This document shows positions 1-64,000 of a stretch of 64,000 nt of DNA, one piece after another; positions within the stretch are counted from its first letter, which is position 1, and every line of letters begins with the position of its first letter. The DNA lies in the IMG/VR virus record IMGVR_UViG_3300021400_000154, positions 46,615 through 110,614 of that record, one strand, 5' to 3'. This DNA comes from a virus. Its lineage: Duplodnaviria; Caudoviricetes. A program made the position numbers and the translations under genes. The notes below the pieces were generated by a model. That model had not been told where the DNA came from, did not search any database, and saw only the letters and a program-made list of their open reading frames with translations.

Positions 1-1
1 A

Positions 2-529
2 AGCGTTCAATTTTCTCTTGATGGGGAGGACGTCGGTGACCCTATTGTTTGTTCTGACACACAGGACGCGGACAGCAAAACGAGCTTCAAAAATGCTGTC
101 GCTCAGTTTTTCCCGCATGATCCAGGCCAGCAGATGGGAGTTATTATGCCTGAAACCGGTGATGATGTTGACATACAGATTAACTTCAACTCTGCTCCTT
201 CTCTTCCGGAGATGCCAGCTGACGGTGGCACAATGGAGTAGGAAGGTCGTGTTTCCAGCGGCAAGGTCGCGAAGTTTGACAACAAGTCCGCTGCCGTCGG
301 CGAGGCTGTTCTGAAGTGGCCTGTATATGCCAGCGGAGACGACTGTTCCGACTCTGCGATCAAGGGCTACCTGATCATGCACATGTATCGTGCGCGGATT
401 ACGAGAATGCCTGGGTTTGACGATTCATACAAGAGCGCCTCCACGTTCCAGTTCCAGCTCTCTGCCATGGATGCGAAGCGCGATGACGGGAAGATTTACG
501 AGCTGGCGTATAAGGAAAACGATCTGTAA
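2..529 (+). CDS. Major tail protein paralog 1 (5'-truncated; internal TAG at 239-241 read through)
   Basis: Frame 2 is open except for one TAG and ends in TAA. Its C-terminus (DNKSAAVGEAVLKWPVYASGDDC...MPGFDDSYKSA...SAMDAKRDD.KIYELAY) is clearly homologous to the 611-1378 product. Not in the ORF track. Confidence 0.7.
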
Positions 530-610
530 CAATATGATTGACTACACGAAGTCTGTAGGGGGACAGCGTGTTTTCAATATATACAAAAATAAACCAAAGG
601 AGTGTTGCAT

Positions 611-1378
611 ATGCCTAATACATATGTGCCCGCCTACAAGGGCTACATTGCGGACGTGCCGCAGGTCTGGTTCAAGCGTTGCGATGGCGAAGTGTTCCAC
701 TATGACGAGATCACTCAGGCTTCCGTGAACCCACAGACTAACTTCACTGAAATCAACGCCGGTTGGTAGCTGTATCCCGTGGCTTATCTGCCCGGTCAGT
801 CCACCATGGAGATCTCCATGACATCTGGTCAGTTCAACGCCGATCTGTTCGCGATGGCGAACAAGACCAAGTTTAAGACGATTGGTCAGGATCCTCAGGA
901 CACCGAGAAGTATAGCACCTTCAAGACCGAGTCTCTGACTCCTGACGCCACCACTCACAAGGTGACCCTGGCCGAGACTCCTGTTGAAGGCACCGTTGCC
1001 ATTCGTGGCCTGGAGCTGACCACTGACTTCACCGTGTCCGGCAAGGAAGTCACCTTCACCGATGATAAGATTGCCGGTCCCGTCGAGATCTCTTATGAGT
1101 ATGAGGTGAATGGCGCCAACGTGATCAAGATTGACAACAAGTCTGCTGCTACCGGCGAGGCCGTCATGAAGTGGCCTGTGTACGGTGCTGGAGACGACTG
1201 CACCGACAGCGCTGTGAAGGGCTATGTGATTCTGCGGATGTACCGTTGCCGGGTCACCCAGATGCCTGGGTTCGACACCAGCTATAAGAGCGCGGCCACC
1301 AATGCCGTGACCTTCTCCGCTATGGACGCGAAGCGCGACGACGAGAAGATCTACGAGATCGCCTACATCGACGCCTAA
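611..1378 (+). CDS. Major tail (tube) protein; internal TAG at 767-769
   Basis: AAGGAG RBS precedes ATG 611, which is in frame with track ORF 779-1378 across one TAG (INAGW*LYP). It lies upstream of the tail chaperone and tape measure and is followed by a terminator. Confidence 0.7.
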
Positions 1379-1435
1379 TCAACCAAACATCGTTTCTTGT
1401 ATTAAGGATAAATTATAAGGTTATGCAAGGAACTC

Positions 1436-1473
1436 AAGGGGTTGCTGCATAACGCAGCAGCCCCTTTTTTATT
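1436..1473 (+). terminator. Intrinsic terminator
   Basis: AAGGGGTTGCTGC-ATAAC-GCAGCAGCCCCTT hairpin followed by a T-tract. Confidence 0.8.
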
Positions 1474-1497
1474 ACGTATAAGGAAAGAAGGATTTAT

Positions 1498-2034
1498 ATG
1501 CCAGTTATGAACAAAGATCTCCCGGAAGCGAAGGAGAATAATAAAAAGCTTCCTACGAAACGTGCTCTGAAGAAGGACATCCCTGACGAGGCTGAACTGG
1601 ACAAAGAAATACCGGAAGCCTCGGAGCTCGACAAAGAAATGCCGGAAGCTTCTCCGCTTGATAAGCCTCAGCCTCCGCTTGTAGACCCGGAGAACATTAT
1701 CCGGGTTGGCGACCAGGACATTGAAATCAAGCCGACGAAGCTGTTGTACCAGCGGAACAAGACCGCTGCAGCTTACCGGATTCTTGATGTGTACCCTCTG
1801 CCTGACATCCTTGCGATGGATAAAGGCATCCTCGACCCGGAACGTGATGGCGATGCGATCGTATTTGACTTCCTGACCGCCGTGTTCGACGACGGCAAGT
1901 TGGTGGCCAAGTATTACGACACGATGGACTCTGAAACCATTTATCGTGCGGTTCAGATCTTCAAGCGGCTGAACCATATAGACGATAAGGAAGAGGCCTC
2001 AAAAAACCGGGCAGCCAAGGGGACGAGCAAATAA
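1498..2034 (+). CDS. Tail assembly chaperone (lambda gpG-like)
   Basis: Located between tail tube and tape measure genes. Has a slippery site near its 3' end and ~10-aa N-terminal repeats. Confidence 0.7.
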   Translation: MPVMNKDLPEAKENNKKLPTKRALKKDIPDEAELDKEIPEASELDKEMPEASPLDKPQPPLVDPENIIRVGDQDIEIKPTKLLYQRNKTAAAYRILDVYPLPDILAMDKGILDPERDGDAIVFDFLTAVFDDGKLVAKYYDTMDSETIYRAVQIFKRLNHIDDKEEASKNRAAKGTSK

Positions 2035-2345
2035 GCCTTGACGAGGCTGTAGCGCTGGTTGCTGTCTACCTTGGCGAAGCTGATGAATCGAAAATAAACG
2101 GAATGTCGATTCCGTTCTTCAATAATGTATTGGCGGCATTAGGCAAGCGCGTTAACTACGATGCCGTCGTGAACTATGCCGGTAACTCTTTCGCGAAGGA
2201 TTCATGGAAACTGATTCAAGAGGCGAACCCGTTGGTAAAGCCGAGGAAGATCAGTTCCGGTTTTATGGATCTGTTGAACAAGGCTGCGCCGAAGTCTGAT
2301 GCTAAGACACAGCAGATGCTGAAAGAGATTGACTGGGCGAAATAA
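1498..2345 (+). CDS. Tail assembly chaperone, -1 frameshift extension (gpGT-like)
   Basis: A AAA AAC heptamer at 2001-2007. The -1 frame is open from there through track ORF 2103-2345. Confidence 0.7.
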
Positions 2346-2357
2346 GAGGTGATTCAT

Positions 2358-2585
2358 ATGAACCGTGCTTGTTTCTATTATGAGGCAATGATGCGCTCCT
2401 ATGATAAGTTTGTGAATGGCGAGTGCAGCCAGGAGTCTTTTATCCTGGCTGCCAAAGCCTTTGCTGCTTTACGGGAGCCTAACCCATTCAAACAGTGCGA
2501 GGACGAAAAGTTGTTCTCTCAGAATGCAGCGATCCGTCCTTAGGCTGATGCCAAACTTGTTACTGCCGTGAAGGAGGAGTATTGA
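2358..2585 (+). CDS. Hypothetical protein (TAG at 2541-2543 read through)
   Basis: GAGGTG RBS. Readthrough ends at a TGA that overlaps the next ATG (TGATG coupling). Confidence 0.6.
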
Positions 2586-2980
2586 TGAGTTATTTTGACG
2601 TGTTAAATAAAGCTTACGAGCTTGTGGTTGTTACTGATGAACTTACTGGTATTTCTTATCTACAGCCTTCGTACAAGATGCTGCTTCGTGATAATGAAGT
2701 GCATCTGCCAGATTATGATTCAATCGTGAACAATAATGATCCAGAACTTTGGGAGGCTGTGAAGCTTGAGGTTGAGAAGCGCAACGCCATGCTGAACTTC
2801 GTGAACCCTGTGGCTGAGTGGGTGTATTCTGCGATTGCTAACACGGTTGAGCCTGCGATGACGCAGGAGGAGAATGAGCTGCTAAAGAACGTGATGGAGT
2901 ATCTGCAAGCGAAGAACGGGAAGAAGACGAGGACGAGGAAGAAGAAAGGCGCTCAAAGCGAGAGTACTCTGTCGCAGTGA
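2585..2980 (+). CDS. Hypothetical protein
   Basis: AAGGAGGAG RBS; translationally coupled ORF. Confidence 0.65.
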   Translation: MSYFDVLNKAYELVVVTDELTGISYLQPSYKMLLRDNEVHLPDYDSIVNNNDPELWEAVKLEVEKRNAMLNFVNPVAEWVYSAIANTVEPAMTQEENELLKNVMEYLQAKNGKKTRTRKKKGAQSESTLSQ

Positions 2981-3013
2981 TTTTTTGTCGTAAGGCCAAT
3001 ACTGATAACGGCT

Positions 3014-3841
3014 TTAATGCAAATACATGTAAAACAATATATCTGGGCCGAACGCATATTTATCTATGGCTATGTTTTGCGAAGGAACGAATACTTTTTT
3101 TACTGGACTTTTGTAGAAACAAAATTTAGCAATCGATGTTATGCTCGGTGGCAAGATTACAGTATGTAAATTTTCAAAACCGCAAAACGCCTCCTCTTCG
3201 ATTGTAAGGATTCCATTTCCAATGATCAAACAGGACAATTGTTCTGCATGCCCGTTTGGATACCAGGAAGGAACTTTATCGTCTATCAGCTCATAAAAAT
3301 TAAAAGATCTTCTCCCTATCGTTGTAATGTCCGTGCCGTTAATCGTACTAGGGACACAGAGAATCTCTTCGCCTGATAAATCTCCGTAGGTCAACTTATT
3401 TCCTGTTACTTTCCAAAACGTAGTTATTGTGTTTCCGTTCAGCAACGTACCGTTTGCTTTATAAGCGAAATGTAAAAGCAAATCAGAATATGACATAGAA
3501 ATCCTTTTAGCGTCATATATTAGCCTATCTGACAACTTGAAGTATAAGCGTATTCTATGAATGCCATTTACACAATTATGAGATATTAAATGCGCAGTTT
3601 GCTCAGTTCGCCCATTGGAAAAACGAGACGCTGCATCTGCAGAAATGGTATGAAAAGCATTCATATCTATATCCCTTTGTTTGGTGATCATGTATTCACC
3701 AAACAACATATGCTGATATTGGTTGTTGCTTTTACTCGTCGAAACAGTATATTGTAATAAAGCTATTTGTTTGTATTCGGCATCGCTTATTTCGACTTCT
3801 GCAACAACACATCCGTCAATCATGAAACAGTTAATCTTCAT
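3014..3841 (-). CDS. Moron-like gene with C-terminal BspA-type leucine-rich repeats
   Basis: TTIGRRSF, LTIEEEAFCGFENLHTVILPPSITSIAKFCF and IAIDKYAF repeats. AT-rich, antisense to the tail operon, with its own promoter. Confidence 0.65.
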   Translation of the reverse strand: MKINCFMIDGCVVAEVEISDAEYKQIALLQYTVSTSKSNNQYQHMLFGEYMITKQRDIDMNAFHTISADAASRFSNGRTEQTAHLISHNCVNGIHRIRLYFKLSDRLIYDAKRISMSYSDLLLHFAYKANGTLLNGNTITTFWKVTGNKLTYGDLSGEEILCVPSTINGTDITTIGRRSFNFYELIDDKVPSWYPNGHAEQLSCLIIGNGILTIEEEAFCGFENLHTVILPPSITSIAKFCFYKSPVKKVFVPSQNIAIDKYAFGPDILFYMYLH

Positions 3842-3863
3842 GATAACACCCCCCTTATGTGGT

Positions 3864-3892
3864 TATATAACATAAGTTTGCCTTACTGTCAA
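3864..3892 (-). promoter_or_regulatory. Sigma-A/70-like promoter of the LRR gene
   Basis: TTGACA-17 nt-TATATA on the - strand, upstream of an AAGGGGGG RBS. Confidence 0.6.
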
Positions 3893-3915
3893 CACTTCGA
3901 AAAGGAGGTAATAAT

Positions 3916-6900
3916 ATGCCGAATGATCAAGTAGTACTTGATGTCGTTTTTCAGCCTCAAGTAGAAAGCCTGATTCAATAGTTGCATCAGGCATCACAAA
4001 TTGCGTCAGATGACGTTCAAACAATGCTTACCGAATCAATAACTCAAGCTGGATTATTGGCGAAAGAATCTGAAGGCTTTTAGTCTCAAAGTATGCCTCA
4101 GGAATATGTTCAAATGGCACAATCTTTAATGAATGCCATGAATAAACAAGTTCAAGACATCATCGCACAGCTTAATAAGGCATCGCAAGATGCAACTTCT
4201 TCTGGGTTTGAGGATGGTATTATCCAAAGAATAAAGACTACAATAGGTTCGCTTACTGCGAACATTATAGATCAAACTTTTTCAGTTGGCGCTATGAAAA
4301 ATATTGTTGGTCAGATAGCACCTGATATGGCACAGTCTTTTGCCCAAAACTACAGAGATTACTATTTGCAAGCAAGTAGACTTATGGCAAGGCAAGCCAA
4401 AAACCCAGCAACAAACGGCGAATGGATGAAGTACCTTGATTTAGATTCTGGCTTTGCCGCTGGTCAAAGAGCTATGATGCAACATTTTGGGTTGTCAGAA
4501 GCTCAAATGAGACTGATGCAAGAATCAGTAGTGCGCAGCCAGCCAAATCAAATACGTATCGATTACGCCAGAAATGCTGTTCGATATTCAGGTGGGGCCA
4601 TGAAGAAAGTTGGCGTGATCCCACAATATATGACATATCAAGAACGGCTACCTGCTTTTTATCAGGGCTTAAGCAACCAACCACAAACAACAACGTTGTC
4701 CCCTGATGAAAGGCAGGCTTTACAAGCAGAAGTAAGTGATGAGCAATGGAAAACAATCAGAAGTATAGCCGCTAGCAACCCTTCTTTTGAAAAAGCTCTT
4801 ATTATGGCTGGATTAGCCCAAAGAACAGTCCATAACAAAGCGGCAGGTTAGTTAGTTATGCCACAAAAGCCAGTAAGTACTGAATTGGTTGCAAGAGCGA
4901 TTGGCCATTTACATAGAGATATAATGATTCCTTAGCTCGAGGGAGCGCCATCTAATTACAGAAAAATCACATAGACATCTGGTGAGGATCAGATGGCAAT
5001 GGCAAATGCAGATTAGAAAACAGTGTTAGATATTATCGATGCGTTTCATAAACTTGCTCCATTGGGTATTTCTCCCGTATATGGTGATGCTGTTACACGC
5101 CCATATAATCCACAGACTGGCGTTTCGCGTGTACGAGGTGCGAAATCTACTGCAGCTCCAGAAAGATATCAGATTATGAGTTTAACATGGGATGATTTCC
5201 AAAAAGGAGTTATGCTTGATCCACATGGCCCTGTTCAAAGCGAATATGAAGAAGGCGCAAGGGGCACATCGACAAACAAGATGATTCTTGAATCGGGTTT
5301 CACAAGAATGCTCGGCATGCATGGTAACAACACGTTCGGTAATGGAAGCAAAACAGATAATAGTTCGCCTTCTATAATACAAATTGACTTGTAGGATCGA
5401 TTATTAAAGAAACGTAAAGACGGAGAGTTAGAATGGGAAAATGGACACGTTGTTCAAGATGAAGATACTGCGAAGCTAATCGAGCGTATATTTACTATTC
5501 CGCAAGGCCATTCTCACCCGAGAGTTCAGTTTGGCCAAACTGGTATTCATTATGTTCCTACTAATGTGAAGAATGGCGTGATTACTCTTGGACGGGAAGA
5601 TGCTGTTGAAAGTGCAATCAGCGATTCTATAAGACTGACAGGGCATAATGTGCTCGCTAATATGGTTGACCCGAATACTGTGTTCTAGACATATACTGAT
5701 TTGAATAAACAAATCGAGGCATACAACAGAGACTTAACTCCGTCTGTGCCTATTGAAAGAATGGGCGGAAAGCTTCCTGATAAAAATAGAATCGCATTTG
5801 TTGATCTGTCTTCGTTTACAGGGAAAAAAGATAGTAAGACTGGCCGTAATGACTATCACGATGGTTCATCCTTTTTTATGCCTGGCTTTATTCCAGGTGG
5901 CAATGCAACATACAGAATCGCCGGACAAAAGGGCACAGCTCAAACAGTTGATTTCCGTGCAATGATTAGAGATTTATACGGCGATGTTGATCATTTTTAT
6001 TTGCCTGCATTGAATGCTCCGAAAGAATACAAAGATGCATTTAACCAGCATGGTATTGAAAAAGTTAGAGAAATGATGCAACAACGAGGAGAGTTGTAGA
6101 AATTCGAAGAATATTTCCTTGATGCGTTACAGTTTGATGCGCTTATATAGGACTCAGTCATTAAATCGCCTGCGTACAAAGGCTTGACGAACGCACAGGC
6201 GCAAGATCTTTTTTATAAAACAAAAGAAACCCCTATGGGTATGGGCATTGTACAAACAGCAAGCCAGTTTTTGACAAAAGGGAAACTTTCTCTTGGCAGA
6301 CAGTTATCTCAGCATTTAGACTTAACACCAGAGCAGATAGCAGAAAACAGAGAGTTGTGGGAGAACTATATAAATATGCTCAGATATAGGCCAGAAGAGA
6401 CTGCAAAGAGGTTGTTTTCAAATCCTAACAATTCTTTGGATTCTAAGATAATGGCTAACCCTGGATTAATGTGGGATGACCCAGAAGCAAGGTAGATTGT
6501 GCTAAACGAAATATCTAAAGCTATGATTTCTATGGCGAACGGAGAATTGTTTTAGGATGGATTATCGCCTTCTGCTCTGGCCGCAGCGAACCCAGCAAAG
6601 ATATTAATGGATGCAGCCAGCAGAAATGGCCTTAAGATACAGAATCCATTACTTGCGCGAAGGCTTACACTTGGAACTGGTAAACTTGCTGCAGGATTCT
6701 TGGATGATGACGAGATAGCAGTTGGAAGATGGCCAATGACACCTGGAGAACAATATAGTGCCCAACTATAGAAAGATTACTTGGAGGCTGGAAGAAAGTA
6801 CGGGCTCGCAGATGACGTTTTTTATACTGATGCCGGATTTATCGGAGCAATGGGAGGCGGAGATGTCGACGGCGACACGATCCAGGCATTAAGAGGAAGA

Positions 6901-9900
6901 CTTCGTGATTATGTAAAAAACACAATAACTGCAAGAGCTGGTAAAACCGGGCAACGTGATGCGTCTTTAATACCAGAACCTTTGCCAGCAAATCAAAAAA
7001 TAGGGCCAAGAGTTTTTGCAGATCAAATGTTCAGAGCTGCTCAGCAGCAGATCGAATTAGGAATGGTCTCTAGAGCTCAAGACGCTTTATCCCAACTTCC
7101 TTGGATTGACCCAGAAATAGTTAGACAATATGGGCAAGCGAATGCAGACTTAGCCATGCAATATGACGTAGATTCGACTTTTTTGAAGACAGGCGTATTG
7201 GCGAACTGGACTCAGGCCTCAAAAAATGCAAGGTATTTAGGCAGACCTTTCAGTCATGTATATAAAGACCTTGTTGGAGCTATCCAAGAAGGAGATTATT
7301 CGAAAATAAGAAAAATGTAGGAGTTGAACTTTCCAAGTCGGTATCATGCTTTGACGGCTTAGATGATGGAAAGTTTATACCAGAATCCAATAAGTAACAC
7401 AGCTATTGACAAAATGATTGCTGCTCAAGAAGATTTAGAAGGAATACCTCAGCTTGAACAAGGAGAGCTATATCAACGAAGTCAAGCCGCGTTCTTAAGA
7501 GAAAACATACGAGTGATGTAGCAATTACTCTCTTCAAGAGCTGGTTTTGTTTCAACCGAAGATTTTGAAAACCTTGGAGCAAAAGCAAAAAAGTGGCAAG
7601 CTGACGTCCAAACAGAGCTTGCTCGACCTGGCATAGACGAAAAAAGAAAGAAAGTTCTTTTGGAGAATTTGGGACTTGCACAACAGCAACAATACCGTTT
7701 AGATCGCTTAAGACAGTTCGGTGTTATTGAAGGAGCTACAGACGGTTATGTTAGCTTGTTTAAAAACACTAGAGGCACTTCTGGATAGTCTGTTTTTAGT
7801 GTTGCGCAACAGCAAGCCACGGATGCAGAAGCAGCTGAGGTTGCGGCAAGAGTTGGCGCCAATCCAACAATGATAGCAGCGATGAGAACTGCTGCGGAGA
7901 ATGCGCAAATCGCTGACGCTAAACGAAAAGCCGAGAGCGCGAGATATAGTTTCTCTCAGTTGGCTCTGTTGGATAAAAGCCCTGAAGAATGGTTTAATCG
8001 GTACATAGCTAAATCAAGCGAAACAGAAATGACGCCAGCAATACATATTGGCAACGTTGTTGATAAACTTACGACAGAATGGGGTTACAGGAGACTAGCT
8101 GAACAAAAAGGGCAAGGAAAAATGCTTACTCCTGATGAGTTTGAAAAAATGTTTGTTGCCTTGTTTACAGGAAACTTTGATCCATCTTCTTTTATAAGCG
8201 GTTTTGACGAGCGCGAACGCAATAAGTTTACAGATGCGGCGAAAAGGCTTGGTTTTCAAAATGGAATGGAACATCCATCTGACAGATATAGAAATGCTTT
8301 AGCATATGTTAGAGCGATGCCTTTCATGTTGCCAGATGAGGAAATATTGGAATGGGATGATAATGGAGAGAAAAAACCATCTGTTCAAGTACGCGTTCGC
8401 CCTGATTTCGGAACAACTCCTTCGGGAAGCAGGGTAAATAGTATTGGTTTTGTAGACTTGATCACGAGAAATAAACATACAGGTCAGATTACAGAATGGG
8501 ACACAAAAGCAAATAGCGACCAAGAAGGACGTACTGGAGGCATCAATCAAGTATATTCTTATAGTACAGATCCTGCCTTCCAGCCTTCTCATATTGGAAT
8601 CTTAGCGTACAATGATCCTGAACACACGGTAACACAGCTTCCTTTTTCTAAAGAAAGACAAGATGAAGTCCGAGCTATGACTAGGGATATTCTTGCTCAA
8701 CGTTTTTTAATCGCTGAGCATGGAGACAGTTGGGATTTTATTCGGAATCAGTTCTATCCAGGAATGAACGAAGCAGCAGAACGCACGCAAACTGAAGCCG
8801 AACATCAACAAAGTAGATCTTTTATGGAACAAGGAACTGGAATGGCAATGGCCAAAGCAATGACGTTGCAAAATGATATCACAGAATATGAACAACGCAT
8901 GCAACAAATAACACAACAACTACAAAATGGATTAAGGCGTAGAAGCGGGGATCAAACAGATAATCCTTGGGAGTCTTTTGATGCGCAGTTGAATGCTTCA
9001 TTTGATGCAAGAAGACGACAGTTGGTAAAAAGGGGAGCCAACAAAGAAGATTTGGTAGGTTTAGACGAAGAGAGAAGAAAAGCTGCGGAAATGTTCGACA
9101 AAGCTTTAATGGAAGCGGCCGGTGGAGAAAAATCCGATATCGTTCAAACAATAAACGCGCTAAATGATTAGTTCGCTAAGCGACGGTCTGATTCCGGTTT
9201 GACAACTTACATTCAGGAATTTGAGGGCATTGAAAAGGCAGTTAAATAGGCTACTATGGCGTTTGACGTGTTTGAACAAAAGATGGCAAAAAAGAAGAAC
9301 TTGTCGCAGAAAGATCAAGAAGCTCTCGACCGTGGAAGACAGCAAAGAGAAGAGCTTACTGGTTTGGCAGACATACAAAGGCGCGCTATATAGGAAGAGG
9401 CAAAACGGAAAGCATTGTCGCAAATAGAAGATTTTGCAATAGATCAAGGTACCATGGAAATGACTCCAGAAATAAGAATGCAGCGTATCAAACAAAAAAG
9501 GGCAGAAGAACTGATGCGTACTCAGTTAGCCATAGGAGAGTTAAAAGATAAAGGCCTTTTATCGGAAAAAGATTTCGAATCAATGTCTAGCAGTATTACT
9601 GATATGCTTGGCGATCAATAGCTGGGTGCTTTTGCTGCGCGCGCTGAACGAATCCGACTTGGATTAGAAACAAAAACGCCTGAACAAATGAGTCAGGAGC
9701 GTTTGAGAGATATTCGAGCAGCGATTGCAGCATAGGTTGAATCTGGAGGAGACAGTCCTGAAGTTGCCGCAGCAAGAGAAAGAAAACGTGCAGCTGATAA
9801 AGCTTTGGAACAAGCACAACAACAAGCTGCGGAAGCGCAACAGGCAGCGGGTGGTAAAACAGTTACAGCTGAAGATGTAGCGGCGGCAAATGCTACAGTA

Positions 9901-12900
9901 GTATCAGCAAAGTCCAGACTTAAACAGTTGCAATAGGAAAGAGATCGAATAAGTACAGATATACAAACCCGCACATCTGCTCTTACAGGAACTCAGGCTG
10001 AACAAAAAGCTCGTCGAGATGCTCTTCAGTAGGCATATGGCGAAGCGAAATCAGCCTATGAGCAAGTTGTAGCTGCCCGCCCTGCAGACGGAAGTAAGGC
10101 TCTCGAGGAGAAAAAGGCAGCTTTGCAGGCAGATTTAGAAAAGCGAAAGAAGATTGGTACTCCGGAGCAAGCGGAAGAAGCTTTAGCGCGAGAAAAAGCA
10201 GAATTAGAGAGACTTACTGCAGCAAGCGGAACTGCATAGCAATCTCTGAAACAAGCCCGCGCAAGCCAAACAATAATGGATCAAAGAAAGGAACAGCAGG
10301 ATATTATTACAGCTGCGACAAAGGATTTAGAAAAACTCAAGCCAGATCAGGAAAGAATAACAGAGGCACACACTAAAGCTAAGGCAGCCAGAGCTGCTGA
10401 AAAAATACATAAATTACAACCCCAACTTGGTGGGAAAACCCCGGAAGAAATCTTGCAAGAAGAAGAAGACGCCAAAAAGGAACTTGAACAGGCTCAGAAA
10501 GAAAAACAAAGAGCAGAGCATGATGCAACTGCTTATTGGGGTAGCCGAAAGAGGAAGGGTTTGAGTCAACAAGGCGACTTTAAGGCAATACGTGGAGAGC
10601 TTTTAGATCACCTTAGTAAACTCAGTCCCACAGAGCTGAAAGACCTTGGGTTTATATAGCTTGCACCTGATAAAATGGACGAGGATGCATTGGCCTCTAC
10701 CCTCAAATACAACGCTGGTGCTTTTTCTAGATCTCGCGACACATCCCTTTCAGGACTTGCAGCTTAGTTTGTTGAAGCCTGGAAAGCGGAGAAAGATTTC
10801 CGACCGATTTCAGGAAGAGTAGAGGAAGCACAAGGGAGAGCCGCAACAGCTCAAGCAGCAGTAAAAGGACTTGAACAAAAGGCCGAAGCAGCAAGGAAAA
10901 TACAAGATCTTTTGCGTGATACTCCTGGAGCTAAAGAAATGCTGTCAAAAACAGACGAAGAACTCGCCGGCTTTAAAGAAGCGGAAGATGCTCAGAGCGT
11001 ATCCGAGAAATAGCAAGCAGCACAACAAAAGATAAGCGCAGCTTTGCAAGAGTTAGCTAAACTTCCTGAACCTAAAGAAGTTGATGTCAAAGGGAAACAA
11101 CAAGAAGCTGCCGAAGCGGCTGGAGCAGTGGATGCTCAAAAATTGAAGGTTGAAGCAGCAGAACAAAGATTAAAAGACGCTAGAGAACTGGACACACGAA
11201 TCAGAAGTTTTCCCACTCTGACAGAGCTAGAGGAACAAATCGAAGCCGAAGGGCAAAAGCAGACCGATGCTGCCGAAGCAGAACGCAAAGCAAAAGAAAG
11301 AATGGATCAAGCACAAGAAGCGTTAACTGCAGCTACGCCACAAGACACTACAACAGCTCAATCAGAGATCGCAAGCTTGAAACAACAGCAAGCCCAAAAC
11401 CAAACGCAGATAGAAGCTCAACAGGCAGTAGTAGCACAGGCGGAAGCAAACCTTGCGGCAACAAATGCTGCTGCTCAAAACCCTGATGAACGGATAGCCA
11501 ATGCGAATGCAGCTGTTGAGAATGCGCAAAATGAAGCAAACCAAGCAGCCCAGGATCTGGAAGACGCAATAAAGAAACAGGATTCCACTGCGAATCAAAG
11601 TATTGACGAGCAAATGAAACCCCATGTTGAAAGAGAAAACCAAAAGCTTGAAAGAATCCGTCGGAAAAGCGAGCGCGCCAGAGAAGATTTCAGGCGTATG
11701 CTTACCGGCGAAACATTGACTCCAGAGGAAAGAGCTGCCAGGTCTGAAGAAGACATTAAATTCGCGCTTCAGGAAGCAAGAGACAAAATGTATGAAGATG
11801 GCAATCAAGATTGGCAAAAGCTTGATGAGATCCTTGGCAATGATAGTATGTGGGCATAGTTCAGGCAGCGTACTTAGCAACAGGAAAAGACCATGGACCA
11901 GCTTGCTCAGAACGATCTCGAGCGTACTGCTCAAGACCTGCAGAACAGAATAACCGGACACATGGAAACGAAGGAAGAAATGGAGAACAGAGCGATCCAG
12001 ACGTTCAGGGATCAAATCATTCAGAAGCGTGATGCAGCGAAGAAGAAAGGATTGGATACTTAGGCTTATGACAGGATGCTTGAGAAGGATGAGAATGGAC
12101 AAGAACAGCTCAGAGGCGATTTACAGGGTGCCATCAAGGAGCAAACGGATTTACAGAGACAACAACAGATCGCTCAGCGGAGAATGCAGAATCTCGGTAT
12201 TCTCAGGCGCGTATCTGGTTTCACAAGCACGACAGATGCCGCTGCTCAATATGAAGCTCAGAAGCAACAGGACCGTATTGCTTTTAAGAATGCAAGAGAC
12301 AAAGCTGAAAATACAGCGGAAGCAGAACGCACAGAGCAAGATCGTGCTCTCCTGGCGATGACCGAAAAGGATTGGGAACGGCAATACGACGAGCAGAATC
12401 TTGGAATGCAAGGGCTTGGTACAAGGGACGCTGCGAGAAAAAAAGCACAAGACGATTACCGCAATAATAAGGGTTATATTCAAGAAATCCAAAACAGCGC
12501 CTTGTAGGATACAGAAAAGGCAGCAAGACTTGCAAGATTTTCCAGGTATCTGGGACAAGACAGACAGCTTATTTCCGAGGAAGATTATGTCAATCAGGAA
12601 CTGTAGTTATTTGATGAAAGAGCTGATATAGCAAGAAGAAATGCTTTGCAAGGTATAGATCAAGCGGCTGATGCTTCTATGCAATACAGGTTAGGAAAGC
12701 TTTCTAGTGGGCGGCGTGCGTTAACTAGCTTTGGTATGACGTCGCAAATGGAGCTTTCAAGGCGTTTATCAGCTTTCAATCAATCTGCTGCCGCGCGCAG
12801 GAGTAGCGTCTCTTTATCTTCAAAAATCAAAGAAACAGAGACAGAGCTCGCCTCGCTCACAGATGCAGACAAAGAAAAAAGAGCTACTCTTGAAGCCAGG

Positions 12901-15900
12901 CTACAAGCTTTGCGCGATCAACAATCATTAGCTGATACGCAGTCTGAAGAAGCAGAGCAGAGAGCTCTCGGAAAAAACAAAAAGTATCAAGCCGCAAGAG
13001 GAAAATACGATCTCGCAAGACAAGCTTACGATGCCGCGTTGAAAAACAATGATTCTGATTAGATGGCAAACGCAGCACAAGGTATGCGCGACGCCGAATA
13101 GGAAATGCAAAGAATCGCGGCAACATCTATAAGCGCGCGAGCTTCCCTCTCTGCTCTTGGGCAAACGTTTGCTAGGGTTGGCATGCAGTTCGGAAGGCGC
13201 ATATTCCAGGCAGCCATTCGTGAAGCGACTCAGTTTGTCAAAGTATATGATCAAACCATGCATCAGATTCAAGCCATAACCATGAAATCCAACCAGGAGA
13301 TGGCTACAGTCAGATCTTCTACGATAACTCAAGCTATAGGTTTAAAAACCTCTGCGACAAACGTTGCACAGGTCAAATCAGAGTTATATCGGCAAGGGTT
13401 ATCTGATTCGCAAGTTAATGACAGAACTGATTCGATTATAAAGTTTTCTGCTGTCACAGGGATGAAGGCAACGCAAGCAACAAAAGCTCTCACTACGGCG
13501 TTGCAAAGCGGACTTGTTAATAATATTCATGAGGCAATGGACGCGATGGTCGCTCTGGGCGATAGCGCAGCAACGACAGCTGAAGAAATAGCAAAAGGTA
13601 TGCAAAAATCTGCTGCGGCTGCAAAAGTTGCAGGCGTGTCTTACGGTGAACTGACATCCATGTTAACAGTTATCACCAGCAAAACTCAGCTTGGCGGCAA
13701 TCAAGCAGGCACAGCGCTTCAAACGATATTCAGCCGGATGCGCAGAGTAACAAACGAAGGTATAACCAGTGATGAAGGCGGAGAAATCACAAGCGTCAAT
13801 GATGTCGAAGAATCTCTTCAACGTGTTGGCATTTCTATGAGAACAGACGCTAACAGTTTCAGAGATACGTTGGATATCCTTCGCGATCTTGCAAAAGTTT
13901 GGAATGATTTGAATGACATACAGAAGAACAATATCATGTATAATATGGCTGGCGCAAGACAGAGCAATATGTTCTCTGCTTTAATGGAAGGATTGGCTGA
14001 TGATAATGGTAAGACATTTGATAAATATCTTGGGCTTACTGAGGATAGTGATGGGATAACTCAGAGCAAATACGAAATCGTAATATCAAACATCAATGCA
14101 GAACTCGACGAACTGAAAACCACATTCGACGGGCTTGTAGAAGCAGTCACAAACAATGGATTGTTAACGTTCTTCATCGACCTCGCAACAACCATTACTG
14201 GTTTTGTCGCAGGAGTTTCCGATGGATTAGGAGCTATCCCTTAGCTTCTCTGGGCTATTGCTGCTGTGTTAGACGTGGTGAAGATTAAAAGCGCTGCAGT
14301 GGCCGTATTCAAAGGATTGGCGAATCCTGCTACGTTAATAGGGCCGATTTTAGGCCTTCTGGCTGTTGCAGGAGTAGGCGCTTTGGGATCACACATAAGT
14401 GGATCAAGAAAAGCAACAGAACAAAATACTGAACTGAAACGACAAGCCGATTCTGACTTTCTAGAACATGCATCCAGTGTTCGTACGGATAGCATAGAAA
14501 AAGTGGAAAAAGCACTTGACAAAGTAAAGCAAATGCAAAAGATAGATGTCGATATGGAAACAGAAGAAGCCCAAAAAGCGCTGGAAGATCTCAAAAGAAG
14601 CACAAAGGCGATAGGTGGCAATATCTCTGATTGGCCAAATGCCGTAAGAGAGGCTACAAAAGCTATAAATGAAGCGAGAAAAGAAAGTGCACTATTTTTA
14701 CTCGGACTTGGGGATACTGGGGCAAAGGATCTCCAGACAAAATATAATAATAATGTTTAGACATATAATGGTGCCATCTAGTAGTCTGATTTTGAAGACG
14801 GCGGTATATTATATGGCAGATCAATTTTCCAGGGTATATCTCAAAAGGACTTAAAACCTTACTCAACACAAGACGGTAAAGGCGGCTATACTTACGAAAG
14901 CTTGATAAATGATCATTAGAAACTTGACATGAAAGCGCCTCGTAAATCTATGACTTATAGAGATGCGATGAAACAAGATTTAGAAAACATTGGTATAAAG
15001 ACAGAGGGGCTGTAGGACACAGACTTGATCGATTTGCACGGTGTATACTATTACAGTGGCCTTTCCCAAAACTTTAGGCGCGTTAAATACAACAAGAATG
15101 CAGGCAATCAAAATCGTGATAACCAGGAATATGCTTACGAATTTTTTAAACAGCTTTCTGACAACACAAATCAGCAAAATATAACCACTTCATCATTGAA
15201 ACGTGTAGAATCATGGTTTGATCTGTGGACTAAAACAGCAGGATATGAAAACTTTATGAATGCTCATGGTGGACATATAGGTTCATATACAGCAGGTGGT
15301 TCCTTTGAAGACTTTGCATCTGTTATGGCAAAACAACAATACGAAGGAGTTAGAAATGAAGTTATTGGGTTATGGGATTAGGACGAAACAAGAAACGAAA
15401 TCGCAACAAGAGCTGCTGAAGAAAATGAAATTCTGTCTAATATGGACAGCTTGTTCGTTCAGTCGCTTATGACTAACGATGATGCATATGGGCCAGCTGT
15501 AAAACTTTGGACTTAGGGTAACGAAAAGTTTAAGGATCGCATTGTTTCCGAATTTCTTGATTACGCAAAGGACCAAGGTATTACGCCGAATTATACAAAT
15601 GTTAAAGAGTGGCTAATGAAACAAATTGAAACTTATACTTCTGATGAATTCCTGCGGATGTATGGGTCTCCCGAAGACTTTGAGTATTATTATTCAGATT
15701 CAGAAGGCAATCCATTGTTTGGTGCGCATGATTTATAGCGAGAAGCAATCCTTGAGGCGTACAACGAAGAAGTTGCGCTTGCCGAGAAAAACGGTAACAC
15801 CAAACGGGTTGAGGTACTTAAAGCGCTGCAAGAAGAAGTAAGTAAGTATAATCCTTTGAAGACAAACAAAATATATACGTCATCAGGGGCGCAAGTTGGC

Positions 15901-18900
15901 GGTACTATTGGAAGTATTTTCGGAAGCACGAATCTTTCTTCTAAAGACTTGGGATACAGAACTGAATACGCACAACTGCTTGCGATGGCTAACGGAGTAA
16001 CAGACTATGACGCATTTAAAAATACAGAAGGATACACGACATTGACGGCTCTCGCGCAAAACGATACTGCTCTGACGACTTTAATGCAAGATGCTAATAC
16101 CGGACGAGCTGGCCTTGCTGATATTATTGACTATCTTGAGAAAAAAGTCTATGGCGAAAACTATATACAAACAACAGCGTCTTCAGGTAGGGCCATATCT
16201 GAAAATAGACTTGATATTGCAGCGCTTAAAGATGAAACTAGTCCTTTGCCTGCTTCTGTTGCCAAGCGCGTCGCAAGCGCGATTAATCAAAACGAATCGT
16301 ATGTTTATCAAAATAGACAGGCCGCTGCAGCTATGCTTGAGTAGACTACCGATCAAAACCAACGTGGTCTTGAGACAAAAGCTCGTGGATGGATAAGCGA
16401 TCTATATCGGTTTGCGTAGAGAGAAGATATGCTTAAGGACTTAAGAAAGAACTATTAGAAAATGTCTGACGAAGAAATAGCAACGATGTATGGGAGCTGG
16501 GGCATTACAAACAGATCGATGGCTGCGGCTGTTTCCAATAACAGTAAAGTCCTTAGTTCTGATTAGGAAGCAATGAATTATATCCAAGCTCTTGCTGCCC
16601 AGCTTCCTGGATTTGAATATGATAAGCAAACTGGCGGAATCAAGTTTACAGGTATGGATGTAAAAGGTTATGAAGATGTTTTGTCTTTTGCTCCCGTTAT
16701 AACAAATCATGATGTAAGAGACCTTGCTGAGACAATGTTGAATGGTGCGGAAGGGAAAACGTGGAACGATTTTGTTAATAAAGCCAATCAAGATATAGCA
16801 AGACAGTTAATGCAGCAAAATCCTGAACTGTTCACGTATATGACGATGACTGATGCTCAACGAAGAACAGAGGAAGGACAAGCCGCATATTATACTGCAA
16901 GACAGCAACTTCTTACGTCTGAACTCCAAACGCTTGAAAAAATCGGGCAAATCCTTCCAGAGGCCACTCAAGTTGCACAACAACTTTCGAGCGGATCTTA
17001 TGGAGATCAGATTGCAGGCATTAGTGGTTTTGGGTCTATGGTGCAAAGCTATGGTTAGATAGTTGCTCTTAGGCAGAAAATATCTTAGATGACAAACTTA
17101 AGCGATGAAGAATGGAAATAGCAAGGCGGAGAAGCCTACGTCAACAAGCTAGCCACGATGTTAGGATTGGATCCTTAGCTTTTTGACAAGAGTAATGTTG
17201 ACGAACTGCTTGAGCAGGGCAAAAAGAAAGCAGACAAAATATCTAACGGTTTGCAACAAATTATTGAATCTGTATTCGACATAGATTTATCCAACTACGA
17301 CAATCTGGAAGGCGTTATCGCTAAGCTCGAAGAAAGCGGAGACGCGTTATCAAGCTTTTTTGCCATACTATTAAGATCCCTTTCTGATGTATATGGGTTA
17401 AAGATAAATGATCAGCACGAGCTCGATGTGGAAGGCAACGGCATTTAGGGAGCTCAAATATTCCAAAGTGCAGACGAAGAAGAGTCTTATTCGGATAAAG
17501 TCATAGGGAGAGACGCGTTAGCCGCGTTCTCAAGCCAAGCAAGAATAGCTTCGACTTCTGAAACACCTCAAACTATTGGCGATGTAGTTGGTTGGCTTGT
17601 GCAGCAAGGGATTATCTCTGAGACAAATCAGATGAAAAATATGCCTGGTTTTGCTGGACTATTAAACAAATACGGCGCAAACAAGGTTATTACTCCTGAT
17701 ATTGCGGACGAAATAGAGACGCTTACTCCATGGTCTTAGATGCTGGTTAACACGGAGTATGGCCGAAACGCTGATTTGTTTAGCACAGCATTGAACGAAG
17801 ATGGTACAATAAATCAAGATAGATTAAAGGCAATCTATAAGTCAGATGTCGATGGTTCATTTACTTCTTGGGCAGGCGACTTAACGTACTTACAAGATGC
17901 CATAAATGGTGTCGATGGCGCGATGGAAAAACTCAACAATGAAATCTATTACAAAGGTTTACGCGCCACACATGCATTTGGAGAAAATACAGAAGAGATT
18001 GTTGATGGTATGGCAGACATGAATAAAGGTTTAATCCAGGCTACAAACAGATTCACCAAGTTCAATGAGACAACGACAAAAGCTCTAAACAACAAATATT
18101 ACATCAATATGTGGAAAAAGGGAAACAGAGATTCGAAAGTTGTAGATTACATTTCTTAGCTAACGAAGATGGATAAAGAAATGGTCAGCTCCCGAAAGTA
18201 TGACGCTCAAATTAATACATTGTTGGAATCTATTGAGCTTGGTGATATTAGCGCTATTGAAACAGAAGGCACTACTCTTATGGGAAGTTTAGGAGAACAG
18301 CTTCAAGGGATGCTTGACAAAGAAACGATGACTCTGCATCTGAATAATGTCGATGTGGATCTTTCAGAGGGATAGTACAATGTAGATTTTAAAGATGTGA
18401 ATACTAGGCTTGCAGGCATAATCAAAGATCAGCAAATGGCAATGATCAATACGCTGATGCAAGCTGGCGTCAAAGGCCACCTGGAAGTGTCTGGCAGCGG
18501 CGACAACATCGTTGTTCAAATGGTAATAGACGATATGGGCGAAGGTGTTAAACACACTGGTGGCGGTGGCGGTGGAGGTAAGTCAGCCGCTCAAAAACTG
18601 ATTGATCGACTCAAACATAAAGACTCTGAGGCTGATCATCGCCTTAAAATGTTGCAATATGAGGAGACAAGATACGAGAATGCTGGAGAGATCACCAACG
18701 TCAACGCGTTAATAGGCCAGGAAAACACGCTTCGCGAAGAACTCAATAAAAAATATGAGGAAAACATTGAAAAGTTAAAAGAGCAGATGGCGAAGACAAA
18801 GAAAAACACAGACGACTGGTACAGCCTGCGGGATGCCATCATGTCCTACGAGGAAAAGATCAAAGAATCGAATAACGCAATAGAAGAGAACAACCGGAAG

Positions 18901-20355
18901 ATTGAGGAGAATCTGCAGAAGATTCGTAAGCTGCGCACTGCACTTGAGCAAACGGTCGAGCAGGAAATCCAGAACAGAATCAAGCGTGAACGAGATATGC
19001 TTTCCGGGACAGTTGATATGCAGAATACGGTTCTTGACGCGATCAAGCACCGGTATGAGGAAGAGTGGAAACTCGTCCAAAGGGATATTGACAAGAAGAA
19101 GTCTGCGCTTGAAGAAGAGAAGAACCTGATTGAGGAGCGGCTCAACAAGCGCAAGGAAGCAGAAGATGAAGCCCAGAAGTACGAGGAGCTTGCGGAACTT
19201 CGCAGACAGTATGCGCTGATCTCCATGGACTCCACCAGAACAAAAGATGCAACAGAGATGCGCAAGAAGATCACGGACATGGAGAAGGAGCTCGCCTATA
19301 AGTCAGCGGAAGACGAAGTGAAAGCGCGGCAGAATGCGCTTGACGAACAGATTAACGCTTACGACAAGTATACTGAGAACGGCGAAGAGGATCTTCAGAT
19401 GCTGCTCGACAATGCGAATAACTTTGGCGACGAGCTCAACAAAGTTATTGGCATGAAGGACGAGGAGCTGTACAACTGGCTGATGGAAAACGTGACCGAG
19501 TACGCCAACAGCGTCAAGGAAGCGCAGAAGCAGATCATGCTTGGCTGGGAAGACACGTATAACCAGATGATTGGTTATACGCCAACCTACTGGGATGGCT
19601 GGACTGATCTGGAAGGCAACGAGCATGCTGGTGTTTACGACATTCTGTAGAGCAGAGAATCGTATCTGGAGTTCATGAAGGAAAGCCAGGATTACCTCAA
19701 CGCGTCCGAGACTGATAAGGCAGCCATGGAGTACGAACGTGGCACTGCTTACGACGAGTGGATTAACTCGCTCAAGACAGGTGCTTTCTGGGAACACTTT
19801 GATAAATGGATGGAGACGCTTGGCTTAAGTTCAGTGACTTCTGGAAACAGCGGAGGAAAAAACAAACCTGATTTGAATGACCAGTTAAAACAGTTAGGAG
19901 AAACAGCAGCCAAACTTACAGGTAGAACTGTCGCTGATCTGCTCGAGATTGAACGTAGATTCGGGTTGTATGCAGGGCAACAGTTTAACGCTGGGACAAC
20001 CAATGCAAACGGTATTCCTGGAAACGCTTCCGGTGGCCTTGTCGACTACACAGGTCTTGCCTGGGTTGATGGATCGATAACGAAGCCTGAGGCGTTCCTG
20101 TCTGCTGCGGACACCGAGCTGATGCGCAACATGCTGGATGCTGCATCCTACCTTGCGTATCGTCCGACGATCAGCAATATCGACAGCAATGCTTTCGGCA
20201 AAGGCGGGATTAATATCGGAGACGTGAACATTACCATCACAGAAGCGAGTTTCAAGGAAGATGCAGACTATGAGCGGGTGGCCGAACGGGTTGGCGCGGC
20301 ATTCGTCAAAGAGCTTGGCAAGCAAGGATTCAACACAGCCAACTATGCATTCTGA
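3916..20355 (+). CDS. Giant multidomain tape measure protein (~5,479 aa with TAG read through): RNA polymerase-like domain + PD-(D/E)XK nuclease + coiled coil + TP901-type tape-measure core
   Basis: AGGAGG RBS precedes ATG 3916. All ~20 major track ORFs from 4093 to 19675 share frame 1. The gaps I translated are interrupted only by TAG (about 55 by hand count). The gene ends in TGA followed by a terminator. Tape-measure core at 13105-14244 (ELYRQGLS...TTAEEIAKGMQKSAAAAKVAGVSYGELTSML...GNQAGTALQTIFSR). Confidence 0.88.
5700..7320 (+). other. Two-barrel (DPBB) RNA polymerase-like domain within the giant protein
   Basis: Ordered motifs: HDG (5857-5865), RIAGQKG..VDF (5914-5955), DALI*DSVIK, LGRQLSQHL, NPGLMWDDP, GRWP (6724-6735), GGGDVDGD (6853-6876), LGMVS and VDSTFLKTG (to 7194). 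Confidence 0.75.
7945..8700 (+). other. PD-(D/E)XK (RecB/Cas4-like) nuclease domain within the giant protein
   Basis: YSFSQL..LDKSP..WFNRYI...TPAIHIGNVV, GFVDLI (8446-8463), EWDTK (8494-8508) and QVYSY (8548-8562). Same motif order as the free-standing nuclease at 61937-62704. Confidence 0.7.
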
Positions 20356-20356
20356 C

Positions 20357-20394
20357 AGGCGAAAGAGGGGGAGTTCGCCTCCCCCTCTCGCCTT
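20357..20394 (+). terminator. Stem-loop after the tape measure gene
   Basis: AGGCGAAAGAGGGGGAG-TTCGC-CTCCCCCTCTCGCCTT; the T-tract is weak. Confidence 0.6.
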
Positions 20395-20415
20395 ATAAGG
20401 AAAGAAGGTGAAGGA

Positions 20416-21606
20416 ATGACTGGCGGATTTACTTTTAACGGTACAGACATTTCCATCCTCGGTCTGGAATACGTCCCAGACAATCAAAACACATACGTCT
20501 TCAGGCCATCGCAATGGAATATGAATGAGGAGACTTTCGATGCGCACGATGGCGGATATTATTACGGAACAACCGTGAAACCGAAGGACTTTTCGCTCAG
20601 GTGTATTTATGAGAGCAGACATGTGAACGACGGAATCTTGACGAGAATCTTTAATACTTTTAAGAGAGGAACAACCGGCAGACTTGTGTTCAGAAAGCGT
20701 CCATGGTGCTGGTATGTTGCGACTGTTGTTTCCGTTGATAGTTCACAGATGACCAACTACATGAACGGCCTGATCACGATTAACATGAGAGCTTACTATC
20801 CTTTCGCGAGAACGGATAAGACATACATTACAGACGACGATGCTGCAGCAGAGCTCTATCCTGGCGGGCCAACGCTGGAGGAAGACCTGTTGGCGAATAC
20901 AGCCATGCTGAAAGGGATTGAGTGGGACCTGTCCAAGAACTTTGCTGAGACGCCGATTACATCGCAGCAAACATTCCATCTCTATAACCCTGGCACAGAG
21001 ACGGCTCCTGTTGCCATTGAGATCGCAGGCGATACGGGAACGGGCATTGTGATCACAAACTCAACCACCGGTCAGAGATGCGACATCGCGCCTTTCGACT
21101 CTACGTCTGGTGAACATGCCGGGAAATACCTGATCGTCGACAGCTTAAGCGGCAAGGTGCTGCTGACAGATGGCTCAACGTCCACAACATATGGTTTCCT
21201 GTACCACGACAATGGCTATATCGATTTTGCTTCCGGGTATCCCGTTATCAGAAATGTTCATGTGACAGGACAATCTGGCCAGAGTCAGCTGACCTTAAGC
21301 GAACCGATTGGAGGCAAAGAGTTGATCGGACATCAGCTCAGCATGTTTGTGTCAGGCCAATCCTGTCTGCTTGGCATTGCCGTTGTGGGGATTGCCAAGC
21401 TAAGCGTTCAAGGCACAGGAAGTATATTCAATGCAGGCATCACAAACGTTTCTGATGATGGGCTGACACTGTCATTGGACAAATCTCTTGCGTCCGATGT
21501 TGGGACCGATGCTTAGCTTGTGAAATACAATGAGATCACAATCACGCCCAACACAACCATGAATCTTACGAAGCTGATCTTCCGGTATCGGCCAACATTT
21601 ACTTAA
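20416..21606 (+). CDS. Distal tail protein (Dit-like); TAG at 21514-21516 read through
   Basis: N-terminus GGFTFNG...LGL, DGGYYYG and YNPGTETAP motifs. Readthrough gives a ...FRYRPTFT-TAA end abutting the next GGAGGTG RBS. Confidence 0.75.
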
Positions 21607-21618
21607 GGAGGTGAAGGC

Positions 21619-24600
21619 ATGCTTCGTTACAAAAGGAACCTGATTCTTGACGTGTACGATTACAGCGGCAATAAGCAATGCACGTTGTATGACAGCACAT
21701 CAGATTTATCCGGCCAGGCTACAGACGTTGTCGTAACGATTGAGCGAAACGGCTGGAAGGAGCTGTCGTTCACCATCCCCACAACATGCGAAAGCGAGAA
21801 CGGCGGGCAGGAAGAAAACTTCCGACTGCAATACCTGATCGCTGACTATCGGATTCGCCTGAAGGATGATGATGGGATCGACTGGTTCCTGATCTCAGAA
21901 CCAAAGATAACACATAATGTTTATTCGAAGAACGTGTCTGTGTCAGCAGGGCACATTTCTCAACTGCTGAAGACGAAGAATCTTGGTCTGGAGTTCTCCG
22001 ACCATGAGGGCAATAATGTAGGAACAGCGGAAGATCTTCTGACAAAAATCCTCGATGGTACTGGATGGTCTGTCGGAAGTGTAGCCGACTTCAAAGAGAA
22101 GCGTTCCGGCGCAACCAAGATCCGCTCTATGAAAGCTTCTGCGAAGACAGGTGCTTTTAAGCTGATCTCCAACATGTGCGACCTGTTCGAGGCGAAGCCT
22201 GTTTACCATGGAGATTAGAAGACGGTAGACATTATTCCGATGAACCCGTTCTCAGAACCGGAGGATGGATCGCTGCCTGCTGTGGCGACAGGTGAATGTA
22301 TTGAGCTGCACTACGGGAAAAACGTGAAGAACGTTACGAGAACGCTGAACACAGAAAACCTCGTGACGAAGCTGTATGTCTATGGCGCTTATGGTGATGC
22401 AGTGAACGGATACTGCGGTATTGACGAGTGGCATCACAAAGAATACGTGTTGACTCCTCCAGGAGCAATCCCTGCAGGTACGCAATGCACATTCTCCGTG
22501 ACGGACGATGTCTCGGGGATCACGTATACGAGATACTTTGTGGCGAAGAACGCGATCTCTGCGTCTGCAAGGCTGATATGGTAGATGTTGGATCCTGCTT
22601 CCATGAGCTATGTATGGGATGAGGAGAACAATGCTGCCTATAGTGTGTCTGATAAGACAGATACCCATTACAACCTGATCATCAACACAGCAAATCCAAG
22701 CACAACTGCAGCAAAAAGGCCGCGCTTGATTCATCAATCCAGCAATACGGAATCTCGTGCAGGAAGCACTGCCGCAACAGCAGAGCATGGCATGAAGGTA
22801 ACTCTTAACTCACAAATCAAATATCAGTATATTTATTTCGGGCAGAGCACTAATGGGAAAGGAACCATGCAAGGACTGGAGCCTGGGCAAACATATACCA
22901 TGTCTTTCGATGCCACGTGGAAACTTGAAAGTGGGCGGGCAACGCCTGCAACAGATAACTTTGTTGTGTTTATTAACATAGACAGAGGAACAAATACATA
23001 CTCAACACTTACAAGAAAGACGATCAAAACCTTTACAACAGGAGAAGAAACATAGGACAGATGTGAATCCTTTACTTTTACTATTCCAAACGATTGCGTC
23101 AGGTGTTATATAGGAATACGTGCAGACAGTTCGACAGCCGCCAATTATGCGAAGGGTGACTTCATCGAAATCCGAAACGTCAAACTCGAAGCAGGTTCAG
23201 TTGCAACACCTTGGTGCCCATCGGAATCTGAATAGACGCTGACTGTCACGGAAACAAATGTTGTTGACAACAAGGTATCCTATCTGATGGACTTCGATTA
23301 TTACCGCAGCGTCGGGCTGTTGACGGATGAGATGCTTGACGAGGTAGGTGCTTTCCAACGCGAGATTCCTGCCCTTTTGGATACTGCGCAGACGAACGCT
23401 GCAGCGTACGCCTCCACTATCAACGATCTGTCCGAGACGATTGGAACGCCTGATTTCTGCAAGCTCTCCGCGCAGTATGATACAAGCGGAGAATACCTTG
23501 GGTTAAACTTGAACACAGGAACAGGCGGTTATCCGAAAGGTGTTATCTACAGAACGGACTATGCGCTGAAGGAATCGAAACAGTTCCAGTGGAGAACCAC
23601 GAGTAATATATACCCGAACGGAGACCCGTATGAAAACTATGCAGCGGTGGTTTACATCGTTCACACACATACGGATCCTTGCACATACGACATCGGATAT
23701 CTTCGTGCGGTTAACGATCATTTGGAACCAACAGAAGATGATCAGAAAGCACCGACAAAGCTGTCCTTGTGGCTCAAGAGTGCAAACTTCGATGATTCTC
23801 ACTCAAACACAGATCACATCTATCTGTTCAGGCAAAACAGCATCATCGGCGACCTTGGCGCGATGATGCTACAGGACGAGACGGCGGAAGATACGCTTAA
23901 AGACAGCGTAAAGAACCAAATCAAGGGTGATCGCCTCGTGTATTATACGGATCAGGCGATCACAAGAGAAAATCCTGGATTTAACTTCGTTGGATATGCC
24001 TGGGCGTGGAGGTATTACAAAGATAACTCGCAGCCATCTGAAATGTACTTCTGCGATCTTGATGCCGGAGACGTAAGCTGGCACAGGACTTTCGTTACAA
24101 AGAATCCTCCAGCGAACACATTGGGTTCTAACCAGGATTACGCCTATTGCTGGAAAGAAGGAACATTATACCGGAAGAATGGCAGCGCCTGGGAAAAACA
24201 AACAAATAAGTCTACCGTCGACGACAACTTCGGCAGGATGGTTTCCAGTTTCGGCACCGTGTACAACAGCTGCGTTGATCGCGACATGATCAGAAACGGA
24301 CACTATGAGTATTATGCAGTGGATGCCCAGGAAAACCTGCCGGTTGGCAACTACGCTATCGCAGACCCGTTTGGAGTCTACCATGCGTTTACAACGAAGG
24401 CACAAACCGATCAAGGAAAACGGATATCTTTCGACTGGACGCACGGTTGGGTGGCGATATTTAACAGCGGTACAGACCCGTAGAGTGTCGACATCACGAC
24501 TGTGATTGATGACGCTCTGACCAGTTCCCAGTACCGGTATGATTCTGTATTCGACAGCGGCGAGGATGTGCTAAACGATGCGATCTGGGAAAGCGGCTCG

Positions 24601-27027
24601 ATTACTGCAGGCTCTGATCCCAAAGCAGGAAGCCCGTACATCATTATGGGCGGTGGCGAAGTCATTGATGCTTCCTAGCAACGGACTGGATTCAGAGGCA
24701 TTTATCCGAAGATTATCTATCGCCTGACCCGCCCTGGAAATCTCGAATGCGTCGTTCACTTCTATACAGCAGAGCACGGGTATCTTGGTTGCAGAACACT
24801 CAGCGCCGGTTCTTCCAGCGACAGTACTGTAACGGAAATCACAGCGCCTGCGTACGCAAGGTTTGTTCGCGTTGTAACATCCGCAGAAGCGAGCACCGAG
24901 TCTTTCTCCATGCAGTCAAAGTATGCCGATCAGTCCTTTGTTGTGCAGGAAGAGGAATACAGAAACCTCGGCATTGGCACAGGATATGGAAAGCTAAAAG
25001 GTATCATCCCGATGATTAAAAAGTTCCAGGAGCTATCGGACCTGGCATATCTGGTCCAACTGGACGCGGTAAAGACAGCACAGGCGGCAGTAAAGGAAGC
25101 AGAGAATCATCTGATTGATGTGCTTGGCGATATTTATCGGGAAGGCTATTGGCAGAAGGCCGACTATGTGGACGGCGACGAAGAGAAACTGTATGACGAT
25201 GGAATGGAAAACCTGAAGAAGATCGCTAAACCAGATACTACTTATAACGTTCAGTATCTGGATCTCTATGGGGCGAACACAGCAGAGCACGAGTATGCAG
25301 AAAACGGCATTGTTGCTAAGACGTACTGGCCTGATCTAAGCTCGAACTATGCGGTTCATCTTGTGGACCCGGACATCGGCATCAGCCAATGGGCGTTCAT
25401 TGACAAGATTTAGAAATGCTATGACATGCCGTGGAAAACAACCATCAGCATCAATACGAACCTGACCACAATACAGCAGCATACGTTTACGGATGTCATG
25501 ACGCACATCGCAGATGTCGCATCCCAAGTCAAAGGGAAAATGGAGCTGTATGACAGAGCCAAAGCATTCGACGAAGATGGAAAGATGTCGACCTCTACGT
25601 TGCAGGGCGTTATTGATGCGAATACGCTGCTGATCACAGGCGGCGCTTCTACATGGTATACAGACGACAAAGGCAACATGGTCTTTGTCTCTGCCGATGA
25701 GAAGAGCGCAATGACGTTAACTGGCAACGGGTTTGCAATTGCGAACCAGAAAGACGAATGGGGCGAATGGATCTGGAGAACCTTCGGTACTGGCTCGGGG
25801 TTTACCGCTGATCTGATTACAGCCGGTACACTTCAGGCAGACAGAATACGGGCAGGTTCTATTACGCCTGCGAAAGCTTCGCCAGACTTCGGAACCTACA
25901 TCGACCTGACAGAAAACGGCACGATCATCGAGAATGCCAATGCGGCGAAATCATATACAGATGGCAAGACACAGGAGACAATGCAAGAGGTTACGAACGT
26001 GACGCAGAAACTGAATGCTGTGAACGGAAGGTTCGACAACTATGTTGAGCAAACGGTTTACAACGCAGACAAAGATGTCGTCGACCGCAGAGTGTCCTCC
26101 GTGGAGCAGACAGCGAATGGCGTAAAGACAACGGTGGACGATTACATCAACGAAATGGGAACCTGTGTAGAGATTACCACGAACGGTCTCGAACTGCGTC
26201 AACGGCAGAACTCGGAGTACTACGCGATGCTGACGGCAAACTCGATTGACTTTAAGAACAGGTCGAATGGTGATTCTGTTGCTTCGTTTGGTGCCGGTGG
26301 TGCTTACATTGACAAGGTACGATCCAGGAAAGTTCTGTCGGTCGGTACTGAGGAGAACGGCTGGTATGACATGACAGCGCTTCCCGGTGGCGTGGCAGAC
26401 AAGTGGCGTGACGGTACTGCTTCTGTGCTGAAGCCGATCATCATTAAACAGCCGGAAGATTACTATGCGGATTTCCAGGCTGGATCACATCCTATCACAG
26501 GGACTACCAACTGGCCAGAAGCATTTACTTTTACCGTGGAAGCTGAAAATGTTGCTTCGTATCAGTGGCAATACAAAACTGCGTTTAACGCAACCTGGAT
26601 TGACGGTTCCGCTGAAGGCAATAAAACCAACACGCTTACGTCTACTTTAAACGCCCAGCGTCTAAACTTCATATACAGATGTCATATCATAGGCAACGAT
26701 GGAACTGAACTGTATACGAATGAAGTGCAACCCAGAATGAATAATGCTCCTGTTATTCTCGCTCAGCCAAAGCCAGCGTATCGGGAAGTAGCAATTGGAG
26801 ATGTCGTGCAACAAAGATTCTATGTTGTCGGAGCAACATCTTATCAATGGCAATACAGAACAAGCGCAACTCCAACTGGCAAGTTCAAAAATGTAAGCGC
26901 AAACTCGAACGCTCCTACTCGCGACGCAACTTCGGCAACTGCCTTGAAGCAATACTATCGTTGCGTTGTAACAGGGCCAACCGGAGCTATTGCCGTGACT
27001 GACGAATTTGTCATCGAATGGAAGTGA
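21619..27027 (+). CDS. Large tail hub/Tal-like protein (~1,802 aa; seven TAGs read through)
   Basis: Track ORFs 21619, 22240, 22585, 23287, 24910 and 25426 are all frame 1 and separated only by TAG. Motifs: YGKNVKNVTRTLNTENLVTKLYVYG, KLEAGSVATPWCP, WRTFGTGSGFTADLITAGTL and C-terminal Ig-like SYQWQY repeats. Confidence 0.8.
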
Positions 27028-27037
27028 GGTGAAACGA

Positions 27038-28954
27038 ATGCCTAATCTTACTTTTGCTGGCAGTCCTGCCAGTATAACCTTTGCTCAAGGAAACACTGCA
27101 AAAATCCAAAGTGAAGTATCCTGGAATATTACCTCTTATACTGCACAATATGAAATCGAGTCGTTCAGCATTCGTTTCAAAAGGCAGACTTCCGGTTATG
27201 GTGTTATTGCCATAAAAAACGGCCACGATTTCTGTTCTGCTGTCAGTTACAGCAACAAGCCTTCTACGGAAGACTATATTTTTGTGACCGTGCCGCAGAG
27301 CTACTGGGAAAACCGTACCAGCGACTCGTTCGCTTTGAGCTTCTACAGCCCGATGGCGCAGAGCGTAAGACAAATCTACAGAGAAATCAGCCTGTACATT
27401 GTGCTTAAGGCGAAAGCGTTCCCTTAGACGGCCACTGTAGACACGGTGAATGTGGGCGCTGAGCAGACAGTTACGCTCTCCAACGACTCGCTCGGTTCCT
27501 TGTCGCATAAAGTCACTTGGGCGTATGGTAGTGTAACAGGCACAGTCAACGCAAGCACCGGCAAGCCGACAGTATCCTGGGCGGTACCCTCCGACAAAGT
27601 GGAGACCGTCTGCGCGTTAAGTCCGGACAGCAGAACGGTCAGTGGTACGGTTACCGTTAACACATATCTGCCCGGCGATGGTGATAGTGTGCTGATTGGT
27701 ACTACGGCGACAACCGCAAGGCTGACGATCCCGGATGATACGGATACGAAGCCGACGATTTCAGGCACGATCACTGCTGCGAAATCAAGCGATGCGCCAA
27801 ATACGAATACTCTGCTTCAGCGGTTTACGGACGTAACACTGACGAACATCTCTGCAACGGCGAGGTATGGTGCATCAGTCCCGTCCTCGGCCTACAGGCT
27901 TGTGGTGAGAAACAACGGATCGGAAGTGTTCAGTACTGACATTACATCCGGCACAACCGTGTTTGACCATGTGGCATGGCCAGCTGGAACAAACACCGTA
28001 GCGGTGGTGGTCACGGACTCCCGTGGCATATCCAATGAAAAGACCTTGGACGTGGCGCTGACGGCTTATACGCTTCCAGCGATTACAGACATTGATGTCG
28101 CCCGGTACAGCCTGTCGAAAGATGCGCTGGATGACGAGGGCGATGCTTTTCAGGTAACCGTCTCTGCCGTGTTTGACACCAATGCCGGTGCTGGCGCAAC
28201 GCCCTATGCGGCTGTTGTTAAACAGGGCAGTACGCAAATCGCAACAGCCACAAACTCCAACAATGTTTTCGTTGTCGGAGACACCTCTCACACAACGAGT
28301 CCGGAGGAGACCTACTCAATCGAGGTCACCGTGACAGACGGGTACGGTAAGCAGACAACCCAGACGACAGAGATCGGAACCTCGGTTTATACGATCTATC
28401 GACTGGCTGGCGGTAAAGGTGTTTCGTTTGGTAAGGCTGCGGACAAGTATGGCGTGGAAGTGAACGAGGACTGGCCGTTCTATACGCACGGACAAGAGAT
28501 TCAACGAATGCTCCTGGATTATGCTCATCCGGTCGGGAGTGTATTGGAAACCCTGGATGAGGAGTTTGACCCGAATGAACAGTGGCCATGGACAAAATGG
28601 GGAAAACTGGAAGACGTGTTCCTTCTGGCATCGGGAACGAGAAGCGTACTCGATGAGGGAGGGTCTGAGACGGCATCCGTTGGTACGCAAGTTACGTTTA
28701 CGCTTGAGCCACAGAACTTGCCCAAATATTCTGTGCTTGCGGCAACGACCAGTGCGTACCCGGACGTTGGGTATAGTACATCGAATCTTCCGGCAGGATT
28801 TCCAACGTATAGTTCGAGAGCGCATAGCCAAGCGGCTGGCCATGGATATCTGGCAACCACAGCTGACGCGGAACCTGTCACCGCAACGGCCAGCGGTAGT
28901 GTCGCTACCATGCCGCCCTACCTCACTGTTAACATTTGGGTACGATCACGATAA
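27038..28954 (+). CDS. Minor tail/baseplate structural protein; TAG at 27425-27427 read through
   Basis: GAGGTG RBS; two in-frame track ORFs are joined. Thr/Val-rich beta protein with HPVGSV...DPNEQWP.TKW and MPPYLTVNIWVR motifs typical of siphophage tail-tip proteins. Confidence 0.7.
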
Positions 28955-28968
28955 AGGAGTGTGATAAA

Positions 28969-31900
28969 ATGGCTTACCAAACGCAAACCTTTACGGACAA
29001 TGAAACCGTATTGACTGCGGCGATGATGGATCATATCGAGGCCGGTATCGTCGCAAACGACCAGCGGGTAACCAGTATTCTTGGTGAATACAATGAGTAT
29101 GACCCGGCGACTGAGTATGATGAAGGTTCGGTCGTCGTACACGGCAACAAGATCTATGAGTGCGTCGAGGATGGAACCACCGGAGCCTGGGATGATACGA
29201 AATGGAGCGAAGTCCCTTTGCTGGATATAGCTCGTGAGGGAAGAGACACAGCACGTACAGACAGCGAGTATCTGGAAACGCTGGACACAGAGGTTGGCGT
29301 CCTCGCGCCTAAGACAGATGTTCTGACCTATTACAATCAAGGAACGATCAGCTCGACAACAGGAGGAACCTCCAGTTCCACCACCCGGATTCGCTCCGGG
29401 TTTATTTTCATCCAGGTGGACTCCATGGTTGTGCTGACGCCTGTTGAAGGATTTGGATGTAATGGACGACTGTACGCGACGACCGATACGAGTACGTTTG
29501 TTGAGACGTTTGGCGACGACAGTTGGTACGGTAGTGAGACACGCACAAAGATTGATGGAGGCCAGTACATTCGGATTGTCGCGAGAAGGCTGGAAGACAC
29601 GGAGATTACGCCTGAGTTCGGCACAGAAAACATCAAGATCACCGCGATCACAGAGCCTGAGAAACAGCCTACGGCAGACGATACGATTGCTTTGAATCTG
29701 ACAGAAACAACTGCATCGTATATGACCGGTAATGTCGGAGAACAGATAAACTACAGTAGTTCGTCTTCGACGACCGTGTTTAAGAACGCGGCACAGGTGA
29801 AGGCAGGAAACCGATATGCCATGTTGGTGACATACGGGGACACGATTAGCTCTGACAACGTAAGAACATCCTACATCGTCAGCCAAGGCGGCGTGGTGTT
29901 GCAGAAAGTGAACAACTGCGTTGCTGCATCCACCACTGTTAAGAGCGAGTTTGTGGCTGTAGCAGACGGGTTCCTCTATCCGAACGTAGACAACAATTAT
30001 ACAAGTATTGTGCTGAAGGGTGGGCCACTGTATGATGTGTCGCATGGCCATCATAATGAGAACTTCAACCTGATTGCTCCACTTTGTAACGTGCATGGAT
30101 CAGCCAATATCTATGGGCGGCGCATCGATGTGGACGGATGTCGCGTGAAAAAGGAACGGCTCTCCAGCGACCAATCGACCGTGACGCTCTGCGTTTCTCT
30201 GTTTGGCGACCAGTTCCACTATTGGAACGCGGGTTACTCTATCAGTGATGATGCTATCATCGGGCAAGGTCTACAGGACAGCGATTTCGTGCCAATCCCC
30301 AATTGGCTAAAAGTAGCAGATGTGAAAGATTACATCTTCCATGCTGTCGTAACTTGGCGGAGCGCTGGTCCAGGAACGAACGGAAGACTTCTGTTCTTCA
30401 CGAAAGACTCTGAAGGAACAATTACTTACAGTGCTCGATTGAATGTTTCAAGTTATACAGATGAATATAGAGGTAACCTTACTTACCTTCTTGCGCCTGG
30501 GTTTCTGGCAACTGCGATAGCCAATGACAATATTGCTTTCGTCTATTATAATCCGAACTCCCAGACTATTACTGATCAGGAGTTTTACTTCAGTATCGAA
30601 AGAGCAGTTGCTCCAACGGAATATCTTGCACCTCCGGAAAGTTACACCGCTGAAAACGCGCATGAGGTTGGTGATTTGATTACCTATGGCTCAAGGCTCT
30701 GCAAGGTAACGAGTCCTATTGCAACAGGCGAAACAACAAGCGCCAAAATTGAGGACACTTCTGTCGCCGCAGAACTGGCCAGCAGAGATAATGCGATTGT
30801 GACAGACAAGACCGCGATTCTTGACGGTAGCGGGTATGTCGACTGGGGCTGGGTTCCCGGAGAGCAGACCGTAACCGTGGCTGGCGTGACTGTGACCCGG
30901 AACGGGAACAGGGTCAAGCTGAACGGCGTGTCTACCGGGAACTTCTTCGTTCGCATGGTGGGCAATCTGCTGGCACAGACATCCTCCCCAACTGCCGCGC
31001 AGGTGATTGCCGGATGCCATACCACCGCGGGGCATGAGTACCAGTATCAGCTTCGGCTGACGGGCGGTTCGGCGGCGCTTAACACGGCACACTCGGTTAG
31101 TTTATCGCTGGCCGTGTCTTCGTACAAGGCAGGATCAACCAATTCCTTCGCAAATCACCATGCCCAGCGCATCGAAGAAGAGGGCTGGGCCCTGCGGGAC
31201 TTCACCAGCGATGATGGCGCAGATTTGTCCGTGTGGCTGTGGTGCGCGACAGGGACTACCTTCACGAACGCAGAGTACGAACTGACCCTGTTGGATGTTA
31301 CAGCGGCAGAACAGACCGACCATGCCACCACCATGGCGAGAGCCGCTCTTGCGACAAAGCCTGGTGCGATCCCGGTTGAGGCATACGGCAAGCCGGGGTC
31401 TATCATGACGAACAACAAGGTTCGGGTTTCCAAGGGCTGGGGTAACCGGGTTCGCGTAGACGCGATCGGCAACACAAGCACATATGCGATGGTGTCCATT
31501 CAAAATGGCGTGAAATTCCTGAACAATTGGACTCTGAGCAACGACATGGTGGAATTGGATCTCGAACCGTTCCATGCCTATAAATTGACGGCACGGTACA
31601 TCTCCGGCACGGTGGCACAGGTAGGCAATGCTGACTCGGTTTTGGTCTGGATGAGGAAGAGAGAAAGCGAATCCTCCCCACAAGCACCTAACTTTACCGA
31701 ACACATGATTGCCGACATTAACAACGGAATTACTGAATGGAACTCAATTTGTTGCTTCTCCGATCCGTGCAAGATCGGATTCGGCTTCTACTTCCGTGGT
31801 CTTACCGCTGACGCGCTGATCATTGAGTTCCTGTGCGAGGAGATTCCTGACATTTCCAGCATCGCACCGGTTGACTCCACAACTGCCGCCAGCAACCACG

Positions 31901-32727
31901 CCGTCGGCGACCTGCTGACCAATAAGGGCCAGCTTTACAAGGCCACACAGGCAATTGCAACAGGGGAAATCATCACACCTGGAACGAACGTAGCGTCCAC
32001 CACTGTCGCCGCAGAACTGGCCAGCAGAGATGCCGCGATTGCGGCAGAGGTTGAGGCGAGGGAAAACCAGGACACGCTTATTTCAGACACGCTGCAAAGG
32101 CTTTCGTTGACCCCGTTTGAGAAAAGGCTGTTCACGACATGTGAGCGAAACATCGTAGTTAATACGGGTGTAAACCACCGTATTGCAAATGTTGTGTACA
32201 ACTCAATAAACAGTTTAGGCGAAGATCGCTCAGGATCAACATACCGTACAGTCTGGCTGACGGGCGACGATCCCGGCCCAAACGGGCAAATAACCTCGAT
32301 GATCTCATTTCGAAGGAGTCGATTTGCCCATTTTACTGTTTCCAATACAGAACAAAAAAAGTTAATCATATCTGCGCATCGTGTTGGGCTTACTGACTCA
32401 AGTTTTTCAAATGCATTCAGTAATCCACCTGAGTTTTTTGTACTTACTTATGATCCGGCAACAGATCTTGTCTATTGGTTCGTCGCTGCGCCGCCTGCGC
32501 TTGAAGTCAGTGATAATGAATACGGCTTTTCACAAAGCCTGGCATATGGAAACATCGCTATTGCAGTTCAGTTCAGAAGACCAACGCAAACTATAGACTG
32601 GAGATTCAACGTCAATGTTGCGAGAAAAGACTTGTCGCCTTACATTGAAGATGTTCCAGAAAAAGAGTTTTCAAGCTCCGGAAAGTATATCACACAAGAT
32701 GAATTCTCGCCGGAAACCACGACCTGA
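28969..32727 (+). CDS. Modular tail fibre / receptor-binding protein
   Basis: AAGGAG RBS; ~1,252 aa. Repeated linker (HxVGDL...LxKxTxxIATGE...SVAAELASRD). Contains no TAG. Confidence 0.6.
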   Translation: MAYQTQTFTDNETVLTAAMMDHIEAGIVANDQRVTSILGEYNEYDPATEYDEGSVVVHGNKIYECVEDGTTGAWDDTKWSEVPLLDIAREGRDTARTDSEYLETLDTEVGVLAPKTDVLTYYNQGTISSTTGGTSSSTTRIRSGFIFIQVDSMVVLTPVEGFGCNGRLYATTDTSTFVETFGDDSWYGSETRTKIDGGQYIRIVARRLEDTEITPEFGTENIKITAITEPEKQPTADDTIALNLTETTASYMTGNVGEQINYSSSSSTTVFKNAAQVKAGNRYAMLVTYGDTISSDNVRTSYIVSQGGVVLQKVNNCVAASTTVKSEFVAVADGFLYPNVDNNYTSIVLKGGPLYDVSHGHHNENFNLIAPLCNVHGSANIYGRRIDVDGCRVKKERLSSDQSTVTLCVSLFGDQFHYWNAGYSISDDAIIGQGLQDSDFVPIPNWLKVADVKDYIFHAVVTWRSAGPGTNGRLLFFTKDSEGTITYSARLNVSSYTDEYRGNLTYLLAPGFLATAIANDNIAFVYYNPNSQTITDQEFYFSIERAVAPTEYLAPPESYTAENAHEVGDLITYGSRLCKVTSPIATGETTSAKIEDTSVAAELASRDNAIVTDKTAILDGSGYVDWGWVPGEQTVTVAGVTVTRNGNRVKLNGVSTGNFFVRMVGNLLAQTSSPTAAQVIAGCHTTAGHEYQYQLRLTGGSAALNTAHSVSLSLAVSSYKAGSTNSFANHHAQRIEEEGWALRDFTSDDGADLSVWLWCATGTTFTNAEYELTLLDVTAAEQTDHATTMARAALATKPGAIPVEAYGKPGSIMTNNKVRVSKGWGNRVRVDAIGNTSTYAMVSIQNGVKFLNNWTLSNDMVELDLEPFHAYKLTARYISGTVAQVGNADSVLVWMRKRESESSPQAPNFTEHMIADINNGITEWNSICCFSDPCKIGFGFYFRGLTADALIIEFLCEEIPDISSIAPVDSTTAASNHAVGDLLTNKGQLYKATQAIATGEIITPGTNVASTTVAAELASRDAAIAAEVEARENQDTLISDTLQRLSLTPFEKRLFTTCERNIVVNTGVNHRIANVVYNSINSLGEDRSGSTYRTVWLTGDDPGPNGQITSMISFRRSRFAHFTVSNTEQKKLIISAHRVGLTDSSFSNAFSNPPEFFVLTYDPATDLVYWFVAAPPALEVSDNEYGFSQSLAYGNIAIAVQFRRPTQTIDWRFNVNVARKDLSPYIEDVPEKEFSSSGKYITQDEFSPETTT
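30761..32031 (+). repeat. 29-bp exact direct repeat (30761-30789 and 32003-32031)
   Basis: CTGTCGCCGCAGAACTGGCCAGCAGAGAT occurs twice, in the same frame. Confidence 0.9.
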
Positions 32728-32748
32728 CAACGAAAGGAGTAATGACTT

Positions 32749-33015
32749 ATGTATCAGTATTACATCATCGAGATCACCCGTAACCAGCAGGGCGCGTATG
32801 CCCACAATGTCTACTGGGTATATGACGCGAACCAGGACACTGCTCGTCTGAAGGGCGAGGCCAAGTGGCATGAACTGCTGGCTGCTGCGGCTGTCAGCAC
32901 CCATCTCACCCACAGCGTGACTCTGCTCTCTGACGAGGGCGTGACCCTGCTTCAGAAGGTGTACAAGCACCCCTACATTGAGACTCCAGAACCCGAGCAG
33001 GAGGAAGCCGAGTAA
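32749..33015 (+). CDS. Hypothetical protein
   Basis: AAAGGAG RBS; phage-like codon usage. Confidence 0.7.
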   Translation: MYQYYIIEITRNQQGAYAHNVYWVYDANQDTARLKGEAKWHELLAAAAVSTHLTHSVTLLSDEGVTLLQKVYKHPYIETPEPEQEEAE

Positions 33016-33025
33016 CAACTTTACG

Positions 33026-33072
33026 GATTCTCTCCGTCAGATGGCATAAAACACTGTCTGGCGGAGAGAATC
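33026..33072 (+). terminator. Long stem-loop
   Basis: GATTCTCTCCGTCAGA...TCTGGCGGAGAGAATC inverted repeat between genes. Confidence 0.6.
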
Positions 33073-33085
33073 GCTGTATTCAGAG

Positions 33086-33598
33086 GTGATGCGAATGAAC
33101 GGAAAAACAACCCACGTCCTCTTCCATGGAGAGCGTGTTACCGAGTCCCCTCAGCTTTATCAGTATGACTATGGCCAGAGCCTGGTGTTCGACGACATCA
33201 CCTTGCCGGAAATCTACGAGGTGCTGTTCAGCAACGGCATTACGCAGGAGGCCAAGACGGTGCTAGGCAATGCGGATGGCGTCCAGATCCCGGACGAATA
33301 TCTGACCACAGGCAAGAATGTGCTGGCGTGGATCTTCCTCCACGACGGCGATGATGACGGCGAGACCGAGTATGTGATCCGGATCCCGATCCGTCCCCGC
33401 TCTGGGCTCTCAGACGATGAGATCACCGAGGAAGAGCACAGCATTGTGTCAGACCTGATCGCACTGGTGGACAGCATGAAGGAAACGCTCTCTGCTTATG
33501 AGACGAGGATTCACACTCTGGAGGAAAGGATTCCGGCACTTGGCGGCTGGAAAAACAACGGAGGTGAGACCGATGATTCAACCGCAGGATCTGATTGA
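33086..33598 (+). CDS. BppU-like baseplate/tail-associated protein
   Basis: QLYQYDYGQSL and VQIPDEYL motifs. Exact start uncertain. Confidence 0.5.
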   Translation: MMRMNGKTTHVLFHGERVTESPQLYQYDYGQSLVFDDITLPEIYEVLFSNGITQEAKTVLGNADGVQIPDEYLTTGKNVLAWIFLHDGDDDGETEYVIRIPIRPRSGLSDDEITEEEHSIVSDLIALVDSMKETLSAYETRIHTLEERIPALGGWKNNGGETDDSTAGSD

Positions 33599-34391
33599 AC
33601 TGTTCCAGAAGGCGTATACGGAGCGCTGGGGCTACATCTGGGGAACCGCAGGAGAGACCTGGACAGAAGAGAAACAGGCTGACGCGGTCAAGCAATACCA
33701 TCTGGCTGAAGCGAACAAAGGCAACGTCAGCCGCTGGAAGATGACGGCGCAGTACGGTGCCAAGTGGATCAACCGCAGAGTCGCTGACTGCTCCGGCCTC
33801 TTCTCCTGGGCCTTCAAACAGCTGAAGGGCTATATGCCCCACGGCAGCAACAGCATGTTTAAACAATACACGACAGCCAACGGCAAGATCGTCGGTGGTC
33901 GCAAGGAAAACGGAGAAGCTCTGGCTCCGGCAACAGCAGTGTTCAAGTACAACGACAAGGACGGCTACTACCATGTAGGCCTGTGCATCGACGGCACCAA
34001 GGTGATCGAAGCACAAGGTACACAGGCCGGTGTGACGATCTCCGACGTGAAGAAGTGGCACTACTGGGGCGAACTCAAGGGCGTGAACTATAAAACGGAG
34101 GTGAAGCCTATGGAGTATCAGAAGGCGGTTGTCATCGCGGATGGCGGTGTAAACTTCAGGTCTGGCAAATCCACCAGCGCCACCAAGATCGACGTGATCC
34201 CCAAGGGTGCAGAGATCGAGGCGGCTGATGCTGGTAATGGCTGGAGCCAGGTCAAGTACAACGGTCGGACAGGCTACTGCATGTCCAAGTATATCAAGTA
34301 TGGAGAAGCGGCTTCCGACAACGAGGCCGTGAACATCATCAACAACATCATCAAGGAGCTTGGGCAGCTGAAGGAAATGCTCGAGCCGTAA
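33573..34391 (+). CDS. Endolysin, NlpC/P60-type peptidase + SH3b
   Basis: GYIWG, ADCSGL and HVGL motifs; C-terminal VNFRSGKST...GWSQVKYNGRTGY. GGAGGTG RBS. Confidence 0.85.
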   Translation: MIQPQDLIELFQKAYTERWGYIWGTAGETWTEEKQADAVKQYHLAEANKGNVSRWKMTAQYGAKWINRRVADCSGLFSWAFKQLKGYMPHGSNSMFKQYTTANGKIVGGRKENGEALAPATAVFKYNDKDGYYHVGLCIDGTKVIEAQGTQAGVTISDVKKWHYWGELKGVNYKTEVKPMEYQKAVVIADGGVNFRSGKSTSATKIDVIPKGAEIEAADAGNGWSQVKYNGRTGYCMSKYIKYGEAASDNEAVNIINNIIKELGQLKEMLEP

Positions 34392-34406
34392 CAGGAGGTG
34401 GATCCC

Positions 34407-34805
34407 ATGGAGCAGATCAGCGGATGGCTTTTCTCGGTAAGGGATCTGCTGACAGCGTTGGTCGCTGTGGTGACGGCTGTCGGTGTGATCTATGGATGGG
34501 TCATCAAACCCATCAAACGTCAACAGGAACTCGACAAACTGCAATCCGAAAAAATCGACAAACTTGTGGTCGCTGTGGATGAACTGAAGAAACAGGTCGA
34601 TGCGAATCAAGCTGAGTACGTTCGAGACAGACTTCAGACCATGCATGAAAAATATTGTAACGAGCTTGGATGGGCTTCAGCAGAAGAGAAGCGGCGGATC
34701 GTTGACTGGTACGAAGACTACCGGAGGCGCGGCTACAACCATCTGGCAGAAACTTATGCAGAAGATATTGTGAAGCTTCCGGAGCGGCCTCCTGTGAAGG
34801 AGTGA
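34407..34805 (+). CDS. Membrane protein of the lysis cassette (holin-like)
   Basis: One N-terminal TM helix, a coiled coil and a Y..RGYN C-terminal motif. Confidence 0.55.
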   Translation: MEQISGWLFSVRDLLTALVAVVTAVGVIYGWVIKPIKRQQELDKLQSEKIDKLVVAVDELKKQVDANQAEYVRDRLQTMHEKYCNELGWASAEEKRRIVDWYEDYRRRGYNHLAETYAEDIVKLPERPPVKE

Positions 34806-35101
34806 TCCGCATGTACGACAAGGACTATATCCAGTATTCCAAACGATTCACAAAGTGGGGCATGATCATGATCGGTGTGGTCATGATTCTGTGCCTTGGG
34901 ATTATCGCGTTCTGCAACTTGCCACAGTACTCCATCCAGAGCATTGTCTCGCTGTACTCCGCTTTTGCGACCGTGCTGGGCATCACGATTGGTGCCTATC
35001 AGGGGAACTCGTCTCTGGAAAAATGGACGAGGGCGAAGTATCAGTATGAGGAACTGATGCAGAGCGAGCCGATTGATTCGGACGAACCGTCAAACGGTTG
35101 A
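34802..35101 (+). CDS. Two-TM membrane protein of the lysis cassette
   Basis: Two hydrophobic segments. Confidence 0.55.
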   Translation: MIRMYDKDYIQYSKRFTKWGMIMIGVVMILCLGIIAFCNLPQYSIQSIVSLYSAFATVLGITIGAYQGNSSLEKWTRAKYQYEELMQSEPIDSDEPSNG

Positions 35102-35247
35102 TTTTCTCCTGCTTTAGACTTATAAACATATAGAGTTTATGCGGGTTTCAGAGGGCCCGAATATCGCAGATGGGTATTTATTCCTGAAACCCATAAAACA
35201 CAGTTTCAAGGCAGGAGATTCTAATAAGTTATTAGGAGGCGTTATCA

Positions 35248-35565
35248 ATGGATTGGACAACCATTATTGTGCTGGCGATTGGCCTGGTGTTTACTGTTCT
35301 GACCGGCGTGGCTGTGAAGCATGTGATTCCTTGGCTGAAGGAACGCCAGCTGTACGATGCTGCCATGATTGCCGTGAACGCAGCTGAGGCTGTGTATGGT
35401 CGTTATCATGGCGAGGAGAAGCTGGCTGCTGCGCTGAAGTAGCTGGCCGACAAGGGCTTCGATGTTAAGTCCGATGTCGTGATCGAGGCGCTGAACGCTG
35501 CCTGGAAAGAGATGGACAGGGCGATGATTGACGCTGGAGAGAAAGAGATCGTGAAGGCGGAGTAA
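35248..35565 (+). CDS. Holin (LL-H-like); TAG at 35440-35442 read through
   Basis: N-terminal TM, AVNAAEAVYG..GEEKL, then LADKGF...IEALNAAWKEM after the TAG. Ends in TAA directly before a terminator. Confidence 0.75.
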
Positions 35566-35569
35566 CGGA

Positions 35570-35610
35570 TAAAAAAGGGCTACCTCTCATATGTCGTAAT
35601 GACACATGGG
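35570..35610. terminator. Bidirectional terminator between convergent operons
   Basis: AAAAAAGGGCTACC...GGTAGCCCTTTTTT inverted repeat. The right arm and T-tract extend to ~35625. Confidence 0.7.
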
Positions 35611-35755
35611 CGGTAGCCCTTTTTATTTCTTCCCAGATTCTACATGGGAAGATGGATTTTTCAATCCTGGAGAACGAATAATGGCTTTCGAAAGCATACA
35701 CTCAGTGGGTGTTTTCGAAAACCATTATTGACAACAACACTCGCTGCGGTGGTCT

Positions 35756-35800
35756 GGTCTGCAAAACCTTCACTCCCCGGTTCAAATCCGGGTGGCACCT
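35756..35800 (+). other. Putative attP core: 3' half of tRNA-Cys(GCA)
   Basis: GGTCTGCAAAACCTTCACTCCCCGGTTCAAATCCGGGTGGCACCT provides anticodon arm, T arm and 3' acceptor strand. There is no D arm or 5' acceptor strand. It lies ~110 bp downstream of the integrase. Confidence 0.8.
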
Positions 35801-35907
35801 CTTCTGGGTCGAAGCATGTAACATCTGGTATTTGCGATTGGGACAGAGTTTACTGCTTCGTTTCAGTGAGCATCGGTTGCGACCGGTGCTCTTTTTGTCT
35901 TTTCTGG

Positions 35908-36879
35908 TTAGCCGGTTAAGGCGGCATACATCTCATCGAAACCGTCCCCTCTCAGGCTGACGTAGATGTTCATGGTGACGCCGATGTCTGAGTGCCCGAG
36001 AAGCTTGGAGAGAACTTTGACATCAACGTTTTTGTAGTAACAGTTGGTCGCAAAGGTATGCCGGAAGGCATGGGCTCCTCTGTACTCTACTCCTGCTGCC
36101 TTGCATACCTGGCGAATGTGTTTCGCAAGATTGTTGTAGCTGAGCCAAGAGTCTCCTGTTCCCGGAAACACCCATGTACTGTTCAACGGCTTCAGCCTTT
36201 GCAGGAGTTCGATTGCCTTTGGAGTCAGAGGAACTGTGCGATTGCTGGCCTTGGACTTTGCGCTTGGTTGATACGCGCAAGAAGTTTTTCCTGATGGATT
36301 CAGAATGGTGGCTTCCACGCGAAGCCGCTTGCGCTGGATGTCGATCTTGTCCCAGCGAAGTGCCAGGACTTCCCCTGCTCTCAGGCCTGTCTCAAGCATC
36401 AGACCGATGGCGATCACTGCCGGATGGTTCTTTGTCTCGATGACATTCCAGATGCGTTTCTGCTCTTCCTCTGTGTAGGGCTCCACGACTTTGGTGTGCT
36501 TCTGTAGCTTCTCATCATTGGGAAGTCTGACGCCAGCGGAAGGATCAGCAGGGATCAGATGCATGGCAGCCGCTTGTCTGAGGGGCGCAGTCACGATCTG
36601 CATCTGCTTTTTTATTGTGGATAAGCCATACCCTTTCTGGGCAAGCTCGTTGATGTAGAGCTGGATATGGAAAGCAGTAATGTCCTTGATCTGCATTGTT
36701 GCTATCCTGTGCTTCAACAAGGATTTGTATGAGCACAGCAGCCTGTTCAGCGTTGCAGATTTGACGGATCCTGCCTTGAACATATCGAGCCAAGACTTGA
36801 CATAGTCTGCGAGAATCATGGATGGATACATGTTCACATCTCCTATTTCTTCGCAGCGAGTGAAGTTGTCAAGGTTCAT
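35908..36879 (-). CDS. int: Tyrosine integrase
   Basis: TGLRAGEVLALRW, HAFRHTFAT and LLGHSDIGVTMNIY motifs. AGGAGG RBS before ATG 36879. Confidence 0.93.
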   Translation of the reverse strand: MNLDNFTRCEEIGDVNMYPSMILADYVKSWLDMFKAGSVKSATLNRLLCSYKSLLKHRIATMQIKDITAFHIQLYINELAQKGYGLSTIKKQMQIVTAPLRQAAAMHLIPADPSAGVRLPNDEKLQKHTKVVEPYTEEEQKRIWNVIETKNHPAVIAIGLMLETGLRAGEVLALRWDKIDIQRKRLRVEATILNPSGKTSCAYQPSAKSKASNRTVPLTPKAIELLQRLKPLNSTWVFPGTGDSWLSYNNLAKHIRQVCKAAGVEYRGAHAFRHTFATNCYYKNVDVKVLSKLLGHSDIGVTMNIYVSLRGDGFDEMYAALTG

Positions 36880-36903
36880 AGCAGTCCTCCTTTTAAAAAA
36901 TAA

Positions 36904-36948
36904 GGGCTGCCATACTGGTATTATACCAGACATGACAGCCTATGTAAA
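36904..36948 (-). promoter_or_regulatory. Integrase promoter embedded in a terminator hairpin
   Basis: TTTACA (36943-48)-17 nt-TATAAT (36920-25) with an extended TG. The same bases form a hairpin followed by a T-tract on the - strand. Confidence 0.65.
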
Positions 36949-36950
36949 GG

Positions 36951-37259
36951 TTAAGCTAAACCACATACAGACCTGTCGCCGTTATGCGAACACAGATCCT
37001 GTTCTTTTGTCGCCCAGCAAACTCCCTGTCCATATATGACATTGTAATAAGGGCACATTTCGTGCTCTTTCGGCGAAGAGGGATTGCGCATCTACATAAG
37101 AATGTTTTCGATCTTAATCGCAACTGTCACAGGGATCTTCACATGTTCGTCATTCGTATCAAATGCCGTGTCGATTGCCCTGCTCAGCAAGCGCAGCGCA
37201 GTCTCAGGCTCAATCGTTTTTCGCTGACTTTCAGTGTTTATTCGCTGACTTTCAGTCAT
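36951..37259 (-). CDS. Hypothetical Cys-rich protein (TAG at 37092-37094 read through)
   Basis: GGAGGTG RBS; MTESQRINTESQRK...NILM*MRNP...CPYY...CWATKE.DLC...C-TAA. Not in the ORF track. Confidence 0.6.
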
Positions 37260-37260
37260 T

Positions 37261-40200
37261 TCAGTTCACCTCCTCTGGCGGTTCTGGCAGTGGCATCCAA
37301 TGGGTAACTGGTGTCGTTGGATAGATAGTACCGGAATCTTCGGAATGCCAGAATGTTCCGTCGAAATAGCCTCTTTTTGCCCTGAACCAGTCTCCGTGGC
37401 AGTTCTTTCCTATGAACAATACCGTCTCGATCTGCATAGGCATTTCGTCCTTCACGCTGATCCATCCGCCAACGGTAGGCATTCCGTCAATAAGGTTCTT
37501 AATGTACTTTTTGGTGTACATCCCCGGATACTCCCCAACAAATACGCCCTTCAGCGCATCCGCATCAATCGGTCGCATCCCCGCTCACCTCACTCCCTGT
37601 AATCGTTGTAAATCTCAACCTCCCAGTCACATCCGAGCCGTTCAAGATCATTCTTGCAGTAAGACCGTGCCGCCACCGTTACAACAAAGTCTGGCTGGTC
37701 AAACTCTTTCGACAGGGATAGCAGACACTGTTCCAAATTATCGTACTCCCTGACCTCGAAAAGGGGTCCTCTTGTCATGCTGACACGAACCTTCATTCCT
37801 GCACCTCCTCCGGCGGTTCCGGTAGCGGCATCCAAAACAACGGCGTGTACCCAAGGAATCTCATTGCCTTAAATGAATCAAGCGCAATCTCCCTGTATTT
37901 TGCCCCGCTTCTGCCCGTCCATTCATAGACAATCAGTACTTGTTCGTCTAAGTCCGGCATCCGTTCCTTGACGCTGATCCAGCCGGGCACCTCTACGGTC
38001 GGAGCATTCATGATTGCTCTTAATGGCCTATTGTGGTCAATCGTGCCTTCAAGAATGTTGTCATATGGCATATATCTGAGTTCCTCATATAGCGCATCCG
38101 CATCAATCAGTCGCATCCCAGCTCACCTCCTTCGGCGGTTCGGGCAACGGCATCCAATGGGTAACATCAAAGTCGCAGTACCCTTCGTAGTCGTCCGTCC
38201 ATTCGCTCTGCGCCCTGCCTTTTTCGTAATACACGGATGACACGCATGTCCTGTCATAGTACGCAAGGTACACTCCGTTCTTCTCTGGTAGCCTGTCTTC
38301 AACGCTAATCCAGTCACCAACGGTAGGGGTAGAATCTATGTCATCCATAATACGATGCCACATATTAAACGCTACAACTTCTTCAGGTGAATCCGTCCAG
38401 TTTTCCGGGCATTCACCAATGATTTCTTTAAGTGTATCTGCATCAATCAGTCGCATCCATGATCACCTCCTCCGGCGGTTCAGGGAGCGGGCACCAACAA
38501 ATGACACGATCAGGTACCCATACGATACCGATCTTATCGTGCCACAGTTTATACTGCCGATCATACGTTCCGGTTGTTACATATTTTGTCCCGTCACCCG
38601 CGAGAATGCATATGATGTAATCCTTTGCGTCGTCTGGCAGCATGTCTTCAACATTGATCCAGCGCGGAGCATTCATTCCGATAGCCATCCATTCCGTGAT
38701 AGATTTACCGCCCATGAAGGGCTCGTTCAACGCCTCTTTAACACCGGACTTGATTATAGTTTCGAGGTTAAATTCAGCCATGCCACTTTACCGCCTTTCC
38801 ACACCATGGGCAGAAGTTGTACATTACGCCGTAGCTCATGATTTTGTGACAGTTCCCGCAAATGAGTGCCTGTATCGTTTGTTCTTCTCCGATTCCTGTA
38901 CGCACAACAGTTTCCGGCCTGACAGGTTCCTGTTCTCTCAGCAGGGTAATGGCAGATTCAATGGCTTCCTCAACTTCTGACAATGTTACGTTGTCCATGT
39001 CTCCATATCCAACTCTCGTCAGAGCTTTGTTCAACGATTCGATTACTTTTGCTCTCTCAGGCATCGCCGTTCACCTCTACATCTGTGTACCACTTGTAAC
39101 CATCAGGACCACGAGGAATATCAGCCCAGAACAACGGGTCGCCAACCATCACATTGCCAGATATGGTGCTCCACCAAGCGCCACATACTAGTGCGCCCAT
39201 GTCCGGCACAAGAACATCTTTTGTCTTTAGCAAGACAAGGACTTCTACGCCGTCCTTGGGCAAGCGCTCCTCAACGCTTATCCAGAAATCTGGTTTTACT
39301 GTCTCCTGCTCCTGGAGCAAGGCGAGGGCATCCAACATAACGGCATCTGTGCAATAATCGTTGCCCTGATAAGGACATTTCTGGCATTCCTCAACAGGCG
39401 TACTGTCTGTGCAAACTGTCAAACCACGGATAACAGCCTCACGATCAGGCATCCCTGCAACCTCCTCGTATCTGTTGCCTGTGTACTTCAGCAAGGCAAT
39501 CGCGTCATCGTAAATCGGGCAGTAGCCTTCAGGTGTATCAGCGTCTCTCGCATACGGACACCCGTTGCATACTGCCGTTTCTTTGTGGTGCTCAAGGGCT
39601 TTTAGCACCTTTTCTCTGTCAGGCATTCCGCTCATCCTCCACAGTGAAGTATTTGTCTGTGCGGTTCTTCGATAAGCACTCAGGGCACTCTGCATAGCAG
39701 GATGCGATTTTACTTCCTCTCGGTCCGCCATGATTGTCGAAAATGTTTACGCTGATTTCTGTTGTCTCGTACACGCATCCGCACTCACACCTGAACCGGA
39801 CTGGGTTGCAGAAGAATACACCGTGCTTGATGATTCTGGTCTGTCCATCCCAATTTTCATTCATCCACACTCACCTCATCAGGCCATTCTTTTCTCCGCT
39901 CCGTCTCGCTCAAAAGCATCTCTCGTCCGCAGTTTGGACAGTATAGGTATGTCGCTATCCCAACCATGCCGTTACACCCAGAACAGCGGAAATGATGCGG
40001 CCTGTCCCAGATCCACTGTGCAGTCTGTCCGTTCAGCAGTTCAACTGCGCCCCATAACACCTGTTTCCACTCATCGCTGAATGCTCCGTAGGCAGCCAGA
40101 AAGTTCAGTCGCTGTATGATTTTTCCACGGTCAGGCATCCCAATCCACCTTTCTTCCACATCCGGGACAATATTTGTAATATTCTGCAAGAGGTTTTTCG

Positions 40201-43200
40201 AGGTAGTATCTGACTTCACTTACAAACTCTGTGCCGCAATTCGAGCATTTTAAGTCTGGGAAGCCATGTTCCGGCTTCACGGACTCATGCTCTTTTAGCA
40301 AGGCGAGAGCATCGGTACACAGAGAACCAATGCCAGCTTCGCGCCCGAAATCACCGCACTCGTTGCTATACGGACACCCAGCACAGCCGCGCTTTTCGTT
40401 GAATCCACAATGCTCAAGCCCTTGGATTACTTTCTCCAGGTCGGGCATCAATACCATCTCCTCCACAGCCATTCGCCTATCGACAGGCCAATCATGATTC
40501 CGAGGACGATGCCAGCACCGACCAGGGCGAGTCCCCCAAGCCATTCATTCGTCACAGCTCGTCTCCTCCTCAATGCTGAAACGTCAAGATAAGCACACCA
40601 AGTATCATTCCACAAATTAGTCCGAAGAGGAAGAACCCCGATCTCTCATCCATCCCACTTCACCTCACTTCGTAATCTCAATGCTGGCGTATCCGACATA
40701 TCCAGATACAAGCCACACCTTCTGGCCCTTCTTAATGAAAGGACATTTGCGCACAAAACGCATAGCTGCCTTTAGCGACCTGAAATGTCTGATACGTCTG
40801 TATGGCCTCCTACCCATGCGGCTCGGAGGCTCCATAATCGTCAGGTTTGTGCTCCAAAAGTTGCAAGGCGGCGATTCGCCGTACTCACCATATCCAAGCA
40901 GTTCATAATCTTTCGTATAACTGAACCACTGTAGACTGTCGGCATCAATCCATGCTCTTCTGCTGGTTGTCCATTTCTTGCCTCTACCGTATCGATAAGT
41001 CGTTTTTACTCATCTCCTCTCTTGTAATCAGTCATCCCATTTAACCGCCCTTCCACACCACGGACAGTAGTTCCACCGTTCTATCTCGTATGTTTCACCC
41101 CACAACTTACCGCACGCTCCGCACTTATAACAATCATACCAAGCCCACTCTTCTACGGGCTCAACAGGCTCCTGCTCTTTTAGTAAGTCCAGAGCACTTC
41201 GTGCAATCTCCTGCACCTCGCCGTCAGAGTGGTACTGCCGCCAATCATCCTGTGCTAGCCCCTCCAGCCAACTCATTACACTAACTCGATCAGCCATCCC
41301 ACTTCACCTCCGTCCCACAGTGCCCGCAGTAGTGCGGGTGATCTTCCGGATACAGCGGCCATTTGCAGATCTGACAAATAGCTCCGGGATCACGAACACG
41401 GATAGTATGCCCGTGCGCCTTCATGTATTCGATAGCGAACTCGATTGCGTCGAGAGCAGCAGTTTCTTCGCCACCGCACACGTCAAAGAATCCACGCTCA
41501 AGAATTCTAATGGCCTCATTCCTTGTCATTGATTTTACCTCTCTCTACCCAGTCTCCGATCTCGGCACTGTTGTATTGTTCTGCCGAGACCATCCACTTG
41601 TCTTTCTTGTCGTCCAGTGTCACGATGAAGATGTATGACTCTTCATGATGGTAGCGGCGACGCATCGGGATGACCGCTTTCCCGGCGCGAATCATGACGG
41701 TCGTGGTACCCGTTCGTGCCGGGACGTACTGCTTCTCTGCCAGCCACCCGGCATCCAGATGATTGTGGATCGTCATGTAGACACCGTATGCCGCCACTGC
41801 TACGACGACAATGCACAGCAGCGCAATCACAGAAGCGCCGATCACATCGCCCCAGTCGCGATCATAAGTTCTCTTGCTTTTAGTCCTCATGCTCCATCAC
41901 CTTTCGAGACAAATAGTCGATCCGGTTCTTGAGATCCTTCACTTCCATGAACAATCCCCATACCTTGGAGACACACCAGACTGCCATGCCACACAAAGAC
42001 AAAGCGCCGATCACGGCAAGCAAGGTCATGGTGGCTTGGGCGAGTGCATTAACATTCATTTGCTGGCTCCTCCATATTAGATTCCGAAAAAGACTTTATT
42101 GTTGTGCTGAAGCAGGATGGTCTCTACTTGCTTGATGACATCCTGGAGTTTCTCCACATCCTGCTCCGAGAACTCAGAGGGCTTTTTGCGATGAACAAGC
42201 TTGTCGATTTCGATGTCTCCCAGGATTTTAAGAACCTGGTCAGAGTATGATGTGATCTTGTCCAGAAGGTCATCTATCTTCTGAAGGTATGACTTAGCCA
42301 TTCGTTTCTTCCTCCTCAGGTATTTCAGGGATCTCTGTCCAGTACAACACATACGGCACCCAGTACCATCTGCCGTCTTTCCACAAACAGAGCTGCCGGT
42401 GTTTCACCCCGTTGATCAGCGTGACGCACAGATACTGCCATTCCTTATCGGGCAGTCTGTCCTTGACACGAATCCAGTCCATTGTTTTACCTCCCGTCAT
42501 CCTCTTCGGTGACAAGTTCTTCCAGCACTTCAATCATGTCGTTCTCGACAGCGAAAGATCTCTCGCTGCACACACCATCGTAGGGGCAGCCGTCGCAGTC
42601 TTCGTCGCTGATGCACTTCTTCAACGCAGTAAGCAGATTATTAATGTTAACCATAGTTACACCTCCATAGTTTTATCTTCAGACATTCGGCAAGTCTTTA
42701 TCTTTTTTGCCGATAAGCAGCTGATAAGCATCTTCCAAGATGTCATCGAAACAGTCGCGCGGCGAATCGGCATATGGGCATCCAATCAATTTACAACTTC
42801 CCGTATTAACAGGACAGCCGTTGCCTTTATCGCTGTTGTGCCAGAGCGTTAAACCACGCAGGACTTTTTCCTCCAGCGTCAAGGGCTTCTTCAGGATCTC
42901 AGGGGCCTCTGTCCAATAAGCGATTGCGCGCATGCTCAGCTTAGGCTGGCATTCGCAGAAGAAATATCGCGCAACCGCATCATAAACAGCAGAAACAATG
43001 CTATCTTTTCCTTCGTCATCAATAAGATAAACAAGATAACGTCCTGACTTCTCAGGGAGGCGATCATTCGAGTCAATCCAATCCATGTTGTCCTCCTTAA
43101 TCCTGGGTATCGTCAGGAGCGCCCCATTCCTTCTCGCCTTTGAGATAAATATCGAACGCAGAAGGAGTGATCTTACCGAAGACGCTCCACGATCCGAAAT

Positions 43201-43679
43201 CGAAATAGGTTCCATCGTCTGCGTCCCAGAATCTTATGTATGACGGTTCCTTTCCGGTTGTTTCTTTTGCGAGCTTCCTGATCTCGTCCCCGATCTCTCT
43301 CGCTGTCGGCTCATAATCCCATGTTTTCGTCAGGTATGAGCCATCTTCGCAGCGGTAAAACTGATACTTTGCCATAGAATCCTCCTTAAATCTTGACGCG
43401 ATTATTAAAAGCGCCCTCTCGTTCCAGATACTCCTGACGAAGCAGCAACGTATCTCCAGAAGGCGTTTTTACTTTGATTGTGTTGTAGTGGAACCAGTGC
43501 GATCCTGCGGCGTTCACGTGATGCCAGATGTATTCCACGTTGTGCCACATCTTCAGGATCCTGAATGGGCCTATCGTAGGCGAAAAGAAGTCGCGTATAT
43601 ACAGAAGCTGGTTGTCCCGTATTCGCCTGCGGTAGTGAAGTTTCATTGGGTTGATCTCATTGAGCCTTGAAGGAATCAT
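37261..43679 (-). other. Array of ~20 small coupled genes built from DUF551-like and Zn-ribbon modules
   Basis: WISVxxRLP...HWMPLPEPP genes: 37261-37578, 37793-38116, 38103-38456, 38443-38781, 42294-42482, 42679-43086. MPDREKV...CPY...DALALLKEQE / CPxCG genes: 38774-39064, 39057-39626, 39857-40138, 40131-40448, 41028-41297, 41290-41529. Several unrelated hypotheticals are interspersed. Confidence 0.75.
40665..41013 (-). pseudogene. Small gene with a one-base frameshift in an A5 run just after the start
   Basis: RBS-ATG at 41013 is one base out of frame with a ~113-codon open frame ending TGA at 40665 (349 nt in total). Confidence 0.5.
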
Positions 43680-43697
43680 TTCAGCACCTCCATAAAG

Positions 43698-44056
43698 TGT
43701 CGGCGACGGGATTCGAACCCGTAGCGTTTCTAATGTGACGGATTTTCCTGCTACTCTATGTTGCCATAGCCGCTTGCGCGTTGTAGTCTGGACTATGTCT
43801 TCACCATGTCTTTCGATTTAGGTGGCTGGTGTATAGTCTCTACGCATTTATAAACGATTGGCGGTGACCCCTTAACTGCTCACGCTTTAATCACGCCACA
43901 ATCACAAATAGGAGCTTAGCGGAACCAATCGTTTAACTTAGTTCGGCGTTATCCCATAAGGATTTTCGCCGAATTAGCCAGCATTCACTCAGGCGATTTC
44001 TCTTCCTGGTGCTCATTTAAAAGTCCGTTGTGTCTCGCCAGTTGCACCACGCCGAC
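43698..44056 (-). tRNA. trnL: tRNA-Leu(UAA), split by an intron (exons 44056-44021 and 43746-43698)
   Basis: Spliced cloverleaf: acceptor GUCGGCG/CGCCGAC, anticodon arm ACGGA-CU UAA AA-UCCGU, long variable region, T arm ACGGG-UUCGAAU-CCCGU, A73. Confidence 0.9.
43747..44020 (-). ncRNA. Group I self-splicing intron (274 nt, no ORF)
   Basis: P1 CUU/GAG pairing with a U.G splice site, AAUUCGGCGAAA / AACGCCGAAC (P4), GUAGAGACU and AAGACAUAGUCC (P7 R/S elements), terminal G. Confidence 0.88.
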
Positions 44057-44160
44057 AAAAAAAGGCTTATGCGAATTATCTACCCTATCGGGTATAAACG
44101 TTTTACCAACACCTTAAATCTTCCTTATCGGGTATAACGCTTTCGCATAAGCCTATATCA

Positions 44161-44382
44161 TTAGATCGGGTACGCCTGCTTATCTTCTGTTTCTGCGTAC
44201 ACTACTTCCCATCCGTTTCGTCCAGCCAAAGCGTCAGCATAGTATTTGTCTATTCTGACCTGAGGCACGTTTGTTTTCAGCGACATCTTGCCGTCCATCT
44301 TGTTCTGGACAGCCAGTCGTCTTTCTTGCACATTCAGATAGCATTCTTCTTCTGATGTGTCTCTGTGAAGGAAAACCTGCAA
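44161..44382 (-). CDS. Small hypothetical protein
   Basis: 3' part of track ORF 44161-44490, after an AAGGAG RBS. The 5' part of that ORF overlaps a tRNA. Confidence 0.4.
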   Translation of the reverse strand: MQVFLHRDTSEEECYLNVQERRLAVQNKMDGKMSLKTNVPQVRIDKYYADALAGRNGWEVVYAETEDKQAYPI

Positions 44383-44403
44383 CCGATCATCTCCTTTTAA
44401 GTT

Positions 44404-44488
44404 CGCGGAGTACAGGATTTGAACCTGTGGTATGTCGCCATACGACGGTTTTAGAGACCGCTGCAATAAACCACTCTGCCAACTCCGC
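44404..44488 (-). tRNA. Amber suppressor tRNA (anticodon CUA) with a tRNA-Ser-type body
   Basis: GCGGAGU/ACUCCGC acceptor, G73, GCGGU-CU CUA AA-ACCGU, 5-bp variable arm GUAUG-GCGA-CAUAC, T arm ACAGG-UUCAAAU-CCUGU. Confidence 0.92.
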
Positions 44489-44491
44489 ACA

Positions 44492-44576
44492 CGCGGCGTG
44501 GAGGATTCGAACCTCCGGAATCTTTCGATTCGACGATTTTCAAGACCGTAGCCTTCAGCCTCTCGGCCAACGCCGC
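44492..44576 (-). tRNA. trnS: tRNA-Ser(UGA)
   Basis: Cloverleaf with CU UGA AA loop, long variable arm and G73. Confidence 0.93.
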
Positions 44577-44580
44577 ATAG

Positions 44581-44654
44581 TCGAGGCGACAGGATTTGAA
44601 CCTGCGGCCCTCTGCTCCCAAAGCAGATGCGCTACCAAACTGCGCTACGCCTCG
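44581..44654 (-). tRNA. trnP: tRNA-Pro(UGG)
   Basis: Cloverleaf; UCUGC-UU UGG GA-GCAGA; C1-G72; A73. Confidence 0.93.
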
Positions 44655-44655
44655 T

Positions 44656-45030
44656 TTAATACCATTTACACGAGCAATCTTTGATATTTGTTATTTCGAA
44701 AGTGAATTCTTTGATGAACATATCTTTTCGAAACACCTTATGCCTCTCATTGCCAATGTAAAATATGCAGTAGTCGTATGTATACCAACCACCGCTTCCA
44801 TCGCATACTTGAAAAAAGCTACTTGCTTTCCATTCCGCATCTGACAACGAAGAATGAAACATTACATCTCCATTCGCAATGTCAGTTTCTCTATAAAGAG
44901 AAACTCCCGCTCTTCCATATACAAACTCGGACGGATCACACACAACATTTTCTTTTTCCCCTTTGCTGCGATTCCATCCTACAGCATAAAGCTTATTGTC
45001 CACATTGGCCACAATGACATACAGTTTCAT
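44656..45030 (-). CDS. Hypothetical AT-rich protein inside the tRNA cluster
   Basis: AAGGAG RBS; 124-aa ORF. Confidence 0.55.
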   Translation of the reverse strand: MKLYVIVANVDNKLYAVGWNRSKGEKENVVCDPSEFVYGRAGVSLYRETDIANGDVMFHSSLSDAEWKASSFFQVCDGSGGWYTYDYCIFYIGNERHKVFRKDMFIKEFTFEITNIKDCSCKWY

Positions 45031-45062
45031 AAAGCTCTCCTTCCTTTTGTCGCAAGCAAATA

Positions 45063-45135
45063 AGCCAGATCTGGGATTCGAACCCAGGTTTAAGCTTTAC
45101 AAGAGCCTCGTTCTGACCAGCTGAACTAATCTGGC
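45063..45135 (-). tRNA. trnT: tRNA-Thr(UGU)
   Basis: Cloverleaf with CU UGU AA loop. Confidence 0.9.
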
Positions 45136-45143
45136 GATTGTTG

Positions 45144-45446
45144 TCACTCATTTTCTCTATTAACTTTATAGAGTTTTTCTCTTGCTTTTCTGGCTGTCTC
45201 TGCTCTCCTGAGTCTTTCTTCATCCGACAAATGACGCTTCTTTTTAGGCCTTAAACTCAGATAGTTTATAGGAAGTGTCGCATAGATGCATCCCTGGTTG
45301 GACTCAGGCTCTGCGATAATCCGCACCTCGTCCGGGTGTTCCTGCTGCCACTTGCGGATGTTGTTAATAATACGTTTTTCTGTAGAGGAAACGTACATCA
45401 CTTCGCCCTTGATATAGTTGCAGCATGTCTCGATCAACTCGCTCAT
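45144..45446 (-). CDS. Hypothetical protein
   Basis: AAAGGA RBS; 100-aa ORF with a basic C-terminus. Confidence 0.65.
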   Translation of the reverse strand: MSELIETCCNYIKGEVMYVSSTEKRIINNIRKWQQEHPDEVRIIAEPESNQGCIYATLPINYLSLRPKKKRHLSDEERLRRAETARKAREKLYKVNRENE

Positions 45447-45471
45447 TCGCGTCGTCCTTTCTAATAAGTTA

Positions 45472-46068
45472 TCAGAAAATCAGAGGTCCTCTGATCAGCA
45501 AGCATTGCAGCCTTCGCCATACTTCCAATACCCTTCACACATGTTCGGTCACCGTGAAACCAGAGGCTGAGCCACAGGTAGCGACCCTGTAACTTCTCTG
45601 GCCTACCCAAAGGGACAAGCACGGAGGCGATTGACTACGCCTAAGTTTCAGCCAAACCATTCAGCAATAATCATATTATTATTAGTTAATGTCGCGTTGG
45701 CCTACTCCTACCCCAAACCTTACTCACAGGACATTTCTGCCCCTCCCGACACCGGTCGCGTCTTGGTGGCATTTCCAGAGTACCGACAGTCGCCAGCTAA
45801 CGTCTTTTCTGGATTCGTGGGCTGGTTGGGCCCCTTCTATTGTGACGCCGTAAGGAATGGTACCTTTGTGTGCGAATACGAAAGCGCGCAACCTTATCAT
45901 TGGGCTTTGCTTTCAACCCTATCGCTGGCAGTTACCTGCTTCGCGTCCCCTCTTGCGAAAGTATCCCATCGCGAGAGACTGGATGATGTACGGTCGCCCC
46001 AAGCAGTGTGGTTGGCACCTCTGCACTTGGGTCAATGCTTGCTGATCAGAAGACCTCTGATCTTTTGA
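45472..46068 (-). ncRNA. Large structured ncRNA (~600 nt), ROOL-like candidate
   Basis: ~36-bp terminal stem (45472-45507 with 46033-46068) in which two mismatches become G.U pairs on the - strand. Many internal hairpins, no credible ORF, located in the tRNA cluster. Confidence 0.6.
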
Positions 46069-46466
46069 ATGAAAGATGTCACGGATATTGTACACTATCC
46101 GTGACAAGATACGTCCCGAACGTTTCTTACCCTGATCGCAGGCTTGTTTTACAGGACGCACAGCCCCGAGGTAGGCATTACAACTTGCGCTAAGTTGCAA
46201 GAGGCCCCGGCAGCTTGATTCGGCGAGGTACATCCCCGCCCAATAGAGGGACCCAGCGCGTTTCACGCAGCCCAAACGGCAGTTATTATGGCATACTGGC
46301 CCATGGCTCTCTTGTAGACCGACGCAGAATCCAGTCGTAACCGGATTCATTGGAGAGCAAACACGGTCATATGACTAACAGGATTTTGTTTGCAGGGTCG
46401 CACGTCTGCGTTGCCTGCGCCTTGAGTATTAAGTCCAATAAGGCTTCAGGACTCCTGTTAGGCAAG

Positions 46467-46537
46467 AGCGCGATACCGGATTTGAACCGGTGACATCTGA
46501 GTGGAAGTCAGAAGTGTTGCCACTACACTAATCGCGC
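46467..46537 (-). tRNA. trnG: tRNA-Gly(UCC)
   Basis: Cloverleaf; UCUGA-CU UCC AC-UCAGA; U73. Confidence 0.92.
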
Positions 46538-47299
46538 AGAAGCCGCTGGTTGCGGCTTGTCGTCAAAGTAATGTATATCTGCGAGGATTTCGTCTATGCG
46601 CTTTTCTACATCCTCGTCATATCGGATTTCGTAAAGCGGAATATTGTGTTCTTTGCAGTAGTCACGTTTGAGCTGATCTGTTTCTTCGCGTTGTTGTTTG
46701 CCAAAATCACCGCGATCTTTATAATGTTGTACTCCTTGATATTCTATCAAACACAGCGTTTCTTTGTTTTTGTTTTGCAATGCAAAATCAAACTTAAGCA
46801 TATAACCGTATTTGCTTTTCAGATCGCTAAACTTATATTGCGTAGAGAATTCTATGGATTTTTGAAGCAGTATTTTTCTTGTTGTTTCTTCGCCTATAGA
46901 AATGATGCATCCACAGCTAGTAGTGCTCCCATCTCGCAAATGATGACTACTTACTATTGTCTCATTTCCGCAATCACATTTGCATCTCCATGTTACGCAT
47001 CCATTTTTATTCCTCCCGGAGCATTTACCAATAACCAACAAGTGTCCAAATCTTTTCCCCATTATATTTTTTACTTTTATTTTGCGACTTAATTCTGATG
47101 CTTTTTGTCTGCGGTAGCACCCACAACTTTTTGTATCGCCTCTCAAAAGACTGGGCGATCTTACAGTAATTGTATTTCCACAAGAACATTCGCATATCCA
47201 CATCACGTCCTTGTTTCTTTTACTCAAATCTCGTTTTATAACTGTTAGACGTCCAAACGTCATTCCAGTTAAATCTTTCAAAGGCGGCAAAAAAATCAT
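46508..47299 (-). CDS. Free-standing homing endonuclease-like protein
   Basis: Two DLTG..FGRLTV...WxCxCxCGN...TKSCGC repeats plus a C-terminal SIGE...FDF...IEYQG.QHY...D..K..YC nuclease domain. AT-rich. Ends at 46523 if TAG stops, or 46508 if it is read through. Confidence 0.75.
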
Positions 47300-47312
47300 C
47301 TCCTTATTACAG

Positions 47313-47384
47313 CTGGGGACAGTGGAGTCGAACCACTACTGTTTGAGTCAAAGTCAAATGTACTTGCCGTTATACGAGTCCCCA
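47313..47384 (-). tRNA. trnQ: tRNA-Gln(UUG)
   Basis: U1-A72; UUUGA-CU UUG AC-UCAAA; G73. Confidence 0.92.
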
Positions 47385-47388
47385 TCAG

Positions 47389-47462
47389 TTGCCCTGCTGG
47401 GACTTGAACCCAGAACACACGGCTTATAAGGCCGCCGCTCTAACCGATTGAGCTACAAGGCA
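47389..47462 (-). tRNA. trnI: tRNA-Ile(UAU)
   Basis: Cloverleaf; GCGGC-CU UAU AA-GCCGU; A73. Confidence 0.85.
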
Positions 47463-47476
47463 GTAGTGTGGTATGG

Positions 47477-47671
47477 TTACCACACAGGATCGTAGTCGCC
47501 TACGTCAGAATCAGGGTCAATGCTCAGCTTGGCTTCGATAAAATCGGCCACGGCAGACTCCACAGCGTCGTGGAGAATGGGAACCAGTCTCTCCAGATCG
47601 CTTTTCGTCTTCGCGTACCGCTCCAGATAGCTGTCCAACATGATTTCAATTTCGAGAACGTCGCCGTTCAA
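47477..47671 (-). CDS. Hypothetical acidic protein
   Basis: AAGGAG RBS followed by TTG start. Confidence 0.5.
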   Translation of the reverse strand: MNGDVLEIEIMLDSYLERYAKTKSDLERLVPILHDAVESAVADFIEAKLSIDPDSDVGDYDPVW

Positions 47672-48173
47672 TGGAACCACTCCTTTTTTTCTTTCCATTA
47701 CGTTCATTTTCGAGGTTGCGGATTTTGTCACCGTTCACCCTACCGTATTCCGCGATTAAAACAGCTTCAGCCATGCCGTCTGAAGGCTTTTTGCAGCGAG
47801 AAGTCGGCAAAAGAGAGAGTTCTGGATGCATTTCCTGGCATTTTTCAATGGATTTTTGCTTGTCCGAGCCCAAATCATAGGCTTTTTTCCATTTTTGAGG
47901 CGGTACAAGCAGGGTTTCAATGCCAAATGCTGCCAAAACTCCCTCGATGAAGCCCGCAGACTTGCCGAAGTTGAACATGGAGACCACGCCTTGTCCCGGC
48001 ATGGCTCCAACCTTCTCAACTACGGCATAAATCTGCTCTTCGTCGTGATTTTCGGCGATTTTTCGCATCTCCTGAACGAAAACCTGGTTATCCCATGGGA
48101 AAACCTATGCCCGGGTCTCCCCAAGAATCGCAAAAGCACCCTTCTGACCGGGATCAATGCCGATAACGGTCAT
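47646..48173 (-). CDS. RuvC-like Holliday junction resolvase; TAG at 48105-48107 read through
   Basis: VIGIDPGQKGAFA lies upstream of the TAG, in frame with VVEKV...GVVSMFNFG...PQKWKK...DGMAEAVLIA. Confidence 0.82.
47688..47722 (-). repeat. 35-bp element, copy 1 (putative phage promoter/operator)
   Basis: TCCGCAACCTCGAAAATGAACGTAATGGAAAGAAA, identical to 52739-52773 and directly upstream of an RBS. Confidence 0.75.
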
Positions 48174-48433
48174 GATTCGGCCTCCTTTTCCAGTCTTGCG
48201 ATCTCGCGGTCCAGATACCAGCGAGCTTTCTTCAGATCTTCGAGAGCGTCGAGCTTGTGGCCCGCCCTGGTAACGTATTTGACCACGTTACCAAGGCAGA
48301 AGCCCAGCTTCTTGTCCTCAATGAAGTCGATCGTCTCGATTTTGCCGTAGGTGTAATGGGCGGGATGGTTCACGGGGTCGTTCTGGACAACAGTGTCGTC
48401 CTGACGCGGGACAATAGCTGTAATCATGCTCAA
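48170..48433 (-). CDS. DUF3310-family protein
   Basis: DPVNHPAHY...IETIDFI...GFCLGNVVKY..RAG.K...EDLKKARWYL. Confidence 0.85.
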   Translation of the reverse strand: MSMITAIVPRQDDTVVQNDPVNHPAHYTYGKIETIDFIEDKKLGFCLGNVVKYVTRAGHKLDALEDLKKARWYLDREIARLEKEAES

Positions 48434-48440
48434 ATCTCCT

Positions 48441-48659
48441 TTACTTGAACTGGCAAGACCGGATCTGGTACACCTCGTCCAGCCATTCGTTCAGCTCATC
48501 GACTGTTTTGCCGAATCTTTCAGCAAGACAGTTCTCACAGGTCGGCGGTGTGCGAATCGCCCTGGAACAGCGCTCGTCCCACTTGTTCATGCGCTTCTTA
48601 CACACGCTGCAGTACTTATCGGACCACTGTCCCATCTTGATTTGTCGGATATTGCTCAT
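48441..48659 (-). CDS. Small Zn-binding hypothetical protein
   Basis: CxxC motifs; GGAGG RBS. Confidence 0.6.
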   Translation of the reverse strand: MSNIRQIKMGQWSDKYCSVCKKRMNKWDERCSRAIRTPPTCENCLAERFGKTVDELNEWLDEVYQIRSCQFK

Positions 48660-48671
48660 GCGAAAGCCTCC

Positions 48672-49355
48672 TTAGATGTGACAGTCAACAAAGTTCACGT
48701 AGGGATTCTCATCGGAGGAAACATACTCGGCCCACTCCTTAATGTAGCGCTTCAGGCTCTCCGGCGTGTCGTCACTGCAGGCGAACCAGCCAACAGTACC
48801 GGGCGAATGCCACTCTCCGTCAGGCGTAACGAACGCATAAGGGTAGTTCCACTTCTCAACGAGCTGATATGTCTCTTCATCAGGATAATCTTCCAGAAAT
48901 CGCTCGGCATCCTCTTTCGAAATCGTTCCAAGGGGATCCTCGCCGGTATCGACAATCGTCAGCATGCGATTGTAGGTCTTTCTTGCGCTTCTCTCGCTGT
49001 AACCGGGCTCAGTGTAAAGGTAGTCGTTCTTTCGGCTATCTTCGCCAGCATTGCGCAGACGATCAAACTGCCAGTCTCCACCATCCAGCGTATACCAGTC
49101 CCACTTGGCATTAGGGTTCACCATAAAGCCAAGGGACCCATCCTCAGGCGAGTTAATGTAGCCCTCGTGGGTCAGAAACTCTTCGTATGGGATCTCGGGA
49201 CAATGTTTAGCATGGAAATCCTTCAGCCATTCGATCCTGTCCTCTGCCAGCGGAACAAAAGAGAAGTAATCGCTGTCAGTTTCGCTGTAAGGTGCGAGCA
49301 GTTCCTCGAATCCATCAGGATTATTGGAAAACACAGCAACTCTGTAGTGACTCAT
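48672..49355 (-). CDS. Hypothetical phage protein (NPNAKWDWY type)
   Basis: MSHY.VAV, NPNAKWDWY, AFVTPDGEWH, VDCHI. Confidence 0.7.
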   Translation of the reverse strand: MSHYRVAVFSNNPDGFEELLAPYSETDSDYFSFVPLAEDRIEWLKDFHAKHCPEIPYEEFLTHEGYINSPEDGSLGFMVNPNAKWDWYTLDGGDWQFDRLRNAGEDSRKNDYLYTEPGYSERSARKTYNRMLTIVDTGEDPLGTISKEDAERFLEDYPDEETYQLVEKWNYPYAFVTPDGEWHSPGTVGWFACSDDTPESLKRYIKEWAEYVSSDENPYVNFVDCHI

Positions 49356-49367
49356 ATGTTTCCTCCA

Positions 49368-49766
49368 TCAAAATAGCGTGCATTCAGCACTGTCGATGTA
49401 GGGATTGGCCGGATTCTGGATCCAGTTGTCCCACTCTTCGTTGTATCCTTGTTGACCGTTCTTGTAGTTATCAGGGCTGTGATATTCGCCATCCGGTGTG
49501 ATATAAGCAGACGGGCGAAGCTTAATGGCTCCGCCCGCTGCGTTCATATCATCATAGCTCATCTGGTTTTTGCGATAGTGCCCTGTGCTATCGGGATTCT
49601 CTCCTGACAAAGGCTTAAAATACGTGTCTCCGGCGCGAACCAGGTACCAGTCATACTTGGCGTCCTTACAAACAGGACTGTTTTCCAGGTATTTATCCAG
49701 CAAAGGTTCCGCTTCATGAGGTTCGTCATGAAAGACGGATACAATCTTGTGATTCAACGCCTCCAC
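49368..49766 (-). CDS. Shorter paralog of the 48672-49355 protein
   Basis: AKYDWY, AYITPDGEYHSP, NPYI. Confidence 0.6.
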   Translation of the reverse strand: MEALNHKIVSVFHDEPHEAEPLLDKYLENSPVCKDAKYDWYLVRAGDTYFKPLSGENPDSTGHYRKNQMSYDDMNAAGGAIKLRPSAYITPDGEYHSPDNYKNGQQGYNEEWDNWIQNPANPYIDSAECTLF

Positions 49767-49862
49767 CTCCTGTCATCATCATTCGCATATAACAGCGAAT
49801 AGATAAACAACAAGAACAGGAAGACCAAGACACCTGTAGTAATCCATTCAAGAAGCATGCGA

Positions 49863-50393
49863 TCACCTGCCTGTCGATCCGAAGCCGCCAATCCGCTTGT
49901 CACCAAGATCAAACGAGTCGCCCGTGCAAAGACCGTAAGGAATCAGAATACCCTGAACGAAACGCTCCTGGTCTTTCAGAATAAACTCGGACTGGGTCCT
50001 CATGTTGACAATGATGTGGCCCTCGTTCTCCGCGTTATAGTAGTCGGAATCAATGATACCGGTGGTGTTCTTCAGGCTTGCGCCGAACTTGAATCCGAGG
50101 CCGGAGCGTGGATACATAGCCAGCATCCAGCCGAGCTTCAGTTTTACGCGAATGCCTGTAAAAATCTTGTTGTCCATACCGGGCTGGAATGCCCATCCGG
50201 CAGGAATGTAGAAGTCGTAACCGGCTGAGCCATTGGTCGCTCTCGTTGGAAGCTTAATGTTTTCGTATTCCACCCGGAGCATGGCGGCAACCGTCTGCGA
50301 AATCTTGTCCGGCTCTTTTCCAAGAACGTCTTTGCTGTATTGGCCGAACGAGATCTTCTCGAACTGTGCGACATCGTAACCGAAATAATCCAT
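49863..50393 (-). CDS. dut: Trimeric dUTPase
   Basis: LPTRAT.GSAGYDF, PRSGLG, GIIDSDYY, RIGGFGSTG. Confidence 0.93.
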   Translation of the reverse strand: MDYFGYDVAQFEKISFGQYSKDVLGKEPDKISQTVAAMLRVEYENIKLPTRATNGSAGYDFYIPAGWAFQPGMDNKIFTGIRVKLKLGWMLAMYPRSGLGFKFGASLKNTTGIIDSDYYNAENEGHIIVNMRTQSEFILKDQERFVQGILIPYGLCTGDSFDLGDKRIGGFGSTGR

Positions 50394-50404
50394 GCGCTCT
50401 CCTT

Positions 50405-50608
50405 TCAGCAAGGCACACGAATCCAGAGACCGCACATGCAGTCTCCGGTTTCTTCGTGATACTTGCAGGGACATTTAGTGTCAGGGTTCTTCTCCATTTG
50501 CGTGGGGCAGTAACCATTGTTGTCCTTGATCCGCTTCTTGATCTCCTTGACGTACTCTTTGTCTGGATTCTTGATGATCTTCATCTCAAAATCAAAGTCT
50601 TTTTCCAT
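50405..50608 (-). CDS. Ferredoxin:thioredoxin reductase catalytic-subunit-like small protein
   Basis: GYCPT...KCPC...GDCMCGLW resembles the CPC/CPC/CHC pattern. Confidence 0.6.
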   Translation of the reverse strand: MEKDFDFEMKIIKNPDKEYVKEIKKRIKDNNGYCPTQMEKNPDTKCPCKYHEETGDCMCGLWIRVPC

Positions 50609-50697
50609 TCTCAAGCTCCTTCTGGCGATAACGCCCGAGATAGTAGCCGGGAAGAAAGCCAATGATTACACCGGCAACAAAGAGCCAGACTGTCCAA

Positions 50698-51222
50698 TCA
50701 ATCACCATCTGTGTCGCCTCCACTCATCATGTCAAGCAGCGCCTTAAAGAAATCATCCTTGTTAGACTTCATCTTATCGAGAACTTCACGGTCCTTCTTC
50801 TGCGTGTTGATCCGCTCAAGCTCTTTGCGCTCACGGTTTTTGCGTTCCATGTCCAGCTGCGCCTGCACTTTGCGCAGACGATCCTGTTCCTTGCGCTCCT
50901 TTTCGCGCTCAAGATCGTACTTCTCCATCAGATTCTTGGCCGCAGTCGTGGAGCCGAAGAGCTTCTTGATCACAGCAGCGCAGAAACCGAAGTAGCGCTC
51001 GAAGCTGTCAGACTCGCCGCAGTGGACCACAGTGGAGGTTCCGTCCACCCACAGGACCGTGGTGTAACCCTTGTTCTTGTTAAACACAACCTGTTTAATA
51101 CCAGGCAGTACACGGGCACGGTCCTTTTCCTCTGGCTTCTTGGTGATGTTTGTGATGGCGATCTCGTCGCCATTGCGAACAATGAAGAATCGGTCAAAAC
51201 AATCGAAAGATCCGATTGGCAT
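50698..51222 (-). CDS. Hypothetical protein
   Basis: IKQVVFN...TTVLW.DGT.TVV.C motif plus coiled coil; AAGGAGG RBS. Confidence 0.65.
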   Translation of the reverse strand: MPIGSFDCFDRFFIVRNGDEIAITNITKKPEEKDRARVLPGIKQVVFNKNKGYTTVLWVDGTSTVVHCGESDSFERYFGFCAAVIKKLFGSTTAAKNLMEKYDLEREKERKEQDRLRKVQAQLDMERKNRERKELERINTQKKDREVLDKMKSNKDDFFKALLDMMSGGDTDGD

Positions 51223-51234
51223 AGATATTCCTCC

Positions 51235-51882
51235 TTACAGAATGTCGTCGAGCGACTTGACAATATGATGACAAACGCCGTACTTCATGCAGTCATCCGC
51301 ATCCAAAGTCCAGTCGTTGTTCTTCTTCTTGGAGAGCGTAGAGCTCGGAATCTCGGTGCGCTCCAGGATGTATTTCTTCATCCTCTGCAGATCCTGCTTA
51401 TAAGACTCGGAAGCATCCATGACCTTCACCGCATCGCCACGGAAAGCAGCGCTGCCCTCGTGAATGATCATCTGGCTGTTCGCCATCATCCAGCGCTCGT
51501 GTCCAGCCAGGAAGATCAGGGACGCTGCAGAAGCTGCCGTACCGATATTGATGGTGTACACAGGCGTCTTGGATGCGGTAATGACATCCACAAGCATCCA
51601 CATGTAGCTCAGATCACCGCCGGGAGACATAATAAACAAGCGGATCGGCTTGCGGTCCTCCACAGCGACACCCCTGTCCTCCATGTTCCAGCGATAAATC
51701 ATCCGCACCAGTGTGGTGATATTGCCGTCCACTTCTGTCTCCAGGAAGATCTTGCGCTCCTTCTCCAGGATATAATAAGAAAGCATATCCGGTTCCGGCA
51801 GACGCTCATCTGGAAGATTCAGCGACATGATGGTAGGTTCGATCAGAAATTCGCTCAATGGTTTGTCCTCCTCATTAGTCAA
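51235..51882 (-). CDS. clpP: ClpP-family protease subunit
   Basis: IMSPGGD, AASAASLIFLAG, MIIHE. Confidence 0.85.
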   Translation of the reverse strand: MTNEEDKPLSEFLIEPTIMSLNLPDERLPEPDMLSYYILEKERKIFLETEVDGNITTLVRMIYRWNMEDRGVAVEDRKPIRLFIMSPGGDLSYMWMLVDVITASKTPVYTINIGTAASAASLIFLAGHERWMMANSQMIIHEGSAAFRGDAVKVMDASESYKQDLQRMKKYILERTEIPSSTLSKKKNNDWTLDADDCMKYGVCHHIVKSLDDIL

Positions 51883-52729
51883 TATTCAGCAAGTCAGCCA
51901 GTTTTGCTGTCTCGCTTCGGACAGACTCCTGCAGATGCATGTAAGCGCAGAGCCTGTTGCCTTTCAGTTTGTTGATGGCAGCCTGCAGTCCGTTGTCCTT
52001 CTCAAAGGCTTTCGCATCAATCTGGCGCACATCACCCTCCAGGATCAGGATGGAACCTTCTCCTACCCTGCCCAGCAGTAGCTGAACATGTTCTCTGGTA
52101 AGATGTTCAGCCTCGGAACAGAAGATGATCGTGTTCTTGATGTCCCTGCCTCGCAGGAAACCCAGGTGCTCCACTTCGATCTGTCCACGCTGCATATAAA
52201 TGTCCAGCATTTCCTTGCCACCGATATGATCAGCCAGTGGCATGGCCCAGACAGACATCTTCTCCTGGAATGAACCCTTCAGGAAGCCGATCGGGTTGGA
52301 ATCCTTCACTTCGATATTGTTCCTGACCCACATGATCTTGTCGACAACACCGGCCTCCAGTAAGGACAGGGAGCAAGCGCAGGAAAGGAATGTTTTACCT
52401 GAACCAAAAGACCCCGTCATCATTTTGACGGTGGTCGTCGGATCCATCAGCATGTCCAGGGCGAACTGCTGCTCAATGTTCTTCGGATAGATCTTGCCCA
52501 TGAGTTTCAGCGAGCTTTCTACCGGCTTGCGCTATACGGTTTTATACTTGCCGTCCTGATATTTCAGACGGTCCACAGGTTTGCCTGTCTCGGATGAGAT
52601 TACGGCGAGGTATTCATTCTCCAGCAGGCCATAAGGGTTCTCCTGCTGGTAGACTTTGTCCAGCAGCGGATCGCTGTCGAGTACCTTCTTGAATCCGCGG
52701 TAATCGCCCTAAAGTTCAACCAAAGGCAT
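51875..52729 (-). CDS. phoH: PhoH-family ATPase; TAGs at 52709-52711 and 52532-52534 read through
   Basis: GSFGSGKT, IGFLKG, FLRGR, EAEHLT, LLGRVGEGS, GD..QID. GAGGAGG RBS before ATG 52729. Confidence 0.85.
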
Positions 52730-52738
52730 CGCCTCCTC

Positions 52739-52773
52739 TTTCTTTCCATTACGTTCATTTTCGAGGTTGCGGA
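52739..52773 (-). repeat. 35-bp element, copy 2
   Basis: Fills the nrdG-phoH intergenic gap immediately before the RBS. Confidence 0.75.
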
Positions 52774-52776
52774 AAA

Positions 52777-53247
52777 TCAGAACGCTGGTTTCTGAAATCT
52801 TTTGGTGATGTTCTCTACGTAAACGCCATCATCCGTGTGCGTGATCTTATACATGCGCTGGTTGGTGTCAGGGCTGTCCAGGCCTCCCAGTTCTTCTATG
52901 TACGGGCCTTGCTTGATGTAGTCAAAGTGATCAAGCATTCTCGCGAAAGCAGTATCGCTCCCTGAATAGAGGGCAGTCTTGAAGCCCCAGTCCTTTGCTA
53001 CTTTGTTGCAGGCGAGCAGTCCTTCCTCGTCCCGGCCTTCGCCCATGAAACATACACAGGTGATGGCAGTACTGTACATATCAATCAGCGCGTCAATGTC
53101 TACCAGAAGATTACGGCCTTGCGCCTCCTGCAGTTCAGGCGAATGACAGCCCTTGCATTTGAAGGGGCAATCACCAATCAGTATCGTCAGGCTTGTCTCG
53201 TCCGGCACTTCCTGAAAACTCACGGTGTATCCACGGTAGTAAACCAT
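52777..53247 (-). CDS. nrdG: Anaerobic ribonucleotide reductase activase
   Basis: FQEVPDE, CPFKCKGCHS radical-SAM motif, GGLDSPDTNQR. Confidence 0.9.
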   Translation of the reverse strand: MVYYRGYTVSFQEVPDETSLTILIGDCPFKCKGCHSPELQEAQGRNLLVDIDALIDMYSTAITCVCFMGEGRDEEGLLACNKVAKDWGFKTALYSGSDTAFARMLDHFDYIKQGPYIEELGGLDSPDTNQRMYKITHTDDGVYVENITKRFQKPAF

Positions 53248-53611
53248 AGTTCACTACACCTCCATTTTCCACATCCACATTTTGCTGAATCCAGCCCAGC
53301 ATCTTCTCCGAAAAATCAAGAATCATATCTTCCGCCGCTTTAGTGGGATGCGAGGCAAGCCAGCGCATTCCGACAGACTTAAAGTCGAAGCAGCCTTCTT
53401 TTCCGTTGTAACCAAGCGTTCCAACGGAATAACAGTTCTCCGATACGATCCTTTTTTCGCCTGTGCGGTAGTTGATCTGCTCCTCTGGCTGGTGTTCGTA
53501 CCATTTCACTACATCGAACCGGAGAGGATGCGTGTTGTTGGGCGGCACAAGCCAGGAAATATCGCAGATCTGAAACCCGTCTACGCGGTCTGTGTATTTC
53601 AAGAACGTCAC
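53171..53611 (-). CDS. Hypothetical protein
   Basis: Coupled ORF with AGGAG RBS. Confidence 0.5.
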   Translation of the reverse strand: MTFLKYTDRVDGFQICDISWLVPPNNTHPLRFDVVKWYEHQPEEQINYRTGEKRIVSENCYSVGTLGYNGKEGCFDFKSVGMRWLASHPTKAAEDMILDFSEKMLGWIQQNVDVENGGVVNYGLLPWIHREFSGSAGRDKPDDTDW

Positions 53612-54048
53612 TCTCCTATCAGATAGTTGTTGATTACATTGATGTAATGCTTATACGCCTTGCGGCTGTGCATGCCTATCCACTGCTCGAACCATCCGCT
53701 GTTGCCAAAGTTGGCAGACGACAGCCATACAATCTCAGGCGCGACAAGAAGCATTTTTGCATGGACATCTGGGCGAAGAATGATTTTCAGATCCGGGTAA
53801 TGGTCCTGGATGCGCATTGCCTTCTTCTCGAACTTCGAGTTGGCGATAATGGTTACGCCGTTTGTCCTCTTGTCAAGAATCTCCTCGATTTCGTTCAGAC
53901 TCGGAAGAGAGTACGTGACAATGGTCGCAACGCCTTTTGTCTTTTCAAACTGGTTCATGATCGACTTCCATGAGGAATCGACGGAAGCGAGCTTGATATC
54001 CTAAAGTTTCAGCGTCGTACCGTACTTGTCGTTAGCGAACTCGCCCAT
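53608..54048 (-). CDS. PLD-like (HKD) nuclease domain protein; TAG at 54001-54003 read through
   Basis: VHAKMLLV...WLSSANFG. The upstream ATG 54048 sits 3 nt after the nrdD stop. Confidence 0.65.
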
Positions 54049-54051
54049 GCG

Positions 54052-55932
54052 TTAAGCCCCCTTATAATAGAACCGCCTCGCGTGTTCTTCCTTACGCTCC
54101 TGCGACCACTTGCTGACACGGGTCAGGTAACCGATCACGCGGGTCGCATAATCCAAATCATCGCTGCCGCACTCAGGGCACTTATCCAGGCGATGCTTGG
54201 AGATGTGGCCGCACTTATTGCAGACCGTGTTCGGAATGTTGAAAGTAAAGTAGTTGCAGCCGGTCTTGATGGCCAGCTTCAGCAGGTTCTCATACTGCGG
54301 CTTGGACAGGTGTTCGTCAAGATTGCAATGCAGAGCGCTGCCACCGTCCAACCTGCCGGTAAAGTTGTTGCCGTGCATGAAGAACTTGTCCACCGGGTTG
54401 CAAGTCTCGTCCTCCACCTTGTAGAAGTAGGAGTTGTAGCAGGCACGGGGCACCTGATAGCCGTCCTTGCGGTCCCACTTGGCGAACTTCACGCCCAGGT
54501 TCTCAGCCGGAACCATCTCAGTATTGAACATCAGGGTTTCGGTCTTGGCCTCCCGGTTGCTCTCGTAGATCGGGGACATGATAGCGTTGACGAAACTGGC
54601 GTAGAACAGGTTATTGCTGATCTCCAGCCCCATGTACTCAGCCGCTTCCACCAGACCATTGATGCCCACCGTCAGGTACTGTTTCTCAGGCGAAATAAAG
54701 CCTGCGTCATAGATGGGCAGCATACGATTGTCCCGCATGTCCAGCACGATCTGGTTAAACGCGGTCAGGTACTTGTGGATCTTGTCGGTCTGTTCCTTGA
54801 CAGCCTTGGAGATGCGCTCGAACGCAGCGGCATAATCCTCATTGCTGTGAGGCGGAACAGGACAGGTGTTCTGCACAAGCCGGTTCAGATTAATGGTCAT
54901 CACGCACTTGGATCCGGTAGAGACACCGCCAGCACCCAGCGTATAGGAGAACTGGTTATCCTGGATGCCATTACGGAGCCGACAGCAGCTAGCCAGGGAG
55001 TCCACGGAATCGCTTGTATAAGTAAAGAAAGAATGGCCCTCCGCATACATCTCCGCAGCGAAGTCAGCCCATTCCTTGTCGCAGAAATCCTTGCCGTCGT
55101 TCAGCAGGGACAATGTCTCCACAGGGAAGGTCAGAATATTCTTCAGGCGCTCCCGGTTGAACCACTTCATGAAGCGCTTCTGCAGCCAGCTTACGGACTC
55201 CCACTGCATCTCTGTGCCGTCAGGAAAAACAAAGCCGTCAAAAAGCTGATCGAAGTAATACTTGTCGAAGTAGGCGATGTTCCAAAAAACTGACTGGCTG
55301 CCACGGGCTGCGGCAGGCTGGTTCAGGCTGTAAACAACCTGTGCGAAAGCATCCGTGATGATCTCATCAATGGTCCGGCTGCGAGAAGAGATCTCCACAA
55401 TGCGGTTCGGGGAGAGGTAGTACGTGTCGCCGTATTCCTTGCGAATAAAGTAGTCCATATAGGACAGAAACTCAGGCGTGGCAACGGCACCACAGAGCTG
55501 GGCAGAGACGGCGAAGACCAGGTTGATAAAACCGCCAAGGAAGGACTGCAGATGCTTCGGAGCAGTTGTGGTACCGCCAAGCTTGGTCATGCCGTCAAAC
55601 AAAAACGGATACAGGGTAATGCTGGCGCAGTAAGGAGTACCCACCGGCATGCCCGATTCATCATGGCGATAGATCTCATGCTCCTCCAGCTGGCGGAGAT
55701 ACTCGTTGGCAATATCCTCGTCATACATACGGCTCAGGTAGTCGTACATCATCAGCCGGTTTGCGTAAATGTTGTCTTTCTTATGAATCTCAGGGGCCAT
55801 GGTTGCAATGTTTTTGTTGCTCACATTTGAGTTGGCATCCACTTCGGATCCGCTGGCTGCGTTCTGTGCTTCGCAGTATTTCTTGATAAAGTTCAGGTCT
55901 CTTCGGTAAGGCATGTATTTGTCGACAATCAT
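54052..55932 (-). CDS. nrdD: Anaerobic (class III) ribonucleotide reductase
   Basis: PYCASI, LASCCRL, VPAENL, CNKC...CPECG, TRVIGYL glycyl-radical motif. Confidence 0.93.
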   Translation of the reverse strand: MIVDKYMPYRRDLNFIKKYCEAQNAASGSEVDANSNVSNKNIATMAPEIHKKDNIYANRLMMYDYLSRMYDEDIANEYLRQLEEHEIYRHDESGMPVGTPYCASITLYPFLFDGMTKLGGTTTAPKHLQSFLGGFINLVFAVSAQLCGAVATPEFLSYMDYFIRKEYGDTYYLSPNRIVEISSRSRTIDEIITDAFAQVVYSLNQPAAARGSQSVFWNIAYFDKYYFDQLFDGFVFPDGTEMQWESVSWLQKRFMKWFNRERLKNILTFPVETLSLLNDGKDFCDKEWADFAAEMYAEGHSFFTYTSDSVDSLASCCRLRNGIQDNQFSYTLGAGGVSTGSKCVMTINLNRLVQNTCPVPPHSNEDYAAAFERISKAVKEQTDKIHKYLTAFNQIVLDMRDNRMLPIYDAGFISPEKQYLTVGINGLVEAAEYMGLEISNNLFYASFVNAIMSPIYESNREAKTETLMFNTEMVPAENLGVKFAKWDRKDGYQVPRACYNSYFYKVEDETCNPVDKFFMHGNNFTGRLDGGSALHCNLDEHLSKPQYENLLKLAIKTGCNYFTFNIPNTVCNKCGHISKHRLDKCPECGSDDLDYATRVIGYLTRVSKWSQERKEEHARRFYYKGA

Positions 55933-55933
55933 C

Positions 55934-56146
55934 TCACACACCTTCTTCCTTCTGATTAATCCAGTTGACGGCGTCTTTGAAGGACATCAGCGTTCCGTCT
56001 ACCTCAAGGATGGGAGCCGAGTTGAAACCGCGTTTCAGGATCTCATCAGCGCCCTTTACCACAGTAAAAGGCACGTTCTTCTTCTTCAGAACTGCCTCGA
56101 GGAAATTACACTGAGGACAGTCCGTCGTAAATAAAGTAACGTTCAT
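55934..56146 (-). CDS. Glutaredoxin/NrdH-like protein
   Basis: CPQC, SAPILEVDG. Confidence 0.8.
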   Translation of the reverse strand: MNVTLFTTDCPQCNFLEAVLKKKNVPFTVVKGADEILKRGFNSAPILEVDGTLMSFKDAVNWINQKEEGV

Positions 56147-56156
56147 GGGAACCACC

Positions 56157-56357
56157 TCACATATTATTAAGCATATAGATGTCAGGATTCGCTGAGCTGT
56201 TGTAACCGATCCACAGCATATCGATGTCGTTCGTGTTCTCGCCAAGCTCATCGCTTGCATAGTTTACAATGCTGTCGAATGCCGCGTCGGCATCACTGGC
56301 CAGCACCACACCCTGATAATTGCCCGGAGTATTCAGTCTCCACTGATAGACCTCCAT
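56157..56357 (-). CDS. Hypothetical protein
   Basis: Coupled small ORF. Confidence 0.5.
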   Translation of the reverse strand: MEVYQWRLNTPGNYQGVVLASDADAAFDSIVNYASDELGENTNDIDMLWIGYNSSANPDIYMLNNM

Positions 56358-57013
56358 CAGCCATCTACCTCTTTCTCTTCGAAATATTCCTGGTAAAGAT
56401 CATCAAACACAGCAGGGATTCGTTCGTGAGCCTGACGCAGCAGATCCAGCATCAGCTCACGCATGGGTGGATAGGCAGCAACAGAGCAGCGCAGCGCAAA
56501 AATATGCCGCCACTCCCGCAAGTTAGCCTTCATGATAATCCGGCAGGCGGTAGAGTTGGGCAGCACTTCCCTGGCTTCCTGCGGTTTCGCGCCATCCTCG
56601 ATCAGGTTTTTGTAGGCGAGCTCAGCCATTCGCATGGAACTGTACCACATGGCACTGCGGTCATCCTCGTCGGAATCCTGGCACCAGTTGGGTCGAATGA
56701 ACGTGATATCGCCGGTTTTGGCTTCCTGAATATATCTCTGAGACTCAACACAGAAGGAAGCGACCCTGTGTCTTGTCAGTTCCGCAAGGATTGCTCGTGA
56801 GGTGGTAATGTCCACGGTCATGTCCGCAAACTCAACAGGCGCTTCATGCCCTCTGCTGATCAGGTTCGGCACCATGGTACTCCAGGATTCATCCGTAATC
56901 CTGTCCTGGCTGGCATAGCAGTTTCTCGCGGCATACTCAATAGCTTTCGCACATGCGATGCCTTCCTCTTCGGATGGCGAGAGGATCTTGACACTCTGAT
57001 TCGCAACAATCAT
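56357..57013 (-). CDS. thyX: Flavin-dependent thymidylate synthase
   Basis: GHEAPVEF, ELTRHRVASFCVESQRY, AREVLP, NLREWRH. Confidence 0.93.
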   Translation of the reverse strand: MIVANQSVKILSPSEEEGIACAKAIEYAARNCYASQDRITDESWSTMVPNLISRGHEAPVEFADMTVDITTSRAILAELTRHRVASFCVESQRYIQEAKTGDITFIRPNWCQDSDEDDRSAMWYSSMRMAELAYKNLIEDGAKPQEAREVLPNSTACRIIMKANLREWRHIFALRCSVAAYPPMRELMLDLLRQAHERIPAVFDDLYQEYFEEKEVDG

Positions 57014-57465
57014 TCGTCAGACACCTCCTCGTCATCAAGGACGATGTCTTCGTCTTCCTCATCCTCCGCAAGCGTGTCTGCGATAATGTCATCGATGTTC
57101 TCCGCCTTGGCTTTAACAAGTTCCTTGTCTGGGCCGATGGCTTCAACGTCTGCGATGTACAGCCTGACGTTGTTACCCTTCGGAATAGTCGTGCTGTCTG
57201 TGCCTTTCGCATCTGATTTTGCGATGTAGCTCAACAGTCTGGCCATGGTATAGCAGGAAGCGACCACTGTTCCGTTGTCCATCAGGAGCACGGTCTTGGC
57301 GGCGCGCCTGCCAGCAGCATTAACGAGAGTTCCTGCACGTCTCTCTTCGAGCAGGATCTTTTTCGCCTGATAGAACTTTGCTGACATGATGGCAGTGACT
57401 CGTGTCGCGCATATCTACATGCTAGGCGATACAGGGATAAACTTTATGGGCAGCATGTATCCCAT
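57010..57465 (-). CDS. RemA/DUF370-like protein; TAG at 57415-57417 read through
   Basis: KFIPVSPSM*ICATRVTAIMS...AKKILLEERRAGTLVNAAGRRAAKTVLLMDNGTVVAS matches the RemA pattern. Acidic C-terminal tail. Confidence 0.65.
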
Positions 57466-57482
57466 TGCATCAACTTCTTTCT

Positions 57483-57797
57483 TCAGAACGTAAAATCGAA
57501 GTCGGAATCTCCTCCATATCCTGTGTCAATGGTGGTTCCTGCGAATCCGTCTTCGTCGTAAGTGGTGTAGTAACCGGGAGCGGCCTCGTATGTGACGCCA
57601 CTCCTGCGGCCTTCGTTATCGATGTGGACATAGCTGGCGACAACGCCAGGATCGCTGTGCCCACTGAGTTCCATGTTGGCATTGTAGTTGTCGTAGCTGC
57701 CCGGAAATAATCCGGGCCAGCTCGTCCCAACCACGTTGCCGTACTGATCCTTGTGAATGATTTCTCCAAACAAGCCGGGCGTACTGTATGTACTCAT
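57483..57797 (-). CDS. Hypothetical Gly/Tyr/Asp-rich protein
   Basis: Short repeats of the G.S.PG.F / D..G type; coupled to dnaE. Confidence 0.55.
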   Translation of the reverse strand: MSTYSTPGLFGEIIHKDQYGNVVGTSWPGLFPGSYDNYNANMELSGHSDPGVVASYVHIDNEGRRSGVTYEAAPGYYTTYDEDGFAGTTIDTGYGGDSDFDFTF

Positions 57798-60700
57798 GCA
57801 GTTGCCTTCCTTTCTTCCTTGTCGTAATCAACCAGCCAGAAATCGTAGACTCCGTCTACGGCGAACCGCTTGCCGTCCTTGAACACGCAACGCTGGCGCT
57901 TCTCGAACTTGGCTGTAATGCAGTCGCCTTCCTTCAGCGGATCCTTGTTGAAGACACCCTTGCTGACGCGGATCACGCCTTCTGTGCCGCGCTTCATGCT
58001 GTACAGCCTGAGACGGATGCTGTACTTGTCATCCACAGACTGGACATAGAACGAATTGTTCGCGGCTTCCGGGTTGTAAGAGATGCAGCGTCCAATGTAG
58101 GCCTGTTCCGCTGCGATCTTTTCCTCAAGAGGCAGTTCTTCGTCGGGCAGCTCCTGTTCCATTGTGCGCAATGCTTCCAATCGCTTCGTTACGGTCTTTT
58201 CCACGTATGTCTTTGTCAGCTTGTTCGGTCCTTCAAAGAACTCATGGAAAAGTTTGTTCAGCTTTGCACTTCCGCCGTACTGGCTGAAGTATCCAAGCTG
58301 GATCAGGACCTGGATCTGTCTTGTGTTGATCCTGGTCTGCATTTGCAGTCTGCGGAGCACATCTACAAACAGTTTGTCTTTGTACTCACTGACAGCCTTC
58401 ATATCTCCAGCCACGTTGGCAGAGATAAACTTGATGGAACTCAAGCTCTGTGAGATGGTTTTGTTCGCCTTGTCCACATACCAGTCGTTGTTGTCCTCAC
58501 CGAACTTACCTGCCTGGACTTTGATCCCGGCATACTTCTGCATCTCCTGAGAGATGGCAGCAATCTTGTCGGTGCGGCTCTTCGCCGTGTAAAGCTTAAG
58601 CATCACGGTATAGAACTCGTAGGGGTGATGGACCTTTAGCCAAGCAGCATACAGAGAATCGCAGGCCATGCTGAAAGCGTGGGCAGCACAGAACATATAG
58701 GATGCAGCGTCGTTGATGATCGTCCAGATCTTGTCAACGATCTCTTTTGCTTCCTCATCTGTTGCGCCCTCGTCCCGCTTCAACGTTTCCGTGAAGCCGG
58801 TTTCGAATCGCTGTCTGAAGGAAGCAACCTTCTCGGCCTTTTTCTTCTTAATCGCCTTCACACAAACATATGCATCTGCAGGAGGAATACCGGCAGCCTG
58901 CAGAATTCTCAGGATCTGCTCGTCATACATCAGAAAAGAATCAGGAATCTCCTTGGTTTGCAGCAGCTTATCCAGTGAAGGAATCCCATAGGAGAACCTG
59001 TGGCGATGGATGAATGTGTCCAGCATGGACTTGAATCCTGGTCGAACGGCAGCGACAAAAGCGGCAAGCTCCACCACGTTGCGCGGTTTATAGATCATGA
59101 CGCGCTCGGTCGTCTTCTCCTTCTCCACCTGATTCAGGCCCATGGTAAAGCCCTTGGCATACAGATCCCAGACAGCCTGATCATCCTTAACTTTATCAAG
59201 CAGTTCCTGCACAGGCATAACCGGCAGTCCGCAAGCGGCAAAGGAAGCGTCAATAGTCTTGACAACATCGACTCTGAGGTAGTCCGCTTTTAGATAACCG
59301 TATGCGTCTGCGGTCTGGCCATCGATGTATGCGGCGTAGACAGGCTCTTTGCTTCCTGTCTTCGCCTTTACACGAATGATGCCAATCTCTCTGCGGATGT
59401 CTCTGTCCAGAAGAAGGTGTGCGCAAGGATGAGGCGCGATGGTAGTGACAATACCTTTGTACTGTTTGCTATCCTCAATCATTTGAAGGTACTGTGTGTC
59501 CACGTAGTCTTCAATGCGCACGTCCATTTCCGGGTCGTAGTCAGGGTCGTCCTGGTTGTTTTCTCTGGCATGCTTCAGGTCTGTCTCATAAATGCTGATC
59601 TGTTTCGAGATTTCGTTTGAAAGCTGGAAGTCCAGGTTTCTCGCTCTCGCCAGCAGCTTAAATGCGGACAGAGTTTTGCACGTGCCGTACGCAATCATGG
59701 GGAGACAGCCCCACTTGCCGAGGAACTTCTTGCCAGCATCCTCGAAGGCCTGTACGTTGGCCATGTTCAGGTCCAGGTCAGGCAAACTGCCGGATGCCAG
59801 ACGCTCCTTAGAGATAAAGCGATCCGGGAACAGACGGACAGGGCAGTGCAGACGATTAATAGAAGTAAAACCGAGAGCGTAGTTCGTGGCGAAGGACACA
59901 CCGGATCCTCTTCCTGTAGTAGTCAGTACGCCACCGTTACGCAAGCCTTCATCTACAATGTCTTTCATTGTAATGAAGTAGTCGGCTGTGCCTGTGTCTG
60001 TTACGGCGTTCATTTCCTGTCTCAGTTGAGCTGCTTCTTCCTTGTTCGGCATGCCTGCTTTTGCAATGTATCCGCTGCAGACTTCTTTCTGATACAGGTG
60101 GTTGCGCTCCTCCAGTGTCAGGTCGCGTCTCGAGTTCGGGATCTTCTTTTCTGTGGTGAAGCTGACTCCTTCACAGTCCCGCAGGATCAGCGTGTGTTCC
60201 ATGGCTTCACGAATCTGGGGTACGCTGAGCACACCCTGCGAAAGCATCATGGCATACGCTTCCTGCGCGGTAGGAAGAAACAGATCGAACTCGTCCTCAT
60301 ACTTGTTGTCGATACCGAAAGACAGGAGCTGTTCCTTGCGAAGGGCAGCATCCTCATGAGTGATGTAATGGCTGTCCGTCCCGTAGATCAGCGGAATGCC
60401 TGTCTTGCGGTAGATCTGCATGATCTTGGCGTTGTGCTTCTTTTGAATCTCCTGGGGATGGTGCTGCACCTCCAGGAAGAAGTTGTCCCGGAAGATCTCG
60501 TGAAGGGTTTCGCAGCACTTCAGGCCTTCATCATCGCTTACGGGACCGGCGACACATGCCGTGGTGCAGAGAAAGTGCTTCGGGTTCAGCCTGCCAAGCA
60601 GTTCGAAATCAATGCGCGGTTTCATGTAAAAACCGCTGAGATAGGCCTCGCTGATCATCTCGTTGAGCTCATAGAAGCCTTCCTGGTCTCTCGCAATCAC

Positions 60701-60994
60701 GACCAGATGGAAGTTACGCCTGTCCTTCAGGTCAGGATTGCGGACCGGGACAAAATAACACTCGGCTGCAGCCAGCGGAACCATCCGAAAGCTGTCATCC
60801 GAGTATTTCTTTGCGATCTCATACTGCTGCCAGACATTAGAGCGGTTACCATGCTCGCTCAGGCACAGCACATGCTGTCCTCTCTCGCGATAGACCCTGG
60901 CATACTGTTCGATGGTCATCGTAGAGTCCGGCTGAGTCAGACAGTTGGAGTACATAGAGTGACAGTGATAGTTCTCGTATTCCAGGGTGCTCAT
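57794..60994 (-). CDS. dnaE: DNA polymerase III alpha subunit
   Basis: PHP motifs (YHCHSMYS, SEHG, TDSHY), GRGSG, LPDLDLN, PHPCA, KADYL, FCAAHAFS. Confidence 0.93.
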   Translation of the reverse strand: MSTLEYENYHCHSMYSNCLTQPDSTMTIEQYARVYRERGQHVLCLSEHGNRSNVWQQYEIAKKYSDDSFRMVPLAAAECYFVPVRNPDLKDRRNFHLVVIARDQEGFYELNEMISEAYLSGFYMKPRIDFELLGRLNPKHFLCTTACVAGPVSDDEGLKCCETLHEIFRDNFFLEVQHHPQEIQKKHNAKIMQIYRKTGIPLIYGTDSHYITHEDAALRKEQLLSFGIDNKYEDEFDLFLPTAQEAYAMMLSQGVLSVPQIREAMEHTLILRDCEGVSFTTEKKIPNSRRDLTLEERNHLYQKEVCSGYIAKAGMPNKEEAAQLRQEMNAVTDTGTADYFITMKDIVDEGLRNGGVLTTTGRGSGVSFATNYALGFTSINRLHCPVRLFPDRFISKERLASGSLPDLDLNMANVQAFEDAGKKFLGKWGCLPMIAYGTCKTLSAFKLLARARNLDFQLSNEISKQISIYETDLKHARENNQDDPDYDPEMDVRIEDYVDTQYLQMIEDSKQYKGIVTTIAPHPCAHLLLDRDIRREIGIIRVKAKTGSKEPVYAAYIDGQTADAYGYLKADYLRVDVVKTIDASFAACGLPVMPVQELLDKVKDDQAVWDLYAKGFTMGLNQVEKEKTTERVMIYKPRNVVELAAFVAAVRPGFKSMLDTFIHRHRFSYGIPSLDKLLQTKEIPDSFLMYDEQILRILQAAGIPPADAYVCVKAIKKKKAEKVASFRQRFETGFTETLKRDEGATDEEAKEIVDKIWTIINDAASYMFCAAHAFSMACDSLYAAWLKVHHPYEFYTVMLKLYTAKSRTDKIAAISQEMQKYAGIKVQAGKFGEDNNDWYVDKANKTISQSLSSIKFISANVAGDMKAVSEYKDKLFVDVLRRLQMQTRINTRQIQVLIQLGYFSQYGGSAKLNKLFHEFFEGPNKLTKTYVEKTVTKRLEALRTMEQELPDEELPLEEKIAAEQAYIGRCISYNPEAANNSFYVQSVDDKYSIRLRLYSMKRGTEGVIRVSKGVFNKDPLKEGDCITAKFEKRQRCVFKDGKRFAVDGVYDFWLVDYDKEERKATA

Positions 60995-61011
60995 GATTCA
61001 CCTCTTTCCGG

Positions 61012-61925
61012 TCAGAACTTGGAGGCAGCGAGGAAGGATGCCTCTGCCATCGCCATCAGAGCGGAGTCTGCGCTCACATTCTGGGCATAAAGCAGATGCG
61101 AATCCTTGATAAAGAAAACAAACTCATCATCCAACACGAGCCTGAAGCGTTTGGCGACCTCAGGCCCGAGATTCTCAAGGATGTTCTCATTGATCATGTA
61201 GTACCTGACTTCTACGTCCTTGTTGTCAGGCTTCAGGCGAATAACTTTCTGGATCGCTTCGCAGACAATGGCCATCTGTTCTTTCTTGGTTATCATTTCC
61301 ATTCACTCCTTACTGTTTGATGTCCACAACAAGACAGGAACCACACGGCATCATAAAGAATGTTTCCTTATCCAGCAATTCAGCCGGAACACCGTACGCT
61401 TTGCCCAGATACAGCGTCTCCCCGTTCTCTTTGCGAATCTCAATGTCGCCGTAGAGGATCTCAATGATCTCAGCAATCGTCATGTTTATTCCTCCAGACC
61501 CAGCCATTCGTCCCAGTCCGCAGCATAGACACCCGAGAACCAGTCATCGCAATCCTCGAAAGGATCGTCGATGTGGCAGATCCCTTCCTTGTCGCAGTAG
61601 GGGCAGCTGCCGTACTCATAGTCGGGGCAGTAGGTCGTCTTTCCGTTGTAGGTTCCCAGTTCAGCGTTACGCATGATTCTCATCCTTTCTTATGTCACCA
61701 CATATCGCTTGCACAAGGAATGCATACGTGATATGTGTCTCCATGTTTCCAAACATCAGCGCCGTAAGGACAACTCCTTGGATCTTTAATAACATCAATA
61801 ACTTCCCATGTCTGTCGTTTAATCCAAGGATTAAAACATCCATGTTGATATGATACCGATTCGGTATCCTTGATCACATCAATGGCTTCTTGTCGTCCAA
61901 GCTTCACGATCCTTGTGTCTGCCAT
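61012..61925 (-). CDS. Four small hypothetical genes (61012-61302, 61310-~61482, 61486-61683, 61695-61925)
   Basis: Consecutive ORFs, each with an RBS. Confidence 0.55.
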
Positions 61926-61936
61926 AGTTTCCTCCG

Positions 61937-62704
61937 TTATCTCCCGTTAGGGCACTCGTCTCTGACGCTGCACAGTTCCTGACAGAAGAAGTCAGACTTT
62001 TCCTTGGAGGTGAGCCAGTCTACCATGTCACAGGCCTCAATCGCCTTGATGGTATCCTCTGCCCACTGCAGCACCTGGTCGAACGTCTGCTTCTCAAACG
62101 TGCGATCCATCAGCATGCCGCCCTCCTTGAAGAGGTTGAACATCAGCCTGTCAGGATAGGTATCATACTTATCCTTGATATAGAGGGAGTACAAGTATTG
62201 CTGCTTGTACATATCGTCCTCGTTCTTCTTGAAAGACGAGAGCGACTTGCTCTTGTGGTCCAGGATCACGAGCTTGTCGGTCTTCAGATCCTGCAGGACC
62301 ATATCGATCACGCCCACGAAGGGCCTGCCTGCGATCTCGGTGCGGAACTTCTGCTCCACACCCAGAATCTTGTAGCCGGGAAAGCCGTTGAAGTGTTCGA
62401 AGTAGCTTAGACCCAGCTGGTATGCCTTCTCGGCATAACCACGGGTAGCAAGCACTCGCGGAAACGCGGTAACCACTTCGTCAGCATAGCGGCGTTCGTA
62501 CTCCGCAGCCAACTGGTCCTTTTCCAACTGCCCTTTCGCCCACTCTTCGATCAGGCTATGGATCAGCGTGCCCTGCTCAGAGAAAGCATTGCTCTTCTGA
62601 GGGGCGCGCTCAATCCTCGCCATATAGAAGCTGAAAGGACACTCACAGAAGGAAGTCAGCTGCGTGTAGGAGTACACATGGTTGTCGGGGAGCATAGAGC
62701 TCAT
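61937..62704 (-). CDS. PD-(D/E)XK RecB/Cas4-like exonuclease
   Basis: YSYTQL..F.ECP, GTLIH, GVIDMV, ILDHKS, QQYLY, C-terminal Cys cluster. Confidence 0.85.
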   Translation of the reverse strand: MSSMLPDNHVYSYTQLTSFCECPFSFYMARIERAPQKSNAFSEQGTLIHSLIEEWAKGQLEKDQLAAEYERRYADEVVTAFPRVLATRGYAEKAYQLGLSYFEHFNGFPGYKILGVEQKFRTEIAGRPFVGVIDMVLQDLKTDKLVILDHKSKSLSSFKKNEDDMYKQQYLYSLYIKDKYDTYPDRLMFNLFKEGGMLMDRTFEKQTFDQVLQWAEDTIKAIEACDMVDWLTSKEKSDFFCQELCSVRDECPNGR

Positions 62705-62715
62705 GTCATTCCTCC

Positions 62716-63987
62716 TTACAGCATCACGGGATAGACAGCCTCCACACCTCGGTCGCTGACCAGCATACAGACCTGAGAGGGCGGGCTGAACAAACGCTTC
62801 TTCACTGTGTACTCATCGCCAGAGCCACAGACCGCACCATTGCGGATGAAGCCGGTGTGTTCAAACCGGAACTCAGGCACATGCAGATGTCCGCACAGGA
62901 TATAATCCACATGGGTACCCAGCTTGCGCTCGATGTTGGAGGCAGAAACAGACAGGTTCTTGTCCATGTCGCCATGAACAGCCACGTAAGTCTTGCCCTT
63001 AATGGTCTTAGCGACAATCGTGGTGTCCGGGCCGTCATCAGAGAAGGTCACGTTCGCCACGTCCGCCAGCTTGGCCTTGCAGTACCACGGAATCAGGGAG
63101 TCCAGCTTCTCTCCGCGAAGCGCGTCATCCGCATTCATGTCTAGCCTGGAATGGTTGCCGGAGACAGAGTTCACATAGACATCGCTGAAGTTCTCGGAAA
63201 GAACATGCAGGAAGTCGGCCACCAGTTCGGAGACACCCACCACCTGTTCGATAATGTTCTCCTTGTTCTCCACGCGGATTGCACTGTGAATCAATCCAGA
63301 AACCATATCGCCCAGCAGAGTCACATAACAGGTTTGCGCACCGTTCACGTCCGCAATGTTAATGATCTCGTAGGCATACTTCATCACCCGCTTCCGGGCA
63401 ATATCCGAGTTGTACTCCCCGCCGATGGAGGAGAAGGAGATGCCATAATGCACATCGGAAAGCAAGGCATAAACAGCCATACCGCTGTCAGGCTTCGCAT
63501 CGATGCGATCAATGACCTCGTCCGACAGCGGTTCGTACTTCTTGATCGCCCGCTCAAAGAGCTCCATCAGGTTATCCGTCCGGGCTTCTTTGCGAACAAT
63601 CCGCCGAAGGGCACTGCGCTCGTCACGGATCTGTGTGCGAAGCTTCTCCATCGCATACTCCTTGGGCGTGAGCAGGTTATCCTCACCCTTGGTATGGTCT
63701 GACTTCAGATCTTCATCAAACCAGGTGTCCAGCGGACCAACCGCATCGTCAGTAAAAGGCGAAGCCTTGAAGCGATTCATCTCGGCCTCCACCTTCATCT
63801 TCGTATAGCGTTTGCGCCAGCCGGATTCCTGCATGCCGCTGCGAAGTCCCGAGGTGGCAGCGTTCATAATGACTGCAAGCTCATCCCAGGACAGGTCAAT
63901 GATTCCGTGTTCCTTCATGGTGCCAAGCCGCCAGAGGTAATCATCTACGCTCTCGCCGGGTTGCATCATCATCAGGTCTTCGTTCAT
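62716..63987 (-). CDS. Calcineurin-like metallophosphoesterase
   Basis: SDVHYG, LGDMVSG, GNHSR, VHGD, GHLH. Confidence 0.85.
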   Translation of the reverse strand: MNEDLMMMQPGESVDDYLWRLGTMKEHGIIDLSWDELAVIMNAATSGLRSGMQESGWRKRYTKMKVEAEMNRFKASPFTDDAVGPLDTWFDEDLKSDHTKGEDNLLTPKEYAMEKLRTQIRDERSALRRIVRKEARTDNLMELFERAIKKYEPLSDEVIDRIDAKPDSGMAVYALLSDVHYGISFSSIGGEYNSDIARKRVMKYAYEIINIADVNGAQTCYVTLLGDMVSGLIHSAIRVENKENIIEQVVGVSELVADFLHVLSENFSDVYVNSVSGNHSRLDMNADDALRGEKLDSLIPWYCKAKLADVANVTFSDDGPDTTIVAKTIKGKTYVAVHGDMDKNLSVSASNIERKLGTHVDYILCGHLHVPEFRFEHTGFIRNGAVCGSGDEYTVKKRLFSPPSQVCMLVSDRGVEAVYPVML

Positions 63988-64000
63988 TCAATTCCTCCTT

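Follow-up and report, generated by a model that had tools for sequence, protein, structure and literature searches.

The closest described systems are Garnet and Topaz, TAG-recoded prophages with TAG-free integrases (Borges et al., 10.1101/2021.08.26.457843). Their hosts are predicted to use the standard code, and recoding was proposed there as a gate between lysis and lysogeny. Only TAG read as glutamine and TGA read as tryptophan have been seen in phages whose code is unlike that of their host, a restriction put down to GlnRS and TrpRS tolerating suppressor anticodons (Borges et al., 10.1101/2021.08.26.457843). The phage described here has a complete genome of 110 kb, is of rumen origin, and writes about 90 positions with TAG, chiefly in virion and lysis genes. 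As in Garnet and Topaz, structural and lysis genes are broken up by in-frame TAGs and the integrase has none. However, those prophages are only 23–25 kb and their TAGs align with glutamine, whereas in the present phage TAG aligns best with serine and the suppressor tRNA is class II and serine type. The crAss-like, Lak, and phAss-1 phages are similar to it in carrying their own Sup-CUA tRNA, in concentrating TAG in late genes, and in switching codes between closely related members of a family (PMC7886860, PMC9523058, PMC10607447), but differ in that TAG encodes glutamine there, as confirmed by proteomics (PMC9523058). In the code-15 phage family it is the stop that varies (TAG or TGA), whereas the present family would assign one codon two meanings, serine and leucine.

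Parallels also exist outside of phages. Yeasts have reassigned CUG to serine, alanine, or leucine, and chlorophycean mitochondria read TAG as leucine (NCBI tables 12, 26, 16, 22). These cases resemble ours in relying on tRNAs of synthetases that ignore the anticodon (those for serine, leucine, and alanine) and in giving related lineages differing meanings, although their codes are cellular or organellar and here a virus would overlay its code on a standard-code host. In E. coli, the supD (serU) allele encodes a tRNA-Ser whose anticodon is CUA; as SerRS does not read the anticodon, UAG is translated as serine. Yet supD is a laboratory allele in a standard-code cell, competing moderately with RF1, whereas the phage suppressor would decode about 90 designed-in sense codons. 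In the papers covered by our searches, which took in Borges et al. as the bioRxiv preprint, we found no report of a phage reading TAG as serine or leucine.

An initial annotation of the window (the whole 64,000-nucleotide stretch of DNA analyzed) had proposed genome-wide TAG reassignment, offered code 15 for testing, and considered its coexistence with an integrase and attP less common. The reassignment, the integrase, and the attP layout held up. Code 15 and the genome-wide extent did not, nor did the novelty of an integrase beside recoding, as Garnet and Topaz had already been described.

TAG as a sense codon and its uneven distribution

This phage uses TAG as a sense codon. Using a codon-usage gene caller, we found that coding density increased from 0.761 under code 11 (140 genes) to 0.872 when TAG was treated as sense (112 genes), the gain anticipated under recoding, while the controls reached 0.775 with TGA as sense and 0.746 with TAA as sense. 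Standard-code relatives displayed no such gain with the same caller. A count of long-ORF coverage was unable to separate the codes in short loci, and the codon-usage gene caller was used in its place. As originally claimed, genes end in TAA or TGA: all 112 read-through genes do so (55 TAA and 57 TGA), and they are tightly packed. Frames are interrupted by TAG alone, never by TAA or TGA, and the family matches and homology of conserved genes extend across the TAGs. Most sense TAGs are located in the late genes, whose main features within the window are as follows.

2..35565, plus strand: portion of the late operon (virion and lysis genes) that lies in the window, from the gene table with PHROG and Pfam names
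2–529, plus strand: virion protein paralog that starts upstream of the window and carries TAG
602..1378, plus strand: virion structural protein (tail-tube paralog), phrog_2729, with TAG at codon 56
3916..20355, plus strand: giant tape-measure gene of 5,479 codons with 57 TAGs, PF10145 at aa 3143–3346
20416..27027, plus strand: Dit (20416–21606, one TAG) and Tal-like tail protein (21619–27027, seven TAGs), phrog_33 and phrog_6211
27008–28954, plus strand: tail gene after the Tal-like gene, carrying TAG
35248..35565, plus strand: holin, phrog_6918 (E 1.4e-10), with TAG at codon 65

In-frame TAGs were confirmed wherever they had been noted in both tail-tube paralogs, the tape measure, Dit, Tal, holin, RuvC, PhoH, PLD, and RemA genes. 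The two virion paralogs (2–529 and 602–1378) share 45% identity (E 7e-84). The tape-measure gene lacks any TAA or TGA over its 5,479 codons, which has a chance probability of about 1e-83. Its TAGs, estimated at about 55 beforehand, numbered 57 by our count and include the expected TAG-TAG pair at 14779–14784 (codons 3622–3623). A major capsid candidate contains three TAGs. Three further TAGs, at the N-terminus of the “terminase”, lie in or beside a tRNA-Met gene and upstream of the probable true start, and these were not confirmed as sense.

Consensus errors in the reads could in principle mimic recoding, as could genome decay. Nothing was found in favor of either. IMG/VR assemblies made independently from other samples (G001, L017, and L114) have TAG at the same positions in DNA that has otherwise diverged (86–96% identity), and errors or decay would have to break frames with TAG while sparing them TAA and TGA. 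We consider the probability of this explanation to be negligible.

The minus strand presents a different picture. There were 82 TAGs in 16,020 late plus-strand codons versus 13 in 15,112 minus-strand codons, corresponding to rates of 5.1 and 0.86 per 1000 (odds ratio 6.0, Fisher p 1e-12), and about half of the 13 fall within false N-terminal extensions. The minus-strand genes of interest are listed below.

46508..47299, minus strand: DUF2726-type endonuclease ORF, with its likely stop TAG at 46523–46525, inside tRNA-Gly
47646..48173, minus strand: RuvC-like Holliday junction resolvase, phrog_1770 (E 3e-33, residues 1–147)
51875..52729, minus strand: PhoH-like ATPase, PF02562 (135 bits), with TAGs at codons 7 and 66
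53608–54048, minus strand: PLD-like gene carrying TAG
57010..57465, minus strand: RemA-like protein, PF04025 (residues 10–74), with TAG at codon 17, within the Pfam domain

Some minus-strand TAGs are internal. The resolvase has a sense TAG at codon 23, directly after IGIDPG, that is kept in the near relative L114, as are both TAGs of PhoH, a protein 96% identical between the two phages. At the RemA-like TAG, relatives G004 and G005 have serine and G003 has alanine. Other minus-strand TAGs appear to terminate genes. The endonuclease ORF does run into tRNA-Gly, as the initial annotation had described, and has a backup TGA four codons past its likely stop TAG; L114 is without part of this gene. 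TAG likewise ends the primase-helicase, and here too a reserve TGA follows four codons further along. Thus, “genome-wide” overstated the extent of recoding: the density of TAG in late genes is sixfold that on the minus strand, the integrase lacks it, and at least two minus-strand genes end in TAG.

These terminating TAGs raise the prospect that TAG is merely a leaky stop, yielding some full-length protein and many truncated products, in which case it would serve regulation without true reassignment. RF1 in the candidate hosts is in keeping with leakiness, as is our failure to find an RF2 or anti-RF1 gene in the phage genome. However, a gene with 57 TAGs could give no product at ordinary read-through rates, and standard-code relatives maintain the giant tape-measure ORF intact at 4,943–5,919 aa, which implies that the full-length protein is needed. 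The three TAGs in the major capsid candidate pose the same difficulty, and no read-through context follows TAG, the +4 base being unbiased after sense TAGs (p 0.70). On balance a leaky stop is very improbable, and we treat TAG as a true sense codon hereafter.

The suppressor tRNA and the meaning of TAG

The phage encodes a candidate decoder for TAG within its minus-strand tRNA cluster.

44404..44488, minus strand: amber suppressor tRNA(CUA), called by ARAGORN and matching the Rfam tRNA model at 58 bits
44492..44576, minus strand: tRNA-Ser(UGA), called by ARAGORN and Rfam, 3 nt from the suppressor and its probable parent

The suppressor is an 85-nt class II tRNA with a long variable arm, discriminator G73, a G3:C70 pair, and the anticodon loop CUCUAAA. 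Its predicted fold is a cloverleaf with a 5-bp variable stem and a 3-bp D stem, in which G10-C11-A12 pair with U23-G24-C25, the same architecture as in the adjacent tRNA-Ser(UGA). Identity is 72% to this neighbor, 76% to the suppressor of relative G002, and 43–52% to leucine tRNAs. A figure of just 72% for the neighbor implies an ancient duplication or a different serine tRNA as the parent. The order of suppressor, serine, and proline tRNAs is also found in L114. Bacterial SerRS reads the long variable arm, G73, and the acceptor and D stems rather than the anticodon. Judged by its sequence, the suppressor fits the bacterial tRNA-Ser identity set for this enzyme, and from the indifference of SerRS to the anticodon it follows that the host enzyme should charge the CUA copy with serine. 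We found neither a release factor nor a class II aminoacyl-tRNA synthetase core in the phage genome.

We then considered which residues occupy the TAG positions in relatives. Pfam searches with ten head and tail proteins returned almost no matches, which made Codetta-style inference impossible, and relatives were used instead. About 17–32 of the roughly 90 TAG sites were alignable, and likelihoods were computed over 13–32 TAG columns, depending on the context threshold. These columns align chiefly with serine and alanine in standard-code relatives, and serine had the best BLOSUM likelihood at all context thresholds, with deficits in log-likelihood of 0.6 to 5.2 for alanine and 5.5 to 8.7 for glutamine. 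The weighted share of serine was 41% at TAG columns versus 53% at true serine columns. In the nearest relative (TerL 96% identical), TAG and TCG replace one another at four sites with 11–12 of 12 flanking residues identical, and TAG is exchanged once with TCT and once with TCC. At codon 56 of the 602–1378 gene, serine is present in 14 of 14 relatives and TAG faces a true serine codon in the paralog, while 5 of 5 relatives have serine at TAG column 322 of the Tal-like protein. The tape measure contributed 11 usable columns, containing A, S, N, D, Y, V, and T but no Q. Most of its TAGs could not be aligned because close relatives of this gene are scarce: there were none in IMG/VR, and JGI metagenomes supplied a single 9-kb contig with 50% identity. 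Two columns run contrary to serine, as all 14 relatives have glutamine at one well-aligned capsid TAG site, and tryptophan, asparagine, or tyrosine occupies one PhoH TAG site. Taken together, the phage very probably reads TAG as serine via its own mutated serine tRNA.

Glutamine, the meaning under code 15, deserves consideration given that the published phage cases we found (crAss-like, Lak, Garnet/Topaz, and phAss-1) all read TAG this way. It would account for the contrary capsid column and for TAG standing opposite CAA once and CAG once between G000 and G001. Nevertheless, glutamine fell well below serine in likelihood and made up 7% of residues at TAG columns versus 52% at true glutamine columns. 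Moreover, the suppressor is class II and serine type rather than class I with a short variable arm, and the phage tRNA-Gln keeps its UUG anticodon. The tRNA type, aligned columns, and TAG/TCG swaps all favor serine over code 15, and we regard glutamine as very unlikely indeed.

Alanine is the nearer competitor in the columns. Under this alternative, mischarging of the suppressor would place alanine, or several small residues ambiguously, at TAG. Alanine was runner-up in likelihood, trailing serine by only 0.6 at the loosest threshold, and occurs at several TAG columns in relatives. AlaRS requires a G3:U70 pair, while the suppressor has G3:C70. Furthermore, a mixture of serine and alanine is what BLOSUM expects where the true residue is serine, and the exchange of TAG with TCG in the nearest relative indicates serine. 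It is only the tRNA, with its G3:C70 pair and class II body, that excludes alanine; the columns by themselves do not. We judge alanine to be very unlikely, and retain serine as the probable meaning of TAG.

Integrase, attP-like site, and candidate host

The features underlying the proposed temperate lifestyle are adjacent to the late operon.

35756..35801, plus strand: attP-like 46-nt duplicate of the tRNA-Cys(GCA) 3' part, 96–98% identical to real tRNA-Cys 3' ends in four genomes of the G006 family
35908..36966, minus strand: tyrosine integrase, PF00589 (104 bits, residues 165–337)

The sole TAG in the integrase ORF, at codon 9, is upstream of the homologous part, which extends from aa 48, and the gene is TAG-free past what the homology suggests is its real start. 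The attP-like fragment and the integrase gene are 107 nt apart, the classic arrangement for attP, and neither ARAGORN nor Rfam called a tRNA gene at this fragment. It matched 4 of 401 genomes in the family of G006, an Acutalibacteraceae MAG, and 0 of 401 in the family of G007. These matches suggest Acutalibacteraceae, within the Clostridia, as a candidate host. RF1 (prfA) was above cut-off in four of five candidate-host genomes of the G006 family.

A TerL search over 401 genomes of one family found no integrated copy flanked by attL and attR, and complete relatives were all circular or terminally repeated contigs. Contigs C9 and C1 of MAG G006 were considered as insertions and rejected, as each amounts to an entire phage genome, circular in the case of C1. 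Hence, the integrase and attP-like tRNA-Cys fragment behind the claim of a temperate phage are real, but with no integrated copy found we infer temperateness from anatomy alone.

Proposed mechanism and relatives with other codes

These observations can be brought together in a mechanism by which amber was captured as a seventh serine codon. A resident class II tRNA-Ser(UGA) would have been duplicated and the anticodon of the copy changed to CUA, after which the host seryl-tRNA synthetase would charge the copy with serine. The suppressor gene would be expressed from the minus-strand (early/middle) tRNA cluster in which it sits. Early genes and the integrase, which avoid TAG or end in it, could be translated by a naive host, whereas virion, tail, and holin genes could be finished only after the suppressor had accumulated. 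Late and lytic functions would thereby be gated and, in a temperate phage, remain silent in the lysogen. We consider the capture of amber as a serine codon, jointly with its origin from a duplicated tRNA and late-gene gating, to be highly probable. Within it, we infer the charging by host SerRS, the duplication, the timing role, and a near-complete out-competition of RF1. The last of these is demanding: 57 TAGs in one gene call for about 99% suppression per codon, and we found no means by which this is reached.

Relatives suggest that this was not the only capture. The tRNA(CUA) is confined to recoded genomes and absent from seven standard-code relatives, and standard-code members of the family rarely end genes in TAG. 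One sister lineage (G003/L006) carries a leucine-type tRNA(CUA), and its TAG columns are leucine in 31 of 44 cases, so by sequence it appears to read TAG as leucine. Exact-pattern scans of IMG/VR for serine-type and leucine-type suppressors gave matches only within this phage family. Rows L008–L010 of the TerL tree, which were extracted out of frame, were left out of its interpretation. It is likely that amber was captured at least twice in this family of ~100–150-kb rumen Clostridia phages, as serine in the clade of the present phage (G000, G001/L114, and G002) and as leucine in the neighboring lineage (G003/L006), each time via a CUA derivative of a class II tRNA whose synthetase ignores the anticodon.

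A natural phage with TAG as serine and a sister with TAG as leucine would reveal a second, mechanistically simpler route to recoding, and the meaning of a captured stop codon would differ between close relatives. For annotation, translation under code 15 would place glutamine at about 90 serine positions in this phage, and code-15 pipelines would misassign the residue at every such TAG site in the family if both captures are real. It also raises the question of how 57 TAGs are read in an RF1-bearing host by a phage without its own release factor. These Clostridia phages would offer natural, presumably efficient serine and leucine amber suppressor tRNAs. If the two captures are borne out, “anticodon-blind” synthetases would constitute a general route by which phages arrive at new codes.

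TAG as a sense codon and where it is used

The first 107 bases of the 110,614-bp contig, of which the window is bases 46615-110614, recur at its end. The contig therefore represents a complete phage genome, circularly permuted or terminally redundant, with a unit genome of 110,507 bp and 50% GC; IMG/VR lists it as 100% complete, with direct terminal repeats. Its genes form two blocks. The plus-strand block (genome 31.6-82.2 kb, up to window 35565) carries terminase, portal and capsid candidates and two paralogous virion proteins. It also carries Dit, the giant tape-measure protein, a Tal-like protein and other tail proteins, as well as a holin and an NlpC/P60-SH3 endolysin. The minus-strand block covers the remainder, spanning the contig ends, and encodes a tyrosine integrase, Toprim/DnaB primase-helicase, DNA polymerase III alpha, NrdD, ThyX, dUTPase, ClpP, PhoH, a RuvC-like resolvase, a PD-(D/E)XK nuclease and a tRNA cluster.

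Features discussed in the text (window coordinates)
3014-3841 (-), leucine-rich-repeat gene
3916-20355 (+), tape-measure gene
35756-35801, attP-like tRNA-Cys(GCA) fragment
35908-36966, integrase gene
44404-44488 (-), tRNA(CUA), the suppressor
44492-44576 (-), tRNA-Ser(UGA)
45489-46054 (-), ROOL RNA
46508-47299 (-), DUF2726-type endonuclease gene, among tRNA genes
53608-54048 (-), PLD-like gene

Every gene in which the initial annotation had seen in-frame TAGs was found to contain them. With TAG as sense, the tape-measure frame is open for 5,479 codons, including 57 TAGs (two adjacent, at 14779-14784) and zero TAA or TGA, which has a chance probability of ~1e-83 under the region's own trinucleotide frequencies. 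Using a purpose-written codon-usage gene caller, coding density increased from 0.761 (140 genes) under code 11 to 0.872 (112 genes) with TAG as sense, and no comparable gain resulted from TGA or TAA as sense. Three standard-code relatives had densities of 0.84-0.88 in code 11 and gained nothing from TAG read-through. Read-through genes abut one another and stop at TAA (55) or TGA (57), extending the pattern first noted at individual gene ends. Consensus errors do not account for the TAGs, as the same positions recur in independent assemblies differing by 4-14% in DNA: those in head and tail genes are common to the nearest relative (G001) and contig L017, and those in resolvase and PhoH to contig L114. 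The base following sense TAGs was unbiased (p = 0.70), which argues that TAG acts as an ordinary codon rather than a context-dependent read-through site.

TAG usage was far higher in late plus-strand genes (82 TAGs in 16,020 codons, or 5.1 per 1000; 10.4 per 1000 in the tape-measure gene alone) than in minus-strand genes (13 in 15,112 codons, or 0.86 per 1000; odds ratio 6.0, p = 1e-12). About half of the 13 minus-strand TAGs, including that of the integrase, fall in non-homologous N-terminal stretches upstream of the likely start. True sense TAGs are present in the resolvase, PhoH and RemA-like genes, and may be present in the PLD-like gene. TAG still looks like the terminator in two minus-strand genes: homology in the primase-helicase extends to amino acid 612, TAG is codon 613 and TGA lies four codons on, and the endonuclease likewise has TAG and then TGA four codons later. 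Two more minus-strand ORFs may end in TAG (genome 16138 and 29818). Hence, TAG is indeed sense, but the late bias and the apparently TAG-terminated genes make the proposed genome-wide reassignment too strong. The same early-standard, late-recoded split is found in other recoded phages (Borges et al., bioRxiv 10.1101/2021.08.26.457843, and others).

Several neighboring features merit description. A tRNA-Met(CAT) at genome 33043-33114 (+) (L003:3043-3114), kept in G001, lies directly upstream of or overlaps the terminase start, which casts doubt on the beginning of the long terminase ORF (its initial 26-40 codons, with three TAGs). The leucine-rich-repeat gene (BspA-type; PF13306, 44.8 bits) is the single minus-strand gene within the late operon; its coding score is weak and it may be a moron. 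The endonuclease and PLD-like genes are partly or wholly absent from L114, which elsewhere has 86-96% DNA identity to this phage, and by this comparison they look like recent insertions. The tRNA cluster also harbors a full-length ROOL RNA (RF03087, 278 bits, matching all 574 model positions), flanked by tRNA-Gly and tRNA-Thr. Outside the window, a 945-amino acid protein (L001:4790-7627 (-)) has a weak match to the PF05183 RdRP family (23.9 bits, barely above cut-off), which fits a YonO/QDE-1-type two-barrel RNA polymerase.

The amino acid inserted at TAG

TAG is very probably read as serine by the phage's own tRNA. A terminase search returned 22 related IMG/VR contigs, four of which were taken whole along with two whole phage contigs of a metagenome-assembled genome (MAG). 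Phage proteins with X at TAG were compared to six-frame translations of all relatives, and candidate residues were scored by the summed BLOSUM62-derived log-likelihoods of the residues observed in columns with conserved flanks. Serine ranked top at each flank threshold (13, 17 and 32 columns). Glutamine, the code 15 meaning by which recoding was initially to be checked, was not borne out: it trailed serine by 5.5-8.7 lnL, and the suppressor is Ser-type. Thr trailed by 4.9-9.3 lnL. Ala was closer (0.6-5.2 lnL), but G3:C70 in the suppressor excludes AlaRS. Serine made up 41% of residues at TAG columns versus 53% at true Ser columns, and glutamine 7% versus 52% at true Gln columns.

Residues of relatives at TAG columns, with two exceptions to serine last
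Window 602-1378, codon 56: Ser in 14/14
Capsid, codon 27: Ser in 10/12
Tal-like, codon 322: Ser in 5/5
RemA-like, codon 17: Ser in 2/2
Capsid, codon 54 (exception): Gln in 14/14
PhoH, codon 66 (exception): Trp, Asn or Tyr

The TAG in 602-1378 also lines up with a genuine Ser codon of its paralog. Aligning six giant tape-measure proteins over their full length with MAFFT added 11 TAG columns, which are occupied by A, S, N, D, Y, V and T but never by Gln. Relative to G001, whose terminase is 96% identical, TAG in one genome corresponds to TCG in the other at four sites, where 11-12 of the 12 flanking positions are identical; these codons are one base apart and would be synonymous if TAG is serine. 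Other exchanges (TCT, TCC, GCG, CAA, CAG and CCT) occurred at one site each.

In bacteria, serine identity is set by a long variable arm together with G73, whereas the anticodon is ignored by SerRS. The suppressor is 85 nt with a long variable arm containing a 5-bp stem, discriminator G and anticodon loop CUCUAAA. A gap of 3 nt separates it from tRNA-Ser(UGA), with which it shares 72% identity, and it is 76% identical to the tRNA(CUA) of G002, a member of the same clade, versus 43-52% to five Leu tRNAs of the phage family. The phage tRNA-Gln still has anticodon UUG.

A probable second meaning of TAG in the family

G003 (92 kb) and L006, a contig from a different sample, form a sister lineage that also has in-frame TAGs and, judging from its sequences, probably reads them as leucine. 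Relatives had Leu at 31 of 44 usable G003 columns, with mainly Ile or Met at the others, placing Leu 18 lnL ahead of the runner-up; the tape-measure alignment was consistent with this assignment. The G003 tRNA(CUA) is class-II, has A as its discriminator base and a gene-encoded CCA end, and is 63-72% identical to Leu tRNAs versus 44-53% to Ser tRNAs. All recoded genomes had a tRNA(CUA), and none was present in seven standard-code relatives (G004, G005, G008, G009, G010 and the two MAG contigs).

On the terminase tree, this phage, G001 and G002 form a clade (support 100/99) whose sister comprises G003/L006 and a standard-code pair, L013/L014 (89/86). Two captures with different meanings, serine and leucine, are the simplest reading of this arrangement; less simply, the codon may have been captured once and then changed its meaning, with a reversion. 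Standard-code relatives (G004, G005 and G006:C1) end only 1-6 of ~100 genes in TAG, which was thus a rare stop in the family beforehand, and little hindered its capture.

Host, integration and late gene expression

The integrase (PF00589, 104 bits) and an attP-like site, as in the initial annotation, are both present. Between holin and integrase, where no tRNA gene was called, lies a copy of the last 46 nt of tRNA-Cys(GCA), from anticodon stem through 3' end, an arrangement typical of an attP aimed at a tRNA gene. This fragment was 96-98% identical to real tRNA-Cys genes in 4 of 401 genomes sampled for the family of G006, a MAG titled Acutalibacteraceae, and matched 0 of 401 for the family of G007, a MAG titled Lachnospiraceae. 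G006 itself contains two different standard-code family members (C1, L103-L108; C9, L087-L093), both whole: one measures 100,103 bp and has a 141-bp terminal repeat, and the other measures 136,073 bp. One of the two is circular, neither represents an insertion, and the search turned up no integrated member of the phage family. The NlpC/P60-SH3 endolysin, NrdD and Pol III alpha presumably fit an anaerobic Firmicute host. Another genome of G006's family has a distant terminase homolog (L095, G156:C15:21993-23429; E = 1e-43) with 7 in-frame TAGs, and TAG-recoded phages of other lineages may infect this bacterial family.

Since prfA exceeded its curated cut-off in 4 of 5 candidate-host genomes, the likely host terminates at TAG. 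Neither a release factor nor a class-II synthetase core is encoded by the phage, so charging must fall to host SerRS. RF1 would have to be out-competed or neutralized late in infection, and we found nothing explaining how. With its 57 TAGs, the tape-measure gene has a computed full-length yield of 0.25% if 90% of ribosomes read through each codon, and of 56% if 99% do. A huge tape-measure gene is a family trait (4,943-5,919 amino acids in standard-code relatives), and these intact ORFs imply that the full-length protein is needed. The gene has 43% GC, against 50% for the whole genome, and favors CAA over CAG, in contrast to other late genes. Its only Pfam match is PhageMin_Tail (amino acids 3143-3346), and the N-terminal 2,500 amino acids matched no family.

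Recoding alongside an integrase, initially regarded as less common, is not new: Garnet and Topaz are TAG-recoded prophages with TAG-free integrases (Borges et al., 10.1101/2021.08.26.457843). The initial observation is confirmed and its interpretation partly supported. The phage papers searched report TAG only as Gln, and TGA as Trp or, in CPR hosts, Gly; in phages differing from their host, only TAG=Gln and TGA=Trp are stated to have been seen (Borges et al., 10.1101/2021.08.26.457843). By analogy with the model of the same authors, the suppressor may gate the late and lysis genes. What is new here is the amino acid, very probably serine, and the two probable meanings of one codon within one phage family.

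Follow-up and report, generated by a model that had tools for sequence, protein, structure and literature searches.

Does this temperate phage carry an RNA polymerase and a nuclease on its tape measure protein (TMP)? The question is raised by positions 3916-20355 of the window, the whole 64,000-nucleotide stretch of viral DNA analysed here, which a preliminary description had read as one hidden polyprotein with both enzymes. The window comes from a complete 110.6-kb temperate, SPbeta-like siphophage of animal gut. Its lineage appears SPbeta-like because it has a YonO ortholog, because its TMP core has relatives among SPbeta-like phages, and because YOMG_N is matched near the cutoff.

The reading frame and its amber codons

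Translation of the window showed that 3916-20355 on the plus strand is a single frame of 5,479 codons, from ATG 3916 to a TGA terminator at 20353-20355, with 57 in-frame TAG codons and no TAA or TGA. The sequence AAAGGAGG stands 7 nt upstream of the ATG. The remaining two forward frames contain 201 and 363 TAA plus TGA codons over the same interval, so the open frame is not a product of chance. Under table 11 the frame is cut into 23 pieces of at least 80 aa, in line with the ~20 hypothetical proteins expected from standard gene calling. No gene boundary was found within 7320-13105, where standard-code homologs continue across. We annotate the frame as a single TMP gene (3916..20355, plus strand), whose 609-kDa product of 5,479 aa contains no Cys. 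All features of this gene given below lie on the same strand.

The domain order of the window protein is the same in 18 full-length metagenomic homologs (3,899-5,923 aa), which the standard code reads without interruption. These homologs and 8 IMG/VR loci are colinear with it, and most of the combined set is uninterrupted under the standard code. Judged by sequence, the protein belongs to a family of at least 26 metagenomic members that is unrelated to gp96, the TMP of phage P23-45.

TAG had been taken as a sense codon, and the frame is indeed open across all 57 of them. The usual phage reading of TAG is Gln. In the tape measure gene, sequence comparison assigns it to Ser and not to glutamine, because a duplicated tRNA-Ser of the phage bears the anticodon CUA and because Ser occupies the matching homolog positions. 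The amber suppressor tRNA (44403..44489, minus strand), which is needed for translating the tape measure gene, is a duplicate of the adjacent tRNA-Ser(UGA) (44491..44577, minus strand), its parent, with which it is identical in 62/87 columns without gaps. The same tandem pair of CUA suppressor and tRNA-Ser was found in a recoded relative (G005). TAG codons are concentrated in the plus-strand virion genes, and neither yonO nor the replication genes contain any. The tape measure gene is translatable only once the phage expresses the tRNA-Ser-derived CUA suppressor.

The polymerase and nuclease domains

A single-chain two-barrel (DPBB) RNA polymerase core was located at aa 451-1160 (5266..7395) by an AlphaFold (AF2) model, Foldseek and VIA. 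The model of aa 451-1400 had a pLDDT of 83.3 and a pTM of 0.76; in it the barrels are joined by a helical connector of ~190 aa that is modelled with confidence. Foldseek with the polymerase model matched QDE-1 (E 8.5e-10), RDR2 (3e-9) and gp64 (5e-4), and every match at E <= 1e-3 was a single-chain two-barrel RNAP. Thus, the two-barrel fold proposed earlier was recovered with confidence, its significant PDB neighbours being only QDE-1, RDR2 and the P23-45 RNAPs, and crAss-like gp66 coming out weaker. The VIA Z scores were 17.8 for RDR2, 16.6 for QDE-1, 14.8 for the P23-45-group gp64 and 11.1 (over 378 residues) for gp96. The three top matches aligned 408-518 residues; isolated DPBB domains and beta-prime/Rpb1 aligned to model residues 425-650, and these beta-prime-only rows were far lower (Z 8-9). 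The alignments to QDE-1 and RDR2 (PF05183; PDB 2j7n, 7roz) spanned ~500 residues with both barrels and the bridge-helix region. However, identity to these two was 9-13%, and both work in cells on RNA or ssDNA templates and are not carried in virions.

The polymerase motifs previously listed for residues ~650-1090 are all present, and most are conserved across the 18 full-length homologs: D649-G650, R667..G.K672-G673..VDF, S..K, LS.Q, NP, R938-W-P940, MGGG-D983-V-D985-G-D987, VS and YD.DSTF.KTG. The metal-binding D983-V-D985-G-D987 lies in DPBB-A (6862..6876), and each of the 18 homologs and 8 loci has exactly one copy of its invariant form D[VFI]DGD, at positions 970-1062 of the homologs. DPBB-B holds the block D649-G ... 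MPG ... R667..G.K672-G673..VDF (5860..5958), with a beta-subunit-like basic loop; the block is nearly invariant in 26 sequences, and its strands are at model residues 201-248. It aligns to DG..R....KG..DF of the phage's YonO ortholog, without statistical significance. The segment preceding the core (3916..5265) is conserved in 17/18 homologs (E 1e-19 to 1e-61), and gp96 has residues 1-326 before its own core.

The window protein had no match to the Pfam RdRP family (PF05183), and weak matches were seen in 5/13 relatives (best E 0.004). This makes it a structural relative of that family within a sequence family of its own, and the RNAP assignment accordingly rests on predicted structure and motifs. 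In profile comparisons of the TMP-borne RNAP with gp96 and the phage's own YonO, nothing was significant outside one motif block. Taken on the model, the N-terminal module (aa ~1-1160) is supported as a QDE-1/YonO-class single-chain two-barrel RNA polymerase, with D983, D985 and D987 as its predicted catalytic residues.

The PD-(D/E)XK nuclease expected at residues ~1340-1550 was found at aa ~1343-1560 (7942..8595) and appears to be of the PDDEXK_1 (RecB/AddB/Dna2) type. PF12705 matched 5/8 aligned family members (best E 3.7e-15), and the window's own copy scored 18.9 bits (E 1.6e-3), under the cutoff of 22. The motif set consists of YS.SQL, G.A.H, D.EI, G.VD1514L, D1529.K1531 and Q1545...Y1549; D1514, D1529-T-K1531 and Q1545...Y1549 stand in order, are conserved family-wide and align with the AdnB motifs. 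The same ordered pattern, S.S.L / G..H / hhhD / (D/E).K / Q...Y, is found in the RecB-family domains of AddB, AdnAB, Dna2 and Cas4, and the profile of the nuclease could be aligned with the corresponding domain of AdnB. The structural comparison, in which Dna2, AdnA and AddB were the top matches, was weak: the model of this region had a pLDDT of 63.7, VIA placed the Dna2 nuclease domain first at Z 5.2 (below the safe level) and AdnA at 4.6, and Foldseek gave no match at E <= 1e-3, with AddB at probability 0.69. Unlike its RecB-family relatives, the window nuclease has no Fe-S cysteines, and it forms part of a tail protein instead of a helicase-nuclease. We know of no previous description of a PDDEXK_1-type nuclease domain in a TMP.

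The ruler and the tail module

The nuclease is followed by a charged, Ala/Gln-rich helical spacer at aa ~1750-3000 (9163..12915), with an EKRQAL content of 58-67% and 2-3% aromatics. A coiled coil of ~1,500 aa had been claimed here; the composition of these residues supports a helical stretch and a putative coiled coil. In relatives the spacer is shorter by ~1,000 aa, the TMP core being at ~2000-2550 in homologs versus 3100 in the window protein. No DNA tandem repeats were found in the spacer region.

The TP901-type tape-measure core was recovered as PF10145 (PhageMin_Tail) at aa 3143-3346 (13342..13953; E 2.7e-26, 93 bits, cutoff 33.2), and it is present in 18/18 homologs. PHROG TMP families also match the window protein, with E down to 5e-27. 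Kyte-Doolittle windows >= 1.6 marked about three hydrophobic, TM-like segments at aa 3416-3496 (14161..14403), where TM helices had been noted. The conserved C-terminal part (18463..20352) comprises a Gly7 run (aa 4882-4888), a putative coiled coil and a C-terminal domain, kept in 17/18 and 16/18 homologs.

The gene sits in a siphovirus tail module. A virion structural protein gene lies upstream (602-1378), and directly downstream are the plus-strand genes for a distal tail protein (Dit; 20416..21606; phrog_33, E 4.7e-19) and a Tal-like minor tail protein of 1,802 aa (21619..27027; phrog_6211; PF06605 Prophage_tail; YOMG_N just under cutoff).

Known relatives, proposed role and alternatives

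To our knowledge, TMP-fused virion RNAPs have been experimentally shown so far only in one group of hot-spring Thermus phages. Besides P23-45, this group includes P74-26, G20c and TSP4. In P23-45 gp96, a ~5,000-aa TMP carries the RNAP at its N-terminal end (Chaban et al. 2024; PDB 8h2m/8h2n); the enzyme is active, is found in virions in the form of the full-size TMP, and transcribes the pre-early genes (PMC10770324). It is flat and clampless with a short disordered connector (67 residues), a shape that its authors think allows tail passage (PMC10770324). The window protein resembles gp96 in its size of ~5,000 aa, its N-terminal single-chain two-barrel RNAP, its TM region and its metal site (DFDGD at 779-783 in gp96 versus DVDGD at 983-987), and each genome has a separate, non-virion two-barrel RNAP. 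In contrast, sequence similarity is limited to 19 columns around DxDGD (hhalign probability 1.3%), and the best BLASTP hit of the window protein to gp96 (E 0.026) falls within the TM region. gp96 carries Peptidase_M23 without PF10145 or PDDEXK_1, whereas the window protein has both of the latter without M23; the model shows an ordered ~190-aa helical connector instead of a disordered one; and P23-45 is a lytic thermophile phage, whereas this phage is temperate, mesophilic, SPbeta-like and TAG-recoded. The novelty implied by the preliminary description was thus overrated, since gp96 is already a proven TMP-fused virion RNAP (PMC10770324). The TMP-RNAP architecture is not new in kind; what is new is the unrelated sequence family, the added nuclease and the temperate SPbeta-like gut phage.

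Two further systems are comparable. SPbeta YonO, a single-peptide DNA-dependent RNAP (PMC5467207), also has DxDGD and falls in the same single-chain two-barrel clade. However, it works as a free enzyme of ~100 kDa in late-gene transcription, the SPbeta TMP has no polymerase, and the TMP-borne domain has no detectable sequence similarity to the phage's own YonO. The crAss-like phi14:2 gp66 (PDB 6vr4) is a virion-packaged, ejected two-barrel RNAP inside a giant protein, but the match is weak (Foldseek E 0.044) and gp66 is cargo of a podovirus rather than a tape measure protein. Our phage encodes its own YonO ortholog (33% identity, E 1e-107), a third RNAP paralog, an integrase and its own DNA polymerase. 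A YonO-type RNAP was present in 5/5 relatives tested, which mirrors the vRNAP/nvRNAP pair of P23-45.

We consider it likely that the gene encodes a late (virion) 609-kDa TMP that joins an enzyme module to a ruler, with delivery and early transcription by analogy with gp96. The first ~1,600 residues would form the enzyme module, with the RNAP followed by the RecB/AddB-type nuclease; the remainder would be the ruler, made of the ~1,250-aa helical spacer, the PF10145 core, the TM cluster and ~2,000 more residues ending in the conserved C-terminal domain. If it behaves like gp96, the protein would be built into the tail lumen and ejected at infection, and its TM part may help form an envelope channel. 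The N-terminal polymerase would then lie beside the entering DNA end and could transcribe the first phage genes independently of the host, the nuclease being delivered in cis, with host DNA or phage DNA ends as candidate targets. On the same analogy, a transcription enzyme of the phage's own probably enters the cell along with its DNA, and the virion RNAP would probably hand over to the YonO ortholog and the third paralog. Some observations stand against this role: the ordered connector makes passage as a folded domain less obvious than for gp96, a phage with an integrase and two RNAPs besides this one does not obviously need a virion enzyme, and no candidate promoter motif turned up.

The protein was previously called a polyprotein, and processing is known for some TMPs. 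The RNAP-nuclease module might be cleaved from the ruler in tail assembly, giving a free, possibly packaged enzyme, or serve only during tail assembly, as an appendage that does not reach the next host. Such a product could be separated at the poorly conserved, low-confidence segment after the nuclease, where model residues 241-297 and 306-361 had a pLDDT < 50, and the spacer between nuclease and TMP core, which varies by ~1,000 aa among relatives, is linker-like. However, Pfam and PHROG profile matches showed neither a protease domain nor a conserved cleavage motif in the window protein, the fusion was retained in 18/18 full-length homologs with no split form among 54 homolog hits, and P23-45, the one case studied so far, packages its RNAP still joined to the full-size TMP. 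Cleavage found no support here, and we regard it as unlikely.

It is more doubtful still that the polymerase is active and injected for a main job other than promoter-specific early transcription, such as genome pulling, making primers for replication or recombination with the nuclease, or RNA- or ssDNA-templated RNA synthesis as by QDE-1. The best structural neighbours, RDR2 and QDE-1, do use such templates, a RecB-type end-processing nuclease is fused alongside, and a search for candidate promoter motifs found no repeated promoter-like motif. Against this, the characterised phage members of the clade (YonO, gp64, gp96 and phi14:2 gp66) are DNA-dependent transcriptases (PMC5467207; PMC10770324), and the phage has a DNA polymerase of its own. 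That the two domains are catalytically dead relics with a structural or plug role in the tail is very improbable: the sequence is highly divergent from every curated RNAP family, but the three Asp, the basic DPBB-B loop and the nuclease D/D.K/Q...Y are kept, with DxDGD, R..G.KG and R.P invariant or nearly so, at only 30-50% overall identity, which indicates selection on catalysis.

Beyond the injected TMP enzyme that we favour, we tentatively propose a wider scheme, to which we give somewhat less than even chances. In this gut SPbeta-like lineage, the TMP would have become a multi-enzyme delivery vehicle independently of the Thermus phages, through grafting of a YonO-clade RNAP paralog and a RecB-type nuclease onto a PF10145 ruler. 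The injected RNAP would start a three-polymerase relay (virion RNAP, YonO, third paralog), and synthesis of the virion enzyme would be gated by an amber-to-serine switch. If this is true, TMP-fused polymerases are a recurrent convergent solution and not a thermophile oddity, and TMPs are a general route for enzyme injection. The nuclease suggests that their enzymatic cargo extends beyond cell-wall hydrolases, and the family would offer a second independent system for the storage and tail-tube passage of a ~700-residue folded polymerase. Translation of these genomes with code 15 (TAG=Gln) places a wrong residue at 57 positions in the TMP alone, and annotation misses tail-borne polymerases, particularly in genomes whose TAG recoding breaks up the gene. 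Many long-tailed phages may use a tail-borne enzyme for early transcription that does not depend on the host.

Open frame and ruler part of the TMP gene

The preliminary description had proposed that a single frame of the window, broken by TAG alone, encodes a giant tape measure protein (TMP). Translation of window 3916-20355 (+) bore this out: the frame spans 5,479 codons, 57 of them TAG, and is free of TAA and TGA. The remaining two forward frames hold 201 and 363 TAA+TGA, so the open frame is not a product of chance. Table 11 splits it into 23 pieces of at least 80 aa. A consensus Shine-Dalgarno (AAAGGAGG) lies 7 nt 5' of the ATG at 3916, and beyond the TGA (20353-20355) come first a G+C-rich hairpin and then the RBS of the next gene. 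This perfect hairpin (GAGGGGGAG-TTCG-CCTCCCCCTC, window 20362-20389) stands directly 3' of the TMP stop and just before the Dit gene, and has no T-run. On the opposite strand, a 275-aa TAG-free gene of unassigned function (window 3014-3841 (-)), which looks like a moron, separates the TMP gene from the tail genes upstream. Set off by it, the TMP gene keeps its own 74-bp upstream region.

Homologs were searched with exhaustive HMMER using aa 451-1640 as query. Fifty-four proteins were matched, and 18 of them, standard-code calls of 3,899-5,923 aa, were colinear with the window's protein from their N-termini. IMG/VR loci were retrieved by a degenerate DNA pattern for MGGGDxDGD, and all eight loci obtained were true homologs (30-51% identity over 950 aa). 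In the standard code five of them read through without interruption, one of these with a lone TAG early in its open stretch, and the other three are TAG-recoded as the window is. Two IMG/VR loci, L008 (107,106 bp) and L010 (20,168 bp), did not differ in tblastn score, nor in TAG pattern across their shared part, and probably represent one phage that was submitted twice or came from two samples. Segment-wise searches showed that the parts of the homologs follow the order N-terminal module, polymerase, linker, nuclease, PF10145 core, poly-Gly/coiled coil and C-terminal domain, with length variation confined to the spacers. Because the 18 colinear homologs share this order and vary in the spacers alone, the internal gene boundary looked for within 7320-13105 was ruled out.

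The TP901-type tape-measure core was confirmed by PF10145 (aa 3143-3346, E 2.7e-26) and by matches to several PHROG TMP families. As to the coiled coil and TM helices described with it, hydrophobic segments were found at aa 3416-3496, and the coiled coil was seen as a coiled-coil-like composition of aa ~1750-3000. The core lies ~1,000 aa further downstream than in relatives, and the helical spacer that separates it from the nuclease (window 9163-12915) exceeds that of any of the 18 relatives by ~1,000 aa. No tandem repeats were found in the TMP gene DNA, so recent repeat expansion does not account for the length of the spacer. The protein of 5,479 residues (609 kDa, pI 5.1) has no Cys, and its Gly7 run at aa 4882-4888 is kept in the homologs' consensus. 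Dit (window 20416-21606) directly follows the TMP gene, and after it comes a Tal-like protein of 1,802 aa (Prophage_tail, with YOMG_N just below cutoff). At the usual ~0.15 nm of tail per TMP residue, the tail would be ~0.57 µm long if aa 1650-5479 alone measure, and ~0.82 µm if all residues do.

Polymerase and probable nuclease domains

Searched as a single sequence, aa 1-1700 gave nothing relevant in Pfam, PHROGs or PDB sequences, a 13-sequence profile found nothing among PDB sequences, and tblastn with the RNAP region gave no match in 50,697 GenBank phages. AlphaFold2, given 26 sequences, modelled aa 451-1400 with confidence (mean pLDDT 83.3, pTM 0.76). Foldseek against PDB returned 25 matches at E <= 1e-3, and all 25 were single-chain two-barrel RNAPs, including QDE-1 (8.5e-10), RDR2 (3e-9) and gp64/gp62 of the P23-45 group (5e-4). 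The next matches were P23-45 gp96 (1.1e-3) and crAss-like phi14:2 gp66 (0.044), with noise beyond. VIA-align, reported for model residues 1-709 (aa 451-1159), gave Z 17.8 for RDR2 (493 aligned, rmsd 3.6), 16.6 for QDE-1 (518 aligned), 14.8 for gp64 (408 of 593) and 11.1 for gp96 (378 aligned); beta-prime/Rpb1 and isolated DPBB domains reached Z 8-9 over model residues 425-650. The model and both sets of structural matches thus support the two-barrel RNAP fold predicted for this region. The window's protein did not reach Pfam RdRP and 5 of 13 relatives matched it weakly, so the family forms a separate sequence family inside this structural clade. The family profile gave no significant hhalign match to gp96 or to the phage's own YonO.

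The polymerase motifs listed in the preliminary description (among them DG, R..G.KG, RWP and DVDGD) were all present. Each homolog has a single D[VFI]DGD. The first-barrel DG...MPG...R667..G.K672-G block, R938-x-P940 and MGGG-D983-x-D985-G-D987-T show little or no variation among homologs whose overall identity is 30-50%, and this sequence conservation argues for a working RNAP active site.

The second enzyme claimed was a PD-(D/E)XK nuclease, and the evidence favours it. In a compact alignment, aa ~1330-1620 carries the RecB-family signature in order: YS.SQL...W(Y/F).RY, G.A.H, D.EI, G.(V/I)D1514L, D1529.K1531 and Q1545...Y1549. PF12705 (PDDEXK_1) matches five of eight family members (best E 3.7e-15), and the window's own copy scored 18.9 bits, just below the cutoff. 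When the nuclease profile was aligned with the AdnB nuclease domain the motifs coincided, and the window's domain has no Fe-S cysteines. Its structure model was moderate (pLDDT 63.7). Foldseek with this model gave no match at E <= 1e-3; the weak matches obtained were AddB, ACE1/Cas4 and AdnAB, and the best VIA-wide match was Dna2 (Z 5.2), all in the same direction. Since the structural matches are weak, the assignment rests on the Pfam matches in relatives and on the motifs, from which aa ~1330-1620 is likely a RecB-family PDDEXK_1 nuclease.

Amber codons and the phage lineage

A tRNA with anticodon CUA, a long variable arm and a G discriminator base is encoded at window 44403-44489 (-). It forms a tandem pair with tRNA-Ser(UGA) (window 44403-44577 (-) and L054:1410-1586), and the two align without gaps and agree in 62 of 87 columns. 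The N-terminal 1,800 aa contain 19 TAG sites, at which standard-code homologs have Ser in 94 of 302 aligned cells (background 7.4%) and Gln in 13 of 302, its background level. The conserved sites 367, 493, 952, 1135 and 1149 have Ser in 10-15 of 18 homologs, and three C-terminal sites behave in the same way. TAG=Gln was therefore dropped: as judged from the tRNA and the homolog columns, TAG is read as Ser, by a CUA-anticodon tandem duplicate of tRNA-Ser(UGA), rather than as Gln, the usual phage reading. The recoded 107-kb relative G005 carries the same tandem pair, and none of the three standard-code relatives checked gave a match to it. The phage-recoding literature examined makes no mention of serine or tRNA-Ser.

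Of the 386 Ser codons of the TMP gene, 57 are TAG, so its product has to await expression of the suppressor tRNA, a dependence that fits a virion protein made late. TAG is enriched in virion genes on the + strand and does not occur in replication genes or yonO, in agreement with the late-gene gating proposed for recoded phages. An NrdD-like anaerobic ribonucleotide reductase (window 54052-55941 (-); phrog_25611, E 2e-104) and a 1,066-aa DNA polymerase (window 57794-60994 (-); phrog_405) are both TAG-free. NrdD is consistent with an anaerobic gut host.

The genome is a single contig of 110,614 bp with its first ~108 bp repeated at the other end, which indicates a closed phage genome; IMG/VR lists direct terminal repeats and 100% completeness. 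A tyrosine integrase (window 35908-36966 (-); phrog_1, E 5e-65) and one relative classed as provirus show that the lineage is temperate, and the phage is a temperate SPbeta-like siphophage. A temperate lifestyle is unusual company for a virion RNAP. The closest TMP cores in GenBank are those of Bacillus and Clostridium phages. Among sequencing runs, none of RNA was listed and small shares only turned up in bovine and sheep gut runs; the source sample is probably an animal gut metagenome. Among 185,579 species genomes, 36 matches to the MGGGDxDGD pattern were chance; none was a homolog by tblastn, so they give no host lead. The homologs examined occur solely in ENA and Logan metagenome assemblies and the polymerase region matched no GenBank phage, so the published survey of NCBI viruses probably missed this family.

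Comparison with gp96 and proposed role

TMP-fused virion RNAPs are an already published kind of system. In gp96, the 5,002-aa TMP of Thermus phage P23-45, the N-terminal ~1,200 residues are an active two-barrel RNAP with DFDGD at 779-783 (Chaban et al. 2024, PMC10770324). Our results support the earlier interpretation overall, but not its implied novelty. Sequence similarity between gp96 and the window's family is limited to 19 columns at the metal loop. gp96 has a Peptidase_M23 and lacks PF10145 and PDDEXK_1. It is flat in shape and its 67-residue connector is disordered, whereas in the window's protein ~190 residues between the barrels are mostly helical and confidently modelled.

The phage probably has three two-barrel RNAPs. 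A TAG-free 968-aa ORF with FDCDGDQLN (C1:4790-7696 of the whole contig = L001:4790-7696, (-)) is 33% identical to SPbeta yonO (E 1e-107), has an Atlas TM of 0.82 to an RdRP cluster and matches Pfam RdRP exactly at the cutoff. This YonO ortholog is kept in all five relatives tested; for G001 and G005 the match falls into two or three parts, pointing to an insertion or an intron-like break. The third DxDGD protein (C1:26461-30084 = L002:6461-10084, (-)) has 1,207 aa, DFDGD, HhH motifs and two TAG. Its weak match to the YonO query (E 2e-5), the sole basis of kinship, points to a distant YonO-type paralog. Counterparts of this third protein, of 829-1,090 aa, were found in three of the five relatives tested.

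The anatomy, folds, motif conservation, single-ORF status and tail-module context were established in the window, and the proposed mechanism draws on analogy with gp96. The TMP would fill the tail lumen and be ejected at infection, and its TM part may contribute to an envelope channel. A less likely reading is that the TMP product is cleaved into separate proteins; the gp96 RNAP, for its part, stays on the full-size TMP inside virions (PMC10770324). Another is that the polymerase has a role other than transcription. In its favour, a promoter search found no 10-mer in more than two of 55 intergenic regions; against it, gp96 transcribes pre-early genes, including that of the second, non-virion RNAP gp64 (PMC10770324). 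That the polymerase or nuclease domains are dead sits poorly with the near-invariant catalytic motifs of the polymerase. In the proposed mechanism, the N-terminal polymerase would lie beside the leading DNA end and start host-independent transcription, and candidate targets of the nuclease are host DNA or phage DNA ends. Transcription may then be handed from the TMP-borne RNAP to YonO and the third paralog.

Follow-up and report, generated by a model that had tools for sequence, protein, structure and literature searches.

TAG is very probably a serine codon in this phage, read by a tRNA-Ser derivative that carries a CUA anticodon; we put the probability of this reading at roughly 0.88. The sequence evidence strongly supports it on two sides, the residues found at homologous positions in relatives and the build of the tRNA. 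The initial annotation, made from the letters of a 64,000-nucleotide stretch of the genome (the window, to which coordinates refer unless another record or the genome is named), had listed five options without choosing among them: serine, ambiguous Ser/Gln decoding, a code in transition, charging of a Ser-type body by GlnRS, and a separate tRNA-Gln(CUA) outside the window. The first is the one favoured by both sides of the evidence, and the last is excluded.

A complete genome with TAG as a sense codon

The window belongs to a single contig of 110,614 bp, the first 108 bases of which are repeated at its end; IMG/VR assigns it direct terminal repeats and a completeness of 100%. The whole genome encodes eight tRNAs, only one of them with a CUA anticodon. 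A scan of the rest of the genome for other CUA tRNAs, synthetases and release factors came back empty: we found no second CUA tRNA in the complete 110.6-kb sequence, no gene in the genome with an RF-1 domain (class-I release factor, PF00472), and none with a class II aminoacyl-tRNA synthetase core domain (SerRS-type synthetase, PF00587). A separate tRNA-Gln(CUA) is thereby ruled out for the phage.

With TAG read through, a greedy set of open reading frames contains 152 in-frame TAGs, that is, roughly 150. Some calls in this set lie on the wrong strand, such as the plus-strand frame 47826-48356 over the real RuvC gene (minus strand), and inference was therefore limited to TAGs inside alignments to relatives. 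The TAGs are concentrated in virion and late genes, and the long replication-type ORFs (945, 1066, 629, 529 and 423 aa) have none. The largest single user of the suppressor tRNA is the giant tape-measure-like ORF (Table 1). Standard-code relatives carry the same giant ORF uninterrupted (4565-7242 aa, code 11); since this frame holds 57 TAGs and neither TAA nor TGA, TAG is a sense codon here. In the relatives, the columns of the TAGs of the giant ORF are mostly S, A or T. A tandem TAG-TAG lies inside the same ORF (14779-14784).

A few TAGs, at genome positions 3176, 4295 and 48680 (the last at window 2066-2068) and at window 49374-49376, stand opposite stop codons of standard-code relatives, as was seen for three TAGs, or where homology ends. 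TAG may thus still mark the end of some genes; at least one of these cases is probably an antisense artefact.

Virion genes (602-1378, and the P0007 locus) match the Pfam families YomU_Tube, YonB and YomX_C, which are named after proteins of Bacillus phage SPbeta, and by these matches the phage appears to belong to a family with an SPbeta-like virion module. Its DNA is present in animal gut metagenomes. The tRNA cluster also contains a full-length ROOL RNA (RF03087, 277.9 bits, model positions 1-574) at 45489-46054 on the minus strand. In a metatranscriptome of what is probably the source sample, some contigs are exact matches to the ROOL RNA and to ORFs close by; none is specific to tRNA(CUA), and these contigs are uninformative on its expression. 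A scan for promoters and terminators around the tRNA cluster gave nothing above chance.

Table 1. Positions of the tRNA genes, the giant ORF and individual TAG codons (asterisk in a peptide: TAG). Positions are those of the window, except where a record is prefixed.
Feature	Position	Strand	Remarks
tRNA(CUA), amber suppressor, class II Ser-type body	44404-44488	minus	ARAGORN; Rfam tRNA model, 58.4 bits
tRNA-Ser(UGA)	44492-44576	minus	ARAGORN; Rfam general tRNA model, 52.2 bits
tRNA-Gln(UUG), class I	47314-47383	minus	ARAGORN; Rfam
Giant tape-measure-like ORF, 5479 aa	3916-20355	plus	57 in-frame TAGs, no TAA or TGA
TAG, tail tube paralog 2, aa 56 (GW*LYP)	767-769	plus	Ser-invariant column; Ser in 9/9 standard-code relatives
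TAG, Tal (tail-associated lysin/fibre protein), aa 200	22216-22218	plus	T 47, S 29, E 15, D 8, N 6, G 6, A 4; no Gln
TAG, Tal, aa 322 (IW*MLD)	22582-22584	plus	Ser-invariant column; Ser in 3/3 relatives
TAG, RuvC-like resolvase (47646-48173, minus), aa 23	48105-48107	minus	hypervariable column: F, E, R, K, Y, Q
TAG, 151-aa protein, aa 17	57415-57417	minus	Ser in 3/3 standard-code relatives
Compact tRNA(CUA) with A73, sister lineage	G008:50157-50236		D loop as in G008's own tRNA(CAA)

A serine-type tRNA with a CUA anticodon

ARAGORN predicts seven tRNAs within the window, every one on the minus strand. Two of them, tRNA(CUA) and tRNA-Ser(UGA), are separated by 3 nt when bounded by Rfam; the ARAGORN bounds are 44403-44489 and 44491-44577, respectively. 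tRNA(CUA) has a 7-bp acceptor stem (GCGGAGU), G73 and the anticodon loop CUCUAAA, and CCA is not encoded. The two genes have in common the 7-bp acceptor stem with its G1-C2-G3 start, G73, a large loop on a short D stem, A36-A37-A38 at the end of the anticodon loop, and a variable arm built as C, 5 bp, GNRA, 5 bp, C (GUAUG-GCGA-CAUAC in tRNA(CUA), GAAUC-GAAA-GAUUC in tRNA-Ser(UGA)); outside anticodon and variable arm they are 76% identical. The adjacency and common architecture described in the initial annotation are thus upheld by ARAGORN, by Rfam and by reading the minus strand. Its two other statements about the tRNAs also hold: the tRNA-Gln of the phage is unconverted and keeps the anticodon UUG, and tRNA(CUA) lacks U1-A72, its first pair being G1:C72. 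The base 5' of each class II tRNA (44489 and 44577) can pair with G73 as U-G, which is why ARAGORN draws an 8-bp acceptor stem with an optional U-1:G73 pair; in the CUA tRNA of the related phage G003, the corresponding base (G003:36247) can pair with G73 as C-G.

Homologous CUA tRNAs were found in the related phages L004, L005, L007 and G003. In an alignment of six sequences (four CUA tRNAs and two tRNA-Ser(UGA) genes), standard pairs fill 97.4% of the cells of the class II cloverleaf, and changes on both sides occur at nine pairs, among them four of the five pairs of the variable arm. Pairing and covariation lie far above every shuffle and every slid register of this alignment, and the covarying pairs of the variable arm indicate that the long arm, the element read by SerRS, is under selection. 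G73 (column 85) is invariant across the alignment, and columns 11-25, which correspond to C11:G24 in the D stem, are C-G in 6/6 sequences. G2:C71 is an identity element of the E. coli SerRS; here the second acceptor pair is C2:G71, in tRNA(CUA) and likewise in the adjacent tRNA-Ser(UGA), so that the departure from the E. coli serine set is common to the phage's own serine tRNA.

When anticodon and variable arm are set aside, the identity of the G003 tRNA-Ser(UGA) is 84-93% with the CUA tRNAs and 79% with the tRNA-Ser(UGA) of this phage. As the G003 gene is nearer to the former than to the latter, the CUA tRNA belongs to the phage tRNA-Ser lineage. Consistently, when 50,697 annotated phage records were searched by blastn, every annotated one among the matches listed was a tRNA-Ser.

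G73 sets tRNA-Ser apart from the class II Leu and Tyr tRNAs, which have A73; in the sequence of tRNA(CUA), an Ala, Leu, Tyr or Sec identity is made unlikely by G3:C70, G73 and the D arm. Other tRNA classes were considered and rejected. A tRNA-Gln body does not fit the long variable arm and G1:C72, given that class I calls for a short variable loop and U1:A72 or a weak first pair. The tRNA-Pyl label given by ARAGORN comes from the anticodon alone; tRNA(CUA) folds as a class II tRNA whose D loop has 9 nt, unlike the compact Pyl type with its 3-nt variable loop and small D loop. tRNA-Sec has an 8/5 acceptor/T-arm geometry, a 6-bp D stem and the anticodon UCA; the Rfam general tRNA model fits tRNA(CUA) end to end, with a 7/5 geometry and a D stem of 3-4 bp.

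Bacterial SerRS reads the long variable arm together with the acceptor/discriminator region and ignores the anticodon. Since tRNA(CUA) has its recognition elements in common with tRNA-Ser(UGA), the host SerRS should charge it as it does tRNA-Ser(UGA). The charged tRNA would then compete with the host RF1, and serine would be inserted at the about 150 in-frame TAGs. Given the concentration of TAGs in virion and late genes, the full-length late proteins would depend on the tRNA and would be made only once it is present, which may give it a role in timing.

What TAG aligns with in relatives

We collected 30 related IMG/VR loci through the major capsid protein and fetched 10 parent records whole; a search for related loci with the Tal protein as query returned none. 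Seven relatives, complete or large, use the standard code (G002, G004, G005, G006, G007, G009 and G010), and no CUA tRNA was found in any of the seven. G003 is recoded like this phage (G000) and has the same adjacent pair of CUA and Ser(UGA) tRNAs, and G001, L004, L005, L007 and L025 are recoded fragments from the same clade. Because the TAG-bearing proteins have hardly any Pfam coverage, these relatives were used in place of Pfam-based (Codetta-style) inference. Proteins with X at TAG were compared with the standard-code relatives by tblastn; a position was retained if it was free of gaps and at least 5 of its 16 flanking residues were identical. These alignments also supplied an empirical table listing, for each of the 20 amino acids, the residues found opposite it, and the TAG columns were scored under each amino acid, every column with a weight of one.

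Serine scored best in this phage (33 TAG columns), followed by Thr (-8.5 lnL), Ala (-10.2), Asn (-18.9) and Gln (-20.0). It was also best in G003 (21 TAG columns; Gln -11.0 lnL) and in G001, L004, L005 and L025 (5-11 TAG columns each). With this phage and G003 joined, Ser is ahead of Gln by 31 lnL. As a control, resamples of equal size were drawn from true S, Q, A, T, K or E codons, and 300/300 received the correct call; the difference between the Ser and Gln scores was -39 ± 8 in true-Gln sets, in no case above -20, and +36 ± 7 in true-Ser sets. At +20, the TAG columns are less Ser-like than true Ser codons (mean +36); about 17% of them are Gln- or Lys-like, and in G003 one TAG stands in an Asp-invariant column.

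With Ala and Thr as runners-up in this test, TAG could also encode one of these small residues, or a residue derived from serine on the tRNA. However, no control set of true Ala or Thr codons was miscalled Ser, and the tRNA has G3:C70 in place of G3:U70, the identity element of AlaRS, while ThrRS reads the anticodon. Neither the D arm nor the 7/5 acceptor/T-arm geometry resembles that of tRNA-Sec, and the searches for PF00472 and PF00587 were empty. We consider this the least probable of the alternatives, with hardly any weight.

Individual sites are in line with serine. Among the four TAGs named in the initial annotation for alignment with homologs, those at 767 and 22582 align with Ser, whereas the TAGs in RuvC (48105; a hypervariable column) and in the holin (35440; V, V and K in three relatives) are uninformative. 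Position 83 of the major capsid protein is Ser or Ala in 19 relatives. In a search of 5.8 billion proteins, 118 homologs cover TAG 767; of these, 114 have Ser in this column and four have Gln, the four being close relatives with 63-91% identity. For one of the four (P0004), the encoding contig gives the database protein only "with_TAG=Q", so the Gln there is a code-15 gene call and not biology; the other three are probably the same kind of call. At TAG 22582, 119 of the 120 homologs have Ser, and the lone Gln belongs to the closest relative (P0124); P0124 and P0008, the latter a bearer of the tail-tube Gln, have matching longest contigs (37,811 bp). All five Gln entries at the two sites thus come from close relatives, one of which (P0004) was checked. 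Gln is found at DNA TAG positions in the public predictions for L101:2938-3609, P0004, P0007, P0008, P0035 and P0124.

These Ser-invariant columns contradict a reading of TAG as glutamine (code 15), in which decoding would rely on a host or unseen tRNA-Gln(CUA) or on charging by GlnRS, and the Ser scaffold would be irrelevant. Such a reading would agree with published phage surveys, which give only TAG-to-Gln, and with the few columns that are Gln in relatives, for instance aa 35 of genome 44709-45503; it scores 20 lnL below Ser in this phage and 11 lnL below in G003, far outside the true-Gln range, and the complete genome has no second CUA tRNA. We regard it as very improbable.

The initial annotation had judged that most TAG contexts look like Gln, at odds with the Ser scaffold of the tRNA. 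This judgement is not supported. The six peptide contexts that it quoted are present (TAGs 9934, 11011, 11875, 767, 22582 and 6148), and the Gln-rich ones all lie within the Q/E/K/A-rich coiled coil of the giant protein. In the giant ORF, the residues flanking the 57 TAGs are 5.3% Q and 6.7% S, against 6.2% and 7.1% around Ser codons and 8.5% and 5.4% around Gln codons; the flanks resemble those of Ser codons, and the homolog columns are strongly Ser. The contrast between a Ser scaffold and Gln contexts is an artefact that arises when a coiled coil rich in Gln is judged by eye.

Within the recoded clade, the partners of TAG in the alignments are TAG (85), Ser codons (63), Ala (27), Gln (21) and Lys (13). 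The Ser codons exchanged with TAG are mainly TCT, TCC and AGC, which are two to three mutations off, and this points to selection on the amino acid instead of mutational proximity. Opposite TAG, the Gln codons are 19 CAG to 2 CAA and the Lys codons 11 AAG to 2 AAA, while late genes use CAA and CAG about evenly (325:308). CAG and AAG are one-step neighbours of TAG, and the pattern is therefore that expected from recent point mutations at tolerant sites.

This bears on the possibility that decoding is ambiguous, with SerRS charging one part of tRNA(CUA) and GlnRS, which recognizes C34 and U35, another, and with a mixture of Ser and Gln at TAG. GlnRS mischarges some amber suppressors, and a Ser/Gln mixture does describe the columns slightly better than pure Ser (f(Ser) = 0.83, range 0.61-0.99; gain 2.2 lnL). 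Three Clostridia or Clostridiales MAGs, genomes of the candidate host clade, contain capsid relatives, and a full GlnRS is encoded in 3/3, so mischarging is not to be dismissed for want of the enzyme; it is disfavoured by the outcome of the columns. The Lys-like excess is just as large (a Ser/Lys mixture gains 3.0 lnL), with no Lys charging proposed, and the bias towards CAG and AAG is what recent point mutations would give. Moreover, TAG occupies two Ser-invariant columns in which no real sense codon contributes Gln, and G1-C72 and the long variable arm are at odds with the GlnRS identity set. Neither ambiguous decoding nor GlnRS charging, both suggested in the initial annotation, is needed to account for the data, and we consider a Ser/Gln mixture unlikely.

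Sister lineages and known systems

The same pipeline gives a different answer outside the serine clade. In L096 (24 columns), Leu scored best, ahead of Met (-20 lnL), Ser (-45) and Gln (-51); example genes are L096:8318-9976 and L096:9992-11536. L095, L028, L029 and G008 (locus L031) were called Leu too. That one method calls Leu for a sister clade shows that it has no bias towards Ser. The nearest annotated relatives of the compact tRNA(CUA) of G008 (Table 1) are tRNA-Leu genes of T5-like phages. In the capsid tree, the Ser clade forms one group nested among standard-code phages, and the standard-code loci L093 and L094 fall among the Leu lineages. Two more loci, L097 and L030, are recoded and have too few informative TAG columns for a call (Q, K or M in L097, Y in L030); the tRNA(CUA) of L097 (L097:5857-5933) has the acceptor stem GCCGCCG, as in the tRNA(CAA) of G008. 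It seems likely that this SPbeta-like family of gut and rumen phages of about 100 kb comprises standard-code members, a clade with TAG as Ser and members with TAG as Leu, that capture of the codon has been recurrent, and that the amino acid is set by anticodon-blind synthetases (SerRS, LeuRS) and not by an affinity for Gln.

Phages thus have no single fixed meaning for a captured stop codon. This has practical consequences, since annotation tools for phages offer only TAG=Gln for amber recoding, and we know of no NCBI table with TAG=Ser. TAG=Q calls applied to this genome would misplace Gln at about 150 positions, and code-15 callers do put Gln at Ser-invariant sites, as in the one database protein checked (P0004), whose phage almost certainly uses Ser. 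Complete relatives with the standard code, with TAG=Ser and with TAG=Leu make a tractable natural system for the study of viral code change on a standard-code host. Natural amber suppressors of Ser and Leu type that use host synthetases may also interest genetic-code engineering.

One known counterpart is supD (Su1) of E. coli, a tRNA-Ser with a CUA anticodon that inserts Ser at UAG, as SerRS ignores the anticodon. The phage tRNA is its natural counterpart, with the same class II tRNA-Ser body and the anticodon changed to CUA. However, supD is a suppressor of laboratory or spontaneous origin, and its cell keeps UAG as a stop, whereas the phage tRNA is a conserved gene that serves about 150 fixed TAGs and has C2:G71. 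The tRNA-Ser(CAG) of the Candida CTG clade and the allo-tRNAs (Mukai et al. 2017, PMC5389517) likewise combine Ser bodies with non-Ser anticodons and depend on an anticodon-blind SerRS, but they read sense codons or have an 8/4 or 9/3 geometry, whereas the phage tRNA has the canonical 7/5 geometry and reads a stop codon.

Among phages, there is a parallel in organization with the code-15 gut phages (crAss-like, Lak, Garnet and Topaz, among others), which also encode a tRNA(CUA) (Sup-CTA), have TAG in late and structural genes, keep long replication genes free of TAG and infect standard-code hosts. In those phages TAG is Gln, as validated by metaproteomics (PMC9523058). In-frame TAGs in essential genes and a phage tRNA(CUA) are found here as well; in contrast, TAG aligns with Ser and not with Gln, the tRNA is of Ser type, and neither a phage release factor nor a phage synthetase was found in the genome. 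The preprint of Borges et al. gives only TAG-to-Gln and TGA-to-Trp as phage codes that differ from that of the host, and later phage annotation papers assume Gln for TAG.

A 2015 review (PMC4695839) credits Ivanova et al. 2014 (Science 344:909) with phages in which UAG is reassigned to Ser and which have a Ser-tRNA(CUA). Going by the account in that review, the reassignment and the kind of tRNA are the same as here, and those phages also encode RF2, which is absent from the present genome. Full-text literature searches returned no other phage reports of TAG as Ser or Leu. The phage described here is of a rarely reported kind. Set against the phages of Ivanova et al., its lineage, with an SPbeta-like virion module of YomU/YonB type, has both standard-code and TAG=Leu sisters, and the added value of the present case is the presence of these relatives within one family.
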